A DNA stretch of 64,000 nucleotides, taken from an uncultured Desulfobacterales bacterium. Lineage in GTDB: Bacteria > Desulfobacterota > Desulfobacteria > Desulfobacterales > B30-G6. How positions within the stretch are numbered: position 1 is the first letter of the stretch; each line of letters opens with the position of its first letter. The notes under the pieces are model-generated. The model was not told the DNA's origin, ran no database searches, and worked only from the letters and a program-made list of their open reading frames with translations. The translations under genes were made by a program, and so were the position numbers. Shown in pieces: positions 1 through 64,000 of the stretch. The stretch is from positions 153,414 to 217,413 of the forward strand of contig CAYVMI010000002.1 of NCBI GenBank assembly GCA_964452555.1. The letters are read 5' to 3'.

Positions 1-209
1 TCTTCAAGGGGATTGGTCACCAGGCTTTCGATTTCACTGGGCGAAGCACCCGGATAAGCGGTAACGACGATGGCATGGGGGACCGCAATCTCCGGCTCCC
101 CTTCCTTGGGTAGAGATTGATAGGCATAGGTGCCGGCGATGATTGGGAGAATTATAACGATCAGTGTGAAGATCCGCCCCTGCCGGATAATAAAGCGGAA
201 AATATTCAT
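1..209 (-). CDS. RND efflux permease (AcrB family), N-terminal part; runs off the window
   Basis: Hand translation from ATG at 209 (ATGA overlap with upstream stop): MNIFRFIIRQGRIFTLIV...LPKEGEPEIAVPHAIVVTAYPGASPSEIESLVTNPLE; the YPGASP.EIE..VT.PLE motif is typical of AcrB. Confidence 0.9.
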   Translation of the reverse strand, partial: MNIFRFIIRQGRIFTLIVIILPIIAGTYAYQSLPKEGEPEIAVPHAIVVTAYPGASPSEIESLVTNPLE

Positions 210-1306
210 TTGTCCTCGGCCTGTTTAAAAGCCGAAATTAATATCTTATCACCTGGTTTGAGGAACTGGCCGCCGGTGATAATCAGTTGATCGCCCGCTG
301 TTAGACCTTCGCGGATCTGAATCCGCTCGTCCAGAGACAGACCCAGTTTGACCTTGCGCAGGACGGCCCGGTTATTCTCCCCGGCGATAAAGACTTCCTC
401 GCGATTTGTTCGATACAGAACCGTGCTCTGGGGAATGAGGATGGCATCGGGTATCGTGGACGTGATAATACGCACCTTGGCCGTCATGCCGGATTTGAAA
501 GTCAGATTGGGATTATCCACCAAAATTTCTATGCAGAAGGTGTTGGTTCTTACATCAGCGGCAATATCGATGCGGTCGATTTTACCCGCGAACACCTTTT
601 CAGGATAGGCTTCCATGACAATCGACACATGATCGTTTTTATCCAGGCGCACATATTCATTTTCGGGCAGCCAGATATTGACCCGCATGGGGTTCGGCTC
701 GATTATTTTCATCAATGCCTGACCCGCCCCTATCAGTTGGCCGGTCTCGATCATGCGAGCCGCGACCTGACCGTTGAATGGTGCCCGAATCCGTGTCTTG
801 GAAAGTTGCGTCTTGGCAATGTCCACCAGCACCTTCACCCGTTTCACCGAGGCCTGGGCCGACAGGTATTCTGCTTCCGCATTGTCAAAGGCGTCTTGTG
901 AAATTACTTCTCGCGGTAATAAGTTTTTGGCGCGGTCATAAGCTTTTACGGCCAGGTCCAACCGAGTTTGGGCCACGGCAAAATTAGCTTCAGCTTCCTT
1001 CAGCGCCAGTTGGTAGTCACGGGGATCCAGATGGACGATGATGTTTCTTTTTTGAATTCTATCCCCGATATCGGCAGTGTATTTTGTGACGATACCACCT
1101 ACCTCGGCGGCAAGGGTCACTTCACGGTTGGGTGTCAATCGACCCACCACCTCGGCAACCATGGGTAGTTGGACTGGCTGGATTTCCATAACACGAACCG
1201 GCGTGGGCGGTGGATCGGTTACGCCGGTACTCTCTGACGATGGGGTACAGGCGAAGAGCACAACCAATAGGAGGAACACTCCAGCATTTCTAATTATGAT
1301 CTTCAT
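206..1306 (-). CDS. RND efflux periplasmic adaptor (MFP), lipoprotein
   Basis: Lipobox LFAC, lipoyl half-motifs (AAEVGG, IRAPFNG), helical hairpin, GLTAGD C-terminus; coupled to the AcrB gene. Confidence 0.93.
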   Translation of the reverse strand: MKIIIRNAGVFLLLVVLFACTPSSESTGVTDPPPTPVRVMEIQPVQLPMVAEVVGRLTPNREVTLAAEVGGIVTKYTADIGDRIQKRNIIVHLDPRDYQLALKEAEANFAVAQTRLDLAVKAYDRAKNLLPREVISQDAFDNAEAEYLSAQASVKRVKVLVDIAKTQLSKTRIRAPFNGQVAARMIETGQLIGAGQALMKIIEPNPMRVNIWLPENEYVRLDKNDHVSIVMEAYPEKVFAGKIDRIDIAADVRTNTFCIEILVDNPNLTFKSGMTAKVRIITSTIPDAILIPQSTVLYRTNREEVFIAGENNRAVLRKVKLGLSLDERIQIREGLTAGDQLIITGGQFLKPGDKILISAFKQAEDK

Positions 1307-1434
1307 TGTAAACCGTGAGTTGAATCGCCGCTAGAAAGGTAATAGAATCGCCCTTGAATGGGGCTAATCTTCCATAACCATTTGATAATACGATATAGAA
1401 GAGATTGATTTCACTGTCAAGCTGTCCGCCGTAT

Positions 1435-2808
1435 TTAGTACGTTATCTTAAATACGGCCGATATGCATTCCACAGCACGCTGCAGTTCGCGAAAGACAGG
1501 AACGCCTGTTTTATGGGCATGCAGCTGAAATTTGTGGGCATCTTGGCGATTGCCCAAAAGCCAGATGAAAAGCGGTTTGTTATATTTTTCGGCGATGCTC
1601 GCTAAAGGGGCGATGTCGAGTGAACGCACAACGCCACCGATAAATATATGGAATAGAACCGCATCCACACCCGGATCACTGCAAACCGCTTCAAAGGCAG
1701 TTTGATAAACCTTCTCAGGACCATTTTTTTCAATGGCCGGCCAGAAATCCACTGGATTTGCTGGCGGCATCCACTCCGGATAGACTGTTGCCAGTTTTTC
1801 AAGGGTTCCTGGTGATAAATCCGCAACTTCCAGCCCCATCTGATCCACAAAATCAGCTGACACAATACCGGCGCCCCCACTGTAGGTTAATATGGCAATA
1901 CGTCCTCTGTGATCGGATGGAATTTGGGGATACCGGGCCCGGGTTCGACACAGATCCAGCATTTGTTTGAAATCATTGGCTTCGGTTACACCGACCTGGG
2001 TCAGGGCCCCTTTAATAACGTCGGTATCACCGGCCAAGCTGGCGGTATGGCTCATGGCGGCCTGGGCACCTTTCTGACTTTTACCCCCTTTGAGGATCAC
2101 GATCGGTTTGTGGCTTTGCCGACAAGCTTCCAAAAATCGGGACCCATCGGTAATTGACTCTAGATACGCCCCAATGGCCTCGGTGTGGGGATCTGTGATC
2201 AAATATTCCAAGATGTCGCATTCGTTGATATCGGCCTTGTTGCCCAGGGAGCAGGCTTTGCTGATTCCCATGGTGCCGTGGCTTACCGCATCGATGAGAA
2301 ATCCGGCCGACAGCATGCCGCTTTGAACAATCAGGGAGACGTTTCCGGGCGTCAGGCCGTCATCCCAGATGCTATTTAATACAAAGGAAAATACATGTCG
2401 GTTGACGGCATCCACCAATCCCATGCAGTTGGGGCCCCAAATCCGAATTCCGAATTTTGATTTGATGGCCAGAAGTTCGGCCTGTAAGGCGCGGCCGGCA
2501 TCGCCGGTTTCTGCAAAACCAGCCGATTGGATCATCACACCCTTGATACCGCGACGAGCACATTCTCGGGCAGCATCCACAGCAATATTAGCTGGTATAA
2601 ATATGATGGCTAAATCTACGGGGTCAGGAACATCCTTGACCGATGCATAACAGGTGAGACCATCGATTTCATCATATCGCGGATTGACCGGGTAGATACT
2701 GCCTTTGTATCCGGTGATCAGGTTTTTGAGTATATGATATCCGCCTTTTAACTTATTGGCGGTGGCACCAATGACGGCGATGCCTTGGGGGGTGAAAAAA
2801 TAATCCAT
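1435..2808 (-). CDS. Acyl-CoA synthetase (NDP-forming) alpha subunit / CoA-binding protein
   Basis: IAVIGA, YPVNP, GPNCMG, QSG, SLGN and SHTASLAG (phospho-His) motifs. Confidence 0.9.
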   Translation of the reverse strand: MDYFFTPQGIAVIGATANKLKGGYHILKNLITGYKGSIYPVNPRYDEIDGLTCYASVKDVPDPVDLAIIFIPANIAVDAARECARRGIKGVMIQSAGFAETGDAGRALQAELLAIKSKFGIRIWGPNCMGLVDAVNRHVFSFVLNSIWDDGLTPGNVSLIVQSGMLSAGFLIDAVSHGTMGISKACSLGNKADINECDILEYLITDPHTEAIGAYLESITDGSRFLEACRQSHKPIVILKGGKSQKGAQAAMSHTASLAGDTDVIKGALTQVGVTEANDFKQMLDLCRTRARYPQIPSDHRGRIAILTYSGGAGIVSADFVDQMGLEVADLSPGTLEKLATVYPEWMPPANPVDFWPAIEKNGPEKVYQTAFEAVCSDPGVDAVLFHIFIGGVVRSLDIAPLASIAEKYNKPLFIWLLGNRQDAHKFQLHAHKTGVPVFRELQRAVECISAVFKITY

Positions 2809-2830
2809 ACTAAGTCCTTATAATTAAAAA

Positions 2831-2866
2831 AAGGGTTCAAGGATTCCAGGATTCAAGGGTTCGAGT
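2831..2866. repeat. 8-bp periodic repeat (AAGGRTTC type)
   Basis: aagggttc aaggattc caggattc aagggttc gag; reverse-complement copies near 4071-4105 and 24515-24544. Confidence 0.75.
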
Positions 2867-3129
2867 GTGACACAAGCCCATTAGGACTGAGCATTGTATC
2901 GATAAGTACGTCCTTAAATCTAGGTGACCAAGGCCCTTTTTACCATAATTTCGTTCTGTTTTAATTGCGTTGGCCTAGATAAGCGTATTGAGGTTTACGC
3001 AATCAGTACGACTGAGTCAATAAAATTCAATGGCTTTCCCTTGACAATAAAATCTTTAAACGATTTTATGAAATGCGAATATTATCGATTAAACGCACAT
3101 TTTGAAGTTATTTGGAATGGAATTTGAAA

Positions 3130-3924
3130 ATGTCGAATAAACCATTGCTGGTTGAAAAGAAGGATATGATTCTCACCCTGGTTTTGAACCGGCCTGAGAA
3201 GCGCAATGCGCTGACGCCGGAGATGCTGATTCAGATATATGAAACCTTAAAAGCCGCAGCAGATGGCGATACACGCACCGTGATCATCCGTGGTGCCGGA
3301 GACCACGCTTTTTCCTCGGGTTACGACATTTCGGCCATCCCCACAAATGTATCTGAAGAACAACAAGCTTTATTGGATAAAACCAGTCCGTTCGATCTGG
3401 CCATGGACAGTATTATCAATTTTCCGTTTCCGGTTATCGCCATGTTAAATGGCTACGCCTTTGGCGGGGCTTGCGATTTGGCAGTTGCCTGCGATTTTCG
3501 CATCGCCGTCGAAGACATTCAGATGGGGATGGTGCCCGCCCGCTTGGGCATGGTCTATTTTCCGGAAGGGCTGCAACGTTTCATACGCGTCATTGGCTGG
3601 CAACATACCAAGGAAATGTTTTTTACCGCCCGGCGTTATAAGGCTAAAGCACTTAAATCCATGGGATTGGTGGATGATCTGGTTCCCCGGGAAAGACTTG
3701 AAGCAGTCACCTACGCACTGGCCCATGAAATAGCCCAGAATGCACCCCTGGCCTTAAAAGGGATGAAACAGATCCTAAATTTAATTGCAGGTTCGCAAAA
3801 ACTGGATGCTGCCAGACAACAGGCGGCCGATGCCCTCGTTCAAGCCGCCATCAACAGCCAAGATCTCAAGGAGGGCCAGGCGGCCTTTTTGGAGAAGCGG
3901 AAACCGAATTTTAAAGGGAAGTAA
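3130..3924 (+). CDS. Enoyl-CoA hydratase/isomerase
   Basis: LNRPEKRNAL, AFSSGYDI, NGYAFGGA, EKRKPNFKG motifs. Confidence 0.92.
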   Translation: MSNKPLLVEKKDMILTLVLNRPEKRNALTPEMLIQIYETLKAAADGDTRTVIIRGAGDHAFSSGYDISAIPTNVSEEQQALLDKTSPFDLAMDSIINFPFPVIAMLNGYAFGGACDLAVACDFRIAVEDIQMGMVPARLGMVYFPEGLQRFIRVIGWQHTKEMFFTARRYKAKALKSMGLVDDLVPRERLEAVTYALAHEIAQNAPLALKGMKQILNLIAGSQKLDAARQQAADALVQAAINSQDLKEGQAAFLEKRKPNFKGK

Positions 3925-3986
3925 CTGCTATTTTTCACAGAAAGTGGATAATAAGACTGTATCGTTCCTATTGTGATTATCCACAA

Positions 3987-4105
3987 CAGGATTCAAGGAA
4001 CAGCGGGTTACGGGTTGCGAGAATCGAGTTGCTGACAGCGTTAAGCAACACGCAACCCGAAACTCAAAATCACTTGACCCCTTGACCCCTCGAATCCTTG
4101 AACCC
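3987..4105. repeat. Nested 7-bp and 8-bp periodic inverted repeats
   Basis: cgggtta cgggttg cgagaat cgagttg ... caacacg caacccg aaactca, followed by cacttgaccccttgacccctcgaatccttgaaccc. Confidence 0.7.
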
Positions 4106-4170
4106 AACTTAGGTTCAAAGGTATAGCAAGTTTCAGCGGAAGAATTGATTTTTGAAAGGTATAAAAGTGC

Positions 4171-4923
4171 ATGAGCGAATACCGCGGCCTCATATCATCA
4201 GACTGGAGTGAATGTTTGTCACCCAACGGCCCGTTTGATTTCATGGCTTATGTTTACCCCCAGCTTGAATCGGATCTGTCCCTAATATTCCGGCAATATA
4301 CCAGCAATAAGATTAGCTTGAGGGTCGCCATGTGGCGCTGTCAAAGGAGCCTGCCTGCGCCAATCACTTTGGAACAGATGGATGCTTACCTGGATGAACG
4401 CTTTGCGTACTACACCGGCGTGCCCGAACTGATGGAAGCCTGTTTTTCACGCAATATCCTTTTTATGATCAACACAACGGGTTCACGGGGTTATTTCGAG
4501 CGGGCAATTGCCAAAAAACTGCTGCCCCGGCCAACGGCATTATCGGCCCACCCGGAAATCAATTTCGGGAATGATCGTGATTCCTGTGCCTTTTATGCCT
4601 TGCAGGAAATAACAGACAAACCCGTCAATACCGAAGAAGCAGCCAAACAATATCAGATCGCACCGCAAAACATCATTGTGGTGGGTGACAGCGGCGGGGA
4701 CGGCCCCCATTTCAAGTGGGCCGCAGAGCAAAATGCCCTGCGGGTGGCCAGCATGGCCAAGCCTTCCTTGAAAGCATATTGCCAAAATCAGCAGATCGAG
4801 ATTAATCTATTTTTCGGTCTTTCATATGAATCCGGGGAGGCCCGCCGGGGAACTGCAGAGATGCAGGTGGACTTCATGGAACTGCTGTCCTTTATCGAGG
4901 ATTGCTTTCCAAAAAGATCATAA
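4171..4923 (+). CDS. HAD-like hydrolase, uncharacterised
   Basis: N-terminal hhSSDWSECL and motif-IV-like VVGDSGGD. Confidence 0.6.
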   Translation: MSEYRGLISSDWSECLSPNGPFDFMAYVYPQLESDLSLIFRQYTSNKISLRVAMWRCQRSLPAPITLEQMDAYLDERFAYYTGVPELMEACFSRNILFMINTTGSRGYFERAIAKKLLPRPTALSAHPEINFGNDRDSCAFYALQEITDKPVNTEEAAKQYQIAPQNIIVVGDSGGDGPHFKWAAEQNALRVASMAKPSLKAYCQNQQIEINLFFGLSYESGEARRGTAEMQVDFMELLSFIEDCFPKRS

Positions 4924-4955
4924 TATCCCATCTGATATAGGTGATGAGTCAAGGC

Positions 4956-6191
4956 TTATAAGCGGATTACAGTTGGGCGGCCTTCACTATCAACGTCAAT
5001 ACCGACCGAATCACCGGTTTTAAATCCAATTCGGCGGAGCTCCCTGATAATGTTTTCGTGTTTGTGCGTTGCCCAGTAGACGGTCCAGATGGGGTTCCGG
5101 ACCGTATCGATTCCGTAGGCATCGTGACCACAGAGATTTACACGAAATTTATCCTTTGCAATCAGCGTGTCCGCCTCTGACAAAAACGTGTCTATTTTGT
5201 ACAGATTGTTGTGCAGAGCTTGAGATAGCTTTTGTTGAAGTTCGGGGATTTCATCCAGATAGTGATTGGCGATTTGGAATAGCTCCTCGGGGTCATGTAT
5301 GGAAAGCCCCATGATGCAGAAACGCTGGTGCCGTAAGGCAAATTCCTCGAGTTCTGCTTCGTAACGGCGAATGATATCGATAATATTTGAAATGTCGCCG
5401 GTTTGGCAATTATCATCGAGCGTCATATCCTCACATTTATTAATGACACTCAGATAAAAATTTTTATTGTCCATGACATACAAAGGGCGTTCTCTGTAAT
5501 TTCGCCTTTTTCTAATGCGCCGTACACCATCCAGGATTATCGATCGCACGCCTTCCTTTTTTTCGAGTATTTCAATGATGCTGATGTCTTTGGCTTGAAC
5601 CACATAAATTTCTCCGTCTTCGGAAATAACGAATTCGATTTCACACTGGAATTGAAGGTAGTCCTGAATAGCCTGAGATATCTCAAGCAGTTTGCGGTCA
5701 TGGGGCGTACGGGTGACGTAAGGCTCGCTCTGTATTTTATGCAGTCTGTCCCGACAGTAGCCAAACTCCCAGTGATCCCAGAGCATTTTTGCCATCACAC
5801 TGGATCCGAAAACAAACGGCATCACAATAACACCCATGTCTTCCACATTGAATTCAGGTGCATCATGGAATTTTTGCTGCCTTTGAATAGATAACTTTTT
5901 GGTGGTTTCGGCGAATGTTATCATACGTTTGCGTGCGTATTTAATTCCGGCCAGGTCGGCATAGGTCTCCAGGGAATCGAAAGTGCCGCCTTTGAAGAAC
6001 TCCTCTTGCGGATGGGCGCTTCGTGCAATAACCTTGAAACTCTCGCGATGGTTTTCCAGAAACGCTTCCAGTTTGGAAAAATTTTCACTGACAAAATCAG
6101 ATGCGGGCACAAATATAAAATCGGGAACGTTAAAACCACCCTCCTGCAATCGTTCCAAGACGCGCGCTTTTTCTGGTAAACTTGTGTCCAT
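4956..6191 (-). CDS. Hypothetical protein with a PEP-synthase/PPDK-like ATP-grasp N-terminal half
   Basis: KA.L..L...GFNVPDF, ARSAHPQEE..GGTFDS, MGVIVM, EIEF...DGEIYVVQAKDI resemble PPDK_N motifs. Confidence 0.65.
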   Translation of the reverse strand: MDTSLPEKARVLERLQEGGFNVPDFIFVPASDFVSENFSKLEAFLENHRESFKVIARSAHPQEEFFKGGTFDSLETYADLAGIKYARKRMITFAETTKKLSIQRQQKFHDAPEFNVEDMGVIVMPFVFGSSVMAKMLWDHWEFGYCRDRLHKIQSEPYVTRTPHDRKLLEISQAIQDYLQFQCEIEFVISEDGEIYVVQAKDISIIEILEKKEGVRSIILDGVRRIRKRRNYRERPLYVMDNKNFYLSVINKCEDMTLDDNCQTGDISNIIDIIRRYEAELEEFALRHQRFCIMGLSIHDPEELFQIANHYLDEIPELQQKLSQALHNNLYKIDTFLSEADTLIAKDKFRVNLCGHDAYGIDTVRNPIWTVYWATHKHENIIRELRRIGFKTGDSVGIDVDSEGRPTVIRL

Positions 6192-6305
6192 CGATTATCC
6201 TTTTAGATATGTCGTCACGAACGCATTATAAAGCATCAAATTGGTTTTGGCTAATTCGACGCCAATCATTTTTCTTGACTTTCATCGAAATTATGATTAA
6301 AAATT

Positions 6306-6327
6306 ACCGACCGAATGATCGGTCGGT
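6306..6327. promoter_or_regulatory. Probable TetR operator
   Basis: Perfect 9-bp inverted repeat ACCGACCGA-atga-TCGGTCGGT between a TTGACT hexamer (6275-6280) and the tetR start. Confidence 0.75.
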
Positions 6328-6343
6328 TTTCTATGGATAACAT

Positions 6344-6934
6344 ATGTCCAAAAAAAATACAATTCTTTTAGCCGCTACCACCCTTTTTTCCCAAAATGGG
6401 TTTAAGGGAGCGTCCATGTCTGAACTGTCAAAAATGACCGGTGCAGCTGGTGGGACCATTTTTCACCATTTTAAGAATAAAGAGGACCTATTTTTAAACA
6501 TCCTGAGGGATATCAAAGAAAAAATTCTATATGAATTTGAAAAATACCAGCAGGATCACCAATTCCAAAATGGTATGGAGCTGGTGGAAGGTGCTGTTTC
6601 TTTTTATCTGAATCTTTCCGGACAGATGCAGGACCAGTTCATTATTCTGCATCGACATTTTCCTTACAAAATGGCGGAAACCAATGTGATCTGCCGGGAA
6701 TATTTGGAATCAATTTACAATTGTCTCCTGGATATATTCGAAAAGGGAATTACGATCGGACAAGAAGACGGCTCCATTCGCAAGGTACCGACACGGCACA
6801 CCGCCATGATTCTATTTTCACTGGTGGATGGTATTGTACGCTATAATACGTATGGTCTGTATGATGCTGGGGCGCTGTACAATGAATTGATAGCATCATG
6901 TCGAAACATGCTTTTAAAAAATGCGACCGAATAG
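6344..6934 (+). CDS. TetR/AcrR family regulator
   Basis: N-terminal HTH ending in GTIFHHFKNKEDL. Confidence 0.93.
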   Translation: MSKKNTILLAATTLFSQNGFKGASMSELSKMTGAAGGTIFHHFKNKEDLFLNILRDIKEKILYEFEKYQQDHQFQNGMELVEGAVSFYLNLSGQMQDQFIILHRHFPYKMAETNVICREYLESIYNCLLDIFEKGITIGQEDGSIRKVPTRHTAMILFSLVDGIVRYNTYGLYDAGALYNELIASCRNMLLKNATE

Positions 6935-6935
6935 C

Positions 6936-9074
6936 ATGAAATTAGCAGGCACCGTATTTCCGTTTCTGAAATGGTTTCAGAACTATCATTCTTTGCATCT
7001 CAGGGCAGATCTGATCGCAGGCTTAACCGTCGCGCTGGTATTGATACCTCAGTCAATGGCATACGCGCAATTAGCCGGATTGCCATCTTACTATGGCCTT
7101 TATGCTGCGTTACTACCACCGGCAATCGCCGCGCTTTTTGGATCGAGCCGTCAATTAGCCACCGGCCCCGTAGCCGTTGTTTCAGTGATGACGGCAGTGG
7201 CACTGGAACCTTTGGCAACCGCTGGTAGTAACGAGTATATATCATACGCGATTTTGTTAGCACTGATGGTCGGCTTGTTTCAGCTCGGCCTCGGCATTTT
7301 AAAACTGGGTCTTTTAGTCAACTTGCTCTCTCATCCGGTGGTGAATGGTTTTAGCAACGCAGCGGCAATTTTTATCGCTACGTCCCAATTATCTAAGATA
7401 TTTGGTGTTGAGATCGATAAGGGCGAATTTCATTATGAGACCGTTTTTAATGTTTGTGTTGCGGCGTACCACCATTTGCACTGGCCCACGTTTATGATGG
7501 CTTTGTTCGCCTTCGTGATCATGTATGGCCTGGCAAAATTATCGTCCAAAATTCCCTATGTTCTGATTGCAGTGGTCACAACAACCGTATTGTCCTGGGC
7601 AATCGGATTCGAACGATATCAAGTTGTCGATACGGACCAAATCGCTTCCGCCAAAGTCAAAGAGATGCTGGAATCCTTCAACCTTGCGAAAATGCAGACA
7701 TCGGCATTGTTCGCCCAGCGCAGTCAATTGAATCGAGACTTATCCGCCGCCGTGGCGGCTGCAGATGAAGTCACCGCGATTAATATCCGCCGGGACATAG
7801 ATCTGAATGCATACGAAATTAAACAAATTCAATCAAAGACTATCGTTTTTCGAGACGCAATTAGAGCTTTCAGATTACAGGAAAATAATATCAACGGTCC
7901 GCCAATGCGCTATCATCTGGTAGGACAAAATCCGGTGGATTCGCAACGCGATGGGCCTGTTTGGCGCATCGCTGTCGATAATCGTCCCCTGAACATGAAG
8001 GCATTTCACCTGGTGAGTGGAGGTCAAGTAGTTGGCGCCATCCCGCGCGGGCTTCCAACCTTCGGTATTTCAACTATAAAGCTCGATATTGTAAAAAAAC
8101 TCATTCCTTATTGCATCACCATTGCGCTTTTGGGTTTTATGGAGGCTATTTCAGTCGCAAAGGCCATGGCTGCCCGGACCGGTCAAAGAATTGACCCGGA
8201 CCAGGAACTCATCGGTCAGGGACTGGCAAACATCACCGGTTCATTTGGACAAAGCTTTCCAAATGCCGGTTCTTTTTCGAGATCGGCGGTTAATTTGCAG
8301 GTTGGCGCCTTTTCAGGTCTGTCAAGCGTGTTCGCCAGTTTGACCGTATTGGTGACGCTGTTTCTATTTACCCCCCTGCTTTATCATCTACCGCAATCAG
8401 TACTTGCCGCCATCATCATGATGGCCGTTATCGGCCTGATAAACATTAGGGGATTTATCCATGCCTGGAAAGCCCAGTGGTACGACGGTATCATTTCGAT
8501 TATCGTGTTCATTGCCACACTCCTTTTCGCACCCCACCTGGAGCGAGGGATCTTTTTAGGGGTTGTGCTGTCCCTGAGTGTATTCATTTATAAAAACATG
8601 CGTCCCAACGTTGTCGACCTGTCGTTGGGAAAAGATTTTGCACTACATGATGCCGTGTCCTATGGGTTGCAGGAATGCATATTCATCGATGTGGTTCGAT
8701 TCGACGGTCCTCTATTTTTTGCCAATGCCAGTTATTTAGAGGATCAAATTCGGGTGCGGCGGCGGAATAAAAAGCAACTCAAACACATCATTGTGGCTGC
8801 AGAGGGGATCAATGACGTCGATGCTTCCGGGCAGGAGGCGCTGTCGCTCATCGTTGATCGGGTTCGGAGTGCCAATATCGACATTTCTTTTAGCGGTATC
8901 CATGAGAACGTCCGCAAGGTACTTGAGCGCACCCATCTTTTGGAAAAAATCGGAGAGGATCACATATTTACTTCTATCAATAAGGCCATTAATGTCATTC
9001 ATAAACAGACCCATCGCGGCGAAAACGAAGAACAATGTCCACTCAGGTCTGTTCGGACCGTGCAAGATCACTAA
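6936..9074 (+). CDS. SulP family anion transporter with STAS domain
   Basis: DLIAGLTVA..IPQSMAYA, GSSRQLATGP, GSFSRS and STAS motifs RFDGPLFFAN, DVDASG. Confidence 0.95.
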   Translation: MKLAGTVFPFLKWFQNYHSLHLRADLIAGLTVALVLIPQSMAYAQLAGLPSYYGLYAALLPPAIAALFGSSRQLATGPVAVVSVMTAVALEPLATAGSNEYISYAILLALMVGLFQLGLGILKLGLLVNLLSHPVVNGFSNAAAIFIATSQLSKIFGVEIDKGEFHYETVFNVCVAAYHHLHWPTFMMALFAFVIMYGLAKLSSKIPYVLIAVVTTTVLSWAIGFERYQVVDTDQIASAKVKEMLESFNLAKMQTSALFAQRSQLNRDLSAAVAAADEVTAINIRRDIDLNAYEIKQIQSKTIVFRDAIRAFRLQENNINGPPMRYHLVGQNPVDSQRDGPVWRIAVDNRPLNMKAFHLVSGGQVVGAIPRGLPTFGISTIKLDIVKKLIPYCITIALLGFMEAISVAKAMAARTGQRIDPDQELIGQGLANITGSFGQSFPNAGSFSRSAVNLQVGAFSGLSSVFASLTVLVTLFLFTPLLYHLPQSVLAAIIMMAVIGLINIRGFIHAWKAQWYDGIISIIVFIATLLFAPHLERGIFLGVVLSLSVFIYKNMRPNVVDLSLGKDFALHDAVSYGLQECIFIDVVRFDGPLFFANASYLEDQIRVRRRNKKQLKHIIVAAEGINDVDASGQEALSLIVDRVRSANIDISFSGIHENVRKVLERTHLLEKIGEDHIFTSINKAINVIHKQTHRGENEEQCPLRSVRTVQDH

Positions 9075-9109
9075 TTTGCATTTATAGGCCGACAATTAGG
9101 AGAAAGCCC

Positions 9110-10333
9110 ATGCCGATCATTACCCTTGTCAGTGGTATTTTCTGTGATAAACAGGCTGTTTTAGAAAAGCTGGTGGCCGAGTCCGGCTATAGGGTCATTA
9201 ATGATGACGAGGTTGTCGAAATGGTCACGGCAACTACCGGGATGGAGGCCCGCAAAATCCGTCGCGCCTTTTCTGTGAAAACGTCGGTGTTCAATAAGTT
9301 CACCCATGAAAAGGAATGTTCGATCGCCCATATGCGCCTGGCCGTAGCCGAAATCATGACAGAAGACGGCTTGATTATAGACGGTTTTTCCGGACATTTG
9401 ATACCCCAAACGATTGATCATGTTCTACGGGTTTGCTTGGTGGCCGATATGCAATTCCGTGTTGCACATGCAATCGAAGCCGGAATTGCCAACGAAAAGG
9501 AGGCGCGCCGGAGAATTCGGGAGGCGGATGGCGATTTGGCTGGATGGGTTAACACGCATTATTCAAAACAAGATCCTTGGGATGAAGAATTATATGACAT
9601 CGTTATCCCCATGAGCAGCATGAATGCCGACCAGGCCCAGGACATCATATCGCAGAACCTGTCCAAGGAGGTTTTGCGCAAAACCAACATATCAAATACA
9701 GCCCAGAGGAATTTTGTACTCGCCACCCGCACCGAAGCCGTCCTGTGTAAAGCCGGTCATGATGTCACCGTGGAAGCTGACAGCGGCGCCATCAGGATTC
9801 ACATCAACAAGCACGTCTTAATGCTCGGGCGGCTCGAAGAGGAACTCAGGCGGATTGCCGAAGAGATACCGGGCGTTGAATCGGTCGAAACCCAAGTAGG
9901 TAAAGATTTTCACAAAGCCAACATATACCGCAAGCACAATTTCGAAGCACCCTCCCGGGTTCTGCTGGTCGATGATGAACGCGAGTTTATCCAAACACTT
10001 TCCGAACGGCTTCAACTTCGAGATGTGGGTTCTGCCATCGTATATGACGGCAACTCGGCACTGGAGATTATCAAGGAAGACGATCCGGAAGTCATCATTA
10101 TCGATCTGAAAATGCCGGGAGTAAACGGGAAAGATGTGTTGAGGCAAGTCAAGCGGCAACGACCGGAAATAGAAGTAATTGTTCTTACCGGTCACGGCTC
10201 AGAGTCTGACAAACAGGAATGCCTGAATTTGGGTGCTTTTGACTATCTGCAGAAACCGGTGGATATCGATCATCTCAGCGATGTGCTCAAAAAAGCCCAT
10301 GAGAATATACGAAAAAAATCGCAGCAGGACTAG
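9110..10333 (+). CDS. Response regulator with cytidylate-kinase-like and BON-like N-terminal domains
   Basis: MPIITL...LRVCLVA...DPWD..LYDIVI N-terminus; C-terminal REC domain (LLVDDE, DLKMPG, LTGHG, KP); RBS AGGAG. Confidence 0.85.
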   Translation: MPIITLVSGIFCDKQAVLEKLVAESGYRVINDDEVVEMVTATTGMEARKIRRAFSVKTSVFNKFTHEKECSIAHMRLAVAEIMTEDGLIIDGFSGHLIPQTIDHVLRVCLVADMQFRVAHAIEAGIANEKEARRRIREADGDLAGWVNTHYSKQDPWDEELYDIVIPMSSMNADQAQDIISQNLSKEVLRKTNISNTAQRNFVLATRTEAVLCKAGHDVTVEADSGAIRIHINKHVLMLGRLEEELRRIAEEIPGVESVETQVGKDFHKANIYRKHNFEAPSRVLLVDDEREFIQTLSERLQLRDVGSAIVYDGNSALEIIKEDDPEVIIIDLKMPGVNGKDVLRQVKRQRPEIEVIVLTGHGSESDKQECLNLGAFDYLQKPVDIDHLSDVLKKAHENIRKKSQQD

Positions 10334-10350
10334 ATGCAGATCCGAATGAC

Positions 10351-12093
10351 ATGTCGATCATAAAAAAAATAAAACCCCAATTTTGGGATCACTATGAGCC
10401 AGCAGCAGGGCAAAGGCGATCTTTTAGCTTTCGGCGCAAATGGATATTGATGGTCGTATTGACCGCCATCGTGGCCCTAACGCCTTTGCTCATCATGACC
10501 TATATTGATTTTCGGCTCACCATGAACATGCTCGAGTCCGAGGTCAGAACACACACGGAAAAGACGGTGTCCAATACCTGGCGAACGGTTTCTTTTGTTT
10601 TAACTCAACGAAGAGAATCCCTGGAATTTGTCGCCCGGGACAACAGCTACCAAGAGTTGAACCAAAACTCGCGGCTGCATACTGTTTTGGCGAACCTGCA
10701 GTTGGGAGTCGGCGGGTTTGATGATATCGCCCTTTTAGATGACAATGGTATTGTGCGAGCTTATGCAGGTCCCCACAATCTACATGGCGCCAACATGCTA
10801 AACGGTCAATGTTACCAAACCGTGGTCAAAAAGGGCTTCTATATCAAGGATGTGCGCAGTAAAACCGACAAAATTTCCCGTCCCGTTATTGCCATCAAGC
10901 GCACTCTGCCCGACGATTCATTTTTCGTGCTCAGATCCAGCCTGGACAGCGCTCTGCTACATAATATCCTGTCCCAGTTGGAAATCGGAGAATCCGATGA
11001 CGCTTTTATCATCAATGATAGAGGTATATTGCAAACCTCGTCTCGTTTTCACGGTGCCATGGCCGAGAAGATAACATTGCCCATTCCCGGTAGGGTTTCG
11101 GGGGCGAACACCCGGGTGGTTACCGAGGGTGACGGTAAGGCCATTCTCCTCGGCTATGCGTACATTCCTGACACATCCCTTATTCTGATGATTGTCAAAC
11201 CGAGATCTGAAATGGTGAGCCTATGGTATAAGCCAAGAATTAAACTCATCGGATTTCTGGTGCTGAATATCGGCCTTATTTTGGTTGCCATTCTGGGTAC
11301 AGCTACATATCTCGTCAATCGTATTCACACGGCCCACCGGGAGCGAATGAAAGCAGTCCATCAGGTGGAATTGTCCAACAAGCTTGCTTCACTGGGAAGG
11401 TTGGCATCGGGAGTCGCCCACGAAATAAATAATCCCTTGGCGATCATCGACCAGAAAGCAGGTCTTATAAGGGACCTGCTTAGCATGCAGGAATCCTATT
11501 CATCAGATGAAAAAGTGCTTGGTCTAATCGAGGGTGTGCAGTCTTCGGTCGGTCGGGCCGGATCGGTTACCAAAAGACTGTTAAACTTTGCACGTCACTT
11601 GGAAGCAAAAATCGAAAAGTTTGATCTGGTTCAGATTTTACAAGATCTGATTGCCATGTTGGAACAGGAGGCCACCTTCAAGCACGTCCAAATTTCACTA
11701 GACGCAGCAGATGCCGGCATCGAGATTGAGAGTGACCAGGGGAATCTGCAGCAGATATTTCTGAACATCATTAATAATGCGTTTGCAGCCATGCCGGACG
11801 GCGGAACCCTCAATATCGCTATCGAAGAACATCAGGAAGGGATGGTTTTGATCATTATCACGGACAGCGGGAAAGGCATACCACCGGATGACTTGAAACA
11901 TATATTTGAGCCCTTTTTTACTACCCATGCCAGCCAGGACAGCACGGGTCTAGGTCTGTCAATTACGTATGGGCTATTACAGGAGATCGGGGGTGACATT
12001 GCTGTTGAAAGCAAGGTGGAGCAGGGAACACGTTTTATCATTTCCTTGCCGCTAAAATTGTTGCCTGCCAAAAAGCAGAACCTAGCGTCATAA
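10351..12093 (+). CDS. Membrane sensor histidine kinase
   Basis: Two TM segments around a periplasmic domain; H-box HEINNPL, N-box NIINNA, DSGKGI, FEPFFTT, GLGLS. Confidence 0.95.
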   Translation: MSIIKKIKPQFWDHYEPAAGQRRSFSFRRKWILMVVLTAIVALTPLLIMTYIDFRLTMNMLESEVRTHTEKTVSNTWRTVSFVLTQRRESLEFVARDNSYQELNQNSRLHTVLANLQLGVGGFDDIALLDDNGIVRAYAGPHNLHGANMLNGQCYQTVVKKGFYIKDVRSKTDKISRPVIAIKRTLPDDSFFVLRSSLDSALLHNILSQLEIGESDDAFIINDRGILQTSSRFHGAMAEKITLPIPGRVSGANTRVVTEGDGKAILLGYAYIPDTSLILMIVKPRSEMVSLWYKPRIKLIGFLVLNIGLILVAILGTATYLVNRIHTAHRERMKAVHQVELSNKLASLGRLASGVAHEINNPLAIIDQKAGLIRDLLSMQESYSSDEKVLGLIEGVQSSVGRAGSVTKRLLNFARHLEAKIEKFDLVQILQDLIAMLEQEATFKHVQISLDAADAGIEIESDQGNLQQIFLNIINNAFAAMPDGGTLNIAIEEHQEGMVLIIITDSGKGIPPDDLKHIFEPFFTTHASQDSTGLGLSITYGLLQEIGGDIAVESKVEQGTRFIISLPLKLLPAKKQNLAS

Positions 12094-12137
12094 GGCCAAA
12101 AGCGTCATTAGCCGATTTATTATTCAAGGGGAAACCA

Positions 12138-12803
12138 ATGCTCAGCAAGAGTAGCAATCCGGGTGATACAGGGCTGACATTTTTCAGCAGGGTATCGGCC
12201 GCTGTATCGCATGAAATTAAAAATGTATTGGCAATCATCAATGAGAATGCCGGGCTGTTGGAAGATCTGGTGCTGATGTCTGAGAAAGGATCTTCCCTTT
12301 CGCCCGAGCGGCTTCGTCGCCTGGCTGTTACGGTACGCACCCAAATAAAACGGGCTGATGAAATTGTTAAAACCTTGAACCAGTTTGCCCATAGCGCCGA
12401 TCATTCGATAGATGTCGTTGACCTGTATGATGCGGCCGTTTTTATCACCGGTGTGCGTGAGCGAATAATGCGGTCAAAAAACTTGATTATCACCATAATT
12501 GCGCCTGACAGTCCGGTGACGATTCATACCAATCTTTTTTATCTGCAAGAATTCATTTTTATGTGTATTGAAACCATCATAAGTTTTTCAGAGTCCGTGA
12601 GATCGATCCGGGTAGAATTTCAGAAAACAGATCCAGGCGCAGAAATTCGATTTGTCTGCGAGGATTTGTCTGAAAATTTGTCTCTTGAAAGTGCTTTTTC
12701 GGACGATACTTATTCTCTGATGAGTTATTTAAAGGTGGAGCCCATTGGCGATAATGAGACAGGAGAATTCAGGATTCTATTGCCCGCAAGTATCCAATCC
12801 TGA
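12138..12803 (+). CDS. HisKA-containing protein with a degenerate ATPase domain (phosphotransferase-like)
   Basis: SHEIKNVLAIINENAG H-box present; no recognisable N/G1/F/G2 boxes. Confidence 0.75.
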   Translation: MLSKSSNPGDTGLTFFSRVSAAVSHEIKNVLAIINENAGLLEDLVLMSEKGSSLSPERLRRLAVTVRTQIKRADEIVKTLNQFAHSADHSIDVVDLYDAAVFITGVRERIMRSKNLIITIIAPDSPVTIHTNLFYLQEFIFMCIETIISFSESVRSIRVEFQKTDPGAEIRFVCEDLSENLSLESAFSDDTYSLMSYLKVEPIGDNETGEFRILLPASIQS

Positions 12804-12916
12804 AATTAAATGGAATTTGATGAGAATTTTATGCGTCTTTATCATACAGGAATTTAGAAAGATTTATAATTAACGCTTGGGCAGAATTCAGGTTATCATA
12901 ATTAAAGGAACCGTAG

Positions 12917-13279
12917 ATGTCGAAACAGGTATTGTTGGTGGACGATGAAAAGGCTTTTTTGGAAGCCATGGCAGAGCGGATGGCAGCCCGTGATATCATG
13001 GTAAGTACCGCATCAACCGCCGAAGAAGCTATCGAGATCACTGAACATAATCGATACGATACGATAATAATCGATTTTCAAATGCCGGGAATGGACGGAT
13101 TGGAAGCCGTTAAAATCATTAAAGCCAGGCAACCCGAAGTGAACATCATTTTATTAACCGGTTATGCTACCGTCGAAAAGGAACAGGAAGCGATGCAGGC
13201 GGGGGCTTCCGACTTGTTGGAAAAACCGCCGGACATCAATGTGTTGCTAAAAAGGATTAAGCGGACTAATCGGAAATAA
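12917..13279 (+). CDS. Single-domain response regulator
   Basis: LLVDDE, DFQMPGMDG, LTGY, EKP. Confidence 0.93.
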   Translation: MSKQVLLVDDEKAFLEAMAERMAARDIMVSTASTAEEAIEITEHNRYDTIIIDFQMPGMDGLEAVKIIKARQPEVNIILLTGYATVEKEQEAMQAGASDLLEKPPDINVLLKRIKRTNRK

Positions 13280-13309
13280 TAAACCAAACTAACCGAAGGA
13301 GGACAAGCT

Positions 13310-13807
13310 ATGTCGGATGAAAACAGAAAGATAAATCTATTGATGGTTGATGATGAAAAAGATTTTTTAGACTCATTGGCGGAAAGACTCGGAAATAGAG
13401 ATTTTAATGTTACAACGGTAACGGAGGGTGCGCAAGCCGTCAAAGCGGCCAAGAAGGGCAGTTTTGATCTGGCCCTTTTGGATTTGAATTTGCCTGGAAT
13501 GGACGGCATGGAAGTGCTTCAAATCCTGAAAAAAAAGCACAAATTTCTGGAAGTACTCATCCTGACCGGATATGGTAAGATAAATTCGGCGGTGGAGGCC
13601 ACCAAGCTGGGTGCATACTCTTATCTGGAGAAACCTTTCGACTTTGAAAAGTTGCTGGAAGTCCTGAAAGAAGCATATCAAGCCCGGCTCAAGAAAAAGT
13701 TCGAACATGATAAAAAGCGATTGGAAGAACTCCAGATGCTGAGCATGGGCAGCAGCCCCATGGGAATCCTCAAGTCGCTTATTAAAATTGATGACGATGA
13801 GAAATAA
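13310..13807 (+). CDS. Response regulator (REC plus short C-terminal extension)
   Basis: LMVDDE, DLNLPGMDG, LTGYG, EKP; RBS GGAGG. Confidence 0.93.
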   Translation: MSDENRKINLLMVDDEKDFLDSLAERLGNRDFNVTTVTEGAQAVKAAKKGSFDLALLDLNLPGMDGMEVLQILKKKHKFLEVLILTGYGKINSAVEATKLGAYSYLEKPFDFEKLLEVLKEAYQARLKKKFEHDKKRLEELQMLSMGSSPMGILKSLIKIDDDEK

Positions 13808-13867
13808 GCTGACTGTATTGCTTGGATTTGAATTTGGGATTTTTGTTTTATCAGATCATTCGCTTAC

Positions 13868-14003
13868 AACCTATCTCAAAATATAAAATTGATCGTCTGG
13901 CATGGTACTGGGTAGAAAGAAAGCGAAGCAATCACATAATATATGAGCATATGAGTAGCTTTTATATGCCACCAGAAGGAATATGATTATTTTGAGATAG
14001 CTT
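13868..14003. repeat. Palindromic element with CTATCTCAAAA...TTTTGAGATAG ends
   Basis: Same termini as the elements at 23131 and 61115. Confidence 0.75.
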
Positions 14004-14143
14004 ACAGCTGGGTTTAATGGCTGTGGGCCAAACGCAGAGCACCCTTGAGGACTCTATGGCGGTGGATCGCCGGCGCGCCACTTGGCGCCCATCCAGAGCA
14101 ATTCAGGATCAGTCTAAAACCAGATAATCTGAAGAGGGAATTT

Positions 14144-17100
14144 ATGGGATCGAAAAACCAAACGGAAGCTAGGTCTCGCAGCGGGGAGAAGATCGCTTCA
14201 GTTGAAAAAGTCCATTTGAAGCCACCGTTGCCATCATATGAGTTCGCCGCTCTTATTTTTGATCTCGATGGCGTTATCACTTCAACTGAAAAATTGCATT
14301 TTAACGGTTGGAAGAAAACCTTTGACAAACTGATAAATTCTCTTCGGCAAAACAGTTTGCTTCCCCCGGATGCACCTGAGGAATTTAGCGAGAAGCATTA
14401 TCTGGATTATGTGGACGGCAAACCTCGCTATGATGGTGTTAGTGCTTTTATCGAAGCTTTAGGGACGGGAGATGATAGTCTTACGGCTATGGTGGCCGGT
14501 CAGGCAAAGGATGAGTCGGCCGGGATTGTGAGCTCATCGGCCTTTATTCAATTTATTACCTCTAAAATAGAAAAGGACACGCTGCCCCTGCCTCAATCAA
14601 CAACGCTTGATGACTTGGAAGCAATGACAGCGCAGCGGGAAAATGATCCTGTAAAACTGGCCGAGCTTTTTGATCATTGCGCCATGAATTCCGATCATCT
14701 CGATATGATTTTTGGCATACTAGCAAGACGACCTTCAGATCTGGGTGCCATAATTGTTCGTAAGGTCGGGGATATTAAGGATGCCTGGATAAATGAGCAG
14801 CTCAATGATGAATCCGTTGAAATAACCAAATTTCAACATACGATTGATTTGATTATTGAGGCAAAAGAGCTAGGCGTAAACGTCGCGGTTGCTTCGTCAA
14901 GCAAGAATGCCAAAAAAATTCTTAAAAAGGCAGGATTGTTTGATTTATTCGAAGAGCATTTGATTATCGATGGCATTGTCCGGGAAGAAATGGGCCTGAA
15001 CGGAAAACCGGCTCCAGATATTTTTGTGGAAGCAGCCCAAAGGATGGACGTGCCGGTGCATAGGGCAATTGTTTTTGAAGATGCAATTTCGGGGGTGGAA
15101 GCAGGACGGCAGGGTAATTTCGGTCTGGTGGTTGGCCTTGCGCGCGCCGGCAACCAACAAGAACTCAGCAAAAATGGCGCTGATATTGTCCTGACTGATA
15201 TAGGGGCTATGCAAAACCCTCTCCAGGAAATGAACAACTGGTATAAGCAAAAGCTTCTGGAAACCTGCCAGAGACTTAAATATATCGGGACTCCCATGGA
15301 AATGGATCCGGAGACGGATCCGGAGTTGTTAAAAGCCAGGTTCAGGGCTGAACAAGCATTGCAATCTGTTGGAAATGGCTATTTCTGTACAAGGGGGGCT
15401 GATTATGAAGAGGGGCAAAGGGCAGATTCGTGGGGATATGCCGGTACTTATTTTTCTACCATTCGCAACACCCGTAAATCAATTATTGATGGGCAGCCAG
15501 TTTATAACGAGGACTTGGTCAACTGTATAAATTGGCTTCCAGTCACTTTCAAATTGGATGATAATGATTGGTTTAATCCCCATGAAGCACAACTTTTGAG
15601 CTATGAAAAGGAGCTTGATTTCAGAAGCGGTTGTTTTTCCCGAACGCTGTGTTTTCGTAGTCAGAATGGAGCGGAAACTGAAGTTAAGGCACGGCATTGT
15701 ATAAGTATGGCGGACAAACACCTGGCGGCCGTTGAGTATTGTGTTACTCCGACTAATTATTCCGGTGTGATAACCATAAAGGCAGGTCTGCATGCCGATC
15801 ATATCAATGACGGTGTCGCGCGCTATGCCAAGCTTGATCAGAACCATTTAAAGAGAATTGCCGAAGGTGGAGAAGAAGACGGGACCTCTTTTGTCAGGGT
15901 GCAAACAAATCCATCACAGGTGCCGGGCAAAGATCTGAAACCGGCAGAAATTACGGCAACCGCACGGATTATTGCCGAACTGGCGGGCAAACAACTAAAA
16001 CCGACTTTCAAGGTTGCAACGGCCGATCGACGCGTAGATACATATTTCAGTCAGAAGGTGGAACAGGGGCAGAAGCTTTCGGTGCATAAAATAGTCGGCC
16101 TGCACACCGATAAGGACAATATTGGAAAGCCCGGAACGCTGGATAAGGCTCATGGCACAGTTGCTGATGTGCCTTCATTTTCGAATGTGCTTGAATCCTC
16201 TACAGCTAGATGGGCCGAGATTTGGCGGAATGCTGGCATAGAAATCGTGGGCGATCGGCAGGGGCAGCAGGCCTTGAACCTGGCTACCTACCATCTGTTT
16301 GTTATGGGTTCAGAACACAACGATGGCGGCATAGGCCCGCGCGGTCTTACCGGGGAAACTTACCGGGGCCATGAGTTCTGGGATGATATTCTGTATTATC
16401 CCGGAATATCCGTTCAATATCCATTGGTAACCAGATCTCTTTTGAAACATCGGTACAATGGGCTCGAAGAGGCCCGCAAAGCGGCCCGGGAAAACAACTT
16501 TCAGGGTGCCATGTATCCCTGGCAGGGGGGCATTGAAGGGGATGAACAGACTCAGGTTACGCGTTTCAATCCTGTATCCGGAAAATGGGATCCAGACAAT
16601 AGCCGTCGTCAGCGGCATGTATCACTGGCGATTGCCTATAATGTAATTGATTTTTTGGAGACCACCGGCGATGTGCAGTTCAGAAGCATGGGTATGGAAA
16701 TGGTGCTTGAAATCTGCCGCTTTTTTTCCAGCATATGTGAATGTGATAGTGCAACCGGAAAATATTCAATTGACGGAGTTATGGGACCAAATGAGTTCCA
16801 TGAGGGCAAGAAGAAAAGGGGTGTTAAGGATAACGCCTACACAAATATTATGCTGGCCTGGATCTTCGAGAAAGTTGAACATTTTGTAGCAGAGGTCAAG
16901 GTTTCCGGCCCTGCTGAACTTGAGGAAGCGTACCTCAATATGGGGATTAGCGCGCAAGAGATGGAGAACGCGTATGCACATTGGCGGAATATTCGTCAAA
17001 ATCTTGCACTAAATCTCAATCCAGATGGGGCAATCGCCAATCACTCCGAATGGTTTGATCTAAAGGGCCCCGATGAAGTTAGAGGCCTGAAAGTCCTGCT

Positions 17101-17800
17101 GGGTGGCAATGAGCAAGATTTATATTCAGTTGTATACGACCGAGGGAGAGCTGACCGTCGTCTTAGAGCGGTGGGAATGGACCCTGATGATTATCAGATC
17201 CAAAAACAAGCAGATACATTGATGGCCTATTATAATCTGGGACCGGATGAATTAAAGCGGATTGTAAGCATGATGGGATATGATTTGCCAAAGGATCATT
17301 TGCTTATAAACCTTAACCATCATTTGCCGCGGACTTCTCATGGTTCTACGCTGAGTTATATTACCCATGCGATGGTGCTGGCCAACGCTGGTAGAACGGC
17401 GGACAGCTGGGAGTTTTTCAGGCTGGCCCTTGTCAGTGACTTGTCTGATATCCAGGGGGGTACAACGGCAGAAGGTATTCATCTGGGTGTAATGGGTGGG
17501 TGCTTGAGGGGCGTCATCACAAACTTTGCAGGTCTCAATTGGCATGGGGATAAAATTTCGATCAATCCCAATTTGCCTGCAGAATGGGAGTCTCTGAAAT
17601 TCAGCATTCTTATCAGAGGAGATCGGTACTTCTTTGAAGCCGGTCGGAAAGCGGTTAAGCTCAAGGTTGTAAAGGAAGATAGTGCTATACCCAAAAAAGA
17701 AAAGCTGACTATTTGGGTACAGGGTAAGCCAGAGATTGTAGAATATGATGGTACGTATTCTTTTAAGCTCTATAATAATGAAACGAATACGCCACAGTAG
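14144..17800 (+). CDS. Beta-phosphoglucomutase (HAD) fused to a GH65 glycoside phosphorylase
   Basis: FDLDGVIT, GKPAPDIF, FEDAISG; then GNGY..TRG, RGLTGETYRGHEFWD, GPNEFHE, KQAD, HGSTLS, GIHLGVM; ATG 14144 follows RBS GAGGGA. Confidence 0.92.
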   Translation: MGSKNQTEARSRSGEKIASVEKVHLKPPLPSYEFAALIFDLDGVITSTEKLHFNGWKKTFDKLINSLRQNSLLPPDAPEEFSEKHYLDYVDGKPRYDGVSAFIEALGTGDDSLTAMVAGQAKDESAGIVSSSAFIQFITSKIEKDTLPLPQSTTLDDLEAMTAQRENDPVKLAELFDHCAMNSDHLDMIFGILARRPSDLGAIIVRKVGDIKDAWINEQLNDESVEITKFQHTIDLIIEAKELGVNVAVASSSKNAKKILKKAGLFDLFEEHLIIDGIVREEMGLNGKPAPDIFVEAAQRMDVPVHRAIVFEDAISGVEAGRQGNFGLVVGLARAGNQQELSKNGADIVLTDIGAMQNPLQEMNNWYKQKLLETCQRLKYIGTPMEMDPETDPELLKARFRAEQALQSVGNGYFCTRGADYEEGQRADSWGYAGTYFSTIRNTRKSIIDGQPVYNEDLVNCINWLPVTFKLDDNDWFNPHEAQLLSYEKELDFRSGCFSRTLCFRSQNGAETEVKARHCISMADKHLAAVEYCVTPTNYSGVITIKAGLHADHINDGVARYAKLDQNHLKRIAEGGEEDGTSFVRVQTNPSQVPGKDLKPAEITATARIIAELAGKQLKPTFKVATADRRVDTYFSQKVEQGQKLSVHKIVGLHTDKDNIGKPGTLDKAHGTVADVPSFSNVLESSTARWAEIWRNAGIEIVGDRQGQQALNLATYHLFVMGSEHNDGGIGPRGLTGETYRGHEFWDDILYYPGISVQYPLVTRSLLKHRYNGLEEARKAARENNFQGAMYPWQGGIEGDEQTQVTRFNPVSGKWDPDNSRRQRHVSLAIAYNVIDFLETTGDVQFRSMGMEMVLEICRFFSSICECDSATGKYSIDGVMGPNEFHEGKKKRGVKDNAYTNIMLAWIFEKVEHFVAEVKVSGPAELEEAYLNMGISAQEMENAYAHWRNIRQNLALNLNPDGAIANHSEWFDLKGPDEVRGLKVLLGGNEQDLYSVVYDRGRADRRLRAVGMDPDDYQIQKQADTLMAYYNLGPDELKRIVSMMGYDLPKDHLLINLNHHLPRTSHGSTLSYITHAMVLANAGRTADSWEFFRLALVSDLSDIQGGTTAEGIHLGVMGGCLRGVITNFAGLNWHGDKISINPNLPAEWESLKFSILIRGDRYFFEAGRKAVKLKVVKEDSAIPKKEKLTIWVQGKPEIVEYDGTYSFKLYNNETNTPQ

Positions 17801-17842
17801 CTGACAGGGAATACAGCAGACTTTATCCGCTATTTAGCCAAT

Positions 17843-18718
17843 TCAAACACGATCGCTCAGTGAGTTACTTTTTTCAAGTCTGGTGGCAAGATAGAATACC
17901 ACCCACGCTCCGCATAGGTCGCAATCCACATCGTTTCCGTAGCAGCAAAATGGTGTCACAAATTCGCTGCCTTCAAGGTAAAGAGGCAAAACGAGACTTT
18001 TAGAAGGACAATTGTCAGTAACCGCCTTGGCATTTTCCGAAAGTGTTAATTCAAGGGTTCTGTTTTTGTTCCAGATAAAATCAGAATATTTTTTTTTAAG
18101 CCGCATTACAATACGCACGGCCCTATCTCGTCGCTTAAGTGTGCCCCAGGTGAGATCTGATAAATCATTCTTAGTTGGGACGTAAAAGGAGAAAGTCATT
18201 CCTTCAGCACGTGTTGGCCTCAGAAGTTTAACCAATTCTTCCAATGAGTCCTCATTCTGTTTTGTCACAACACACTGACACATAACTGTTGATGAGAACT
18301 TATCTGGAATGTTGGATAAAGTTTTCATCACCTTTTTAAATGTTCCGTTACCGCGCACAACGTCATTTAATCTAGGCGGACCATCGACAGAGATAACGTA
18401 TATACAATTGGGCAAATCAATTGGTTGGATCGTTCCATTAGTAGTAATTATGTTATTTGGAAACAATTTAATTCCATTCTCCAGTACATCTGGCCTCAGG
18501 AGGGGCTCCCCTCCCATCCAAAGCATGTGTTGTATTCCGTGAATTTTCTGCAGCTCTGCAAGTTTTTCAAGCATTACCGCCGTTTCCATTTCTGCACTGG
18601 CATCATTTGGGTTCCCATCCCGATAGATAAAACAATGTTTACAACTAAGCGTACATCTGTTGGTTATGTTTACCATGGCAACAGGGTAATTGTGAGCAGG
18701 ACTCGCCGTTTCGTTCAT
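17843..18718 (-). CDS. Radical SAM protein with Cys-rich C-terminus
   Basis: CTLSCKHC, GGEP, TTNG, SVDG; C-terminal CCYGNDVDCDLC. Confidence 0.9.
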   Translation of the reverse strand: MNETASPAHNYPVAMVNITNRCTLSCKHCFIYRDGNPNDASAEMETAVMLEKLAELQKIHGIQHMLWMGGEPLLRPDVLENGIKLFPNNIITTNGTIQPIDLPNCIYVISVDGPPRLNDVVRGNGTFKKVMKTLSNIPDKFSSTVMCQCVVTKQNEDSLEELVKLLRPTRAEGMTFSFYVPTKNDLSDLTWGTLKRRDRAVRIVMRLKKKYSDFIWNKNRTLELTLSENAKAVTDNCPSKSLVLPLYLEGSEFVTPFCCYGNDVDCDLCGAWVVFYLATRLEKSNSLSDRV

Positions 18719-18905
18719 TATTTCCATTCCTTTAAAATCTCGTTGTTTCCCTGAGCTCCCCGTAATCTGAGACAGTCTATAATAGCGGATCAAGCTAAAA
18801 GAAATATGCGTACCATTAAAAAGAACCCGAACCGACGATTTCCTAAGTCAGGATTGAATGATTTGATAGGAATCTTGTGATTTTATGATTATGGGTTTAA
18901 GAAGC

Positions 18906-19094
18906 TTACCCTAAATTGTCATCACCATTAGATGGAGGCATGTTTCTATTATTTATTGCCTCCACAATAAAGGAAGGCACTGCAATAGCAAAGCCGAACC
19001 AACCGTATAATAAAGGTATAGCTTTTATCCAAGCGAGTACTACCAAAGCCATACCAACCCACAGGCCAATCGATGTAATATTATCTAATTTCAA
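18906..19094 (-). CDS. Small membrane protein (two TM helices)
   Basis: TTG start after AAAGGGA; hydrophobic segments IGLWVGMALVVLAW and YGWFGFAIAVPSFIV. Confidence 0.5.
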   Translation of the reverse strand: MKLDNITSIGLWVGMALVVLAWIKAIPLLYGWFGFAIAVPSFIVEAINNRNMPPSNGDDNLG

Positions 19095-19158
19095 TTTATT
19101 ATTCCCTTTGCATTCTATTCTGAATTTTTTATTTACACCCAGAATAGGCTTAACTATT

Positions 19159-19437
19159 TTAAATAAATTCGATACCAAATTTCGTGTCGAAGCTCCACAT
19201 AACCTTGGCTTTGCGTTTGACACTCCGCTTCGTCTTGCTGAAAGGGATGTTGACGGTAATGATCTCACCCTCAAATATTTTAGGGGCGCTATCGTGATTG
19301 ATGAGAGCTCCCCCCAGGCTTATGTTGTTAATTACTGCGGGATATGCTTTGGATTTCACTGAAAAATAGATATCTGTGTTATAGTCTTTTCGCTCATGCT
19401 TTCTCTTGAAACCAGGAATGTTATACTCATCACTCAT
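19159..19437 (-). CDS. PilZ domain protein
   Basis: RKHER and NISLGG motifs, FGIEF end; RBS GAGG. Confidence 0.88.
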   Translation of the reverse strand: MSDEYNIPGFKRKHERKDYNTDIYFSVKSKAYPAVINNISLGGALINHDSAPKIFEGEIITVNIPFSKTKRSVKRKAKVMWSFDTKFGIEFI

Positions 19438-19469
19438 GAGAACACCTCGTCTATGCTCGAATATTTATC

Positions 19470-20216
19470 TTACTTATGCGTATAGGCTGCAACCTTCCAA
19501 TCTTCGGAGATCTTGTGGGTTACAAAGGGCCACAGCGATCTGACAGCATTACACTCTCTTTCGAGGACTTTCAGCCTGTGTTCATTGACCGCTTCTTTGC
19601 CTCTTTCTTTTTGTGCATCTAAGTTAAATTTCTTGGCATTCATCGCAATTACGCGTGTTGCTTTCGATTCGTCCGTTTTAATGGCTCCAATTAATGCAGC
19701 GTAGAGGCCATCAAATATCAGTACGTTGCTAGCTTGCATGTTCAGGGTAATTTCCTTAATGGGCCGGGAACCATCTTCGTTAATAACCACAATAGGGACA
19801 TTGACGGATTTGTTTTTCTCAAAACAAGTCATGACTTCTTCAATTTTAGATCTGTTCATTTCATTTAAGCCAACGTTGTTATCGTAATCTTCCGCTCTCT
19901 TTTCTTCACGTTCCTCAGGGGTCGTCACATACGCATTGTCAAATGACCATTCAACCGTTAAGATTCCCTGTTTTTTAAGGATCTCACTCACGAGGTAGGC
20001 AATCTCGCTTTTTCCTGTACCGGATTCCCCCCCAGCAGCAAATATTACTTTCCCGGTCGCCTTAAGTGCTTCAAGGATAATGGGTGCAAGTTCATTGGCT
20101 GCTTTTTCGTGTCCTGATGTAATTCTGAGTTTGTCCAGCGAAACAGGAACGGTTACCCATCTCACCTGCTCATTCTGGTTAGAGATTCCATTGTCGCTTT
20201 TTGTATTGGTACGCAT
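19470..20216 (-). CDS. P-loop nucleoside/uridine kinase-like protein
   Basis: Walker A GGESGTGKS, SFDNAY, LIFDGLYA. Confidence 0.75.
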   Translation of the reverse strand: MRTNTKSDNGISNQNEQVRWVTVPVSLDKLRITSGHEKAANELAPIILEALKATGKVIFAAGGESGTGKSEIAYLVSEILKKQGILTVEWSFDNAYVTTPEEREEKRAEDYDNNVGLNEMNRSKIEEVMTCFEKNKSVNVPIVVINEDGSRPIKEITLNMQASNVLIFDGLYAALIGAIKTDESKATRVIAMNAKKFNLDAQKERGKEAVNEHRLKVLERECNAVRSLWPFVTHKISEDWKVAAYTHK

Positions 20217-20571
20217 GTCGACATTCCTTTAAAATCTTTCTAAATTCCTATTTGATAGCGGTTTACATGAATCTCTTGATATTTCATGCCAGATTCAAGG
20301 TAATAATAATGATATTCACGGCTTAAGTCAATGTTTAACCAAACTGTCTTAATTTATGCGCCCTCCTATTAACAAGAATTTATGCGAAGATTAATATATG
20401 AGTTTGACAGATCCACTCACACAATTGTAAATTTTCCAACAAATGGTAATAAAAGACTGCAGGAATAGAATTTCTAACCCGCCAAGGACATGGTGGGAAA
20501 ACTCATAAAACCATTGGCGGAACGCCCTTGGCATCGAGTCGACACCGTAACGATACATGTAAGGAGAAATC

Positions 20572-22245
20572 ATGCATAAACGAAGCAATCTCATGACCCA
20601 GGGTGTTGAGCGGGCACCCCATCGATCTCTATTAAAGGCTGGCGGTATGACCGACCAGGAAATGGACAAACCCATCATCGGTATCGCCAATTCATTTAAT
20701 GAAATTATACCCGGGCATATCCACCTGGACAAGCTAGCCGAAGCCGTCAAGGCCGGTGTATATGCAGCCGGCGGTACGCCTTTGGTTTTCAACACCATCG
20801 GGGTATGCGACGGTTTGGCCATGAATCATGACGGTATGAAATATTCACTTCCCAGCCGGGAATTGATTGCGGATTCCCTTGAAATCATGGCCATGGCCCA
20901 TCCTTTTGATGGACTGGTACTCATGGCCTCCTGTGACAAGATTATTCCGGGTATGCTTATCGGTGCGGCCAGGCTCAATATTCCCGCCATATTTATTGCC
21001 GGGGGCCCCATGCTACCCGGTAAGGTGGCGGGAAAGGATGGGGGCTTGGATAAAGTTTTCGAAGCCGTGGGCCAATTGAAAAGCGGCCAGATCAGTGAAA
21101 ACGATATGAATGAATATGAATGTAGCGCCTGCCCAGGTGCTGGCGCCTGTTCCGGCATGTTTACGGCCAATACCATGGCCAACCTAAGTGAAGCTTTAGG
21201 CATGGCCCTGCCCATGAACGGCAGTACCCCGGCAGTGTTTTCGCAGCGTGTTTGGTTGGCCAAAGAAACCGGTATGCATGCCGTTTCCCTGGCCAAGCAA
21301 GGCATTCGGCCTCAAGACATCATGACCAAAGGGGCTTTTGAAAATATGATCGCTACGGATATGGCTTTAGGCGGTTCTACCAATTCAGTCTTGCACATTA
21401 CGGCGATTGCTTATTATGCCGGCGTCGAAATTGCATTAACAGATTTTGACCGCTTGGCCCAAAGGGTACCGCACCTCACTTCCATCGCGCCTGCCGGACC
21501 GCATCATGTAGTGGATCTGTATCAGGCCGGCGGGGTGCCGGCGATTCTGGCTGAATTGCAGAAAAACGATCTCATCAATGACGGGGAAATGACGGTAGTA
21601 TCAAAGCCCATGGGAGAGGTGCTTGCATCGATTCACGCCGGCGTCAAAGATCCCGGTGTGATTCGACCCATCGAAGATCCGGTTCACAGCACCGGTGGCC
21701 TGGCCGTTTTGCGGGGCAATATTGCGCCCGATGGCGCCATCGTCAAACAGGCTGCCGTGGCCGATGAAATGCTGCAACACACCGGTCCTGCCCGGGTGTA
21801 TCACTCTGAGGATGAGGCATTCGAAGCGATCATGGCAGGAGAAATACAAAAAGGTGAAGTGGTTGTTATCCGATTTGAGGGACCCAAGGGTGGGCCCGGA
21901 ATGCGCGAAATGTTGTCGCCCACATCGGCACTTGCCGGGATGGGTCTAGACAAAGACGTGGCCCTGATAACCGATGGACGCTTTTCGGGGGCCACACGGG
22001 GTGCGGCCATTGGGCATGTATCGCCTGAAGCGGCGTCAGGTGGCGCTATTGCCATAATCGCAAATGGGGATATGATCGCCATCGACATCCCCAACAAAAC
22101 GCTCAATGTGGAGCTTTCTCCAAGCGAGATGGAAAGCCGGCTGGAAAAACTGCCGCCATTTGAACTCAAAAAGAAGACCGGATATTTGGCGCGCTATGCC
22201 AAGCAAGTGAGCAGTGCCGATAAAGGCGCAGTCTTTGATTTATAG
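20572..22245 (+). CDS. ilvD: Dihydroxy-acid dehydratase
   Basis: [50 protein letters not shown]. Confidence 0.97.
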
Positions 22246-22299
22246 CTTTCAGGCATAAGATGTAAGCCATAAGCAGCTGATTGCTGAATGCTAATCGCT
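22244..22299. repeat. AGC-heptad palindrome
   Basis: agctttc aggcata agatgta agccata AGCAGCT gattgct gaatgct aatcgct. Confidence 0.8.
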
Positions 22300-22303
22300 T
22301 CCA

Positions 22304-22392
22304 GTTACGAAGCTAAAATTACCATAGGAAACTGTTTGAATCCCTTCAAAGCGTATATGGGGATGAGTCCGATTGTAGAATTGGGGATATCG
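22304..22392 (-). pseudogene. Decayed 3-prime fragment of a paralogue of the 22751-22996 gene
   Basis: Translates as IPNSTIGLIPIYALKG versus IPNSTVGLIPICDLKE in the intact gene. Confidence 0.7.
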
Positions 22393-22621
22393 GACTTTTG
22401 GGATTTTATTTTTAGAAGAAGGTGATGCGCAAAGTAAATATAATAAGATGAGAACGATTGAGGGTGGCCGAGAGAACCTTCTTAAGAAGATTAATATCGA
22501 CGACTATCTAAATTTCCTTCAGTATATTAATGGTATTAATTAATAGGAACTGCGCTATTAGGTGCTTTTTGCTTTTCGCTTAAAGCGTTATAAGTGATGA
22601 AATAGGGGAAGTTCAGGATCA

Positions 22622-22746
22622 AACGGTTTTGAAAAAAGTTCAAATTCAAGGTGTACAAATTTTGCAATCGTGAGGCGTACTGATTGTACGTTGAATGTTT
22701 GCGAAATTCTGTACAATGCCGAAGTTGGGCTTTTGGCGAAACCGTT
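22622..22746. repeat. Long imperfect palindrome, ACGGTTTT...GAAACCGT type
   Basis: Colinear with 61385-61509; contains TCAAGG, a GAGGCGTAC/GTACG hairpin and AATGCCG. Confidence 0.85.
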
Positions 22747-22750
22747 AAAC

Positions 22751-22996
22751 TTAAAATCCGAGTTGGGCTAACAAGTCCCGCCATTTAACATAAGGCACTG
22801 GTTTTATCTCTTTTAAATCGCAGATGGGGATAAGCCCGACCGTGGAATTGGGGATATAATAGCATTCCTGGCCTTTGAATTGGCCTTCCTTAATAATCCA
22901 ACCAGACTGTACAGCAATCCTTTTTCCGGCAAGGGTTTTGGCATCGTTGGAATATTCCAGATTTTCGGATGGATCGAATACGGCTTCAAAGTACAT
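22751..22996 (-). CDS. Hypothetical 81-aa protein
   Basis: RBS AAGGAG, plausible composition, adjacent paralogue remnant. Confidence 0.75.
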   Translation of the reverse strand: MYFEAVFDPSENLEYSNDAKTLAGKRIAVQSGWIIKEGQFKGQECYYIPNSTVGLIPICDLKEIKPVPYVKWRDLLAQLGF

Positions 22997-23130
22997 TTAT
23001 ATTCTCCTTTATTATAAACGCAATAAGCGCAAAGCTTACAGCGGTAAGCCGGTGATCGTTTATCGCTGTAAGCTTGGCGCTCATTTTTTGACATTGGTAA
23101 CATAATGAATAATTTTTGAAAGTCAAGTAG

Positions 23131-23316
23131 ATGCTATCTCAAAATTAAGATTAGCGGTTCCCCTCGACATGCTCGGGGTCGATGACACGATCAAGGTATG
23201 CGAAAAAAATTACCACAGGTATATACCTAATATTTCGAAGATTATTTTTTGAGCATAACGCATGATATCTACCCGCCGCAGTCGGGTCAGCCAAAAGATA
23301 TTTTTGAGATAGGTTC
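23131..23316. repeat. Palindromic element (CTATCTCAAAA ends) with nested motifs
   Basis: Terminal inverted repeats, internal TCAAGG...AACGCATG, embedded ccctcgacatgctcgggg. Confidence 0.8.
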
Positions 23317-23355
23317 TGGTTAATTATGAAATTCTAGAGGAACTGGGACAGGTTT

Positions 23356-24447
23356 ATGGCATTATCAATACCACGGGGTGGGTTCGAGCGACTCATACCC
23401 CAAATTCAGCACAATTGTGATCTGTCTGACGCCCGTTATGCTGGTTTGTATTCAGTTTGTGGCTTGGCACTCAGGCTTCGTGATTTATATAAATGGGAAA
23501 AGGGGCTCGCCCCCTGGGTAGAGAAAGAGCCCTCAGAGATTCTTGACTGGATTGGTTGCAAAGAAGAAGCCTGGGAAGAAATTCGAGATGAACCCTACCA
23601 GGATTTGGAAATAGATAACCATCAATTTGATCCCTTTGATACGCAGGCTTTAAACCAGCTCTTAAATAATCAGGGACTATTTTATGGCGCCGGATATGGC
23701 CGGGGGCTCAAACCAACTTTCTTTTTGGCGGAGATTATGGTGGACGATCAAGTCGATGATACACTCGTGTATTCTTTGGGTAAGGAGTTTGCCAGAGATC
23801 TGTTTGCCGTGCCGGCATTGACCCAAGACAACACCATATTGATCCGGCAGCAAATCGCGGAAGTTTATTTATGGGATCAGATGGTCTATATCAACAAATC
23901 CGGTCGTCGAGCTCTTGAATATGCTTTGAACCAAATGGGGCTGGGAGAGCAGGATCGCGCTGCTTGGAAATCTAATCTGACCGAATTGACCCGCGAGGTG
24001 ATGGGCATTTACCTACACCATGAGATGGGCGAACTTTCGGATGATAATATAGATCGGGAGCTCTGGCAGGAAATGATTGGGGCCTATCCGCGCTCATCCA
24101 TAGAGCTGTTTGCCCGGGCAATTAAAGATATTCTAGCGGATACCGGATCACGCGGTGCCCTACATTATATTTTAACTGAGCGAAGACCTGCATCCTTGGG
24201 TTTTTATGTGGCCTTTATGGAAGGGATGCACAAATCCTTGTTTCCGGAATTAGCGGTTGCGTTTGCAGATTTTGTCAAACATGAAGATTGGCGTTTAATC
24301 GATCGCACTGTAAAAACCGGGTTTGAAAAGATGCGTGGCTTAGCTGACCGAATGATAGCGCTTTTTCAACAAGGGAAGCAGATGCGTGATCTTAAGTGGG
24401 CCGAAGAAGCGTTGGTTGATCAATTGATCAAACCCCTAACGAGTTAG
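23356..24447 (+). CDS. Conserved hypothetical protein (Sfum_1244-like)
   Basis: QHNCDLSDAR.AGLYSVCGLALRLRDLYKWE, YGAG..RGLKPTFFL and HHEMGE motifs; family name from memory. Confidence 0.7.
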   Translation: MALSIPRGGFERLIPQIQHNCDLSDARYAGLYSVCGLALRLRDLYKWEKGLAPWVEKEPSEILDWIGCKEEAWEEIRDEPYQDLEIDNHQFDPFDTQALNQLLNNQGLFYGAGYGRGLKPTFFLAEIMVDDQVDDTLVYSLGKEFARDLFAVPALTQDNTILIRQQIAEVYLWDQMVYINKSGRRALEYALNQMGLGEQDRAAWKSNLTELTREVMGIYLHHEMGELSDDNIDRELWQEMIGAYPRSSIELFARAIKDILADTGSRGALHYILTERRPASLGFYVAFMEGMHKSLFPELAVAFADFVKHEDWRLIDRTVKTGFEKMRGLADRMIALFQQGKQMRDLKWAEEALVDQLIKPLTS

Positions 24448-24501
24448 CTGGCAGCTCTGAGATATAAGCAATAAGCAGCTTAGCGCTTATTACTTATGAC
24501 T
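24446..24501. repeat. AGC-heptad palindrome
   Basis: agctggc agctctg agatata agcaata AGCAGCT tagcgct tattact tatgact. Confidence 0.8.
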
Positions 24502-24600
24502 GTTCAAATACCATCACGTGAACCCTTGAATCCCCGAATCCTTGGTTCCATGATATAGAAGCAAGAGAATCATCTGTTGCAGTAGTTGTAAGAGGTACCC

Positions 24601-25185
24601 ATGGTTAACTACTCGAAAGGGAAAAATAAGCCCATCATCAACGGTATTCGCGTGGATTTGGCAGCGCTGCAGTCCATTAGCCATGACTGCCGGCCGGAGA
24701 TTTGTAAAAAACAACCCACCTGCTGCTTCCGCTATGTCCCGCACGTGAAGCCGGCCAAAATGGAAAAAATAGTGGGATGCTTCCCAACAGTTGCGAACTA
24801 TACCGACAGTATTAAGGAAGACGATGGGTTTAGAAACGTTTTTGAGGAATGGGAGGATGGCTCCTATCGCATCGATGCCAATGCAGATGAAGCCTGTATT
24901 TTTACCTATTTACTGGCATCAGGGGAAAAGCTTTGCAGCCTACATTCTGCCGCAATTGATTTGCATTTAAGCCCGGTAGCAATAAAACCGAGTGCCTGTT
25001 CTTTATGGCCGCTCATCCTTTTGGACGGCGCGACGCCAGAACTTTCCGTGGATAAAAATTGGCAAGCCTTTCCCTGCAATAATGACTCTGAGGATCCAGG
25101 CCATTTGGATGCGGGAGTGGCAAGTATTGTTAATGATTATTTTGGATCATCCTTTTTAGAGCAGTTGTTGAAATACGAAGAATGA
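24601..25185 (+). CDS. Cysteine-cluster protein (YkgJ/DUF3109-like)
   Basis: C-x4-C..CC, CIF, CSLH, KPSACSLWP, FPC. Confidence 0.75.
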   Translation: MVNYSKGKNKPIINGIRVDLAALQSISHDCRPEICKKQPTCCFRYVPHVKPAKMEKIVGCFPTVANYTDSIKEDDGFRNVFEEWEDGSYRIDANADEACIFTYLLASGEKLCSLHSAAIDLHLSPVAIKPSACSLWPLILLDGATPELSVDKNWQAFPCNNDSEDPGHLDAGVASIVNDYFGSSFLEQLLKYEE

Positions 25186-25191
25186 TTAAAA

Positions 25192-25247
25192 AGCTATCAG
25201 GTATGAGCCATCAGCAGCTTACTGCTGATTTCTCAAAGCTTACACCT
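25192..25247. repeat. AGC-heptad palindrome
   Basis: agctatc aggtatg agccatc AGCAGCT tactgct gatttct caaagct tacacct. Confidence 0.8.
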
Positions 25248-25278
25248 GTAATAAAATCGTTTAAAATCGATAAATCAT

Positions 25279-26772
25279 ATGAAAATACATTCATATATCA
25301 TAATATTCATCCTAATGCTCAGCATGATGGCCTGTGCCGCCCCGCTTACCCGAGTCAATACGGATGTATTCCTCAGGAATAGCCAGGCCGAAATTTTTTA
25401 TATTGAACTGGATAAAGTGATCCAAAAGTATGGGGTGTCCGATGCCAGCAGTTTCCCGGTAGATGGCTTTCCCTACCTGCGTACCAATCGATTTCTGGCC
25501 GGCATAAAGGATCAAATTGATTGGACCCAAAATGGTCGTCATTGGGCTCATCAGATGCTTAATCTTGGCTTGGCGTCCCGCCGTAAAGAGATCGCCAATC
25601 TCCCTGCGGGAGCTATCCAGGAGCTTTCCCAGGCACTTGGTCAGTCATTGGGCCGACAAATGATCATCCCAAAAGCCGAGGCTTATGCCCATCAATTGTT
25701 TGCAAGCGATCAAAGCCATCCCGAATTTCCGGATATGTTGCATAAGACCGTAAATGTACCGGACGAGTATTCTACGCTGGCACGCGTGATTGGAATTTAT
25801 CCACTGGCGGGCATTCCTGTCACCGTTGGTACGGCAGTAGCCTATAGCCGATATGAAAAATGGCATCAAACAGATCCATCTGATTTAGCGGTGTTGGGGA
25901 CATTGACCCAGTACCGGCCCAGTATGGTAGCTGATTCAGCGGATCCGGACTTTATCGACCAACTTTATGACCCCAATCATTTGGATGTCTTTGGTCTGCC
26001 CAAATTAACGTCCCAGGATGTGCAAAAGTTAGCACAAAGGTTTGCCCCGGTCATAGACCAAGACGTTGTTGAAGCCTATGACCGCATCGGTCGGATAACA
26101 TGGCAAAACAATCAGGTGATGGTCGATAACACACAACCGAGTGCCTATTATTACACTTCCCATAGCAAGCTGGGCGGGCATCCGGTTCTGCAATTGAATT
26201 ATACCTTTTGGTATTCGGAACGGGCCGGAAAAAACGCACCTTGGATGGAGCGCGGGCCCTTGGACGGCGTTACCTATCGGGTGACGTTGGACCAAACTGG
26301 CGCGGCAGTCATGGTGGACATTATGAACAGCTGTGGCTGCTATTTCTTTTTTGTTCCCCAAAAGGAATCCATTGCCAAGATTGTTACCAAACCCGGAGAA
26401 ATTGCACCCCTGGTTCCCACATGGATACCTCCCGAGTTTCCGCAAAAAAGGTTGGTTCTCAGAATCAATTCCGGATGGCACCAGGTACAGGGTATTATGA
26501 CCTCTGATGGTTCCCCAGACGTCCGAAGTTATGCCCTGATTCCTTATGAAGTATTGGAGTCCTTGCCAAAAGAAGATGGACAATATGCTAGTGTGTTCAC
26601 ATCTGCTGGAATTATGAAGGATTCGCGGCGAATCGAGCCCTACATCTTCTTTTCCATGGGCATCGCAGATATTGGATATATGCGTCAACGCGGCCATCAC
26701 GCCATTAAGATGGTGGGTCGGGGACACTTCACAGATCCAAACCTGTTTGACAATTCTTTTAAATTCCATTGA
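25279..26772 (+). CDS. Hypothetical lipoprotein
   Basis: Signal peptide ending MMAC; 497-aa ORF with NSCGC motif. Confidence 0.8.
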   Translation: MKIHSYIIIFILMLSMMACAAPLTRVNTDVFLRNSQAEIFYIELDKVIQKYGVSDASSFPVDGFPYLRTNRFLAGIKDQIDWTQNGRHWAHQMLNLGLASRRKEIANLPAGAIQELSQALGQSLGRQMIIPKAEAYAHQLFASDQSHPEFPDMLHKTVNVPDEYSTLARVIGIYPLAGIPVTVGTAVAYSRYEKWHQTDPSDLAVLGTLTQYRPSMVADSADPDFIDQLYDPNHLDVFGLPKLTSQDVQKLAQRFAPVIDQDVVEAYDRIGRITWQNNQVMVDNTQPSAYYYTSHSKLGGHPVLQLNYTFWYSERAGKNAPWMERGPLDGVTYRVTLDQTGAAVMVDIMNSCGCYFFFVPQKESIAKIVTKPGEIAPLVPTWIPPEFPQKRLVLRINSGWHQVQGIMTSDGSPDVRSYALIPYEVLESLPKEDGQYASVFTSAGIMKDSRRIEPYIFFSMGIADIGYMRQRGHHAIKMVGRGHFTDPNLFDNSFKFH

Positions 26773-26823
26773 AATTGTTCTTGACACCGCCCTCATTTAA
26801 TGACAGGTATTGGAACAGTTATT

Positions 26824-26843
26824 TAGAGATAATCATTCTTGAT
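26824..26843 (+). promoter_or_regulatory. Candidate Fur/PerR-type box
   Basis: GATAATCATTCTT resembles GATAATnATTATC; lies downstream of TTGACA (about 26781) and upstream of the Fur-family gene. Confidence 0.45.
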
Positions 26844-26879
26844 AAAGAATGGAGTGCTTATTAAATACAGGAACTTGTT

Positions 26880-27326
26880 TTGCTAGATTCTTCCCCCAAT
26901 ATCGAAACCCTGGTCAACCAGATCAAAGCAGCTGGTCATCGTATAACGCCCCAGCGGCTGGCGATCCTGGAAATATTGTTGACCAGTGACAGCCATCCCA
27001 CCGTCGATCAGATATTCGAACAAATCAGACCAGACTTTCCCATGACCAGCCGGGCTACGGTTTATAAAACCATATCATTAGCCAAGGATCTGGGGGCGGT
27101 ACTGGAGCTGGAATTCAGTCAGGGCAGCAATCGTTATGACGGCCGACAACCCTATCCGCATCCACACGTCATATGCACCCAATGTGAGCAGGTACTGGAT
27201 GCCGATGACCTTGAAATACAAACACTGCAACAGCAGATTATCCGCAAGACCGGATATAAAATCATGAATCACCGCATGGATTTTTTTGGCGTATGTCCGG
27301 AATGCCAGCAGGCATCACCCACATAA
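26880..27326 (+). CDS. perR: Fur family regulator, PerR-like
   Basis: RITPQR, SHPT, SRATVYK, HPHVICTQC, CPEC; directly upstream of rubrerythrin. Confidence 0.85.
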   Translation: MLDSSPNIETLVNQIKAAGHRITPQRLAILEILLTSDSHPTVDQIFEQIRPDFPMTSRATVYKTISLAKDLGAVLELEFSQGSNRYDGRQPYPHPHVICTQCEQVLDADDLEIQTLQQQIIRKTGYKIMNHRMDFFGVCPECQQASPT

Positions 27327-27357
27327 AAATTAAACCAAAACAAAGAGGAGGAAAAAA

Positions 27358-27933
27358 ATGCCATCATTGCAAGGTAGTCAGACAGAACAAAATTTGCTCA
27401 AATCATTTGCCGGAGAATCACAAGCCCGCAATCGCTACACATTTTTTGCCAGCAAAGCTAAAAAAGATGGGTATGTGCAGATTGCCGATATTTTTGCCGA
27501 AACAGCCGACCATGAAAAAGAGCACGCCAAACGCTTTTTTAGCCAACTGGAAGGCGGCATGCTCGAAATTACCGCGGGTTTCCCGGCCGGCGTTGTCGGT
27601 TCGACGCTCGAAAATCTGAAAGCAGCGGCCGCTGGCGAGAATGAAGAGCATACCATTCTTTATCCGGGTTTTGCCAAAGTCGCCCGCGAAGAGGGTTTTG
27701 AGGTCCCGGCCATGCTATGGGAAATGATTAGTGTCGCCGAGAAACAGCATGAAAAAAGATATAATGATCTGGCTGCCAATATTGAAGCGGATCGGGTTTT
27801 CAAGCGAGATGAAGTCGTTGTATGGCGCTGCCGAAACTGCGGCTACCTGGCAGAAGGCCAGGAAGCACCTGCCATGTGTCCGGCCTGTGCCCATCCCCAA
27901 GCACATTTTGAGTTGTTAGGCGAGAACTGGTAA
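27358..27933 (+). CDS. rbr: Rubrerythrin
   Basis: FAGESQARNRY, EKEH, EKQH, CRNCGY...CPACAHP. Confidence 0.97.
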   Translation: MPSLQGSQTEQNLLKSFAGESQARNRYTFFASKAKKDGYVQIADIFAETADHEKEHAKRFFSQLEGGMLEITAGFPAGVVGSTLENLKAAAAGENEEHTILYPGFAKVAREEGFEVPAMLWEMISVAEKQHEKRYNDLAANIEADRVFKRDEVVVWRCRNCGYLAEGQEAPAMCPACAHPQAHFELLGENW

Positions 27934-27945
27934 TCCGCTAGAACC

Positions 27946-27987
27946 AGCAATTAGCATTAAGCCGTAAGCATTAAGCTGCTTACGGCT
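27946..27987. repeat. AGC-heptad palindrome between convergent genes
   Basis: agcaatt agcatta agccgta agcatta AGCTGCT tacggct. Confidence 0.75.
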
Positions 27988-28318
27988 TTTTGTTTCTGAG
28001 TATGTAAATATATGCCTCGACGGTGAGATTGTTTTTGGTTTTAACATTGGTCAAAACGCGTTGGTATTCTTCACCTTCAAAATCATCCAGTTCATCCCAA
28101 TGCTCATCGAGATTTTCGGAACTAAAAAGGTATCCTTGGATAGTATCACCCGCATCATCCAAGACGATACCGGGATAACCCATTTCAGCTCCCCAACCTT
28201 GAGGCTTTAAATAGCCATTTACAGAGCCTTCTTCCCAGGTTCCACCAATAGCCGTCATAACATGCTCATTGGGTCCGCCTGGAATCAATGTTCCATATAC
28301 AAATAAGCGCTGTGTCAT
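27980..28318 (-). CDS. Gamma-glutamylcyclotransferase (AIG2-like)
   Basis: LFVYGTL, GYPG, LDDFEG..YQR. Confidence 0.9.
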   Translation of the reverse strand: MTQRLFVYGTLIPGGPNEHVMTAIGGTWEEGSVNGYLKPQGWGAEMGYPGIVLDDAGDTIQGYLFSSENLDEHWDELDDFEGEEYQRVLTNVKTKNNLTVEAYIYILRNKKP

Positions 28319-28342
28319 CCCTGTTTCCTAAAGTTTCGTCAA

Positions 28343-29425
28343 TTAAAGATAGTTGCGTGCCTTCAACAATTCGGCTGTAAGGATAGCACCACCGGCAGCC
28401 CCACGAATGGTATTGTGGTGCAATCCGATAAACCGAATATCAAAAACGTTGCATTCGCGCAATCGGCCCACGGTTACGGCCATGCCTTTGTCTAAGTCTC
28501 TATCTTTTCTGGGTTGGGGCCGGTTCAATTCATCGCGTAAAATTATGGGTTGATTGGGTGCAAATGGTAAATCTAGCTCCTGGGGCAAAGCAGAAAAGTT
28601 GCGCCAAATCGCGGCAATTTCTTCAAGAGCGGGTTTTTTCTGTCCAAACGCCAAACTGACACAGGCCGTATGCCCGTCGGTCACCGGAACCCGGTTGCAA
28701 TGGGCCGATATGTCCACGCTGTCGGCGTTGACGATAACCCCGTTATCAACTCTACCTAAAATTTTAAGCGGCTCGATTTCAGATTTTTCTTCCTCGCCAC
28801 CAATATAGGGAACAATGTTGTCAACCAGATCAATGGCAGCAGGCCCGGGATATCCCGCACCGGACAAGGCCTGCAACGTTGTCAGGATTATTTTTTGGAT
28901 GCTGTAACCGGCTTTGATGAGCGCATAAACCGGCGCCATATAACTTTGAATACTGCAGTTGGATTTGACTACAATGAGTCCGCGGTCCCAACCTCGATTC
29001 TTTCTTTGTGCGGGAATGACGTCCAAATGATGCGGATTGATCTCCGGGATGATCATGGGCACATCTTCTGTATGGCGATGGGCTGAGTTGTTGGATACAA
29101 CGGCAAATCCATTGGTTGCATATTCGACCTCCAGGTCAGCTACCAAGGCTTTCTCCATTTCTACGGCTGAAAATATCACTTGGCAAGCATCCTGGGCATT
29201 GGAAATTTGATTGGCATCGCCTACACTTAAATCGCACACCTTTTCCGGAATGGGTGTCGGCATGTGCCACCTGCCGGCAACCGCCTGCGCATATGATTTG
29301 CCGGCAGAACCGGGTGATGCCGCCACATACGAAACCTCAAACCAGGGATGCTGTTCCAATAGTGTAATATAGTTCTGACCTACCATACCCGTGGCGCCGA
29401 TAACACCTACTTTAATTTCCTGCAT
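28343..29425 (-). CDS. asd: Aspartate-semialdehyde dehydrogenase (archaeal/fungal-like type)
   Basis: GATGMVG, SNCS, QALSGAGYPG, CNRVPVTDGH, HNTIRGAAG; RBS AAGGAG before ATG 29425. Confidence 0.95.
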   Translation of the reverse strand: MQEIKVGVIGATGMVGQNYITLLEQHPWFEVSYVAASPGSAGKSYAQAVAGRWHMPTPIPEKVCDLSVGDANQISNAQDACQVIFSAVEMEKALVADLEVEYATNGFAVVSNNSAHRHTEDVPMIIPEINPHHLDVIPAQRKNRGWDRGLIVVKSNCSIQSYMAPVYALIKAGYSIQKIILTTLQALSGAGYPGPAAIDLVDNIVPYIGGEEEKSEIEPLKILGRVDNGVIVNADSVDISAHCNRVPVTDGHTACVSLAFGQKKPALEEIAAIWRNFSALPQELDLPFAPNQPIILRDELNRPQPRKDRDLDKGMAVTVGRLRECNVFDIRFIGLHHNTIRGAAGGAILTAELLKARNYL

Positions 29426-29478
29426 TTTTGTTCTCCTTTTAATTTTAATTAGAAGTGGTTTCAAACCACTTCATAGAC

Positions 29479-29512
29479 AAAAAAAGCCCGAATGCTTTTT
29501 AGCATCCGGGCT
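29479..29512 (-). terminator. Attenuator terminator in the asd leader
   Basis: AGCCCGGAUGCU-AAAA-AGCAUUCGGGCU followed by a U run on the minus strand. Confidence 0.85.
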
Positions 29513-29540
29513 TGGTCGGTCATTCTATTTTTTTAGGAGA

Positions 29541-29633
29541 TTATATGAAAAAGCCTCCGGCAGCATGACCGTACCAAGCCCTTAGACGCTTGGTCTTGGT
29601 GCTAGTTATGGTCATGTTCATGGTGGTTTTCAT
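29541..29633 (-). CDS. asd leader peptide (30 aa)
   Basis: Hand translation MKTTMNMTITSTKTKRLRAWYGHAAGGFFI; overlaps alternative RNA stems. Confidence 0.8.
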   Translation of the reverse strand: MKTTMNMTITSTKTKRLRAWYGHAAGGFFI

Positions 29634-29729
29634 ATAATCGGTTTCGCTTTTATCAATGATAATCCTCTTAGACTGTGAGAAGAAATATGTCAAGAATCAA
29701 AAAGATGGAAAACTCAAAGTCGATCCCAT

Positions 29730-30332
29730 CTATAATCGCCTCCTAGTTTTATACATTGTTTCTAATTTTCGTCTTTGTACGCGGTAAGCATCATGTACCA
29801 GACCCAGAGACATAATCTGTTGGGTCATCAGTACAAAATATTCTTGCCGCATCATGAGCAACGCAGCACTAATATTCCCTAACATCAACCAGAAGTAACC
29901 TTCTGGTTTCAACTTGGCAAGCAAGTAGGTGCCCATGAGAAAGCCGGCGGCAATACCCAATTCCAAAAATTGATTGACGGTTGCCAGGCCGCCAAAGTCG
30001 TAAAAACTCAGGGCCAGTCCGATAATGATCATCAACTTGGCAAGATGATCGAGCCAAACGTATTCATGAGAATGGGTTTGACCAGACCAGGCAGCACTGA
30101 GTCCAAGGAGCATCGCCGGAACGCCGCTGGATTCCACGGCCGCCGCGATCCAGTTGCGTTCGGAGATAAAAATAAAGATCCAGGGGGGCAGGCCGAGGAG
30201 GTAGACGCTCCAGGCCCACATCCGCCATTTTTGTTGATGTTGATGGGTGACAGATCGTTCAGCTCTAGAAAAAAATAGTTTATTGAGAAGGTAAAAAAGA
30301 CCTCCCCATATTTGAAGCAGAATATTAAGCAT
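29730..30332 (-). CDS. Multi-pass membrane protein, PnuC-like
   Basis: About seven hydrophobic segments; GAGG RBS before MLNILLQIWGG; family call tentative. Confidence 0.55.
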   Translation of the reverse strand: MLNILLQIWGGLFYLLNKLFFSRAERSVTHQHQQKWRMWAWSVYLLGLPPWIFIFISERNWIAAAVESSGVPAMLLGLSAAWSGQTHSHEYVWLDHLAKLMIIIGLALSFYDFGGLATVNQFLELGIAAGFLMGTYLLAKLKPEGYFWLMLGNISAALLMMRQEYFVLMTQQIMSLGLVHDAYRVQRRKLETMYKTRRRL

Positions 30333-30475
30333 GTTAACACCTCTGAGGATAGGTAGTGGCAATGAACGCATTGCCGGCCGACCACATCTCCGCCATCAGT
30401 AAAAGCAACAATCCAATAGAGTGATGGCTTAAATGGCCAGTCGATTAATTTGTAGATGCTTGTAATTAAATGGGA

Positions 30476-30589
30476 TTAGATTAATTGAGGAGGTGGTGGT
30501 GGGGGAGAGGTGCAACCATAGCCCCATAACACAAAATCGTCAATGACGGTGCTTCGGGCTATTTTTCTTATATGGGATGAATCTCTCAT
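30476..30589 (-). CDS. Small ORF with a hexaproline run (or lipoprotein remnant)
   Basis: GGAG RBS; MRDSSHIRKIARSTVIDDFVLWGYGCTSPPPPPPQLI. Confidence 0.4.
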   Translation of the reverse strand: MRDSSHIRKIARSTVIDDFVLWGYGCTSPPPPPPQLI

Positions 30590-30753
30590 GATATGCTCCA
30601 GAGTTTCAGGCTTTATTGCTGTTGTTTAAAATCGTACCAGGATCCTTATGTCATGCAATAATCTACTTAGAAATTTACCAAACAGGATAACGAATGTAAA
30701 GATCATTGTTATCAATAACTTTTTTTATGAATTAAAACCAATTAGCATTTAAT

Positions 30754-33063
30754 TTATGGAACACCGATAAGTGAAAAAGGTGCCCAATAATATGGATGCG
30801 GATAGTGGTCCATAATATGGAGTTGGGCCATCCTTAACGCCGGCAACATACCTTCGTGAGGAATTTTTTCGTAAAATTGTACCATCAATTCCTTGGTTGC
30901 CTGGTCGTCCACCTTCCACAAACTGGAGACAATTGTGCTGGTACCGGCATAGAAGAAACCACGTGTAAAACCGACAACGTCATCGCCCCCGGCGATTTGG
31001 CCAAGACCCGTATCACAGGCGCTTAATGTCACCAGGTCGGCATCGAACTGCAACCCAAAAAGTTCGCCCACTGTAAGAAGTCCATCATTTTGGTTGTCTG
31101 GGGCGAGAAGCAGTGCGGATTCTAAGGGCTTTTCATCATTAAAAGTGCCATGGCTTGCAAAATGCAGGATGTTAAACTTGGCGCCTTTTTGTTTGATATA
31201 TGATTCCGTGGCATCCCCCCTCAACAAAACGGTGGAATTTGGGAATTGTTCAGAGATGGAAACCACTTCCTCCTGCGAGAATTTAAGATCGTAGCGTGGA
31301 TCTTGAAGGTCTGGGTTTCCAAGAATGAGCACAGGTGCATTGCTTGAAAGTGACTTTTTTCTTAAATAGCGAAGAACTGTCGCGCTGGGGAGTGACCGCA
31401 CTTCATATCGCTTTACCAAATATTCTTTTCCATCATTTAAAGCACTGAAAGGTAAATAGTGCAGTTGCCCATGGGGGACTACTGTAAGCCTTTTTCCGGA
31501 GATGAAATTGCTGACGGGTTCTATTAATTGGCTGTATAGCTTGCGGCTCCATTGAAGGTGTTCGGGGGCGTCAGGGATGACTAAAGATTTTCGGAAATGC
31601 GCAATGTTTTGGGCAAGGTCATTCAACGGATTTTTAATCCCTCGAATACCTTGCTGATTAAGAACAAAAATAAAAAGGTTTTCCTCGCTCGTATAGTACT
31701 CGATCAAAGTCTCCTCTGGATGGAGAAACTCCTGAATCTTTTTGACGGGTGTATTGCTTACACTTACAAGCGAAGCAAGCTCCGGATCCATATTGGAAAG
31801 GGATTTTTTCAGCTTAACCATGACACCCCGATGTTTGCTTTGGGCAGTTTGTTCCGAAGGCAATGGCGCGGCTTCAAGTTTTTGTAGCTGATTAACCAAA
31901 GCGTTGGCGTTCCCGGAACTGGATTCTCTATGGGTAAATGTTTTCTGGGAGGCTAGTAGGTCAACCAGGGCCCTGGCTTTTGCTCGTTCAACTGTCTCAA
32001 AGGCCTGGTCCGTCATTCCTTTTTGCAAAAGTAGATCTGTTAATTCATGATAAATGCTTTGCTTGTCGCCGACAAAACCGATTCGTCCCGTATCGGTATC
32101 TATGGTAGCCCTCTGACGTTCAATCAGTTCGGATGCTCTCACTAACAATTCAACCGCCCTATCCGGATTATTCTGAAGCTTGGCGATTCGTGCGCGGTCA
32201 AGAAGAATAACCCAATGCATACCTCCCAGCTCTGTTATGCGTGGATGATCCAATAGGCTGTCATATCCGGATGCTGCTTCAGATAGTCTTTCCAACTCAT
32301 ATAAACACTTGGCGCGGATAAAATATTTGGGAACATCCTGAAAGTCGGAATCATAATGCATTTGTAAGGAGGGAGGGACCTTGGCATTGGGATTGTTTAT
32401 GGAAGCCAATGCCTTTGAATAGTTACCGGCCGCCAGGTAAATTTTGCTTATGCCAATAAATTTTTCCGGGCCTATATTGCTGTTGGCAAGGCTTACATGG
32501 GAAATTGCCTGGGCATCTTGTTCAGCTTTCTGAATACTGCCAGTCAGGGCAAAGGCGATGCCCCGTGTAGTTAACAGATGGATCAAATGGTAACGGTAGA
32601 AGTATTGCTTGTCCCGGCCATTCTGGTGCAGCATGGTATAAGCCCAGCTGGCGTCGGTGATGGCATCATCAAAATTCCCTAAATCTAATTTGGCTCTTGC
32701 TCGAAGTAAGATCGGCGTTACAGCGATGTCCATTCTATAATATTTATCTTCACCGGCATCGATTTTTTCTTGTAACACGGAGAGTTCCGAAAACAGGCGG
32801 TCATATATTTTAAGGGCATAGAGAGCCTCACATAGCCACATTTGCTCCCATGATGATAGGCGTGCGCCACGTCCTTTTTTTCGATCTAAAAAATCTTTGA
32901 GTCCAGCAAAGTTGTTGGATTGTGCGAGGTTGCCGATGTGAATATCATCATTGGTGGATACGACGCCAACATTGGAATTGTTTGTTGGCTGGATTGGGAC
33001 TTGTCCACAAAAAGTCAGAAGCAGGCATCCAACAACAACTAATATGGTTTTCCTTAGTTTCAT
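30754..33063 (-). CDS. TPR/CHAT-domain protein, probably exported
   Basis: Signal-like N-terminus, TPR-like helices, ERAKARAL, HFASHG, LSACDTG, SSLWKVDD, HPYYWAPF. Confidence 0.92.
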   Translation of the reverse strand: MKLRKTILVVVGCLLLTFCGQVPIQPTNNSNVGVVSTNDDIHIGNLAQSNNFAGLKDFLDRKKGRGARLSSWEQMWLCEALYALKIYDRLFSELSVLQEKIDAGEDKYYRMDIAVTPILLRARAKLDLGNFDDAITDASWAYTMLHQNGRDKQYFYRYHLIHLLTTRGIAFALTGSIQKAEQDAQAISHVSLANSNIGPEKFIGISKIYLAAGNYSKALASINNPNAKVPPSLQMHYDSDFQDVPKYFIRAKCLYELERLSEAASGYDSLLDHPRITELGGMHWVILLDRARIAKLQNNPDRAVELLVRASELIERQRATIDTDTGRIGFVGDKQSIYHELTDLLLQKGMTDQAFETVERAKARALVDLLASQKTFTHRESSSGNANALVNQLQKLEAAPLPSEQTAQSKHRGVMVKLKKSLSNMDPELASLVSVSNTPVKKIQEFLHPEETLIEYYTSEENLFIFVLNQQGIRGIKNPLNDLAQNIAHFRKSLVIPDAPEHLQWSRKLYSQLIEPVSNFISGKRLTVVPHGQLHYLPFSALNDGKEYLVKRYEVRSLPSATVLRYLRKKSLSSNAPVLILGNPDLQDPRYDLKFSQEEVVSISEQFPNSTVLLRGDATESYIKQKGAKFNILHFASHGTFNDEKPLESALLLAPDNQNDGLLTVGELFGLQFDADLVTLSACDTGLGQIAGGDDVVGFTRGFFYAGTSTIVSSLWKVDDQATKELMVQFYEKIPHEGMLPALRMAQLHIMDHYPHPYYWAPFSLIGVP

Positions 33064-33189
33064 CTTCATCCTTTCTGAAAGAAACAGTGAGATACTAATA
33101 TGATTGGGCAGAATAGACAATTGTTTCAGATAGATTTGAGGTGCACAATTTACTATGGAAAAGTTGAAACTCAGTACCTGGATCTTGCA

Positions 33190-33361
33190 CGAGTCGGAGG
33201 CTTTCATAGGCAAGGCGTCCTAAGGGATGACTTCGCCTTTGCCACCTCGACAAGTTTCGGCCGAGGCCGAGACAGTGTTTTTTACCCTGTCCCGTCGTAG
33301 CTCGAAGAGCGAAGTCGGATTCGATCCCTTGGCAACGCAGCATATGGAAGCCTCCGGCTCG
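33190..33361. repeat. Long nested palindrome
   Basis: cgagtcggaggctttcatagg-CAAGG...AACGCAG-catatggaagcctccggctcg with internal hairpins (gctc-gaa-gagc). Confidence 0.75.
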
Positions 33362-33552
33362 CCCTCCGGGTGAAATTTGATGAGTGCAAAAGGGCTTTCA
33401 TCCGCAAAACCCAATGGGTTAATTGAACACAAGCTGTGAAAGGTCCTATATCCGTCTCAATTAAAGGTTTGAGAAAATTTCATCAAATTTCATGCAAGAT
33501 TCAGGTAGTAGAAAAATAGTAAAAGGCAGTTTTGCCTCATCTCACACTTATT

Positions 33553-34752
33553 TCATGGCTTCGCCTCTTTATCAATGGCCAGCTGTACTTGCCTGTAAAA
33601 GGCTAATCGCTTTTTGCTCTGATCGCCACCTTGATGATCAGAGGCCTGCGGCCAGTTACTGTTGGAAGCGATGACCAGTTTCCGTTTGGGGTCGATGAAG
33701 ATCCCCTGGCCGAAGATCCCCCGCGCAGTGTAAGCGCCATCATTCAAAGCCCACCATTGATAGCCGTAGCCATATTCAGGTGAAGTTGTAGCAACCTGTT
33801 TCATGGTGGCTTCCGCAATCCAACCGTCGGGCAATACCGGCTTGCCATCTACGATACCGCCTCCCAGTATGAACAGGCCAAAGCGGGCAAAATCGCGGGT
33901 TGTCGCCTGTATGCAGCACCCGCTGATCTCATGGCCTGTAGATCCCAGCAGCCAGCTGGCATCCAGCTCCATGCCAAAAGGCTCCCAGATTTTTTCCGAC
34001 AGATAGTCAGACAAGCTCTTTCCGGTGGCCGAACTGGCCAGTACACCGATTAAATTGGTCTCGCCGGTCTTATATACCCATCTTGTGCCGGGAGGTAACT
34101 CACGTTTTAATTGGCGCATATAACTCACGGTTGCATCAACACCGGGCTCGGCCTTATGGGCGTTAAACATTGCGACGTCGGAATTGGGATCGCCATAATC
34201 CTCATTCCATTTTACGCCAGATGTCATTGTCATCAACTGTTTGATGGTAACATTATCATAAACCGATCCTTTGAGGTCGGGAATGTAGTCCGACACCATG
34301 TCATTGATACTTTTGATATACCCGTCCTTGATTGCCGCACCTACCAGGGTAGAGGTGAATGATTTGGCAACGGAAAAGCTGGTCCAGCGTTTTCCGGGGC
34401 CGAAGTCGAGCCCGTATTTCTCAAGACGGATTTTACCGTCTTGAACGATCACCAAAGCGGCCGTACGCTGGTCCATCATATACGCATCGACATCTATACC
34501 GACATCAAGCGGTGCACCCATGGGTAAATGCTGAACTTTTTCACCGGCGGGGATGACCCGGGATTTCACAAGGATAGGCATGCGGTCCATGGCGCGAAAA
34601 GCTGCATCGCGCTGGGATGTTGACCAGAAGAGGACATCTTTGTTTGTTGGCAGGTTTAAGATCACCCGGCGCATATCCTTGTCAAGCGTCCCCCAGAATA
34701 TACCGCATACAAGCACCAGCACGACCAGTATTGAAATGATCCATTTCCGCAT
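33553..34752 (-). CDS. Serine hydrolase, beta-lactamase/NylB-like
   Basis: SFSVAKS (SxxK), WVYKT, YGYQWW, GIFGQ. Confidence 0.92.
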   Translation of the reverse strand: MRKWIISILVVLVLVCGIFWGTLDKDMRRVILNLPTNKDVLFWSTSQRDAAFRAMDRMPILVKSRVIPAGEKVQHLPMGAPLDVGIDVDAYMMDQRTAALVIVQDGKIRLEKYGLDFGPGKRWTSFSVAKSFTSTLVGAAIKDGYIKSINDMVSDYIPDLKGSVYDNVTIKQLMTMTSGVKWNEDYGDPNSDVAMFNAHKAEPGVDATVSYMRQLKRELPPGTRWVYKTGETNLIGVLASSATGKSLSDYLSEKIWEPFGMELDASWLLGSTGHEISGCCIQATTRDFARFGLFILGGGIVDGKPVLPDGWIAEATMKQVATTSPEYGYGYQWWALNDGAYTARGIFGQGIFIDPKRKLVIASNSNWPQASDHQGGDQSKKRLAFYRQVQLAIDKEAKP

Positions 34753-34794
34753 GACTACTCCTTCATTTTTTCCTCAAAGTTATTATACATTCCC

Positions 34795-35373
34795 TCAGGA
34801 AGGCATACAAAGCAGGGCCTTTATTTTGGTTTCAAACAAGTTGGCGGCATAGGCTGGTTTTAAGACAACGGCTGTGTCGGCGCCTCTATGGCTGCCTCCA
34901 ATGGCGACAACATCCTGGTCGGGTGTAATGTACCCGGCTTCGGCTGCCATGATGGAGATTTCAACGCAAACCTTTATACCGTGGCAGAACATACGCAAGC
35001 TGTCGGCAACGATGTTCAGAGGCAGCATTCCGGTCTTGTATTTGTTCTGGAAACCTTTTTCGGTTGCGCTGAGGGCGTGCATACCCCGAACGATGGTGAT
35101 GTCTTTGGCCAAGAGTTCATCCCGGTTTTGCATAAACTTTTCCGCTTCTTCGGGAAACCTGCTGCCCGCAGAATAGGTGACGGCAACGATGTCCGCCCCG
35201 GCGGGTGCCTTTGCATGCAGCCTCAAGGCTGTTTCGCCGGTGGAAGAGGCAACCACGAGTTTTGCTATCTTCCGCTCTCTACTGCATTCCAGGGCGATAT
35301 CGAGCGTCCTGTCGGTATTGACCGGTCCTTTGCTATCGAAATAGAAAATTTTATTTTCTTGTCCAGATGTCAT
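34795..35373 (-). CDS. Pyruvate-kinase C-terminal-like domain protein
   Basis: GPVNT, VVASSTGETA, GIKVCVEISIMAAEAG, GGSHRGADTA. Confidence 0.8.
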   Translation of the reverse strand: MTSGQENKIFYFDSKGPVNTDRTLDIALECSRERKIAKLVVASSTGETALRLHAKAPAGADIVAVTYSAGSRFPEEAEKFMQNRDELLAKDITIVRGMHALSATEKGFQNKYKTGMLPLNIVADSLRMFCHGIKVCVEISIMAAEAGYITPDQDVVAIGGSHRGADTAVVLKPAYAANLFETKIKALLCMPS

Positions 35374-35475
35374 TTTTTCTCTTTTTCTTTTATTTTGATT
35401 GCTTGGTTCATGGATCAAGTGTGCCGTTGATCCTTAATGTATCTCAATAAAATTCAAGCATAGCCTCTAATTATA

Positions 35476-35955
35476 TCAAGCGAGTTTCTTAACCAACTCG
35501 GCAACCCGCCGTCCAAGTTTGCGTCCGTTCTCCAGGGTCCCGGCATCCGGCGCACCGACACAGGCGGTCCCATAATGTCCCGTGGCCGACAGGGGGTCAC
35601 CCACGATGATCATGCCGTAGATCAACAATGCCTGGATAATTGACATCATGGTGGTTTCCTTGCCGCCGCTGGCATCTCCTGCTGTGCTGAAGGCGGCGCC
35701 AACCTTGTTTTCCATTTTTCTGCGGACGCCCACAAATTCGTCCAAAACCTTTTTCAGCTGCGCTGCCATGGTGCCGAAATAAACCGGTGACCCGACAATA
35801 AGCCCCCCGGCCGATACGAAGTCGTCTTTAGTCACATCTTTGGTATGGCGCAGCACGGCTTCGATACCTTCGACCTGGGCAGCGCCTTCAGCTATGGCAT
35901 CGGCCAGTTTGCGCGTGTTGCCACCTTTGGAATAGTATAAAATTAAAACCTTCAT
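35476..35955 (-). CDS. Flavodoxin-like NAD(P)H oxidoreductase (WrbA-like)
   Basis: YYSKGGNT, GSPVYFG, GGKETT. Confidence 0.9.
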   Translation of the reverse strand: MKVLILYYSKGGNTRKLADAIAEGAAQVEGIEAVLRHTKDVTKDDFVSAGGLIVGSPVYFGTMAAQLKKVLDEFVGVRRKMENKVGAAFSTAGDASGGKETTMMSIIQALLIYGMIIVGDPLSATGHYGTACVGAPDAGTLENGRKLGRRVAELVKKLA

Positions 35956-36114
35956 TTTGCCCCCTTTGATCTATAATAAATTATATTTTGTGCGCTTTTT
36001 CCTGCAAGGAGAGATAAAATATAATGCGGGCCGGCATAAATCAAGAAAATCCGGCAATGTGCGATTGCGGCAATAACCATTAAAAACCGGGTAAAGTCCA
36101 CTAATGCTAAAATC

Positions 36115-36166
36115 AAAAATGGACGACCTGGGTATATAGCATTTTTGCCAAAAAGGAGGTCGTCCG
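36115..36166 (-). terminator. Possible terminator hairpin after the hydrolase gene
   Basis: GGACGACCT...AGGTCGTCC inverted repeat with a long loop, followed by ATTTTT on the minus strand. Confidence 0.4.
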
Positions 36167-36266
36167 ATTGATAAAGCAGCAAACTTAGCCACGGAATTTC
36201 ATCCAGGAAATTTTACATTAAGGCAGATTTAACCTCCTTTAAGGCTAGTAAGCAGACTTGAGTATT

Positions 36267-37226
36267 TTAAAGGATATGCATCCGATTCTGTTTGTCGTCC
36301 ACATGGACTCTGCCGGTCTTGATCGTATTAAACAGATGGTCGAATACGACCCCGATATTGCCGTTTTCATCATCCAGAAAATAAGAATGCCCTTTGGGAT
36401 AGTCGTATTTGTTGTTGAAATTGTCACAATCGATTGCAAATACATTCGAGCGTGTTTTTTGCATATCTTCCGGGCCGGTGTGCCCAAGTCTTCGGGAAGC
36501 AACTTTATTTTTTAAATTTGATATTTTGCTCGATCGGAGTGCAAGATCGTCCGATGCAAAATATACGGAAACATTTCTGGACGACTGACTGATCAATCGT
36601 CCTTTCTGGTCCGTCTCCAGCGATTCATTCACAATGTCTGCCGCCATCAGAATGGTATTTCTGAAAAGTAAAGGCACGCCACTGGCCAAATCATACTTGT
36701 CCCATGCCGAGAGTGTCTCCCGCAACACTCTGTTTCCCATGGAATGGGCCAGAATATTGATACGCTTCAAGCAAGGCGCATCTTCAGGCGCCGTGTCTCT
36801 CCAGGCCATAAAAAATTGTAGTACGCGGGAAAAGGAAAACGCGCTTAAGTCGGCAGATTTCTGGTCGTCCCAATAGTCTTTGACAATGCCCATATCATTG
36901 TCACAGGGCCAGATCATCGGGACCACCATTACTAAATCAGTCTCTTTCGTGTTGAAATAGGCCTGCAGTTTTTCGACTCTTGGGAAGATATCGGGTTCGG
37001 GCAGGTTCGAGAAACCGTGAATGAAAAACAGCAACTGCTCCACATTGCTGTCCCTGAGCTTTGACATTAATCCTTCGGAACCGATTTCTATGTAGTTGTC
37101 TCTACTTACTCGTTCGCAGTAATAAATAGAATTGGATGGAGCATTTTTGTTAAGATCGAATTTATAAGAGCGGCCTCTTCTAGTACGAATCGAACCTTTA
37201 GGTTCTCGATTTGTAATAAATAGCAT
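36267..37226 (-). CDS. Alpha/beta hydrolase (DUF900-like)
   Basis: FIHGFSN, AHSMG, D.AL..S, RLG..GP, HSYF. Confidence 0.88.
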   Translation of the reverse strand: MLFITNREPKGSIRTRRGRSYKFDLNKNAPSNSIYYCERVSRDNYIEIGSEGLMSKLRDSNVEQLLFFIHGFSNLPEPDIFPRVEKLQAYFNTKETDLVMVVPMIWPCDNDMGIVKDYWDDQKSADLSAFSFSRVLQFFMAWRDTAPEDAPCLKRINILAHSMGNRVLRETLSAWDKYDLASGVPLLFRNTILMAADIVNESLETDQKGRLISQSSRNVSVYFASDDLALRSSKISNLKNKVASRRLGHTGPEDMQKTRSNVFAIDCDNFNNKYDYPKGHSYFLDDENGNIGVVFDHLFNTIKTGRVHVDDKQNRMHIL

Positions 37227-37318
37227 CTTAGCACCTCCATTCTAAGGGTTTATGTTTCAGTACAATTTAAATTGATAGTTACGTCGGGTTTGGGCTTGAA
37301 AGTTTGTCTGGCCTTTTT

Positions 37319-37708
37319 TTAGGTCACCTTTGCAATTACACGGATCTCAATTAGAGCGCCTTCGACCGCCAACTCAGAAATTCCAATTGCTGTCCATGCC
37401 GGATAAATTTCCTTAATAAATTCATCTTTAATGCGTTTGAAATCCTCAAAATGGTCCTTCAGGCCGACATGATAAGTTGTCATTTCAACAATATCATCCA
37501 ACGTCAGGCCGGCCTCTTCCAATGACATTTCAATTTTTCGAAAAGAAGTTCGGATTTGTTCTTCAATATTTGCTGAAATTGGTTTGCCCGGCATCGCACC
37601 AGTACAACCCTATACGAAGAGGAAATCACCACTTTTGATAGCTGGTGAGAAATGCCAATCTGTGTAGCTGCTAGTAAGAGCTGATGGAACTATACTTTTT
37701 TTGTCCAT
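37319..37708 (-). pseudogene. RidA/YjgF family gene interrupted by an in-frame TAG
   Basis: RBS AGGAG plus ATG 37708: ...FSPAIKSGDFLFV*GCTGAMPG...YPAWTAIGISEL...IEI; TAG at 37612-37610. Confidence 0.85.
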
Positions 37709-38022
37709 ATGATCTCCTGAAATATTTTGAAGGCATAACAGTGTTGATAGATAGAAAAAATTCTATATAACACCCTTATGGGATGGAAAAATATCTATCT
37801 ATTATTACCAATAGGCTGATAGGTGGAAAATCAGATTTTGTTATTTAGATATACTGATCTTAAAGCCTAATATCATGGAAAACAAGTAATAATTTGAGCG
37901 ATCATTAAGCGGAGGACAAGAACCACAAAAGGAGACCTGCATATTCAGGGTTATGATGTGTCCATGTCGTTTAGAAATGATCTCGTATCAACATGGTTAT
38001 AAAGATAAAGACTGCATAGAAT

Positions 38023-38059
38023 AAAAAACCGTAAGCAATGTGCTGCTTACGGCTTTTTA
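38023..38059. terminator. Hairpin flanked by A and T tracts; also a short AGC-heptad copy
   Basis: aaaaaa-ccgtaagca-atgtgc-tgcttacgg-cttttt. Confidence 0.65.
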
Positions 38060-38186
38060 TCTAAGTACTGTAGTTACCCTGTTAATGAGTCGTCATGGGC
38101 GAGGGCTTTTGGTTACCGCTTAAACCATAACCCCATCTTCAACCCGACACCCCAGAACCCCTTCAAACCTCCAACCCTCAGGATTT

Positions 38187-39641
38187 TTATCCCGCCAAAC
38201 ACGGCTTGCGTGCAGCCGCAGTTTCATCCAGGCGACGAACCTTGGTGCGGACCGGAGCCTGCAGGAGCAGTTCCGGGTTTTCCTCGGCTTCCTTGGAGAT
38301 GGCCTTGAGTGCATTGATGAAGCGGTCGATGTCCTCCTTGGATTCGGTTTCGGTGGGTTCCACCATCAAGGCCCCTTGCACCACCAAGGGAAAGTAGATC
38401 GTGGGCGGATGAAAGCCGTAGTCGATCAGGCGCTTGGCAATATCCAGTGTACTGACCTTGTGTTCCTGCTGGTGCTTGTCGTTGAATACGCATTCGTGCA
38501 TGCAGGGCTGGTCGTAGGCCAGGTGATAGGTATCCCTTAGGCTCTCCTTGATGTAATTGGCATTCAGCACGGCCAACTGGCTCGCTTTTTTAAGATCCTT
38601 GCCCATGGATAAAATATAGGAATAGGCTCGGATTTGAATGCCAAAATTGCCGTAAAAGGCATGCACCTTGCCGATGGATTCCGGGAAGTCGTCGGACAAT
38701 TCAAAGCCGTCTTTTACCTCGATCACCCTGGGAACCGGCAGAAAGGGTTCCAGGTCCCTGGTCACACAGACGGGGCCACTGCCGGGTCCGCCCCCGCCAT
38801 GTGGCGTGGAGAACGTTTTGTGGAGGTTGAGGTGCAGGACATCTACGCCCAACTGGGCCATGTCCACCATACCCATGACGGCATTCATATTGGCGCCGTC
38901 GGCATATACCAGACCGCCCTTTGCATGTACGATGTCGGCGATCTGTTTAATATGGGTTTCAAAAAGTCCTAATGTATTGGGATTGGTCACCATGATACCG
39001 GCGGTGTCTTCATCCATGAGGGCTTCCACATCCTCGGGCGCTAGAATCCCCTCCGCATTGGAGGCAACCGGAATGGATTGAAAACCGCACAGGGCTGCGC
39101 TGGCGGGGTTGGTGCCGTGGGCCGTATCCGGGATCAGGATTTTGGTGCGCTTTTGATTGTTCTTTTGGTGCCAGGCATAAAACAGGAGCATGCCGGTGAG
39201 CTCGCCGTGGGCTCCGGCCGCAGGTTGCAGGCTAACGGCCGGCAGGCCGGTTACTTCAGCCAGATAAATCTGCAAGTCGTGCATGATCTTCAATACGCCC
39301 TGGGAGAGACTGGCCGGCAGCAACGGATGGGCCTGGGCAAAGCCGGGCAGGGAGGCCTGGCGTTCATTGGTTTTGGGGTTGTATTTCATGGTACAGGATC
39401 CCAAGGGATACATACCGGTGTCCACGCCGAAATTCCAGGTGCTCAGGTGAGTGTAGTGTCTGACCACCTCCACCTCGCTCAAATCAGGAAAATCGGGACC
39501 ATCGCCGGTAAGGTCATCCGCCATCGGAGCTTCGGGTACATCACTCTTGGGCAGGGACATGCCCATACGCCCTTTTCTACCCCGCTCCCACAGGAAGGGC
39601 TCATCTAAAATCAGGCCTGAGATTCCAAGTGCATTTTTCAT
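38187..39641 (-). CDS. gcvPB: Glycine dehydrogenase (decarboxylating) subunit 2
   Basis: YPLGSCTMKYNP, AHGTNPASA, HLNLHKTFSTPHGGGGPG; ATGA overlap with gcvPA. Confidence 0.96.
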   Translation of the reverse strand: MKNALGISGLILDEPFLWERGRKGRMGMSLPKSDVPEAPMADDLTGDGPDFPDLSEVEVVRHYTHLSTWNFGVDTGMYPLGSCTMKYNPKTNERQASLPGFAQAHPLLPASLSQGVLKIMHDLQIYLAEVTGLPAVSLQPAAGAHGELTGMLLFYAWHQKNNQKRTKILIPDTAHGTNPASAALCGFQSIPVASNAEGILAPEDVEALMDEDTAGIMVTNPNTLGLFETHIKQIADIVHAKGGLVYADGANMNAVMGMVDMAQLGVDVLHLNLHKTFSTPHGGGGPGSGPVCVTRDLEPFLPVPRVIEVKDGFELSDDFPESIGKVHAFYGNFGIQIRAYSYILSMGKDLKKASQLAVLNANYIKESLRDTYHLAYDQPCMHECVFNDKHQQEHKVSTLDIAKRLIDYGFHPPTIYFPLVVQGALMVEPTETESKEDIDRFINALKAISKEAEENPELLLQAPVRTKVRRLDETAAARKPCLAG

Positions 39642-40972
39642 GAGGCCACCTCCTCGACCAGCAGGTCCATATCGGGCTTGTCCATGGTTTCGGTCACACA
39701 CATGAGATAGTGATCGCTTAGCTCTGGATAATCCTTTTCCAGCGGCAGACCAGCCACGATATTTTTATCCAGCATCTTTTGATAGGTTGCAGCAAAACCC
39801 TGCGGGAACTTAACCACGAATTCGTTGAAAACCGGCGATTCAAAGGGAATTTCAAATCCGGCATCAACCAGCGCCTTTTGCAAATAAGCGGCCTTGTCGT
39901 GATTCAATTGGGCCAGCCTGCGAATACCGGTTCCGCCTACGGTGGCCATATACATGGCGGCGGCCGTGGCGCACAGCCCCTGGTTGGAGCAGATATTGGA
40001 AGTGGCCTTCTCCCTGCGGATATGCTGTTCGCGGGTGGAGAGGGTTAAGACAAATCCCCGCTTGCCTTCAATATCCTGGGTTTTGCCCACCAGGCGTCCC
40101 GGCATGGACCGCATGTAGTTTTTTCGGGCGGCAAAAATACCCAAACCCGGGCCCCCAAAAGATCTGGGAATACCCAAGCTCTGGCCTTCACCGCAGGACA
40201 CGTCGGCACCCAGGCTGCCCGGGTTTTTAAGCAGGCCATAAGCCAAAGGTTCGGTAAACCCCACGATGAAAAGCGTTTTTTTGGCGGTATGAATCGTATC
40301 ACCCAAGGCCTGCAGGTTTTCGATGCAGCCGAAATAATTGGGAGACTGGACGGCAATGCCGGCATAGCTTTCCAGGTCGTCGATTGCGCTCAAATCTGTT
40401 TGCCCGGCGGCTGTCATGGGCAGTTCCTCTACCTCGAACTCGGTGGGTGCAAAGTAGGTTTGGACCACCTGCCGGTACAGGGGATGTATCAGCCGCGAAA
40501 CCGCCACCTTTTTACGGCGGGTGACGCGAATGGCCATCAGCAGCGCTTCCGCCAGTGCCGATGCGCCATCGTACATGGAAGCATTGGCCACATCCAGGCC
40601 CAACAGACGCGTAATCAGTGTCTGGTATTCGTAGATGGCCTGCAGGGTTCCCTGGCTGATTTCGGGCTGGTAGGGTGTATAGGCCGTATAGAATTCAGAC
40701 CGGCCCAGCAGTTGTTTGACAACTTCCGGAATATAGTGGTCGTAAGAGCCGGCACCGACAAATACACGGGATTCCGGGCAGACGGCCATCTGGTCTGCCA
40801 GCCGGCCCATGTGGTTGTTGAGTTCCCACTCGGTCATGGCTTCGGGCAGGTTGAGGTCGGTCTGCCGGCGGCAGTCCTTGGGTATGGAAGCAAACAACGC
40901 ATCCAGACTATCGACGCCGATTTTCTCCAACATGCTGTCGATGTCTGCTTGGGTATGCGGTAAATATCTCAT
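39638..40972 (-). CDS. gcvPA: Glycine dehydrogenase (decarboxylating) subunit 1
   Basis: TAYTPYQPEISQG, NASMYDGA, TREQHIRREKATSNIC. Confidence 0.96.
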   Translation of the reverse strand: MRYLPHTQADIDSMLEKIGVDSLDALFASIPKDCRRQTDLNLPEAMTEWELNNHMGRLADQMAVCPESRVFVGAGSYDHYIPEVVKQLLGRSEFYTAYTPYQPEISQGTLQAIYEYQTLITRLLGLDVANASMYDGASALAEALLMAIRVTRRKKVAVSRLIHPLYRQVVQTYFAPTEFEVEELPMTAAGQTDLSAIDDLESYAGIAVQSPNYFGCIENLQALGDTIHTAKKTLFIVGFTEPLAYGLLKNPGSLGADVSCGEGQSLGIPRSFGGPGLGIFAARKNYMRSMPGRLVGKTQDIEGKRGFVLTLSTREQHIRREKATSNICSNQGLCATAAAMYMATVGGTGIRRLAQLNHDKAAYLQKALVDAGFEIPFESPVFNEFVVKFPQGFAATYQKMLDKNIVAGLPLEKDYPELSDHYLMCVTETMDKPDMDLLVEEVAS

Positions 40973-40976
40973 GGTA

Positions 40977-41375
40977 TTACTCCTTCAAGCTGTCCACATA
41001 AGCATCTTTGGACATCAGCTGGTCCAATTCGGCAGGGTCATCCGGTTTTACACGGACCATCCAACCGCCGGCATAGGGTTCGGTGTTGACCAATTCCGGG
41101 GAATCTTCCAGTTCTTCATTAATGGCGACCACCTCGCCGGCCAATGGCATAAAGAGTTCGGAAACGGCTTTGACGGATTCCACGGTGCCGAATTCGCCAC
41201 CTTTTTCAAAGGTATCGCCCACACCGGGCAGTTCCACAAAAACAATGTCCCCCAATTGATCCTGGGCATAGTCGCTGATACCGATGGTCACTTCGCCGTT
41301 TTCCACTTTACCCCATTCATGATCATCACTGTACTTCAGGTCATCCGGAAAATTAAGTTCGCTTAGTTCTTTCAT
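40977..41375 (-). CDS. gcvH: Glycine cleavage system H protein
   Basis: HEW, GISDYAQDQLGD, VESVKA (lipoyl Lys). Confidence 0.96.
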   Translation of the reverse strand: MKELSELNFPDDLKYSDDHEWGKVENGEVTIGISDYAQDQLGDIVFVELPGVGDTFEKGGEFGTVESVKAVSELFMPLAGEVVAINEELEDSPELVNTEPYAGGWMVRVKPDDPAELDQLMSKDAYVDSLKE

Positions 41376-41394
41376 GACGGCCTCCAATATATCG

Positions 41395-41514
41395 GTGTTT
41401 AGTTTTAGGTGTTAGGTTTTAGGTTCGGATTTAGGCTGTAGTTTTTTAGACTGTAGGCAGCTGTAAGCAATTAGCTTTCAGCAGCTTACAGCTAATATCT
41501 TATAGCTTATCGCT
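41395..41514. repeat. GTTTTAG heptads followed by an AGC-heptad palindrome
   Basis: ttttagg tgttagg ttttagg ... agctgta agcaatt agctttc AGCAGCT tacagct aatatct tatagct tatcgct. Confidence 0.8.
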
Positions 41515-44162
41515 TAAAGAATATCATGTAATTTTTGAATCTGGTCTTCAAATTGGTCCCTGGAAAAGCAGTACTGCATTTCCAGGAAGTTTTTACGAAA
41601 TGAAGCCACTTCCGATTTAACGTCCCTGCCTTCCAGCAGAAGGTCTTTAAAAAGCTGCGCCAGGGTTTTAAAATCATCGGGCTGCATGCCAAAACGGGTC
41701 ATCTCCTGGACGCCCATCCGCAGCGATCCCGAGGCCGTAAAGCCCTCTTCGGCCGGAGCGGCCTGGTAGTTGACGATGAGGTTGTTGTCCTCCAGCCGTC
41801 GGGCGATTTCAGGTCCCTGGGCATAACCCACATTTAAGATCACCTGATGGGTTTCGGTAAACGATATGTCGGGATCCCCGGCCACACTCAAGCCACAGTC
41901 ATTGAGCGCTGCTGCAAAAGCGCGCGCGTTTTCGAGCACCTGTTTGGGGTATTGGTCCTTAAAATAGTTCATTTCGTAAGCCGCCATCAGCAAGGCCAGA
42001 ATGGTTCCCAGGTGATGGTTGCTGACGCTTCCCGGAAAGGCCCGGCGTTTGACGGCTTCCCACAAATCATATTTCGGATCGGCCTCATCCATATTCCCGG
42101 CGATAATTCCGCGTTGGGAACCGAAAAAAGTCTTGTGGGTGGACCCGGTGATGAAATCGGCGCCCTCTTTAAACGGTTCCTGAAAATAAGGACCGGCCAA
42201 ACCGAGAACATGCGCCATATCGTACATGATGATGGTGTCCAGGTTCAGCTGATCGATCATCCCGCGCACCGCCGCGACCGGCTCTTTGTGCAAAACCATG
42301 CTTTTGCCAAAAATAATCAGTTCAGGCTTATGTTTTTCAATCAGCGTTTCACAGGCTTCAAGGTCGATACAATAGGGGTTTTGCGGCAATACCGGGAAGT
42401 TGACCACGGCCGGTTTTTCCGAGAGGGGATCGCGGGCCACAAAATCGCGCAAGGCGCCCATGGGCTGCGCACTCAAATGTCCCCCGCGAATGATGTGGTT
42501 GTTGAGGACTTTCCGCAGCCGCCGCTGCTCACTCTTGCGATCGGCACGATTGATATAATCCAGCATGGCGCTAAACAGGGCCATGTTGGCCATTTGGCCG
42601 GATACCACACGGGTTTCAACCTGTTGACAGCCAAAAAACGTCTGTAAGGCGGATTCCAGTCGATCTTCCACTTCGGCAATGAAATCGGTCCCCTGGTAAT
42701 AAAAAACTTCGGCTTCGCTGAAGGCGCCCACCTGTTTGTGCTCGGCATAGCGACCGCAGGGATCCATGATGGAAAGCCAGCGTACCAGCGCGGACTGGGT
42801 TTGTTCGGACGGGATCAGATTGATACATTCGGTCTGACGCCAGCGGGTGTTTTCAACGGATTTTTCAAGCAAGGTCTGAACGTTCTTATGAATGTCGTCG
42901 CTGATCTGCGATTCACGCTCTTGACCGATCTGATCCCAGGGTATCGACCGGGCGTAAGGGGGCGCCTCGCTACGCATATGATAGGGTACGATAACCGCCG
43001 GAGTTTGCTTGTTACGGATTTGAACCTGGATATCATCGCCTTCCAGCAGCGTACTATCCAAAAGGGCCAGACAAATGCCTCTGAGTTCATGATTTTGGGT
43101 CAATTTGGAGAAAATGCCCTGACCTTCGATTTCCCAACGGGGCACCATGGTGCCGCTGGTGATATAGCCCACATGGCGGTCGCCCTGAAAGACTTTATAA
43201 CCGGCCCGGGCCACCCCTTTTTTCTTGAGGGCCACCGGCATGATCCTGCGCGGTAGGTCATCGATTCTCGAAAAGTCCTGGTCAATGATCAGCTTGAGTG
43301 CCTCAAACTGCTTTTGCAGGGCCTCCCGGCCGATAAATTGATTTTTCAATGGCGACAGACTGACGGCAAACCGGGACAAGGGGGACGCATAAACAGGTAT
43401 TTCCCTGTCTTCCGGGTCAAGACCCAATTCGTGGCCGTAAAGCGGTAAGCTGGCTTCCAAGCGCAGGGTGTCTCGGGCCCCCAGTCCGACCGGGCGGGCA
43501 CCCTGATTCACCAGGCTGTCCCAAACAGCCAGGGTGTCGGCGGTATCCATGAACAATTCGAAACATAGGGGTTCACCGGTGTAACCGGTGCGGGCGATCG
43601 AGACCTTTTTGCCCTGAATGCTGCCAAACCCGAGGCAATTACGCATGGGATCGGGTAGATCCGGGGAATCCAGCAGCTTTAGCAGTATATCTTTAGATTC
43701 GGGCCCCTGGAGGCTCAACATGGAAACATCGTTGGTAATATTCTCAAGGGTGACATCGTCAAAATTGCCCAGGTGAGCCTGGAAATGGTCCCAATCCTTG
43801 CTGCTGTTGGCTGCGTTGACGACCAGCAAGTATTCATCGGCATAAAAACGATAAAGATAGGCGTCATCGACGGCACCGCCATTTTGATTGGGTATCAGGG
43901 TGTACTGGCTTTCGCCTTCTTCCAAACCGGCCGCGTTGTTGGAAAGCACATGCTGCAAAAAGGCCAAGGCATTGGTTCCGCGAAACCGGAAGCGCCCCAT
44001 GTGGGACACGTCAAACAGCCCGGCATGCCGCCGCGTGGCCAGATGTTCCTGTAAAATCCCTTGGGAATACTGAATCGGCATACTCCAGCCGCCAAAGCCA
44101 ACCATCTGAGCGCCCAGTTCAACGTGGCGATCGTGCAAGGTGGTTTTATTTAGACTTTCCAT
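41514..44162 (-). CDS. gcvT: GcvT aminomethyltransferase fused to serine hydroxymethyltransferase
   Basis: LFDVSHMG, ARTGYTGE, GLGARDTLRLEA; then INLIPSE, GGHLS, DMAH, STHKTFFGSQRG. Confidence 0.93.
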   Translation of the reverse strand: MESLNKTTLHDRHVELGAQMVGFGGWSMPIQYSQGILQEHLATRRHAGLFDVSHMGRFRFRGTNALAFLQHVLSNNAAGLEEGESQYTLIPNQNGGAVDDAYLYRFYADEYLLVVNAANSSKDWDHFQAHLGNFDDVTLENITNDVSMLSLQGPESKDILLKLLDSPDLPDPMRNCLGFGSIQGKKVSIARTGYTGEPLCFELFMDTADTLAVWDSLVNQGARPVGLGARDTLRLEASLPLYGHELGLDPEDREIPVYASPLSRFAVSLSPLKNQFIGREALQKQFEALKLIIDQDFSRIDDLPRRIMPVALKKKGVARAGYKVFQGDRHVGYITSGTMVPRWEIEGQGIFSKLTQNHELRGICLALLDSTLLEGDDIQVQIRNKQTPAVIVPYHMRSEAPPYARSIPWDQIGQERESQISDDIHKNVQTLLEKSVENTRWRQTECINLIPSEQTQSALVRWLSIMDPCGRYAEHKQVGAFSEAEVFYYQGTDFIAEVEDRLESALQTFFGCQQVETRVVSGQMANMALFSAMLDYINRADRKSEQRRLRKVLNNHIIRGGHLSAQPMGALRDFVARDPLSEKPAVVNFPVLPQNPYCIDLEACETLIEKHKPELIIFGKSMVLHKEPVAAVRGMIDQLNLDTIIMYDMAHVLGLAGPYFQEPFKEGADFITGSTHKTFFGSQRGIIAGNMDEADPKYDLWEAVKRRAFPGSVSNHHLGTILALLMAAYEMNYFKDQYPKQVLENARAFAAALNDCGLSVAGDPDISFTETHQVILNVGYAQGPEIARRLEDNNLIVNYQAAPAEEGFTASGSLRMGVQEMTRFGMQPDDFKTLAQLFKDLLLEGRDVKSEVASFRKNFLEMQYCFSRDQFEDQIQKLHDIL

Positions 44163-44216
44163 GGGCTTTTTCCTCCCGTCCTTTTATGCTTCGAGAATTT
44201 ATTTATTTCAGTCTTA

Positions 44217-44360
44217 AAATTCCAAATCCCAAAATACAACTCACAAATAAATTTCAATTTGGAAATTTCAATGTCCAAAACATGCATATTCGCTCAGTCG
44301 GTTTGGTGATTGTCATTGGGGTATTATTTGATATTTGGATTTTGTCATTTGTGATTTTCA
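44217..44360. repeat. AAATCCC-type heptad inverted repeat pair
   Basis: aaattcc aaatccc aaaatac aactcac aaa ... tttgatatttggattttgtcatttgtgatttt. Confidence 0.7.
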
Positions 44361-44428
44361 AATCTTACTAGCAGAATTTAAAATAGCTAATGATATTGAA
44401 ATCTCTGAAGTGATTAATTGTGCAAGGA

Positions 44429-44872
44429 TCAGAGTATGTAGGGTAAACTTAACCCATAATTCTTATACACCACAAAGGTCTCAACCGATTGGACATCCTT
44501 TATCCGGGCGACCTGCTCGGTATAAAACTCCAGCAGACCATAGCCTTCCTTGAGCATCACAATCAGGATCAAATCAAATCGGCCGGTGACCACACTCACG
44601 GAGACAACGCCCTTGAGCTTGCTGAACTCTTCACCCTTTTTCACCAGGTTCATGGTGGCCAGCTTGACGCCCACCAGTACGGAGCGGTGACCGGGTATGG
44701 CTTCCGGATTGACCAAACCTTTTATGGAAAGAATGCCTTCGGTCTTTAACTGGTTGACCCGTGAACGGACCGTATTTTCGGACAACGACAGATCATCGGC
44801 TATTTTTCGCAATGATTTGCGTCCATCTTGCAGATGCTTGATAATGTCGATGGTGGTGGCGTCAATTTTCAT
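44429..44872 (-). CDS. Lrp/AsnC family regulator
   Basis: D..IIKHLQDGRKS..IA..L.LSENTVRSRV, VTGRFDL. Confidence 0.92.
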   Translation of the reverse strand: MKIDATTIDIIKHLQDGRKSLRKIADDLSLSENTVRSRVNQLKTEGILSIKGLVNPEAIPGHRSVLVGVKLATMNLVKKGEEFSKLKGVVSVSVVTGRFDLILIVMLKEGYGLLEFYTEQVARIKDVQSVETFVVYKNYGLSLPYIL

Positions 44873-45132
44873 AATAAAATCGCTCCGCGATTTTATGGGA
44901 CGCGATTTCATCGCGTATTATTCTTTTGGCATAAATCTCTATAATTTTTAGGTGCTCTTTATGGATAAGTCAATAAAAATTAAAAATATTCAGGAAATGA
45001 TTAAATTGTCGATAAATTTTTATCAAATCGATCAATTTCGTGCAGCTATCAGCTTTGAGGTATAAACCATATGCTGTTTGTGGAACAAAAGTTAATTTTA
45101 TTTTGACTTTTAACATTGAATTCGTTAAGTGT

Positions 45133-45167
45133 AATTCGAATGTTGAATCAGATTCAACATTCGAATT
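45133..45167. promoter_or_regulatory. Perfect 35-bp palindrome, probable repressor operator
   Basis: AATTCGAATGTTGAATC-A-GATTCAACATTCGAATT just downstream of TTGACT (45103-45108). Confidence 0.75.
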
Positions 45168-45350
45168 GTCTTTTAAATTTGAGATTATAGAAAAACGGCA
45201 AGAAAAAAATAATCACGACGAAGTCGTGCCAAAAAGAAATCGCATTGGCTTAGAAATATCGTGATTGAAATATTTTCATTTTGGCGTAGCAAGAGCCCTG
45301 CGTGATCGAATAGACCGGCTTCAAGCGATTTCTTTTTTTATGGAGGCAAG

Positions 45351-46493
45351 ATGGATTTTGCGTTTAGCAAGGAACAACTTATGTTCAGGAAAGAGGTGAT
45401 CCGATTTGCCAAAAAGGAAATCGTTCCCAGGGTTCAAGAATATGATCGTCGTGAGGCTTTTGATTTTGAATCCTTTCGCAAACTGGGGGAGTTCGGCATT
45501 CTGGGACTCCATTTCCCCGAAAAATATGGCGGTGAGGGTGCCGATGTGGTCACCACAGTCATTGCCGGCGAGGCTTTGGGTGCAGCCGGTGTGGATGGTG
45601 GCTTGACCCTTTCTTATGGCGCCCACTCGTTTTTGTGCGCCGATACCATATTATGCCATGCCACTGAAGAACAGAAACAGCGCTTTTTACCGGGCCTGGC
45701 CAGCGGAGAACTGATCGGCTGCATGGCTTTGTCTGAACCGGACGCCGGCTCGGATGTGGCTTCCATGACCGCAAGCGCTGTGAGACAGGGCGATCAATAC
45801 ATCCTCAACGGTACCAAAATGTGGATAACCAATGGACCGATTGCCGATGTGGCCGTGGTGTATGCCAAAACCGACCCGGATGCCCAGCACGCCGGTATAT
45901 CTGCCTTTATTGTGGAGAAGGACACGCCCGGATTCACAGCCGGCAATCCCCTGATAAAAATGGGGGTTCGCACATCACAGACATCTGAATTGGTATTCAA
46001 CCAGTGCGCCATTCCAAGTGAAAACCGTTTGGGAAACGAAGGTGATGGTTTTCTAATGGCCATGCAGACCGTTGAATGGGACCGCAGCGCCATTCTGGCG
46101 CCCTTTGTGGGTACGGCCGATTATCTCTTAAAGAAATGTGCCGGTTATGCCAAGGGCCGGGTTCAATTCGGAAAACCCATAGGTCATTTTCAGGCCATAA
46201 AACACAAACTGGCGGATATTCGGATCTTCGGAGAGGCAGCCAAAACGCTGGTTTATCGGGTTGCATGGTACAAAGATCAAGGGCGCCCATTGAATCATCT
46301 GGAGGCCGCCATCGCCAAACATTATATCGGGGACTATAGTTTGGGACCCACCAATGATGCGGTAGTGCTCCATGGCGGATATGGATTTACCCATGAATTT
46401 GACGTGGAACGGATATTCAGAGACAGTCGACTGGCGCCGATTGGGGGCGGGACGAGTGAAATACAGAAAAAGATTATCTCTAAGCTGATGTAG
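45351..46493 (+). CDS. Acyl-CoA dehydrogenase
   Basis: ALSEPDAGSD, NGTKMWITN, RVQFGKPI, HGGYG, IGGGTSEIQ. Confidence 0.95.
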   Translation: MDFAFSKEQLMFRKEVIRFAKKEIVPRVQEYDRREAFDFESFRKLGEFGILGLHFPEKYGGEGADVVTTVIAGEALGAAGVDGGLTLSYGAHSFLCADTILCHATEEQKQRFLPGLASGELIGCMALSEPDAGSDVASMTASAVRQGDQYILNGTKMWITNGPIADVAVVYAKTDPDAQHAGISAFIVEKDTPGFTAGNPLIKMGVRTSQTSELVFNQCAIPSENRLGNEGDGFLMAMQTVEWDRSAILAPFVGTADYLLKKCAGYAKGRVQFGKPIGHFQAIKHKLADIRIFGEAAKTLVYRVAWYKDQGRPLNHLEAAIAKHYIGDYSLGPTNDAVVLHGGYGFTHEFDVERIFRDSRLAPIGGGTSEIQKKIISKLM

Positions 46494-46502
46494 GATAATT
46501 TA

Positions 46503-46702
46503 AATTCGAAGCACGAAGCACTAAATCCGAAACGGTTCGACAAGCTCACCGTCCAGAGCTAAGCCGAAGGACAATATCTAATGCCCAAAATTTAAATAAT
46601 CCAAACAGGCTTTGAAAGACCTTGGAAGATAGTTCTGTTTGAGGCATTTGAACATTCGATATTTGTATTTGTTTCGAATTTCGATATTCGGATTTAGAAT
46701 TT
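46503..46702. repeat. AAATCCG-type heptad inverted pair with nested GTTCGACAAGCTCA motif
   Basis: aaattcg aagcacg aagcact aaatccg aaac ... gtttcgaatttcgatattcggatttagaattt. Confidence 0.75.
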
Positions 46703-46790
46703 ACCGAATAAGTATACTAGGAGTTGAGCCTAACCACCGATCTTAAATATCGCAATCCATGACATACGATTCATTTATCATGAGGTAAAT

Positions 46791-47927
46791 ATGAATTTTG
46801 ATTTTAGTGAGAGTGAACAGAAATTCCACCAGGAGCTTGCGCAGGCGCTCGTAGCCCTGGAACCACCTGAAAGACTGCAGGTCGGATCAAAAGCGGCTAT
46901 ACCTGAATGGATCTCCCGGTTTCAAAAACTTCTGGCTGAGTTGGGATATTTTGATTTGGGTTTTAAAATGCCAGGGCAAGAAGCGGGCGATAGCCTACAT
47001 TTGATGGCCAGCCAGGACATACTGGCTGCCTTTTCGCAGTCGCTTTACCTGACAGTTGAGATGAGTGCGCGCATGTTTGGCCGCATCGTTCAGTTTTGGG
47101 GCACGCCCGAACAACAGGCCCAATTGCTTCCTAAATTGAAATCCGGAAACATCCTGGGAGCAGTGGCTCTTTCCGAAGATGCCATGAACGTGACCAATGA
47201 TCCCCTGAAAACGGAAGGTATTGAGCAGGATACCGTCATCCAGGTATCGGGAAAAAAGAGTTATGTGGTCAATGCCCCCTGGGCCGATTGGGTCGCGGTG
47301 GTGGGGTGTATGCATGATCAGACGGCCATATTCCTGGTGGATAAGCATAATAAAGGACTGCAGATTGATGCGCCTTTAAATCCCATGGGATTCGAGGCCG
47401 CGGCCATCGCTGGAATACAATTGGATGCCTGCGACATTCCAGCCGACCGGATCATTCGACCGCCGGAAAATGCAGCAGTGCTGACATCGCTGCGCTTATG
47501 GGAAAATCACATATTGATTGGTGCCAGCCTGGGGATGATGCAGGCCGCTTTTACATCTGCAAAAGATTTTGCCAACTCCCATCATACCGGCGGCAAACCC
47601 ATCATCGCCTATCAGGAAGTGGCATTCAAGCTGGCCGAGATGCTGACCCTGTACCAGACATCCCAATTGCTGGCATACCGAGCCGCCTGGAATGCAGACA
47701 GGCAAACTCGTGAAAAAGATGGCTTGATGCTTTGTGCCAAGGTTTTTTGTGCTGAATCCGCCGAAAAGGTTGCCAGTATGGCCCTGCAGATTATGTCCGG
47801 TCATGGATATCAGCACGGCAGCCTGGCGGCCGATGCATATGCGTGTGCCAAGTACACCCAGATTGCCGGAACTTCCATGGAGATTGCGAGAGTATTAATA
47901 GGGGACGAAGCCCTGGGCTATAAATAG
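46791..47927 (+). CDS. Divergent acyl-CoA dehydrogenase family protein
   Basis: ALSED, GKKSYVVN, GKPIIAYQ...KLAEM, SGHGY; several motifs degenerate. Confidence 0.85.
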   Translation: MNFDFSESEQKFHQELAQALVALEPPERLQVGSKAAIPEWISRFQKLLAELGYFDLGFKMPGQEAGDSLHLMASQDILAAFSQSLYLTVEMSARMFGRIVQFWGTPEQQAQLLPKLKSGNILGAVALSEDAMNVTNDPLKTEGIEQDTVIQVSGKKSYVVNAPWADWVAVVGCMHDQTAIFLVDKHNKGLQIDAPLNPMGFEAAAIAGIQLDACDIPADRIIRPPENAAVLTSLRLWENHILIGASLGMMQAAFTSAKDFANSHHTGGKPIIAYQEVAFKLAEMLTLYQTSQLLAYRAAWNADRQTREKDGLMLCAKVFCAESAEKVASMALQIMSGHGYQHGSLAADAYACAKYTQIAGTSMEIARVLIGDEALGYK

Positions 47928-48002
47928 CGCCCATCCATAAATGGCCAATTTGCCCGATATCTTAGATATCAACCAAATTTGCCTATTTCTGGAAGGACAC
48001 TA
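47925..48002. repeat. Short palindromic element
   Basis: tagcgcccatccataaatggccaattt ... aaatttgcctatttctggaaggacacta. Confidence 0.6.
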
Positions 48003-48076
48003 ATAGGGTTTTAGGTTTTAAGTTTTAGGTTTTAGAATGGCCTAACGACAGGAGTTATCAGCGATAAGCCCCAATG

Positions 48077-48246
48077 AATTACGCCCGCAGGGCAAGTGAC
48101 AATAAATAACGCGCGAAGCGCAAATCTCGCCCGTAGGGTAAATGACCAAGAATGACAGCCGTAGGCGTAATGACGCGCGCAGTGCAAATTACATTCTAAG
48201 AACGAATGTCGTCCGAAGGACAAATGTCGCCCGAGGGGCAAATGAC
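48077..48246 (+). repeat. Array of seven AATGAC-stem-GNA-stem mini-hairpins
   Basis: GCCC-GCA-GGGC, GCGC-GAA-GCGC, GCCC-GTA-GGGT, AGCC-GTA-GGCG, GCGC-GCA-GTGC, GTCC-GAA-GGAC, GCCC-GAG-GGGC. Confidence 0.85.
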
Positions 48247-48409
48247 AATACTCCGGAAAGGTTGGAGGGTATGAGGTTTGAAGGGTTGAAGGGTAAGGCC
48301 TTTGCTTTCGGCCATTTGTAACCAAACAAACCCAATAATCTCAATGAACCCAACAAACAATTATCAATTTTCTGGATATTTCGTAACATGGTCAGGAGAT
48401 AGATATTTA

Positions 48410-49069
48410 ATGAGAAATCAGGTTAAAAGCAAACCCACCCGCAGTGAACTCAGACGGAAGCGCGAAAGAGAGCAACGTTTCCTGTCCATATTGGATGCTG
48501 CTGAAAATCTTTTTGCAAAAAAAGGCTATCACCATACGAGTATGGAAGAGGTCGCGGATCTGGCTGAGGTGTCTGTGGGGACGGTATACTTTTACTTTAA
48601 AAACAAAGAAGATCTCATTTCCCAGATGCTCGAAAAAATCGGATTTCAGCTGCGCAATCTCTTGGGAAGGGAATTCGAAAATGCCGATGGCAGCATTGAA
48701 GGGTTTAAACGGGCCGGCATCCTTTTTTTTGAAGAATTCTGTCTCCATCATCCCCAGAAGGTGGCCATCCTTTTCAGAGAGTCGGCTGGTCAGAGCAATC
48801 GGCTGGAGGAGCATCGCAAGCAAATTTTTGAAAAACTGATCCAGGATGTACAAAAGGCATTGATTCGGGTGGGCGACAATCTCAAGGTAGGCTATCAAAG
48901 CCCATATTCACCGGAAGTCATGGCGGTAAGTATCATGGGGATGTATGAACGCATCGCTTATCAATATCTCATTTGGCAAAACCGGCCCGATGATCTTAAA
49001 ACCATAGGACGGGATGCTGTCGATTTCATTGTCGGCGGAATACTTAATCTCAGTAACAAACGGTTTTAG
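48410..49069 (+). CDS. TetR/AcrR family regulator
   Basis: ILDAAENLF...GY..TSMEEVA..AEVSVGTVYFYFKNKEDL; RBS AGGAG upstream. Confidence 0.93.
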   Translation: MRNQVKSKPTRSELRRKREREQRFLSILDAAENLFAKKGYHHTSMEEVADLAEVSVGTVYFYFKNKEDLISQMLEKIGFQLRNLLGREFENADGSIEGFKRAGILFFEEFCLHHPQKVAILFRESAGQSNRLEEHRKQIFEKLIQDVQKALIRVGDNLKVGYQSPYSPEVMAVSIMGMYERIAYQYLIWQNRPDDLKTIGRDAVDFIVGGILNLSNKRF

Positions 49070-49142
49070 GTTTTAAGTTTTAGGTTTTACGTTTGTCTAT
49101 CAGTTGTTCGCTACCTAATACCTAACACCTAACACCTAAAAC
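49063..49142. repeat. GTTTTAG / CTAACAC heptad inverted pair
   Basis: gttttag gttttaa gttttag gttttac ... ctaatac ctaacac ctaacac ctaaaac. Confidence 0.75.
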
Positions 49143-49177
49143 GTCTCGATCAAAAGTATGGAAAGGAGTAATCCACT

Positions 49178-49948
49178 ATGACAGAAAATCCATTACTGTA
49201 TCAGGTCGAAAACAATATTGCTCGCTTGACCATCAACCGGGAAAAGCAGCGGAACTCCTTAACACCCCAGGTGATTTCGCTCTTTATGGCGTATTTGGAC
49301 CAGGCACAAGCGGATGAGGACGTGCGCGCGGTCATGATCACGGGAGCTGGAGACAAAGCCTTTTGTTCGGGTGCAGATCTCGGCGGTGCCGCCACCGAAG
49401 GTGGACAGTCATCCTTTCAAAACTACGCCGATCTCTTAAAACGCCTGGCAGCCTATCCCAAGCCAACCGTTGCCAGAATTAACGGCTACTGCCTGGCAGG
49501 CGGAATGGGTTTTATGATGGCCTGTGACATTGTCGTGGCCAGGGAAACCGCCAAATTCGGGACTCCCGAAGTCAATGTGGGTCTGTTCCCCATGATGATC
49601 GGGGCGCTGATATTTAGAAACGTACTGCGCAAGCGGGCCCTGGAGATGGTTCTGCTGGGAGAAAAGCTCACCGCGGCCGAAGCGCTGGATATGGGACTGA
49701 TAACGCGCGTGGTTGCTTTTGAAAAATTGGATCAGGCGGTCGAAGACATCCTGGCCGCACTGGTTGCCAAGAGCCCCATCGGTCTCAAGCTTGGCAAAGA
49801 GGCTTTCTACAACATGGCGGACATGCCTTTTGAGGAAGCTGTCGATTATTTGTGTGGTAAATTGGCAGAGGTTGTGGCCACCGAGGATGCGGTGGAAGGG
49901 ATTACAGCTTTTATCGAAAAACGAAAACCGAATTTTAAAGGCCAATAA
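49178..49948 (+). CDS. Enoyl-CoA hydratase/isomerase
   Basis: AFCSGADL, NGYCLAGG, FGTPEV..GL, EKRKP. Confidence 0.93.
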   Translation: MTENPLLYQVENNIARLTINREKQRNSLTPQVISLFMAYLDQAQADEDVRAVMITGAGDKAFCSGADLGGAATEGGQSSFQNYADLLKRLAAYPKPTVARINGYCLAGGMGFMMACDIVVARETAKFGTPEVNVGLFPMMIGALIFRNVLRKRALEMVLLGEKLTAAEALDMGLITRVVAFEKLDQAVEDILAALVAKSPIGLKLGKEAFYNMADMPFEEAVDYLCGKLAEVVATEDAVEGITAFIEKRKPNFKGQ

Positions 49949-50095
49949 AATTACACTGTAGGTGTCCATTAGATCTGAGCTGTTAGTTCTTTGTTGTTAG
50001 CAACCCAAAAGCAAAAAGCTAACTTCTGACTTCTGTATGCTGATACCTGAATGCTGTTATCTAATATTGTACCAGCAGGACTAAGGAGAAAATCC

Positions 50096-51868
50096 ATGGC
50101 TGAGACAAAACCCAACGAAAAACAGAGACTGATCGTCGCCAACTGCAGCGGTTTTTTTGGCGATCGTTTTACCGCCGCCCAGGAGATGGTGCAGGGTGGT
50201 CCCATCGATTTTTTAACCGGCGATTATCTGGCTGAGTTGACCATGGCAATTCTGCTGCGAAAGCAGCTAAAGGATCCCAATGCAGGCTATGTTTCAACTT
50301 TTTTAAAACAGATGGAAGCCGTCATGGGTGAATGTCTGGATAAGCAAATCCGGGTGGTATCCAACGCCGGCGGCCTCAATCCGGCATCCTTGGCCACGGA
50401 ACTTCAAGCTACTGCTGAGAAGCTGGGCCTGCATCCCAAAATTGCCTATATCGAAGGGGACAACCTCCTACCCCGGTTGGGAGAACTTCAAGAGCTCGGT
50501 GAGTCGTTTGACCATCTGGACAAGGGGATTGCACTCAAGGATGCCCAGGCACAACCCATCTCGGCCAATGCGTATTTAGGTTGCTGGGGTATTGTGGAAG
50601 CACTGAATAAGGGTGCCGACATTATTGTCGGCGGACGCCTGGCCGATGCCGCTCTGGTAATGGGGCCGGCCGCATGGCATTTTAAATGGCAACCAACAGA
50701 TTGGGACCAACTGGCAGGGGCAGCCGTTGCCGGTCACGTCATCGAGTGTAGCGCCCAGGCCACCGGCGGTAATTACTCATTTGTAGATGAAGTTCCTTCA
50801 TTTAAGAATGTCGGATTCCCCATTGCCGAGATGGAAGCAGATGGCGCCGCAACCATCACCAAGCATCCCCATACCGGCGGCCTCGTATCCATCGGCACCG
50901 TAACGGCCCAGCTCTTATATGAAGTTCGCGAGCCCAGCTATTTGACGCCGGATGTAATCGCCCGTTTCGACACCATTGATATTTCCGAAGAGAGTACTGA
51001 CCGCGTGCGAATTCAAGGTGTTAAAGGAGAGCCCCCCACCCAGACCAGTAAGGTATGCATCAATAATCTGGGTGGATATCGCAACAGCATGACCATCGTG
51101 CTGGCCGGCCTGGATATTGAGAAAAAAGCAGAGATTGTAACCGAGGCCTTATTTGAAAGCATTGGTGGGCGCGAAGCCTTTGCCGTGAGTGATGTCCAGT
51201 TGATTCGATCCGATAAGGTCGATCCCGATATTAATGAGGAGGCATTTGCGCATTTGCGTTTGTCGGTTATGGACCCGGATCCCAAGAAGGTGGCCCAGTT
51301 TTCAGCAAAGCTGGTGGAACTGGCCTTGGCCAATATCCCCGGTTTTACAGCCACAGCACCGCCAGCCAAAGGTACGCCAGCAGTTATGCATTGGCCCGCC
51401 TTGGTATCAAATCAGCATATCCAGCAAGCAGTCCATATTGACGGTGAGACCATTCTAATTGCCGCGCCCACGTCGGTTGCCGATCAAGTATCCCTTGAAG
51501 TTAACAGTCGTACCATACCCAGCCTGCCTGAATCGAAACATGTGCCGGTGGCTTTCGGAAAAGCATTTGCCACCCGCAGCGGCGACAAGGGCGGCAATGC
51601 CAATTTAGGTGTATGGGCCAAAACGCCGCTCGCATATGCATTTTTGCGTGAGTATCTGACGGTAGAAAGGCTTAAACGCTTGCTGGCGGACCTGAAGGAA
51701 TTCGATATCGAGCGTTATGAATTGCCAAATCTTCTGGCAGTCAATTTCTATATCAAGGGTATTTTGGGCGATGGCGTGGCGGCTTCCATGCGAAGCGATC
51801 CCCAGGCAAAAACATTGGGAGAATATTTGCGGGCTAAGATGGTCGAATTACCAGAAGTAATCCTTTAA
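50096..51868 (+). CDS. AtuA-family acyclic terpene utilisation protein (DUF1446)
   Basis: SGFFGDR, DYLAELTM, GHVIEC, QLLYE, TPDV, RSGDKGGNAN.G, DPQAKTLGE. Confidence 0.9.
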   Translation: MAETKPNEKQRLIVANCSGFFGDRFTAAQEMVQGGPIDFLTGDYLAELTMAILLRKQLKDPNAGYVSTFLKQMEAVMGECLDKQIRVVSNAGGLNPASLATELQATAEKLGLHPKIAYIEGDNLLPRLGELQELGESFDHLDKGIALKDAQAQPISANAYLGCWGIVEALNKGADIIVGGRLADAALVMGPAAWHFKWQPTDWDQLAGAAVAGHVIECSAQATGGNYSFVDEVPSFKNVGFPIAEMEADGAATITKHPHTGGLVSIGTVTAQLLYEVREPSYLTPDVIARFDTIDISEESTDRVRIQGVKGEPPTQTSKVCINNLGGYRNSMTIVLAGLDIEKKAEIVTEALFESIGGREAFAVSDVQLIRSDKVDPDINEEAFAHLRLSVMDPDPKKVAQFSAKLVELALANIPGFTATAPPAKGTPAVMHWPALVSNQHIQQAVHIDGETILIAAPTSVADQVSLEVNSRTIPSLPESKHVPVAFGKAFATRSGDKGGNANLGVWAKTPLAYAFLREYLTVERLKRLLADLKEFDIERYELPNLLAVNFYIKGILGDGVAASMRSDPQAKTLGEYLRAKMVELPEVIL

Positions 51869-51993
51869 CCTAACTTAAACGATTGCCGATATCACCGCAT
51901 CTACGGTGTCAGATGTGATGCCGCATAGGATACTATAGCGACATCGCATCTTCCTTGTATCTACGGCAATCTCAACAATCGATCAAGTTAGGT
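51868..51993. repeat. Long palindromic element (ACCTAACTT...AAGTTAGGT)
   Basis: Terminal inverted repeats; internally deleted relative at 54285-54354. Confidence 0.75.
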
Positions 51994-52170
51994 CTAGTAT
52001 GACCAAGGTATAACCTTTTGAACCTAAAATATTGTGGAAGGCAATGATTAGCGTACGTCAAATTCGCAGCGGAATGAAGCGCAACGCAGCCTGTCAGACC
52101 GAAGCCTATGGGTGAAGTCGGAAAATTGGGCTATTTACGAAGCAATCAAAATTTAAAAAAGGGGAAGTTC

Positions 52171-52596
52171 ATGAGCTACACCAAAGGGCTTACATTCGAA
52201 GAGATCGAAATCGGTGACAGCGATTCATTCTCCAAAACCATCAGCGAGTCGGATGTTTATTTATTTGCAGGGTTAAGCGGGGATTTTAATCCCATGCATG
52301 TGAATGAAGAATATGCCAAAAGCACACCTTTCAAAAGACGGATCGCTCATGGTCCTTTAACCCAAGGTCTAATCGCCCCGGTCCTGGGAACAAAGCTTCC
52401 GGGCTTGGGAACCATCGCCTTGGAGATCAAAACGCGGTTTCGCGCACCGACTTTTATTGGCGACACCATAACGGCCAGCGCCAAAGTATCTGAAAAATTG
52501 CCGGAAAAAAAGTGGGTACGAATGGATCTGAGCTTGACGAATCAAAAAGGAGAGTTGGTGGCCGAGGGTGAGGTGCTGGTCATGCCGCCGGTGTGA
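52171..52596 (+). CDS. MaoC family dehydratase
   Basis: FAGLSGDFNPMH, IAHG, PTFIGDT. Confidence 0.93.
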   Translation: MSYTKGLTFEEIEIGDSDSFSKTISESDVYLFAGLSGDFNPMHVNEEYAKSTPFKRRIAHGPLTQGLIAPVLGTKLPGLGTIALEIKTRFRAPTFIGDTITASAKVSEKLPEKKWVRMDLSLTNQKGELVAEGEVLVMPPV

Positions 52597-52683
52597 TCGA
52601 TCTGGCCAGAATATTTTCTGTTTTTATTTATTTTAGGTGGCAATCAAGCTATCGGCCGCTAGTTTGAAAAAACTTTGTTTCCT

Positions 52684-52872
52684 AACATCGAACGTCCAAC
52701 ATCCAACGTCGAAGGAAAAAAACAGGATTTAGGGGTGAAGGTTTGAAGGGGTGGCGGGTCAGTAATTAGCGTTTAGCTCTAAGCAGCATCCAAGCATCCT
52801 AGCATCCCGGCTTTAAAGCTGTTGATAATGGTTCCTTCGATGTTCAGTGTTCGATGTTCAATGTTGGAAGTT
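52684..52872. repeat. AACATCG heptad inverted pair enclosing other periodic repeats
   Basis: aacatcg aacgtcc aacatcc aacgtcg ... cgatgtt cagtgtt cgatgtt caatgtt. Confidence 0.75.
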
Positions 52873-52940
52873 AATTTTTTATAAAGCTTTATATTATAGC
52901 TATGAGCCGTAACATTATAAATTAACAAGGGTTATACATT

Positions 52941-54122
52941 ATGAGCTACGCATTTAACACCCAAGCTTCAAGCCAGGAGTATTTTAGCAAAGCCCACGAT
53001 TTGGTACGACGATCGGTCAAGGAATTCGTTGATCAAGAGATTCTGCCGCATATCGATGACTGGGAGGAGGCCGGTGAATTTCCGCGAGAACTTTATCAAA
53101 AAGCAGCCGATGTGGGCATTCTCGGTATTGGTTACCCCGAAGAATATGGCGGAATTCCAGGCGATATTTTTTTTCGGGTCGTGGTTACCGAGGAATTGAT
53201 GCGATCCGGATCGGGTGGTTTGGCTGCCGGTATCGGTTCCCTCAATATTGCTTTACCGCCAATTTTATCCTTGGGGACCGATGTTCAAAAAGAACGCTTT
53301 ATTACGCCGGTCCTCGCGGGCGAAAAAATTGCTGCCCTGGCGGTGACCGAGCCTGGTGGGGGATCCGATGTGGCCAACCTAGAGACCACCGCGGTGCGTG
53401 AGGGCGATCACTACCGGGTCACTGGCAGTAAAACTTTTATCACCAGCGGTTACCGGGCAGATCAGATCACCTGTGCTGTGCGTACCGGTAAAACTGGTGC
53501 TCATGGCATTAGCCTGCTTATAATTGAATCAGACACGCCTGGATACAGTGTATCTGATAAACTTAAAAAAACGGGATGGTGGGCTTCGGACACGGCCCAG
53601 ATTTTTTTGGATGACTGCTTGGTTCCGGTGGAGAATCTTATCGGCGAGGAAAACCAAGGGTTTTACGGTATCATGGAAAATTTTCAGGGAGAACGCTTAG
53701 CCCTGGCAATCATGGCCAATATGACCTCGCAAATGGCTTACGAGGCCTGTCTTGAATATGTTAAGGAGCGGGAAGCGTTCAATCGAAAACTACAAGGATT
53801 TCAGGTAATTCGTCACAAGTTGGTTGATATGGCCACCCGACTGGAAGCCAGCCGCGAATTTACGTATCGGATAGCTGCTAAAATTGATGCCGGACACGAC
53901 CAGGTTAAAGAAATCAGTATGGCAAAGAATTTTGCCTGCGAAGTGAGTGACAAAATTACCTATGATGCCGTACAGATATTTGGTGGTTATGGGTATATGC
54001 GCGGTTACTTGGTGGAAAGGTTGTTTCGAGACAACAGGATTCTATCTATTGGTGGCGGTACAACGGAAATTATGAAGGAAATCATCAGTTCTTTTCTATT
54101 CGAAAAGGGTTTTAAGTTATAA
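52941..54122 (+). CDS. Acyl-CoA dehydrogenase (AtuD-like)
   Basis: AVTEPGGGSDVA, GSKTFITSG, NFQGERL, IGGGTTEIMK. Confidence 0.92.
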   Translation: MSYAFNTQASSQEYFSKAHDLVRRSVKEFVDQEILPHIDDWEEAGEFPRELYQKAADVGILGIGYPEEYGGIPGDIFFRVVVTEELMRSGSGGLAAGIGSLNIALPPILSLGTDVQKERFITPVLAGEKIAALAVTEPGGGSDVANLETTAVREGDHYRVTGSKTFITSGYRADQITCAVRTGKTGAHGISLLIIESDTPGYSVSDKLKKTGWWASDTAQIFLDDCLVPVENLIGEENQGFYGIMENFQGERLALAIMANMTSQMAYEACLEYVKEREAFNRKLQGFQVIRHKLVDMATRLEASREFTYRIAAKIDAGHDQVKEISMAKNFACEVSDKITYDAVQIFGGYGYMRGYLVERLFRDNRILSIGGGTTEIMKEIISSFLFEKGFKL

Positions 54123-54169
54123 GCTTGCAGTCATCAGCAGCTTATAACTGTGGCTTATGGCCTAGAGCT
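54115..54169. repeat. AGC-heptad palindrome
   Basis: agttata agcttgc agtcatc AGCAGCT tataact ... Confidence 0.7.
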
Positions 54170-54176
54170 TTTTAAA

Positions 54177-54204
54177 TTGACAACATAATCAAGGAGATTA
54201 TAGT
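54177..54204 (+). promoter_or_regulatory. Sigma70-like promoter
   Basis: TTGACA-16 nt-TATAGT. Confidence 0.6.
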
Positions 54205-54235
54205 AGTCGTTGTACAAAAATTGGCTGAAATCGGG

Positions 54236-54262
54236 GCCTATGCATCTGGTATAGGCTTTTTT
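54236..54262 (+). terminator. Intrinsic terminator
   Basis: GCCTATGC-atctg-GTATAGGC followed by TTTTTT. Confidence 0.65.
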
Positions 54263-54371
54263 ATTTCACTCTAATACCGAGTACGTTGGGATTGCCGATT
54301 TTGCCGCATCTACATCGTACCTAGCAGCAATCTCAACAATCGCTCAATTTAGGGACTTTCATATCGAAAAG

Positions 54372-55589
54372 ATGGATTCTATGCCTCCAAAAAACTTCCT
54401 CGGTGACGCGATCAGCATTAAGCTTAAGCTGATGGGATTGCAATTATTGGTGATCTGCTTTTTCCTCCAAGTTCCTTTGACAGCCTGGTCCGGAGACAGC
54501 CCTAAAAAAGAGAAGATTCCAGGTTCGCTAAATCCGGTCTTTGAGCATCTTCTGGTCATAAACAGTCCGGATGGCGCACTGCCTCTGGATCCTAAAATGA
54601 TCAATGATCTTGCGGCCTTCGTGCTGGCTTCCAAGAAAGAAGATCGTTTTTATTATACAGATGGTCCTTTTGAGATGACTTCAGCCTATCATGAGTTTAC
54701 ATTTGATAAAGATCTAGCCCAGATCCTGAAGCTAGCCTACAATCCAAAGCTGCCCTCATTTTTTACCAATCCGTCCTCAATCAGGCTATCCTATTGGACC
54801 CGTTTTGAAGATGGTCGCAAAGAAATGCCAAAATTATGGGAATTCCTGGACGGCGGTGAGCTACCGATCATAGCCAGAGGTCATGAAATCGTCGAAAATA
54901 CTCCGGATCTCAATACGGGTGGATACTATCGCTATGGATTGGATCGCACCTTGATTCTGACCAAGCATCAAGGCAATAACGTTTTGATATCACTTAGTAA
55001 ACAGACTGAGGCATCAGACATAGGTAAAAAAGGTTTGGTCTTGGGTTCCGATGATGATTGGAACTATCTTTACTCTGGCAAGAAGGGGCTCAACAAGTCA
55101 GGGCTGGGCTGGGTAAAGTCGTATATGTATGATTCCGTTTCGGCAGTCGTCTATTATGAGGTTCCGGGCGAAACACCGCAAGTTAAATGCGGCGCTTTCA
55201 AATGGCTTAATGCCGGCTGGCGCAAAATCAACATGGTGAAAGAACATCATATTCACAAAGGACTGTTACGCTACGCCCAGGCCTTTAAAGCCGTAGTGGA
55301 GAATCCAAACCTACCGGAAGTATCTGTTATGGCTGATACATTTGACAGAATTGAGACCATGGAAATCGGAAAACTGCAGCAAGTATATCTGGCTTATTTA
55401 GAATCGTTTCGTGAAGATAACGTTGACAATAAGGCACTGTCTAACGGCTGGATAGCTGATATCTTATCCGACGGGCAGGTGGAAAATATGGATCCGCGTG
55501 AACTGCGGGCCGCCATCATGCTGGACTACATTAAAAGTTTGCTGGGAAAACCGCATTATATTGATGCCGCAAAATTGGGATACCAATAG
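54372..55589 (+). CDS. Hypothetical exported protein
   Basis: 405-aa ORF with a signal-like hydrophobic stretch; start uncertain. Confidence 0.75.
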   Translation: MDSMPPKNFLGDAISIKLKLMGLQLLVICFFLQVPLTAWSGDSPKKEKIPGSLNPVFEHLLVINSPDGALPLDPKMINDLAAFVLASKKEDRFYYTDGPFEMTSAYHEFTFDKDLAQILKLAYNPKLPSFFTNPSSIRLSYWTRFEDGRKEMPKLWEFLDGGELPIIARGHEIVENTPDLNTGGYYRYGLDRTLILTKHQGNNVLISLSKQTEASDIGKKGLVLGSDDDWNYLYSGKKGLNKSGLGWVKSYMYDSVSAVVYYEVPGETPQVKCGAFKWLNAGWRKINMVKEHHIHKGLLRYAQAFKAVVENPNLPEVSVMADTFDRIETMEIGKLQQVYLAYLESFREDNVDNKALSNGWIADILSDGQVENMDPRELRAAIMLDYIKSLLGKPHYIDAAKLGYQ

Positions 55590-55595
55590 AAAATT

Positions 55596-55651
55596 AGCTT
55601 GCAGCGGTCAGCTCTAAGCAGCTTAATGCTTAGTGCCGAAGGCTTATGACC
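55596..55651. repeat. AGC-heptad palindrome
   Basis: agcttgc agcggtc agctcta AGCAGCT taatgct tagtgcc gaaggct tatgacc. Confidence 0.8.
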
Positions 55652-55742
55652 GCCACCAGTCTTCAGCCTAATAGCCTCATTTGAGTCCTATAAAATCAGG
55701 TAAAATAAATCGCTGAGCAAATCATTTGAGTTCATTTCAAAT

Positions 55743-56927
55743 TTAGGGTTGTAGATAATTTGCAAGGATATGGGCTGTTTCCTCAGCCCCGCTCAATTTG
55801 ATTAACGCTCTTTTCATTTTCTCCTTGTTTATCTGGGATTTAATCGCGCCATAGAGTATCTCGGAACTGATCATTCCCTCTCTCAGGTGAACGATCTGTT
55901 CCCCCGCCGCCTCTTGGAGCCTCTTGACATGCTCTTCCTGTTCCTGGTCATTCAGGGTCCTAGTGACAACAATAGTGGGCACACCGGCAGCAATAGCATC
56001 GCAGAGACTGTTGTAGCCGCCATAGGTGATCAAGAGGTTGGCGTTTTTGAGGGCATTGAAATATTGGTCGCTTACCTGTTCAAAGCTACAAAAGGGAAGG
56101 TTTTCCAGGGCCTCCTTTTCTTGGGCAGCATGGCTTGTGAGATCCTTCCTATTCACGAAAAAGCGCCAATGACCATATTTGTCACCCATTTTTTTTAGTG
56201 TCCCGGAAATCGTATTCAGGAGGCTTTTTGTTTCATTGGTCATCCATGGCAGAGATACGACATTTGACGCGTCCTTGATGCCATCCTCCTGCCAATGGAT
56301 TATTTCCATGAACCGCGACACATAACCTGTGCCCCTGGCTTGACTTGAAAAAAAGCGTTCTAATCTCTCACGGTTGGCACTTCCTAGTATGGACTCATCA
56401 CCATACCAAAAAAGCGCATCATAGTATTTCTGGAAAGTCTTTTTTGATTCCTGAGACCATAGTTTGTTGTCGTTACCGCTGATGCTTCTCATGCCAAGTA
56501 CCCACCTTGTGTCCGTATTCTGAGACAGCATCAGTGATGATGCAAGTTCATCCTTTCTTCCCAAAGGGAGGTGGTCTACCAACATCAGTCTGGGTCTGAA
56601 TTCCCAAATAATTGACTCAATGAACTTTTCTCTTGCAGGGCCAAGATAGCAGTTCTTTAAATTCATATCACCGAGCTTCCCGCGTGCGCTACCCTTTTCA
56701 ATAAAAGTCTTATAGGAGGGAAGTTTCATCCAATCAAGCGGGCACTCTCCCAAGAGCATCTGAGTTTCCCTGAATCCGGTCAAGAGCAGGATTTTCAGTT
56801 CAGGATAAAGCCTTCTCAATGCCATCCCGATTGCCGCACTCCTGCTCACATGCCCCAGACCTCTTCCATCCTGTGCATATATCAAAATATCAAGTCGTGA
56901 TTTATCGAAGATCTTTGGATAAGTCAT
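55743..56927 (-). CDS. Predicted GT-B glycosyltransferase
   Basis: YAQDGRGLGHVSR, LVDHLP.G, GGYNS, EQ motifs. Confidence 0.82.
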   Translation of the reverse strand: MTYPKIFDKSRLDILIYAQDGRGLGHVSRSAAIGMALRRLYPELKILLLTGFRETQMLLGECPLDWMKLPSYKTFIEKGSARGKLGDMNLKNCYLGPAREKFIESIIWEFRPRLMLVDHLPLGRKDELASSLMLSQNTDTRWVLGMRSISGNDNKLWSQESKKTFQKYYDALFWYGDESILGSANRERLERFFSSQARGTGYVSRFMEIIHWQEDGIKDASNVVSLPWMTNETKSLLNTISGTLKKMGDKYGHWRFFVNRKDLTSHAAQEKEALENLPFCSFEQVSDQYFNALKNANLLITYGGYNSLCDAIAAGVPTIVVTRTLNDQEQEEHVKRLQEAAGEQIVHLREGMISSEILYGAIKSQINKEKMKRALIKLSGAEETAHILANYLQP

Positions 56928-56948
56928 GGGCCATAATGTCCGAAATAA

Positions 56949-57911
56949 TTACATACAAAATTCCTCGAACCGATATACAAGAGACGGTGCCAATTCCTTA
57001 AAAGTTCTGGTGTTCAAGGTTTGCCCTTCAAGATCTCCGAAAAGATCCTGATCTTCATTCATGTATTTAAAACAGGACATCCAGGACTCGACCCAATCCT
57101 CAGAATACCCTTTACCGACAAGACCATCCTTGGCCTTTTCATAATCTATCAATTCATATGTCAGATCCCTGCGATTAATCACATCTGCAATGATCTTGAC
57201 GATTCGATCCATTGAAAGGGCTTTCGGTCCTGGCAGTTGATGGATTGACTGCCCGCGAAAGGAAAGCTTCAACAGGAATCCTGCTGCCGCCTGGGCCACA
57301 TCTTCCACCGATATCAGGGGCAAAGGCGTGTGAGGATACAGCGGAGATGTTATAATCCCCTTTTTGCTATCAAATGAAAGAAAGTCAAAAAGGCTTTCCA
57401 TAAAAAGAGACGGTCTGAGATGAACTATGTGGACATTCTTGAGCCAATTGAGCCTTCTTTCAAGATCATAGTTCCCCAATATCGGTCCTGTCTTGTCAGG
57501 CCTATGAGCACCCAGACAACTGACGTGTACGATATATTTAAGGGATGAGCCTTTTATTGAATCAAACAATGATTCGACGACTCTGTACTGAAAAGCATTG
57601 AAATCTTCTATGTGTCGAGGAAAGGGCACCATTATGAGGGCAGCCTCGGCTTTCCGGAACAGATGTGACAGAAAATGAGAATCTTGCATTGATCCGAAAC
57701 ATATTTCTGCCCCTTCCTTCAATAGTTCACGGAACATCGTCCTGTTTCTGCCAGTGAGAATGACGCCGCCTTTATGGGAAGGTATTACAAGCTTTGCCAC
57801 CCTACTCCCGACATTTCCACTTGCCCCTGTCAGGATTATTCTATGTTTTTTATCTGTGGACAACCCGATATCCTGATTCTTTCCTGATATTCCCATACCG
57901 ATCAGACTCAA
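56949..57911 (-). CDS. NmrA-like NAD(P)-binding protein
   Basis: LTGASGNVG, LRPSLFME, ISVEDVA; start uncertain. Confidence 0.85.
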   Translation of the reverse strand: MSLIGMGISGKNQDIGLSTDKKHRIILTGASGNVGSRVAKLVIPSHKGGVILTGRNRTMFRELLKEGAEICFGSMQDSHFLSHLFRKAEAALIMVPFPRHIEDFNAFQYRVVESLFDSIKGSSLKYIVHVSCLGAHRPDKTGPILGNYDLERRLNWLKNVHIVHLRPSLFMESLFDFLSFDSKKGIITSPLYPHTPLPLISVEDVAQAAAGFLLKLSFRGQSIHQLPGPKALSMDRIVKIIADVINRRDLTYELIDYEKAKDGLVGKGYSEDWVESWMSCFKYMNEDQDLFGDLEGQTLNTRTFKELAPSLVYRFEEFCM

Positions 57912-58158
57912 AAATGAACTTCTTAATCGTATGGTAGTGCACGAAAAAAATGCATTGTAAAACCCACTGCAAGTATCAAGGGATGAGATCGCGGTACACT
58001 GTTTTGCTCCGCCCTATGCGAATTTGAGGGACGCTGTGAATTTGGGATATCGAAGTATAAAGAATACCATATAAGGTGTCAATGACGAAGGGTCTTGACT
58101 TTGGACAGAAAACACCCAACTATGGGCTAATTGTAACAGCTAGTAATACGGATCTCAT

Positions 58159-59130
58159 ATGCTTAGCCTTGATAATATAATTGGATTAAATATTGAAATG
58201 TCATCGATCTGCAACGCGAAATGTCCTTTTTGCAGCAGGTTTAAAAAAGTCAGATCCTACGACAATTATCTGATTCGGGTGACAGATTTCAAGCTGCTGC
58301 CCAAGTCCCTGTTTAGACAGCTTGAATGGATTGCATTCGGAGGAAATTTTGGTGATCTGGCCGCAAACAAAGATATGCCCAAAATTGCCGAATACGCCAA
58401 ACAGCTGAATCCCAGGATTCAGCTGCAAGGGGATTCCAATGGTTCCCTGCAGAAAGCATCATGGTGGCATGAACTGGGATTGCAATATCAAGATGGTTTC
58501 ATGGTTTTTTCCCTGGACGGGCTTGATGATACCCATGCAATACACCGACGGGGAACAGACTTTAAAACAATCGTAGAAAATGTCCAGGCTTTTGCTGGTG
58601 CCGGTGGAGTTGCTCACTGGAAATTTATCTTATTTGAACATAACGAACATCAGATCCGCGAGGCTGAAAAGATTGCTGAGCATATCGGATGTACAAGATT
58701 TTTTGTGGTTTCTTCCAGAGAATACAATGAGGAATGCCGTCGCCCGCTTACCATGCAGTTTGATTTGAAAAATGAGATTTATACCCGATATCAAAAGCAA
58801 ATCTTATCTGAAAATGAGTTTGCCAAATGCAAACCTTTTTCAAATCAGTCCATTTATATAGCGGCCGACGGGACTGTCCATCCCTGCTGTTTGGCACATT
58901 GCATGTATATCACCGAGTACGAACCGTCGTTTAAATTTGCAGCACAATTAATTAAAGATTATCTAGATCGGATTAATTTCAAAACGCGGCCGCTTGAAAA
59001 AATTATACAGGGTGAGTATTTTGAAAAAATGTTCAAATTATCAAAAACTAGTTCGTATTGCATTTTAAAATGTAATAAGTACAAAAAAGAAGCTCAAAAA
59101 GAACTGATTCTGTATGATCAGTATTTTTAA
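58159..59130 (+). CDS. Radical SAM protein with SPASM/twitch-like C-terminus
   Basis: CNAKCPFC, SNG, FSLDG, ADGTVHPCC, C-terminal CILKC. Confidence 0.88.
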   Translation: MLSLDNIIGLNIEMSSICNAKCPFCSRFKKVRSYDNYLIRVTDFKLLPKSLFRQLEWIAFGGNFGDLAANKDMPKIAEYAKQLNPRIQLQGDSNGSLQKASWWHELGLQYQDGFMVFSLDGLDDTHAIHRRGTDFKTIVENVQAFAGAGGVAHWKFILFEHNEHQIREAEKIAEHIGCTRFFVVSSREYNEECRRPLTMQFDLKNEIYTRYQKQILSENEFAKCKPFSNQSIYIAADGTVHPCCLAHCMYITEYEPSFKFAAQLIKDYLDRINFKTRPLEKIIQGEYFEKMFKLSKTSSYCILKCNKYKKEAQKELILYDQYF

Positions 59131-59196
59131 GACGTTTGGCAAATAGATCGACAGCAATCCAATTGGATACCGTAAATTAAATAGAAAACACTAAGC

Positions 59197-60102
59197 CTAA
59201 ATTTGATGACGCTGATAGTACTCGCGATATTCCTGATTCACTAGCGGGAACGCACCGTAAATCTCCAGGAAGAATTTAAAGGAAATCATCTTGAGGTATG
59301 AGTAAACCGGGGTGGCAATGAGGGTTGCCAAAGATATGCGTATCCAATAGGTGTCGACGACCAGCAGGACAATCAACGGCAAGATAAAGACAAAGATCAG
59401 TTCGACTACAAGACGCAAGGTAAAAAAAAGCCAGGCGGGTCCGAGGACCTGCTTCGAATGGAACAGTTTGAAATAAAGACCCAGTTTTTGCCCAAACCGA
59501 CCTTTGGAAATGACCGCCAGCTTGGAGGAAAACGAAAATCCAGCCATGGCTAAAGGGGCAAACAAGGCAACTTGGAAGCCCAGCATCAACGGGGCTAATA
59601 TGGTGTGGGTCGCCTGCCATATTAATAGGGTCACAAGGTAACCGAGGATGGACCAGAGCATATAAAGGCCGCAGATGCTACCCACGGCGATGGCATCCCA
59701 CAGCACCTGTTCCCATCGAATCACCGCCAGGGAACCTATTAAGCCAAATGCGCCGCGCTCGGATCGATGCATACGCCGCATATCGCTGCTGGGCCATAAT
59801 GATATCAATTGTTTAAGCAAAAACAGACCCACCAAGATGATGAAGGTGCGATAATCCGTCAACAGACGCCAAATATCTAAAGGTAACACCTCGAACACAT
59901 AGCGGGCAGATTCGAGGGTCAACTGTTTGATTTCGGATGTATCCAATACGGATCGGTCCACTTTTACAAATTTTTTAAGTGCCCGATCCAGCAACATCAA
60001 TACAAAAATCAGTAGAAAAAAGGATTTATACTTAAATAAATCTTTGGCCGAGTTGAATAAAAGAATTTGGAGGAGTCTGTCCGCTCTAGCACTGCGCGTC
60101 AT
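59197..60102 (-). CDS. Hypothetical membrane protein
   Basis: Multiple TM segments; ATGA-coupled to the PAP2 gene. Confidence 0.8.
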   Translation of the reverse strand: MTRSARADRLLQILLFNSAKDLFKYKSFFLLIFVLMLLDRALKKFVKVDRSVLDTSEIKQLTLESARYVFEVLPLDIWRLLTDYRTFIILVGLFLLKQLISLWPSSDMRRMHRSERGAFGLIGSLAVIRWEQVLWDAIAVGSICGLYMLWSILGYLVTLLIWQATHTILAPLMLGFQVALFAPLAMAGFSFSSKLAVISKGRFGQKLGLYFKLFHSKQVLGPAWLFFTLRLVVELIFVFILPLIVLLVVDTYWIRISLATLIATPVYSYLKMISFKFFLEIYGAFPLVNQEYREYYQRHQI

Positions 60103-61106
60103 ATGAGCTCTCTGGGTGTATTGGAAGTAATGGGTTGGGGTGCTTGGGGCGGTTGGTGAAACGCAGATCGAATGGTGTTAAGACCCTTTCGGAATCGCAT
60201 GCTAAAATAGCTTAGACCGCATACACCTGCGATTGGCAGACCTACCTGCAGGGGCCAAATAGTGCCCCAGAAAACAGAACGGATACCCAACACCATTGCC
60301 ATGCTACTGATCACAATCAGAAACAATAATAGACAAAGACGCAGTTCCCAAACCGCTGGTAGTTGGGGAAACTGGCCATGTTTATAATAATAGTCTTCTT
60401 GCTCAGGAACGCGAAGAAGGGTGTAATAAATTAGATGCATCAAAATCCAGGAAAATCCCAGCGAAAATACGACATCACTGAGCCAATGGCTCAGTTTCAT
60501 ACAGCGGCTCAATCCCATCAGCAGCGTATATAGCAGGGTAAACGATCCCCACAACCATCCCAACAGATTCTGAGATTTGAATTTCGGAATTGCCAAAAGT
60601 AGGACATAGGCCAGGGCCATGAGGGTAAAGACCTGAGCCGTATGACCGCTGGGGAGGCTACCCCGGTAGGTGCCTTCGGTTATAAAATGGGGACCAAATT
60701 CAAACCAATCGGAAAAAGGTAGCGCACCTTTCATGACCAGGGAGGGTCGTGCCCGCCCCATGACCCATTTTAGGCTGTGCACCATCATCACACTGGTTGT
60801 GATAGCGGTGACCACGATAAATCCCAGATGGGGACGCCAGGCATATAACCTTGAAGCAGCGCCTTTTTTCCAGGCAATATAGTAAAGAAATACCACCAGG
60901 ATTAGAAAGAGTATCACCGGATCGCCGCCGCCCAACCCTTCGCCTTCAAACAGCGTCTGGTCCATCCAGTGATCCAGCCAGCGAACGCGATGCTTGCGCA
61001 GCCAAACCGTCCAGGCGTAGTCCACCGGGATCAGCGCCAGCATTCCGGCCAGCCAGGTAAGGCTCATCACGACCAGATAATATATGTGTTTCAGTTTTGA
61101 TCCCAT
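60099..61106 (-). CDS. PAP2 family membrane phosphatase
   Basis: K..MGRARP, PSGH, SR....HWLSDV. Confidence 0.9.
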   Translation of the reverse strand: MGSKLKHIYYLVVMSLTWLAGMLALIPVDYAWTVWLRKHRVRWLDHWMDQTLFEGEGLGGGDPVILFLILVVFLYYIAWKKGAASRLYAWRPHLGFIVVTAITTSVMMVHSLKWVMGRARPSLVMKGALPFSDWFEFGPHFITEGTYRGSLPSGHTAQVFTLMALAYVLLLAIPKFKSQNLLGWLWGSFTLLYTLLMGLSRCMKLSHWLSDVVFSLGFSWILMHLIYYTLLRVPEQEDYYYKHGQFPQLPAVWELRLCLLLFLIVISSMAMVLGIRSVFWGTIWPLQVGLPIAGVCGLSYFSMRFRKGLNTIRSAFHQPPQAPQPITSNTPRELI

Positions 61107-61114
61107 TTTATTTT

Positions 61115-61255
61115 GAACCTATCTAAAAATATCTTTTGGCCCAATTTCGGCGTTGATCTTACTTTGCAACTCCTCAAAATACTACAGTATTCCTGCGGGT
61201 TGCAAAGCTCAATCGCCTTGAACTTGAACCAAAATCTTATTCTTGAGATAGGTTC
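61115..61255. repeat. Palindromic element (GAACCTATCT...AGATAGGTTC)
   Basis: Minus strand reads TCAAGG...GCAGGAATAC-tgta-GTATT...AACGCCG inside the terminal inverted repeats. Confidence 0.85.
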
Positions 61256-61384
61256 TTGTTATACCACCTAATAAGGGTTAAACGGTTCGATTGAATTCTT
61301 TTGGCCGCACTATTGTAATCTGAATATCAATGGGACATTGATATTAAAAGTTTGGAATCTTTCAATACCCCAACTTTTGAAATT

Positions 61385-61509
61385 GACGGTTTTGTAAAAT
61401 GTTCAAATTCAAGGCGTGTGAGTTTTGTAATCGAGAGGCGTACGAGTTGTACGTCGATTGATTGCAAAATGAAGCACAACGCAGAAGTTGAGCATTTTAC
61501 GAAGCCGCC
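61385..61509. repeat. Long imperfect palindrome, GACGGTTTTGTAAAA type
   Basis: Colinear with 22622-22746; abuts the proB stop codon. Confidence 0.85.
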
Positions 61510-62661
61510 CTAAGTATCGCCGTTTTCGAGTTGTGACGCCAGAACCAGATTGTCCCGGTGAACAATTTCATCATCATGCCGGAATCCAAGAATTGCCTCT
61601 ATTTGACTGCTTTTGGCGCCCATTATTTTTTGCAAGTCCCCTGAATTGTAGTTAACCATGCCGAGGGCGATCATTTGCTTTTTTTTGTTCTGGATGACCA
61701 CCGAATCTCCGACTCTAAATTTGTCCTGAATCTCAATAATCCCCGAAGGTAACAGGCTTTTGCCGTTCTGGGTCAAAGCTTTTTGGGCCCCGGCGTCTAT
61801 GGTGATGACTCCTCTGGACTTTTTGGTGAAAGCGATCCATTGTTTGCGGCTATTCAGAGCGCTGATTTCCGGTAAGAAAAAAGTCCCGCATGGTTTGCCG
61901 GCAAAAATATCCTTTAATATGTTCGGTCTCAGGCCATTGGCGATAATGCAGGCGATTCCGCCCGTGGCAATGGTTTTGGCGGCTTTTAATTTGCTGGCCA
62001 TACCACCGGTTCCCAGGAAGCCAGGAATCGTGTTGGCTGCTTGGGTCAGGCGCCGGTCCACCTTTTCAACCAAAGAGATGAGTTGTGCATCTGGATGCTC
62101 TCTGGGATCCTTGTTAAAAAGACCATCGATATTGGTGAGGTTGACCAGTAGATGGGATTCCGTAAGGTTGACAACCAAGGCGCCGAGATTGTCATTGTCA
62201 CCAAATTTAATTTCATCCGTACCAACCGTGTCATTTTCATTGATGATGGGAATAATGTCCCAGGATAAAAGCGTCCGCAATGTGTTTCTGGCATTCAAAA
62301 ATCGACGTCGATGAGTCAGGTCGTCGCGCGTGAGAAGAATCTGGGCTGCTTTGGCGCCGTGTCTGGAAAAAGCGTCCTCATAGGCCATGATCAGGTTGCT
62401 TTGGCCCATGGCTGCCAACGCCTGCATTTGGGACACCGAGACAGGCCGTTTGGATAGACCGGCTTTTTTAAGCCCGGCCGCAATGGCGCCGGAAGAAACC
62501 AGAATAATCTGGAGGCCCTTTTTGCGCAGTCGACAAATTTCAGTGGTCAGATCATCGATGATATTCAGGTTTAATCCATTTTTACGGGTGAGTACGCCGC
62601 TGCCAATTTTTATGACGACCCGTTTTACATTTTTTAAATAGGATTTACGGTTGTTGCTCAC
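61510..62661 (-). CDS. proB: Glutamate 5-kinase with PUA domain
   Basis: VIKIGS, VSSGA, INENDTV, FGDND, GTGGM, HRDNL. Confidence 0.97.
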   Translation of the reverse strand: MSNNRKSYLKNVKRVVIKIGSGVLTRKNGLNLNIIDDLTTEICRLRKKGLQIILVSSGAIAAGLKKAGLSKRPVSVSQMQALAAMGQSNLIMAYEDAFSRHGAKAAQILLTRDDLTHRRRFLNARNTLRTLLSWDIIPIINENDTVGTDEIKFGDNDNLGALVVNLTESHLLVNLTNIDGLFNKDPREHPDAQLISLVEKVDRRLTQAANTIPGFLGTGGMASKLKAAKTIATGGIACIIANGLRPNILKDIFAGKPCGTFFLPEISALNSRKQWIAFTKKSRGVITIDAGAQKALTQNGKSLLPSGIIEIQDKFRVGDSVVIQNKKKQMIALGMVNYNSGDLQKIMGAKSSQIEAILGFRHDDEIVHRDNLVLASQLENGDT

Positions 62662-63953
62662 AGGCCCTCCTTTTGAATGGGCTTATGAAGGAAGGGTTTG
62701 GCCTGCGGCCCGGCGTAATCGGCAACCACATGGCCGTTGCCGATCAGTTGCCATTGATAGATCATCAAACCTTCCAAGCCAACGGGTCCCCGTGCATGGA
62801 TCTTATTGGTACTGATACCCACTTCTGCCCCCAGACCGTAACGGAAGCCATCGCTAAACCGGCTACTGCAGTTCACCATCACATCGGCCGTATCCACCCG
62901 CAGCATAAAATCTTTGGCTCGTTTTTCATTGGCGCTGATAATCACATCGGTATGCCCGGAACCAAAGCGGTTGATGTGCTCGACGGCCTGGTCCACAGTG
63001 TCGACAACTTTGACTGCAAGGATCAGGTCCAAATATTCGGTTTGCCAGTCCAATTCTGATGCGGGAATTGCATCAATAATGTCGGTTGTCCGCTTGCAAC
63101 CTCGAATCTCGACCCCCTGGGAAATAAGCTCAGATTGGACGGCGGGCAGAAACTCTTTGGCTACATCGGTATGCACCAGCAGGGTTTCGGCTGCATTGCA
63201 GACGGCCACGTATTGGCACTTGCTGTCGACGACAATCCGTCGGGCCATTTCCAACTCGGCGGCTTTATCCACGTATACATGGCAAATACCGTCGGCATGC
63301 CCTATAACAGGTATGCGGGTATGGTCCATAATGTGTTTTACAAAAGCATTACTGCCGCGGGGTATGATCAGGTCCACGTATTCGTCCAGCCCCAGCAATT
63401 CCTGAACGTCGGCACGGGTTTCCATGAGTCCCAACCAGTTTTCGGGAACCCCTGCCACGCGAGCGGCTTGACTAATAATATCAGCAAGGACTTTATTGGT
63501 ATGGGTGGCTTCAACGCCACCTTTTAAAAGGACGGCATTGCCGCTTTTCAGACAAAGGGATGCAATTTGCACCAATGCATCCGGTCTGGATTCAAAAATA
63601 ACCCCGATCACACCAATGGGGCAGCTGACCTGGTATAAATCAAGACCCTGATCCAATTGGGTTGCCGACAATGTTCGGCCTACGGGATCCGGTAACAGGC
63701 GCAGACTTTCCAAACCGCTGCAGGTTTCCTGTAATTTGGCGGTGTCAAATTTTAAACGCTTTAAAAGCGGGGTCGCCAGCGCTTGACTTTGCGCATTGTC
63801 AAGATCAGCCTGATTGGCCGCCATAATGTGGGCTTTATGCTCACGCAAGTCTGAAGCTATTTGTGATAGCGCTTGATTCCGTGTGGCAGCATCGGAGGCC
63901 GCAAGTTGTGGGCTGGCTTTTTTGGCTAGTAGGGCAATTTGTTGGATGTTCAT
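62658..63953 (-). CDS. proA: Gamma-glutamyl phosphate reductase
   Basis: GVIGVIFESRP, IPRG, CNAAETLL, GAEVGISTNKIHARGPVG. Confidence 0.97.
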   Translation of the reverse strand: MNIQQIALLAKKASPQLAASDAATRNQALSQIASDLREHKAHIMAANQADLDNAQSQALATPLLKRLKFDTAKLQETCSGLESLRLLPDPVGRTLSATQLDQGLDLYQVSCPIGVIGVIFESRPDALVQIASLCLKSGNAVLLKGGVEATHTNKVLADIISQAARVAGVPENWLGLMETRADVQELLGLDEYVDLIIPRGSNAFVKHIMDHTRIPVIGHADGICHVYVDKAAELEMARRIVVDSKCQYVAVCNAAETLLVHTDVAKEFLPAVQSELISQGVEIRGCKRTTDIIDAIPASELDWQTEYLDLILAVKVVDTVDQAVEHINRFGSGHTDVIISANEKRAKDFMLRVDTADVMVNCSSRFSDGFRYGLGAEVGISTNKIHARGPVGLEGLMIYQWQLIGNGHVVADYAGPQAKPFLHKPIQKEGL

Positions 63954-64000
63954 ATGAACCTCGAGTTTAAGATTTCGATTTGACGATTGTAGCAAAGCGT

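Follow-up and report, generated by a model that had tools for sequence, protein, structure and literature searches.

Heptad palindromes in the window and in the genome

Palindromes built from 7-nt units recur at gene 3' ends in a 64-kb stretch of DNA (the window, 64,000 nt analysed in full) from an uncultured sulfate-reducer-type bacterium, whose genome is 93.7% complete and 84% ORF, and this raises the question of what these elements are and what maintains them. A sequence-only reading of the window had listed seven clear and four partial copies, and had interpreted them either as a phased binding platform for a multimeric protein, comparable to TRAP triplets, or as the footprint of a mobile or recombination system. 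All seven clear copies are real. Each deviates by no more than one mismatch from the motif AGN5AGN5AGCWGCTN5CTN5CT, which is found seven times in the window (exactly at 22258, 24460, 25199, and 41466; with one mismatch at 27960, 54122, and 55603) and not once in 100 dinucleotide-preserving shuffles. Applied to the whole genome, the regex that this reading had proposed gave 39 non-overlapping matches in 5.91 Mb, whereas each of three simulations with a 3rd-order Markov model gave 0. A looser profile scan of the genome identified 69 compact pairs, which correspond to 68 unique compact palindromes. ORFs were called with a crude longest-ORF script of our own without a gene finder, and 120 metagenome elements served as an independent sample. 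At the gathering threshold, no Rfam family matched either strand of the window.

Table 1. Heptad palindromes and related features in the window (positions counted from its first nucleotide)
Feature	Coordinates	Strand	Remarks
Compact heptad palindrome	22244..22299		TAG stop of ilvD (ORF 20572-22245) within first heptad
Compact heptad palindrome	24446..24501		First heptad holds TAG stop of DUF6866 gene (ORF 23356-24447)
Compact heptad palindrome	25192..25247		6 nt past stop of ORF 24601-25185; 32 nt before ORF 25279-26772
Left-arm heptads, then perfect 11-bp stem (AAGCCGTAAGC / GCTTACGGCTT) and T-run	27946..27995	+	Terminator-like
Simple hairpin CCGTAAGC-8 nt-GCTTACGG, A-runs and T-runs beside it	38028..38060		Sequence inspection
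Compact heptad palindrome	41459..41516		Between gcvH and gcvT-SHMT fusion ORF
Solitary 3-heptad AGC arm without partner arm	45044..45064	+	
3-heptad AGC arm joined to AGCATCC array	52768..52788	+	
Degenerate heptad palindrome	54118..54169		1 mismatch to motif
Degenerate heptad palindrome	55594..55651		1 mismatch; 4 nt past TAG stop of ORF 54372-55589

The four partial sites (38030, 45044, 49978, and 52768) are weaker than the clear copies. The hairpin at 38028..38060 is a terminator-like relative derived from one TAAGC/GCTTA pair, site 49978 is a mixed array, and the arm at 52768..52788 sits within a larger pair of inverted AACATCC/GATGTTC arrays.

Architecture of unit and arms

Alignment of the matches reveals the unit A-G-C-n-n-T-(A>C), i.e., TAAGCnn, with a phased signal at positions -3, -10, -17, -24, and -31 that is lost by -38. 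Each element spans approximately 56-63 nt and consists of 4-5 TAAGCnn units directly followed by 4-5 nnGCTTA units, the two arms meeting at AGC-W-GCT. As an example, the element at 22244..22299 reads AGCTTTC AGGCATA AGATGTA AGCCATA AGCAGCT GATTGCT GAATGCT AATCGCT. The polarity is always converging: two or more GCTNA motifs follow 32 of 47 strict left arms and precede only one of the 47. Across the centre the heptad phase is preserved in 60 of 69 pairs, and the orientation of the centre itself is unbiased (19 versus 16). The unit TAAGCnn was found again in the 120 metagenome elements, with arms of 3-6 heptads (mode 5) and with a core variant (TAAGC, TCAGC, or TTAGC) that is uniform within an element, including both arms.

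Five of the seven unit positions are conserved in sequence without covariation, while the other two vary. Among 41 elements compared, neither subfamilies nor near-identical copies were detected, the similarity at variable positions being that of the column-shuffle null. Since no pair of these elements shares variable bases beyond this null, the core is held independently at each site. The independently held core, the five conserved positions, and the strict phase with fixed polarity and a modal arm of five heptads are what would be expected of a phased platform, in which each TAAGC core is a putative binding site and 4-5 converging sites per arm, at a pitch of 7 bases, recruit a multimeric protein to DNA or folded RNA. 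We consider this reading unlikely. The core variant differs between elements and is uniform within them, which fits pairing or common descent better than one fixed specificity. Furthermore, the same layout recurs in 645 period-7 and 408 period-8 arrays of the genome, whose many unrelated units would need many specific proteins, or none.

Placement relative to genes and stop codons

Except for one, all 66 compact palindromes with both neighbouring genes called are intergenic. The 65 intergenic ones are distributed over co-directional (46), convergent (13), and divergent (6) spacers, and many of them fill intercistronic gaps within co-directional gene strings. Divergent spacers are under-used by base share (6 of 65 versus 22%, p=0.005); counted by spacers, the deficit is not significant (p=0.14). 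The avoidance of such promoter-bearing spacers is a further point against the protein platform.

The association with stop codons is pronounced. Among the stop-facing flanks, 29 of 72 contain the stop or lie within 10 nt of it, whereas 5.4% would be expected if elements were inserted uniformly into spacers (p about 1e-18 for the excess). A stop is touched by 28 of 59 elements and contained in 19, and about half of the elements are located more than 10 nt from any stop. In the window, the sequence-only reading had noticed that most copies overlap or abut a stop, and this holds: the stop lies within the first heptad at 22244, 24446, 41514, and 54120, and 4 to 12 nt upstream of the remaining three clear copies (25192, 27946, and 55594). 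In detail, the TAA stop of the gcvT-SHMT fusion ORF (41514-44162, minus strand; the neighbouring gcvH starts at 41387, minus strand) is formed by the TTA of the last GCTTA in the element, and that of the acyl-CoA dehydrogenase ORF (52941-54122) by the TAA of the first TAAGC. The terminator-like element begins 12 nt past the rubrerythrin stop (27933), and the palindrome at 55594..55651 faces a convergent gene.

Orthologues of ilvD, gcvT, and the gene at the 55594 site (site C) likewise end in the first heptad, as TAG-C, TAA-GC, or TGA-GC, and the length of IlvD equals that in genomes without an element at the ilvD site. All three frames are closed by 49 of 136 arms when these are read inward, compared with 18 of 136 when read outward; in 35 of the 68 elements, no frame stays open in either direction. 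Stop triplets (TAA, TGA, or TAG) occur in changing frames within the outward-facing TAAGC units, so that an element could sit on a gene end and supply the stop itself.

Folding potential and strand

The 69 compact pairs are predicted to fold as RNA with a median MFE of -18.9 kcal/mol (z = -3.6), the predicted hairpins ranging from about -19 to -24 kcal/mol. The sequence-only reading had stated that the spacers mostly do not pair and that the elements are not good hairpins. The former is confirmed, as the nn bases pair at chance level, in the metagenome elements in every register. The latter is correct only in part, as the conserved cores do pair and give a hairpin. Because the five core bases pair and the nn bases do so only at chance, the predicted hairpin arises from the consensus alone. 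In agreement, swapping arms between elements is nearly free (-23.7 against -21.7, a loss of only about 2 kcal/mol), which makes the hairpin a property of the consensus. It should be noted that a pure hairpin constraint alone would leave the fixed polarity and the peaked arm length unexplained.

Sense and antisense folds do not differ (21 against 25 of 46; p=1.0), and the sense strand shows no excess of G-U pairs (84 against 98). With no strand bias in fold, G-U pairs, or centre, nothing indicates that selection acts on a single transcript strand; this lack of asymmetry fits recognition of double-stranded DNA.

The stems are A/T-rich with regular 2x2 mismatches. A run of at least four T within 12 nt of an arm occurs in 13 of 68 elements and never on both sides, and the aligned profile is not enriched in T beyond the arms. 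Thus most elements are not canonical terminators. That the family represents ordinary Rho-independent terminators sharing their stem sequence by chance is very improbable in our view: their location downstream of genes would agree with it, as would the perfect stems with T-runs at 27946 and 38030, but the rarity of T-runs, the regular stem mismatches, and the many elements in intercistronic gaps of co-directional strings do not. The rubrerythrin stem at 27946 is conserved with its T-rich tail in the related genome G008, and related perfect stems occur in G004 and G009. As a class, Rho-independent terminators (G+C-rich stem plus U-run) do not accommodate the family, although 27946 and 38030 conform to this definition.

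Distribution and turnover

The family occurs in all 10 genomes of the genus with 3-67 matches each. No match was found in 5 genomes of sister genera, only one of 198 genomes in the wider order contains matches, and the 35-nt pattern does not match any of the viral contigs searched.

At the ilvD site, an element is present in G006 and G009 and absent from G002 and from G008, the closest relative. Since the elements of the more distant G006 and G009 have unrelated nn bases and a different centre, independent insertions are possible. At the gcvT site, G004, G006, G007, and G009 carry orthologous elements that differ in their central inserts and in the number of heptads, and a different repeat family takes this position in G008. 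At the 55594 site, elements are present in G004, G006, and G007 (in G004 and G007 with the stop in the first heptad), G008 carries other repeat families, and G009 retains about one heptad and seems "empty" but looks like a deletion. In case of the 24446..24501 site, G008 kept the left arm, and approximately 400 nt replace the right arm. Whole heptads are gained and lost between orthologous copies, and central inserts of 12-190 nt are tolerated. Comparison of filled with empty sites revealed no target-site duplication.

A mobile or recombination footprint, as proposed in the sequence-only reading, is weakly supported: the copy-number spread and the presence/absence pattern speak for it, but target duplications, near-identical copies, and a linked transposase are missing. 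In its specific form, the elements would be gene-less, MITE-like versions of a mobile cassette whose ends are the arms and which inserts preferentially at stop codons, while relatives would carry cargo between inverted arrays, e.g., four-helix-bundle (IVS-type) genes. The range from 3 to 67 copies within the genus against none in the sister genera, the different repeat family in the corresponding G008 spacer, the defined element size, and the centres that accept inserts are in line with such a cassette. We nevertheless regard it as doubtful, given that the only seemingly empty site resembles a deletion, that copies are not near-identical and do not form subfamilies, and that the lone Y1-transposase match has no AGC arrays nearby. 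Assignment to the MITEs is rejected for the lack of target-site duplications at the compared sites and of near-identical, master-derived copies.

Four-helix-bundle genes

The window contains no IVS-type gene, as had been noted from the sequence: none of its 58 ORFs matches PF05635. The link between heptads and such genes mentioned in that note is correct in part. Of the 17 four-helix-bundle genes in the genome, the majority have inverted heptamer or octamer arrays on their flanks, which would suit a cassette, but the units of these arrays are those of other families. AGC-type arms accompany no more than one of the 17 (C47, uniform TAAGCAG) and, as a borderline case, one of 50 such loci in five relatives, which stands against the cassette. 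Similar to the AGC palindromes, the PF05635 cassettes of this genome have 4-5 short tandem units in inverted arrangement and are intergenic or intercistronic. In contrast, their arms are built from other units, such as GGTTTTA, AGAAGTC, and GGATTC, and surround a gene of approximately 120 codons, whereas the AGC palindromes enclose nothing.

Across the genus, the number of four-helix-bundle genes does not follow that of the elements, contrary to the co-occurrence with a protein family that had been suggested as a check (e.g., 15 genes versus 3 elements in G001 and 5 versus 50 in G006, with E-value cut-offs differing between the counts), and this speaks against a platform as well. In the boldest protein version, each inverted-array family would be the cognate site of one Avd-like four-helix-bundle (23S-IVS) paralogue, and the AGC palindromes would be gene-less sites served in trans. 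Most of the 17 genes do lie between arrays of "their" unit. Avd is a pentamer, beside which the modal five units per arm of the AGC palindromes may be set. We consider this version a long shot; if true, it would amount to a large undescribed protein-repeat system across many phyla.

Comparison with known repeats

The heptad palindromes resemble the REP/BIME elements of enterobacteria in that they are short and imperfect, lie outside genes, predominantly on the 3' side (59 of 65 in co-directional or convergent spacers), and reach copy numbers in the tens to hundreds. REPs are single palindromes of 20-40 nt with GTAG/CGTC-type tags, are tied to RAYT transposases, and also act as mRNA 3' stabilisers. 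The heptad palindromes differ in being phased arrays; outside the arms the aligned profile holds no terminal tetranucleotide tag, and within them only the TAAGCnn periodicity. As to a linked RAYT, the only PF01797 match (34.6 bits, C8:34540-34860) has no AGC arrays within about 2 kb. Many REPs are found no more than 15 nt from a stop codon, and at such positions they cause ribosome stalling and reduced translation (PMC12306157).

With cyanobacterial STRR heptamers, the palindromes share the short, mostly intergenic heptanucleotide arrays and the sporadic, lineage-specific distribution. The STRR heptamers are tandem arrays of one exact unit, mostly direct, whereas in the heptad palindromes two of the seven bases vary per unit and the arrays form converging inverted pairs of limited length. 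More generally, "long simple sequence repeats" are mostly intergenic, lineage-specific, and sporadic, with heptamers being commonest (Mrazek 2007, as summarised in PMC4679880).

Short conserved words at fixed pitch with free spacer bases are reminiscent of TRAP sites. The analogy, drawn in the sequence-only reading, fits poorly because the arrays are inverted and self-complementary and located at 3' ends, while TRAP sites are single-stranded direct triplets in 5' leaders. Contiguous 7-bp heptads, direct and inverted, are also the operators of the omega repressor from Inc18 plasmids, which occupies them with one dimer per heptad; these have a conserved 5-bp core with looser edges and form promoter and centromere sites on plasmids. 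Unlike them, the heptad palindromes are chromosomal and occur at gene 3' ends.

The repeat type itself has been described in Geobacter metallireducens, where, in the portion of the report accessible to us, classes 1-3 of paired multicopy intergenic "predicted global regulator binding sites" consist of 3-5 tandem units of 7-9 nt as opposite-strand pairs, some within operons, class 3 being five heptanucleotides MTYCTGA (Aklujkar et al. 2009, PMC2700814). With 69 converging pairs and arms of 3-6 heptads, the present elements are of the same kind, but a different family (TAAGCnn versus GTTGCTYN, TCTCCGTS[Y], and MTYCTGA). The distance between paired Geobacter sites varies, whereas the arms of the present elements meet directly at AGC-W-GCT; each unit here has two free positions, and contact with stop codons is not reported in that portion. 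The global regulators proposed there for analogous arrays favour a protein platform (Aklujkar et al. 2009, PMC2700814).

A proposed REP-like stem-loop family at gene ends

The reading that we prefer, tentatively and at somewhat less than even confidence, is a REP-like family of 3' or intercistronic stem-loops whose construction is that of the "inverted tandem-repeat arrays" of Geobacter metallireducens and of cyanobacterial heptamer repeats. The family is new and restricted to the genus, while the type of repeat has been seen before. Assuming transcription together with the gene, an element at a gene 3' end or between cistrons would fold into a long imperfect stem-loop of 5-bp TAAGC:GCUUA helices separated by 2x2 mismatches. 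Such a stem-loop would act as a 3' barrier, i.e., in protection of the mRNA 3' end, in processing, or in partial termination, and some members are indeed terminator-like (27946 and 38030). Elements that overlap a stop codon may in addition delay the termination of translation, comparable to E. coli REPs within 15 nt of a stop. Because whole heptads are gained and lost, every core would have to pair with every core of the opposite arm, and the nn bases, being unpaired, would be free to drift and would leave the DNA palindrome imperfect. The analysis establishes that the elements exist, together with their enrichment, anatomy, placement, folding potential, distribution, and turnover; a function at the RNA level, a constraint on the cores to pair in all registers, and the means of spread are inferred.

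In several bacterial phyla, intergenic regions are filled with inverted arrays of short tandem repeats, which have appeared in genome papers since at least 2009. The heptad palindromes offer a clean case for their study, with strict phase, five fixed and two free bases, fixed polarity, peaked size, and a tie to stop codons. The approximately 20-fold contrast in copy number within one genus (3 to 67) opens them to comparative genomics and simple reporters, with two questions in view: whether such repeats are maintained by a trans-acting factor, and whether expression can be adjusted by a hairpin placed on a stop codon. If they are merely tolerated selfish DNA, they would show how a repeat that carries stop codons of its own can colonise gene ends.

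Occurrence and Anatomy of the AGC Elements

The AGC elements, compact palindromes of ~56–63 nt in which TAAGCnn arms (nn, two free bases) converge on AGC-W-GCT, are real far beyond chance, and the initial observation made from the sequence alone is confirmed. At all seven sites that the sequence-only reading had called clear, AG(C) units at a 7-nt pitch lead into AGCAGCT or AGCTGCT and are followed by (G)CT units at the same pitch. The motif proposed there, AGN5AGN5AGCWGCTN5CTN5CT, matches four of these sites exactly and three with one mismatch, and is absent from 100 dinucleotide-preserving shuffles of the window. In the 5.91-Mb, 112-contig assembly (47.8% G+C), of which contig C2 carries the window, 39 non-overlapping matches to the regex suggested in that reading were found versus 0, 0, and 0 in three whole-genome third-order Markov simulations.

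Aligned on their centre, the 39 matches reveal the unit A-G-C-n-n-T-(A 60%, C 25%), i.e., TAAGCnn. The bases outside the regex constraint (C of AGC, T, A) are strongly conserved as well, and the phased signal spans five units per side and is gone at the sixth. A heptad profile scan of the genome yielded 430 arms with at least three units and 69 converging arm pairs (68 unique) with a gap of at most 28 nt; 60 of these 69 gaps are divisible by 7, and both arms therefore share one register across the centre. At the centre, 41 of 46 strict elements have an A·T base pair, and polarity is fixed, with two or more GCTNA motifs after 32 of 47 strict left arms and before just one. Pairwise identity at 25 variable positions of 41 elements follows the column-shuffle null, and no subfamilies were seen by this measure. 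Neighbouring heptads with equal nn occur 147 times versus 96±9 after shuffling, but as the arm set is mixed with other, uniform families, no conclusion on slippage was drawn.

The family of AGC elements is strongly non-random and restricted to the genus. Its 21-nt core pattern AGCNNTNAGCWGCTNANNGCT has 41 matches in the window's own genome (G000) and 3 (G001), 4 (G002), 26, 67, 32, 50, 56, 27, and 24 matches in nine other species genomes of the genus, none in each of five genomes from two sister genera of the family, and, among 198 further genomes drawn from the order, two matches in a single one; the reversed pattern, used as a control, gave 0 in every group counted. A scan of all species genomes returned at least 117 stretches. 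By our estimate ~1,000 chance matches to the 21-nt pattern are expected in 596 Gb, and therefore just recurrent genomes are informative. Among the matches listed, these are exclusively MAG records titled uncultured delta proteobacterium or Desulfobacterales, the remainder being singletons at about chance level. A phage origin was rejected, as a 35-nt version of the pattern has no match in viral contigs.

In metagenome contigs, the 35-nt pattern has at least 121 matches. Among the matches listed, 120 distinct environmental elements show the same TAAGCnn unit, with arms of 3 (33), 4 (76), 5 (102), 6 (21), 7 (3), and 9 (1) units and thus a peak at five; a further four arms are truncated by contig ends. 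Fixed polarity and peaked arm length are poorly explained by a predicted stem-loop, the reading ranked first here, and better by heptads that would serve as a phased platform for a putative protein. This alternative comes without a candidate protein and is considered unlikely.

Genomic Context and Stop Codon Contact

ORFs were defined by our own crude caller as the longest non-overlapping frames of at least 90 aa, covering 84% of the genome. Except for one, all 66 elements with both neighbours are located between ORFs, 46 in co-directional, 13 in convergent, and 6 in divergent arrangement. Divergent spacers hold fewer elements than their portion of the intergenic bases predicts (p=0.005), whereas the deficit is not significant compared to their share of spacer count (p=0.14). 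A stop codon is contained in, or lies at most 10 nt from, 29 of 72 stop-facing flanks, where uniform insertion into spacers predicts 5.4%; among the 59 elements with such a flank, stop contact is seen in 28, and a stop lies inside 19. In the window, the contact with stop codons claimed earlier holds at all seven sites, with the stop in the outermost heptad or 4–12 nt upstream.

Stop contact appears to be tolerated because TAAGC, TGAGC, and TTAGC bear stops, which the 7-nt pitch rotates through the frames. Read inward, 49 of 136 arms close all three frames; read outward, 18 of 136 do so, and both directions are fully closed in 35 of 68 elements. A run of at least four T follows just 13 of 68 elements, and therefore most are not classical terminators, with the sites at 27946 and 38030 as exceptions.

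Features in the window and at one orthologous site (window coordinates, except where a genome and contig are named)
Feature	Position	Strand	Details
ilvD element	22244..22299		Stop within outermost heptad (22244)
AGC site	24446		Stop within outermost heptad
AGC site	25192		Stop 4–12 nt upstream
Rubrerythrin element	27946..27995		Stop 4–12 nt upstream; terminator-like
AGC site	38030		Terminator-like
gcvH/gcvT element	41459..41516		Stop within outermost heptad (41514)
AGC site	54120		Stop within outermost heptad
Site C	55594..55651		Stop 4–12 nt upstream
Octamer array	2831-2862		AAGGATTC x4
Octamer array	4073-4105		CTTGAACC x4
Enoyl-CoA hydratase gene	3112-3924		
Fusion ORF	14045-17800	plus	1251 aa; HAD hydrolase + GH65 glycoside phosphorylase
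MITE-like dispersed repeat	22595-22757		
MITE-like dispersed repeat	23122-23327		
GGTGTTA/TTTAGGT array	41394-41425		gcvH-gcvT spacer
Fusion ORF	41514-44162	minus	882 aa; aminomethyltransferase (GCV_T) + serine hydroxymethyltransferase
GGTTTTA array	48007-48035		
Hairpin-like units	48040-48250		Several, ~18 nt each
TetR gene	48302-49069		
GGTTTTA array	49062-49094		
ACCTAAC array	49113-49139		Inverted
AACATCC/AACGTCC array	52684-52710		
GATGTTC array	52836-52865		Inverted relative to the preceding array
gcvH-gcvT spacer of G008 (L131)	G008:C80:12450-12900		Other heptad family

Pairing and Predicted Folds

On the symmetric axis, the core positions pair through the consensus, and the nn positions pair exactly as often as expected from column composition. 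The earlier statement that the spacer bases are mostly unpaired is thus borne out, but the accompanying one that the elements are not good hairpins holds only in part: predicted RNA folds are stable (median −18.9 kcal/mol, z = −3.6 versus shuffles), and some elements form perfect 17–21-bp stems with the register shifted by half a unit. Due to these hints at shifted registers, arm swapping and all register pairs were tested. With each left arm joined to the right arms of other elements (8 swaps per element), real arm pairs show a small excess stability only (−23.7 versus −21.7 kcal/mol, p=0.01), and 10 of 68 real elements are more stable than all 8 swaps, with ~7.6 expected. Element-specific covariation was rejected, given nn at chance on the symmetric axis and an all-register test without register-specific pairing. 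Because arm swapping costs little, the hairpin is a property of the family consensus rather than of element-specific complementarity.

Among the matches listed from metagenome contigs, nn pairing is at chance in every register, and the core variant (TAAGC, TCAGC, or TTAGC) is uniform across both arms within an element while nn is random. Covariation of the fourth core base was rejected among these matches, since the base is uniform whichever heptad pair is compared, which indicates element-wide homogeneity and not position-specific covariation. As a separate observation, the centre-adjacent nn pair is paired in 19 of 120 of the listed environmental elements (stretches L201-L321) versus 35.5 expected, i.e., below chance.

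We tentatively rank first the reading of the AGC element as a REP-like 3′ or intercistronic predicted stem-loop, which accounts for placement and stop codon contact as well as for the consensus-derived hairpin, the terminator-like members, and the core uniformity within elements. The absence of strand asymmetry counts against it: the sense fold is more stable in 21 and less stable in 25 of 46 co-directional cases, no enrichment of G-U pairs was found on the sense strand, and centre orientation is unbiased (19 versus 16).

Turnover at Orthologous Sites

Behind ilvD, the element is present in G000 and its relatives G006 and G009 and absent in G002 and in G008, the closest relative of G000 (82–87% identity). 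In all three carriers the ilvD stop is the TAG, TAA, or TGA of the first heptad, and IlvD is equally long in carriers and non-carriers. The gcvH/gcvT spacer contains an element in G000, G004, G006, G007, and G009, with differing heptad numbers and, in case of G004, G007, and G009, inserts of 80–190 nt in the centre. G008 carries the palindrome of another heptad family in the same place (TTTGTTT/GGGTT... facing AACTCAATAAACCC), and one repeat family thus substitutes for another at a fixed position. The GGTGTTA/TTTAGGT heptad array that adjoins the AGC palindrome in this spacer is kept in G004, G006, G007, and G009.

At site C, the element occurs in G000, G004, G006, and G007; about one heptad is left in G009 after an apparent deletion, and G008 shows other families. 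Behind rubrerythrin, G000 and G008 share the same perfect stem with a T-rich tail, and G004 and G009 have related perfect stems. From these comparisons it follows that elements are inherited, vary by whole units gained or lost, tolerate central inserts, and occasionally disappear or give way to other repeats. Site turnover and the range of copy numbers would be explained by a mobile cassette devoid of genes, which we nevertheless regard as improbable, as neither target duplications nor young copies nor an enzyme go with it. A link to RAYTs was rejected: the sole Y1-transposase match in the genome is not near any AGC array.

Other Repeat Arrays, Cassettes, and Neighbouring Genes

Tandem Repeats Finder (TRF) reported 645 arrays of period 7, with a copy number peaking at 4, and 408 of period 8 in the genome, built from many different units. 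The sequence-only reading had placed similar heptads beside four-helix-bundle genes of the 23S rRNA IVS type (PF05635), which were correctly said to be missing from the window (0 of 58 ORFs). The genome has 17 such genes, and five relatives have 11–23. This placement holds insofar as inverted arrays of short units bracket most of the 17, but these arrays belong to families other than AGC; AGC-type arms occur at one of the 17 (contig C47, uniform TAAGCAG) and, as a borderline case, at one of 50 PF05635 loci of relatives. Long-gap arm pairs were rejected as cassettes: among 20 pairs with gaps of 37–1633 nt, only that of C47 encloses a PF05635 gene, and the others are neighbouring separate elements. 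Across the genus, PF05635 gene counts, obtained with differing E-value cut-offs, do not track AGC-element counts. Integron attC sites and DNA-uptake sequences were set aside by reasoning, since the genes concerned are scattered, ordinary housekeeping genes and a core of 5 nt is too short.

Several other arrays were observed in the window. The AAGGATTC and CTTGAACC arrays are mutually complementary and inverted, and the 1.2-kb segment between them holds an ordinary enoyl-CoA hydratase gene, thus a housekeeping gene as "cargo" between repeat arms. A TetR gene, whose TAG stop falls in the first heptad, is flanked by GGTTTTA arrays on either side; the second array faces the ACCTAAC array over a ~20-nt spacer, which is the layout of the AGC family with another unit. 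The hairpin-like units (consensus AATGTCGCCCGAAGGACA and variants) lie between GGTTTTA and GAAGGGTT arrays. Within the ~125 nt between the AACATCC/AACGTCC and GATGTTC arrays lie AGCATCC arrays as well as arrays of the GGGGTGAAGG and AGC types, and four repeat families are thus nested in one mosaic. Every genome of the genus, as well as some others, contains dozens of copies of the first MITE-like repeat at 80–90% identity; of the second, G000 has at least 8. Two unusual fusion ORFs are also present.

Known Relatives and Interpretation

The AGC family is new, and the wider kind of repeat is already on record. Rfam gave no match at the gathering threshold, and a literature search whose coverage ended at subscription journals found no description of TAAGCnn palindromes or of repeat-bounded four-helix-bundle cassettes. 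The closest described relatives are paired opposite-strand sites of G. metallireducens, each with 3–5 tandem 7–9-mers, for which binding of a global regulator was proposed without a test (PMC2700814), REP elements, which stall ribosomes and reduce translation when located at most 15 nt from the stop (PMC12306157), and lineage-specific heptamer repeats (PMC4679880).

The stem-loop, protein platform, and mobile cassette readings are not mutually exclusive. If heptads come and go in a predicted stem-loop, each core would have to pair with every core of the opposite arm; such all-with-all pairing would freeze the core and leave nn free, and may be the reason why the core is uniform within an element.

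Follow-up and report, generated by a model that had tools for sequence, protein, structure and literature searches.

The window, a 64,000-nucleotide stretch of DNA from an uncultured Desulfobacterales bacterium, carries on its minus strand an asd gene of the archaeal/eukaryal type, and the region 5' of this gene holds a short open reading frame (sORF), a set of alternative helices and an intrinsic terminator (Table 1). The Asd product matched TIGR00978 (asd_EA) over residues 4-355 with 383.7 bits (cut-off 301.2) and NF006416 with 453.8 bits. A gamma-glutamyl cyclotransferase-like (GGACT) gene follows 24 nt after asd, is possibly co-transcribed with it, and has no counterpart directly behind asd in the homologous loci. 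Two genes upstream of the leader lies a gene for an 819-aa protein with TPR and CHAT domains (30754-33213, minus strand; PF12770, 239.9 bits); its resemblance to Csx29, a type III-E CRISPR-associated protein, is weak (47.8 bits, cut-off 300).

Table 1. Features of the asd locus and its leader in the window (all on the minus strand; RNA motifs are written 5' to 3').
Feature	Coordinates	Strand	Remarks
-35 box candidate TTGACA	29688..29693	minus	from sequence; likely leader promoter
Leader sORF, 30 codons plus TAA	29541..29633	minus	ATG 29633-29631, TAA 29543-29541
Control-codon zone ATG ACC ATA ACT AGC ACC AAG ACC AAG (M T I T S T K T K)	29589..29615	minus	
Strand 1, distal part CAUGACC	29610..29616	minus	pairs with GGUCAUG 29570-29564
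Strand 1, core ACCAAGC	29588..29594	minus	pairs with GCUUGGU 29579-29573
Strand 2 GGGCUUGGUACGGUCAUG	29564..29581	minus	alternative partner of strand 1 or strand 3
GGAGG (29558-29554) and CUCC (29539-29536) flanking the sORF stop	29536..29558	minus	small hairpin within the antiterminator loop
Strand 3 AUGACCGACCAAGCCC	29508..29523	minus	3' half of the antiterminator; final bases start the terminator stem
Intrinsic terminator	29479..29511	minus	11-bp stem GCCCGGAUGCU (29511-29501) / AGCAUUCGGGC (29496-29486), then U7 29485-29479
Perfect 9-bp hairpin GAAGUGGUU-UGA-AACCACUUC, no U-tail	29452..29472	minus	between terminator and asd ribosome-binding site
asd, archaeal/eukaryal type, 360 aa	28343..29425	minus	AAGGAG ribosome-binding site 29438-29433
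GGACT (gamma-glutamyl cyclotransferase-like) gene, 112 aa	27980..28318	minus	PF06094, 57.7 bits

The initial annotation of this DNA had described a 30-codon sORF rich in Thr, Met and Lys codons, three mutually exclusive stems and a TTGACA hexamer, and had read them as a leader-peptide attenuator; reading the minus strand confirmed the sORF with the composition given for it (6 Thr, 3 Met, 3 Lys, 1 Ile, 1 Asn and 1 Ser in the first 15 codons), and the hexamer, the protector, the antiterminator and the U-tailed terminator overlapping the antiterminator were likewise all present. The sORF product is MKTTMNMTITSTKTKRLRAWYGHAAGGFFI, and no Shine-Dalgarno sequence was evident on reading the bases before the ATG at 29633. 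At a spacing of 17 nt from the TTGACA box the -10 region reads TAAGAG (29670-29665), a poor match, and the promoter scan contained no entry for the TTGACA/TAAGAG promoter of the leader. A TTGAC(A/T) box was located 57-68 nt 5' of the sORF ATG in 11 of the 15 homologous leaders examined. The antiterminator joins 29581-29565 with 29523-29508 in 16 bp with one bulged A; its GCCC (29511-29508) also belongs to the 5' arm of the terminator, so that the two structures compete. The terminator, which has a GC-rich stem and lies 54 nt before the asd ATG, was also returned by the consensus terminator scan. The GGAGG near the sORF stop is kept in the asd_EA-type leaders, and the GGAGG/CUCC hairpin appeared in the folds of most homologs. 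A freshwater-2 match from Rfam that stays below threshold (32.4 bits versus a gathering score of 49.9) spans the 9-bp hairpin that precedes the asd ribosome-binding site. The sequence of this short region holds a sORF after a promoter box, a cluster of Thr codons, the helices 1:2, 2:3 and 3:4 and a terminator before the gene, which are the features of a leader-peptide attenuator, although its Shine-Dalgarno sequence and -10 box are weak. When positions 29665-29470 were folded, the minimum free energy was -65.5 kcal/mol, compared with -38.3 +/- 4.1 kcal/mol for dinucleotide shuffles (z -6.6), and none of 200 shuffles was as stable; folded separately, helices 1:2, 2:3 and 3:4 of the window yielded -19.9, -31.6 and -19.0 kcal/mol.

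The same leader was found before the asd homologs of genome G016 (64% protein identity) and of a Desulfobacteraceae MAG (L015, 78%), and was absent before those of G035 (73% identity, with an intergenic region of 68 nt) and L014 (81%). Among 80 asd_EA loci from genome contigs, the GGCTTGGT motif occurred within 450 nt upstream in L015 only. The cores shared by these leaders were turned into a search pattern, which matched 4 genomes, counting the window's own, out of 401 in the order; the reversed pattern, used as control, matched none. The pattern also matched 13 metagenome contigs, 12 of which were genuine; the remaining one (L106) lies within a coding region, lacks a terminator and was dropped as a chance match, and among the genuine leaders that of L108 is identical to that of L104. 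A covariance model was then built from 14 leaders; at a threshold of E <= 0.001 it found matches in 6 of 151 genomes from the order, one of them a new and more diverged asd_EA leader in G100 (71.9 bits) with a different strand 3. Applied to 150 other genomes of the phylum, the model returned a single hit (L130), a false positive at the 3' end of a 463-aa gene and its terminator. The leader family looks confined to the order, and rare within it, among the genomes searched.

The architecture recurs in 15 further aligned leaders and in L124, and in almost every case an asd gene follows, with two Asd families involved. An asd_EA gene stands behind the leaders of the window, L015, L005, L098, L099, L101, L102, L109 and L124, and a 352-aa bacterial-type Asd (PRK14874 type, NF011456, 338-352 bits) behind those of L100 and of the L103/L104/L105/L108/L110 group. 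The short contig L107 ends before a readable downstream gene, and its leader equals that of L098 except for one synonymous change. Two genomes carry what on sequence grounds are decaying copies of the module: in G030 (L095/L127, contig C59) the asd behind the leader carries an internal deletion and the upstream ATG of the leader reads ATA, and in G284 (L096, contig C26) the gene behind the leader is that of a transposase of the IS701 family (364.5 bits). The G030 contig also holds, 1.4 kb upstream, a second remnant comprising strand 3 and the terminator. Since the flanking genes vary from locus to locus, the leader together with its asd behaves as a module of its own.

The predicted structures are maintained across the family. 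In all 16 aligned sequences the protector folded with -16 to -25 kcal/mol and the antiterminator with -22 to -36 kcal/mol, and terminator hairpins of -17 to -20 kcal/mol were obtained for 15 of the 16 (L005 left out). RNAalifold recovered the 1:2 core and the terminator. In the 16-sequence alignment, paired cells amounted to 86% for the protector 1:2, 82% for the antiterminator 2:3, both with an invariant core, and 92% for the terminator 3:4. Within the protector, the core helix ACCAAGC/GCUUGGU is paired in 16 of 16 sequences (100%), and the distal helix CAUGACC/GGUCAUG is 73% paired, with three pairs changed on both sides. The terminator has five compensatory pairs in 17 cells, and its covariation score was reached by none of 500 shuffles. 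Covariation was thus restricted to the terminator and, in part, to the helix extensions; the cores of helices 1:2 and 2:3 give no such evidence, because their bases were fixed by the search pattern. The leader of G100, which was found by the covariance model, has a different strand 3 and extension and still retains the pairing, and is the sole independent hint for helix 2:3. A further helix between the start and the stop of the sORF was considered, in which AUUAUAUGAAAA pairs with UUUUCAUAUAAU in the window (29622-29639 with 29538-29552, minus strand; -15.2 kcal/mol, 0 of 200 shuffles). As this pairing lay clearly above shuffles in just 2 of 14 leaders (the window and L100), with L096 borderline at 0.095, it was dropped and is not counted as a feature of the family.

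We next consider whether the sORF behaves as a coding sequence. The nine asd_EA-type leaders could be aligned without indels from the conserved ATG-ACC to GGN-GGN, and in this set 126 of 320 pairwise codon differences (39%) were synonymous in the sORF frame, as against 45 of 324 (14%) and 93 of 371 (25%) in the other two; the sequence pairs are not independent, so the result is an indication and not a test. In the same leaders the extra nucleotide states numbered 6, 14 and 20 at the three codon positions. An ATGAAA start is aligned in most homologs, and ACC, ACT, ACA and ACG interchange at the Thr positions, which indicates that these are kept as codons and not as nucleotides. From these patterns we infer translation, and the sORF looks translated. 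Within the asd_EA subgroup the product has a strongly conserved C-terminal half, R-A-W-Y/C-G-H-A-A-G-G. L005 has 10 nt inserted in the 1:2 loop and 1 nt deleted later on, with the result that strand 2 is read in another frame, and the frame is restored ahead of GGAGG and the stop; L005 keeps the nucleotides of strand 2 and not the peptide, which argues that strand 2 is conserved as RNA. Also retained is an open frame whose stop falls between strands 2 and 3.

Control codons were counted by hand in the ten codons ending at the strand 1 Lys, for 13 distinct leader types. Thr occupies two to seven of these ten codons (median 5; four in the window), Lys one to three, and Met none or one; Ile is found in 9 of the 13 types. 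A metagenome subgroup (L103, L104, L105, L108 and L110) has just two Thr codons and a weak U-tract. The alignment of asd upstream regions that the initial annotation had suggested thus yielded a conserved sORF and a covarying terminator; what did not appear was a sORF rich in Thr, Met, Lys and Ile in full, and covariation in the core helices was uninformative, being fixed by the pattern.

The leader was compared with known regulatory RNAs and leader peptides. Within 28000-31000 no Rfam family reached its gathering score among the nine matches with E up to 10: the Thr_leader family (RF00506) scored 17.8 bits (E 4.7; gathering score 55) and His_leader 23 bits versus 49, and the asd RNA motif (RF01732), the lysine riboswitch and the T-box were not among these nine. 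In the classical thrL system, a Thr-rich sORF with interspersed Ile codons, alternative helices and an intrinsic terminator precede an aspartate-family gene. The window's leader resembles the enterobacterial thr leader in its promoter-proximal Thr/Ile sORF, its 1:2, 2:3 and 3:4 helices, its terminator and its logic, but the two have no sequence or profile homology. They differ also in target, which is a single asd here and thrABC for thrL, and in host, a Desulfobacterales-like bacterium as opposed to a gammaproteobacterium; moreover, unlike in thrL, the sORF of the present leader extends 7-13 codons past strand 2, with its stop inside the antiterminator loop. In Sinorhizobium meliloti 2011 the 5' UTR of an aspartate-pathway dehydrogenase gene contains SEP5, a translated sORF in which six Thr and three Lys codons are clustered; in the available part of the report by Hadjeras et al. 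(2023, PMC10117765) it was proposed as a leader peptide, with conservation restricted to Sinorhizobium. The same part describes no terminator or antiterminator for SEP5, whereas the window's leader has both, and the two are presumably unrelated in sequence. The asd RNA motif of Lactobacillales (RF01732) is, like the present leader, a structured RNA upstream of asd genes (Weinberg et al., 2010, PMC2864571), but it gave no match here and, in the part of that paper available, is not described as a leader-peptide attenuator. A search of the full-text literature, covering few subscription journals, returned no asd leader in Desulfobacterota and no leader-peptide attenuators in the Desulfobacterales-like order.

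The asd gene behind the leader is not the only one of its genome. A second asd, of the bacterial type, is located on contig C10 (TIGR01296, 496 bits), and no leader sORF or terminator was seen in the approximately 190 nt between it and the preceding gene. This gap before the housekeeping asd contains a long imperfect inverted repeat of TTAGGTTTTA-like units (L006, contig C10 of the window's genome, 2560-2720). A bacterial-type asd above the cut-off was present in all ten genomes of the genus, the window's included, and a homolog of the window's asd at E <= 1e-60 was detected in none of the nine other genomes of the genus and in 2 of 40 relatives. Given that, within the genus, the bacterial-type gene is found throughout and the extra copy only here, the leader would control an accessory paralog and not the sole Asd. 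Among proteins encoded on genome contigs, those of two Desulfobacterales MAGs (81 and 78% identity) come nearest, ahead of proteins from Dehalococcoidia, Methanofastidiosa and other archaea, and the gene was, judging from these sequences, probably acquired horizontally. Genome G016 likewise has a separate bacterial-type asd (518.9 bits), and G030, G284 and G035 have one more asd-like gene each (382-386 aa). In the window's genome neither a leader nor an Rfam match at gathering score was found before the three aspartokinase genes, hom, the three thrC-like genes or the bacterial-type asd. The placement of the attenuator at the branch point of the pathway, as initially annotated, has to be qualified, in that the gene behind it is an accessory paralog of the archaeal type; the bacterial-type housekeeping asd stands without a leader.

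Other amino-acid leaders were identified in the same genome and order. On contig C18 of the window's genome (approximately 12328-12480, plus strand; locus L112, 1510-1650) argG (argininosuccinate synthase, 631.9 bits) is directly preceded by an Arg leader, made up of a sORF of 28 codons that include four Arg codons in succession and of a GC-rich terminator carrying a U-run; this leader scored 36.8 bits with the asd-leader covariance model. A whole-genome scan revealed two Phe-rich leader sORFs, both encoding G-R-F-F-F-x-F-R-S-V-H-P and each followed by a terminator, one before a DAHP synthase gene (contig C67, L129, gene 349-1176; 435 bits) and one before a gene for a 136-aa protein with no NCBIfam match (contig C28, L128, gene 351-758). 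In G035 (contig C132, L126, minus strand, hit 4458-4592) seven consecutive Tyr codons and a terminator were found upstream of a prephenate dehydrogenase gene (348 bits). In addition, a 22-codon sORF with four Thr codons, ending G-G-L-F-Q, was found in G093 (contig C29, L125, 1510-1700; 41.3 bits). This leader is similar to the asd leaders in strand 3 and in its terminator, and its downstream gene encodes not Asd but a 379-aa PLP enzyme of Cys/Met metabolism. The Arg, Phe and Tyr leaders share the architecture of the asd leader, but each has control codons and a regulated gene of its own, and beyond the terminator region they show no clear sequence homology to it. Because the codons of these leaders match the pathways of their genes, the order probably uses leader-peptide attenuation; and because each is dominated by one amino acid fitting its gene, the asd leader is best read as a Thr leader.

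On the anatomy of the leader, its conservation, the coding signature of the sORF and the covariation of the terminator, we propose, with a probability of roughly 0.75, that it is a classical ribosome-mediated attenuator on an accessory, horizontally acquired archaeal-type asd, with charged Thr-tRNA as the chief input and Ile-tRNA as a probable one. Transcription would start downstream of the TTGACA box, and a ribosome would translate the 30-codon sORF. When Thr (or Ile) is scarce, the ribosome would stall on codons 8-14 (29612-29592) and cover strand 1 (CAUGACC...ACCAAGC), leaving strand 2 (29581-29564) free to pair with strand 3 (29523-29508); helix 2:3 would remove GCCC from the terminator stem, and RNA polymerase would read into asd. 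When Thr is plentiful, the ribosome would reach the UAA (29543-29541) within the antiterminator loop, strands 1 and 2 would pair again, the terminator (29511-29486 plus U7) would form, and transcription would stop near 29480. If the sORF is not translated, strands 1 and 2 would pair first, again with termination as the predicted outcome. The sensed amino acids, the stall positions and the geometry of the footprint, the last taken from the general size of a ribosome, are what we infer from this layout. That the leader is a ribosome-stalling attenuator on asd, as had been annotated initially, is well supported at the level of sequence by the conserved sORF, the helices, the terminator and the coding signature. 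Weighing against the proposal are the poor -10 box and the lack of an evident Shine-Dalgarno sequence, the low Thr count and weak U-tract of the L103 group, the leaderless asd homologs of L014 and G035, and the related Thr-codon leader of G093 that precedes a gene other than asd.

The alternatives concern chiefly which amino acids are sensed. Asd serves both the lysine and the threonine branch, and Lys could be a physiological signal beside Thr and Ile, such that stalling at AAG in or just before strand 1 would relieve termination and the spare Asd would rise when either branch is starved. The AAG within ACCAAGC, which is the invariant Lys codon, occurs in 13 of 13 leader types, a further Lys lies within the last ten codons in 6 of the 13, and L005 has K-K ahead of its Thr run; to this may be added the S. 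meliloti sORF, proposed as a leader peptide of an asd-like gene and holding six Thr and three Lys codons in the part of the report available (PMC10117765). The invariant AAG, however, needs no role in sensing, as it is forced by pairing with GGCUUGGU; the loop is just 8 nt, so that a ribosome with the last AAG in its A site would be expected to reach strand 2, which should weaken the antiterminator and makes this AAG doubtful as a productive stall site. The window's second Lys codon (AAG, 29597-29595) is moreover replaced by Arg or Gln codons (CGG, CAG, CAA) in six of the eight other leaders of the asd_EA set, that is, in six of nine with the window's own counted. We regard an input from Lys as unlikely, while still deserving attention. 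The broader claim made from the window's sequence at the outset, that the leader senses Thr, Ile, Lys and Met and so all end products of the aspartate pathway, is one that the homologs do not sustain. It drew on the 6 Thr, 3 Met, 3 Lys and 1 Ile in the first 15 codons of the window's sORF, and mixed leaders have precedent in that Vitreschak and colleagues reportedly predicted in 2004 that the thrA leader of Pasteurellales responds to Met too. Whereas Thr is conserved across the family, however, Met has at most one codon in the stall zone of all 13 types and is absent in two of them; the single ATG of the zone is part of the stem CAUGACC, as the invariant Lys is part of the core stem, and in L095 it is the sole possible start. 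Codon 5, a Met in the window, aligns with Phe, Leu or Ile elsewhere (TTC, TTT and CTC among the codons), and the other leaders of the genome and order are clear runs of a single amino acid. A four-input leader is accordingly very improbable.

It is equally improbable, in our judgement, that translation plays no part, in which case the RNA would be switched by a protein, a small ligand or an uncharged tRNA with the sORF incidental, or that the sORF encodes a small functional protein. The missing clear Shine-Dalgarno sequence would fit such a reading, as would, for a small protein, the strongly conserved C-terminal half in the asd_EA subgroup. Against this, no Rfam riboswitch, T-box or asd motif reached threshold in 28000-31000, the Thr codons vary synonymously and the coding signature lies in frame, the layout of strands 1 to 4 with the control codons in strand 1 is what ribosome stalling requires, and L005 keeps the nucleotides of strand 2 while a different peptide is read from them. 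A more far-reaching version of the attenuator may also be imagined, in which the leader is a portable, asd-dedicated cassette that has been recombined before two Asd families (the archaeal and the bacterial PRK14874 type) and acts as a mobile starvation-inducible module among Desulfobacterales. It would integrate several end products, with the codon run responding to Thr and Ile and the invariant AAG to Lys, and the conserved in-frame GGAGG and the fixed stop would hold the ribosome in the antiterminator loop. Taken as a whole, this reading is speculative and rather improbable; were it true, it would amount to an isoenzyme-style division of regulation at the asd step. In E. coli, to our knowledge, such a division exists at the aspartokinase step only.

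To return to the Thr attenuator as the preferred reading, Asd catalyses a common step that is generally taken to have weak regulation or none, and here an acquired second asd appears, from its sequence context, to be switched on by starvation for threonine, and probably isoleucine, through a textbook mechanism. The mechanism belongs to a class already familiar, and no new one is revealed. The leaders make up a small conserved family (about 17 sequences) suitable for submission as an RNA family, and the occurrence of leader-peptide attenuation in the order before genes for Arg, Phe, Tyr and Thr helps to annotate sORFs that are missed by gene callers. What is worth keeping is that a spare, acquired asd would be the controlled copy, that one cassette stands before two Asd families, and that the order contains several uncatalogued amino-acid leaders.
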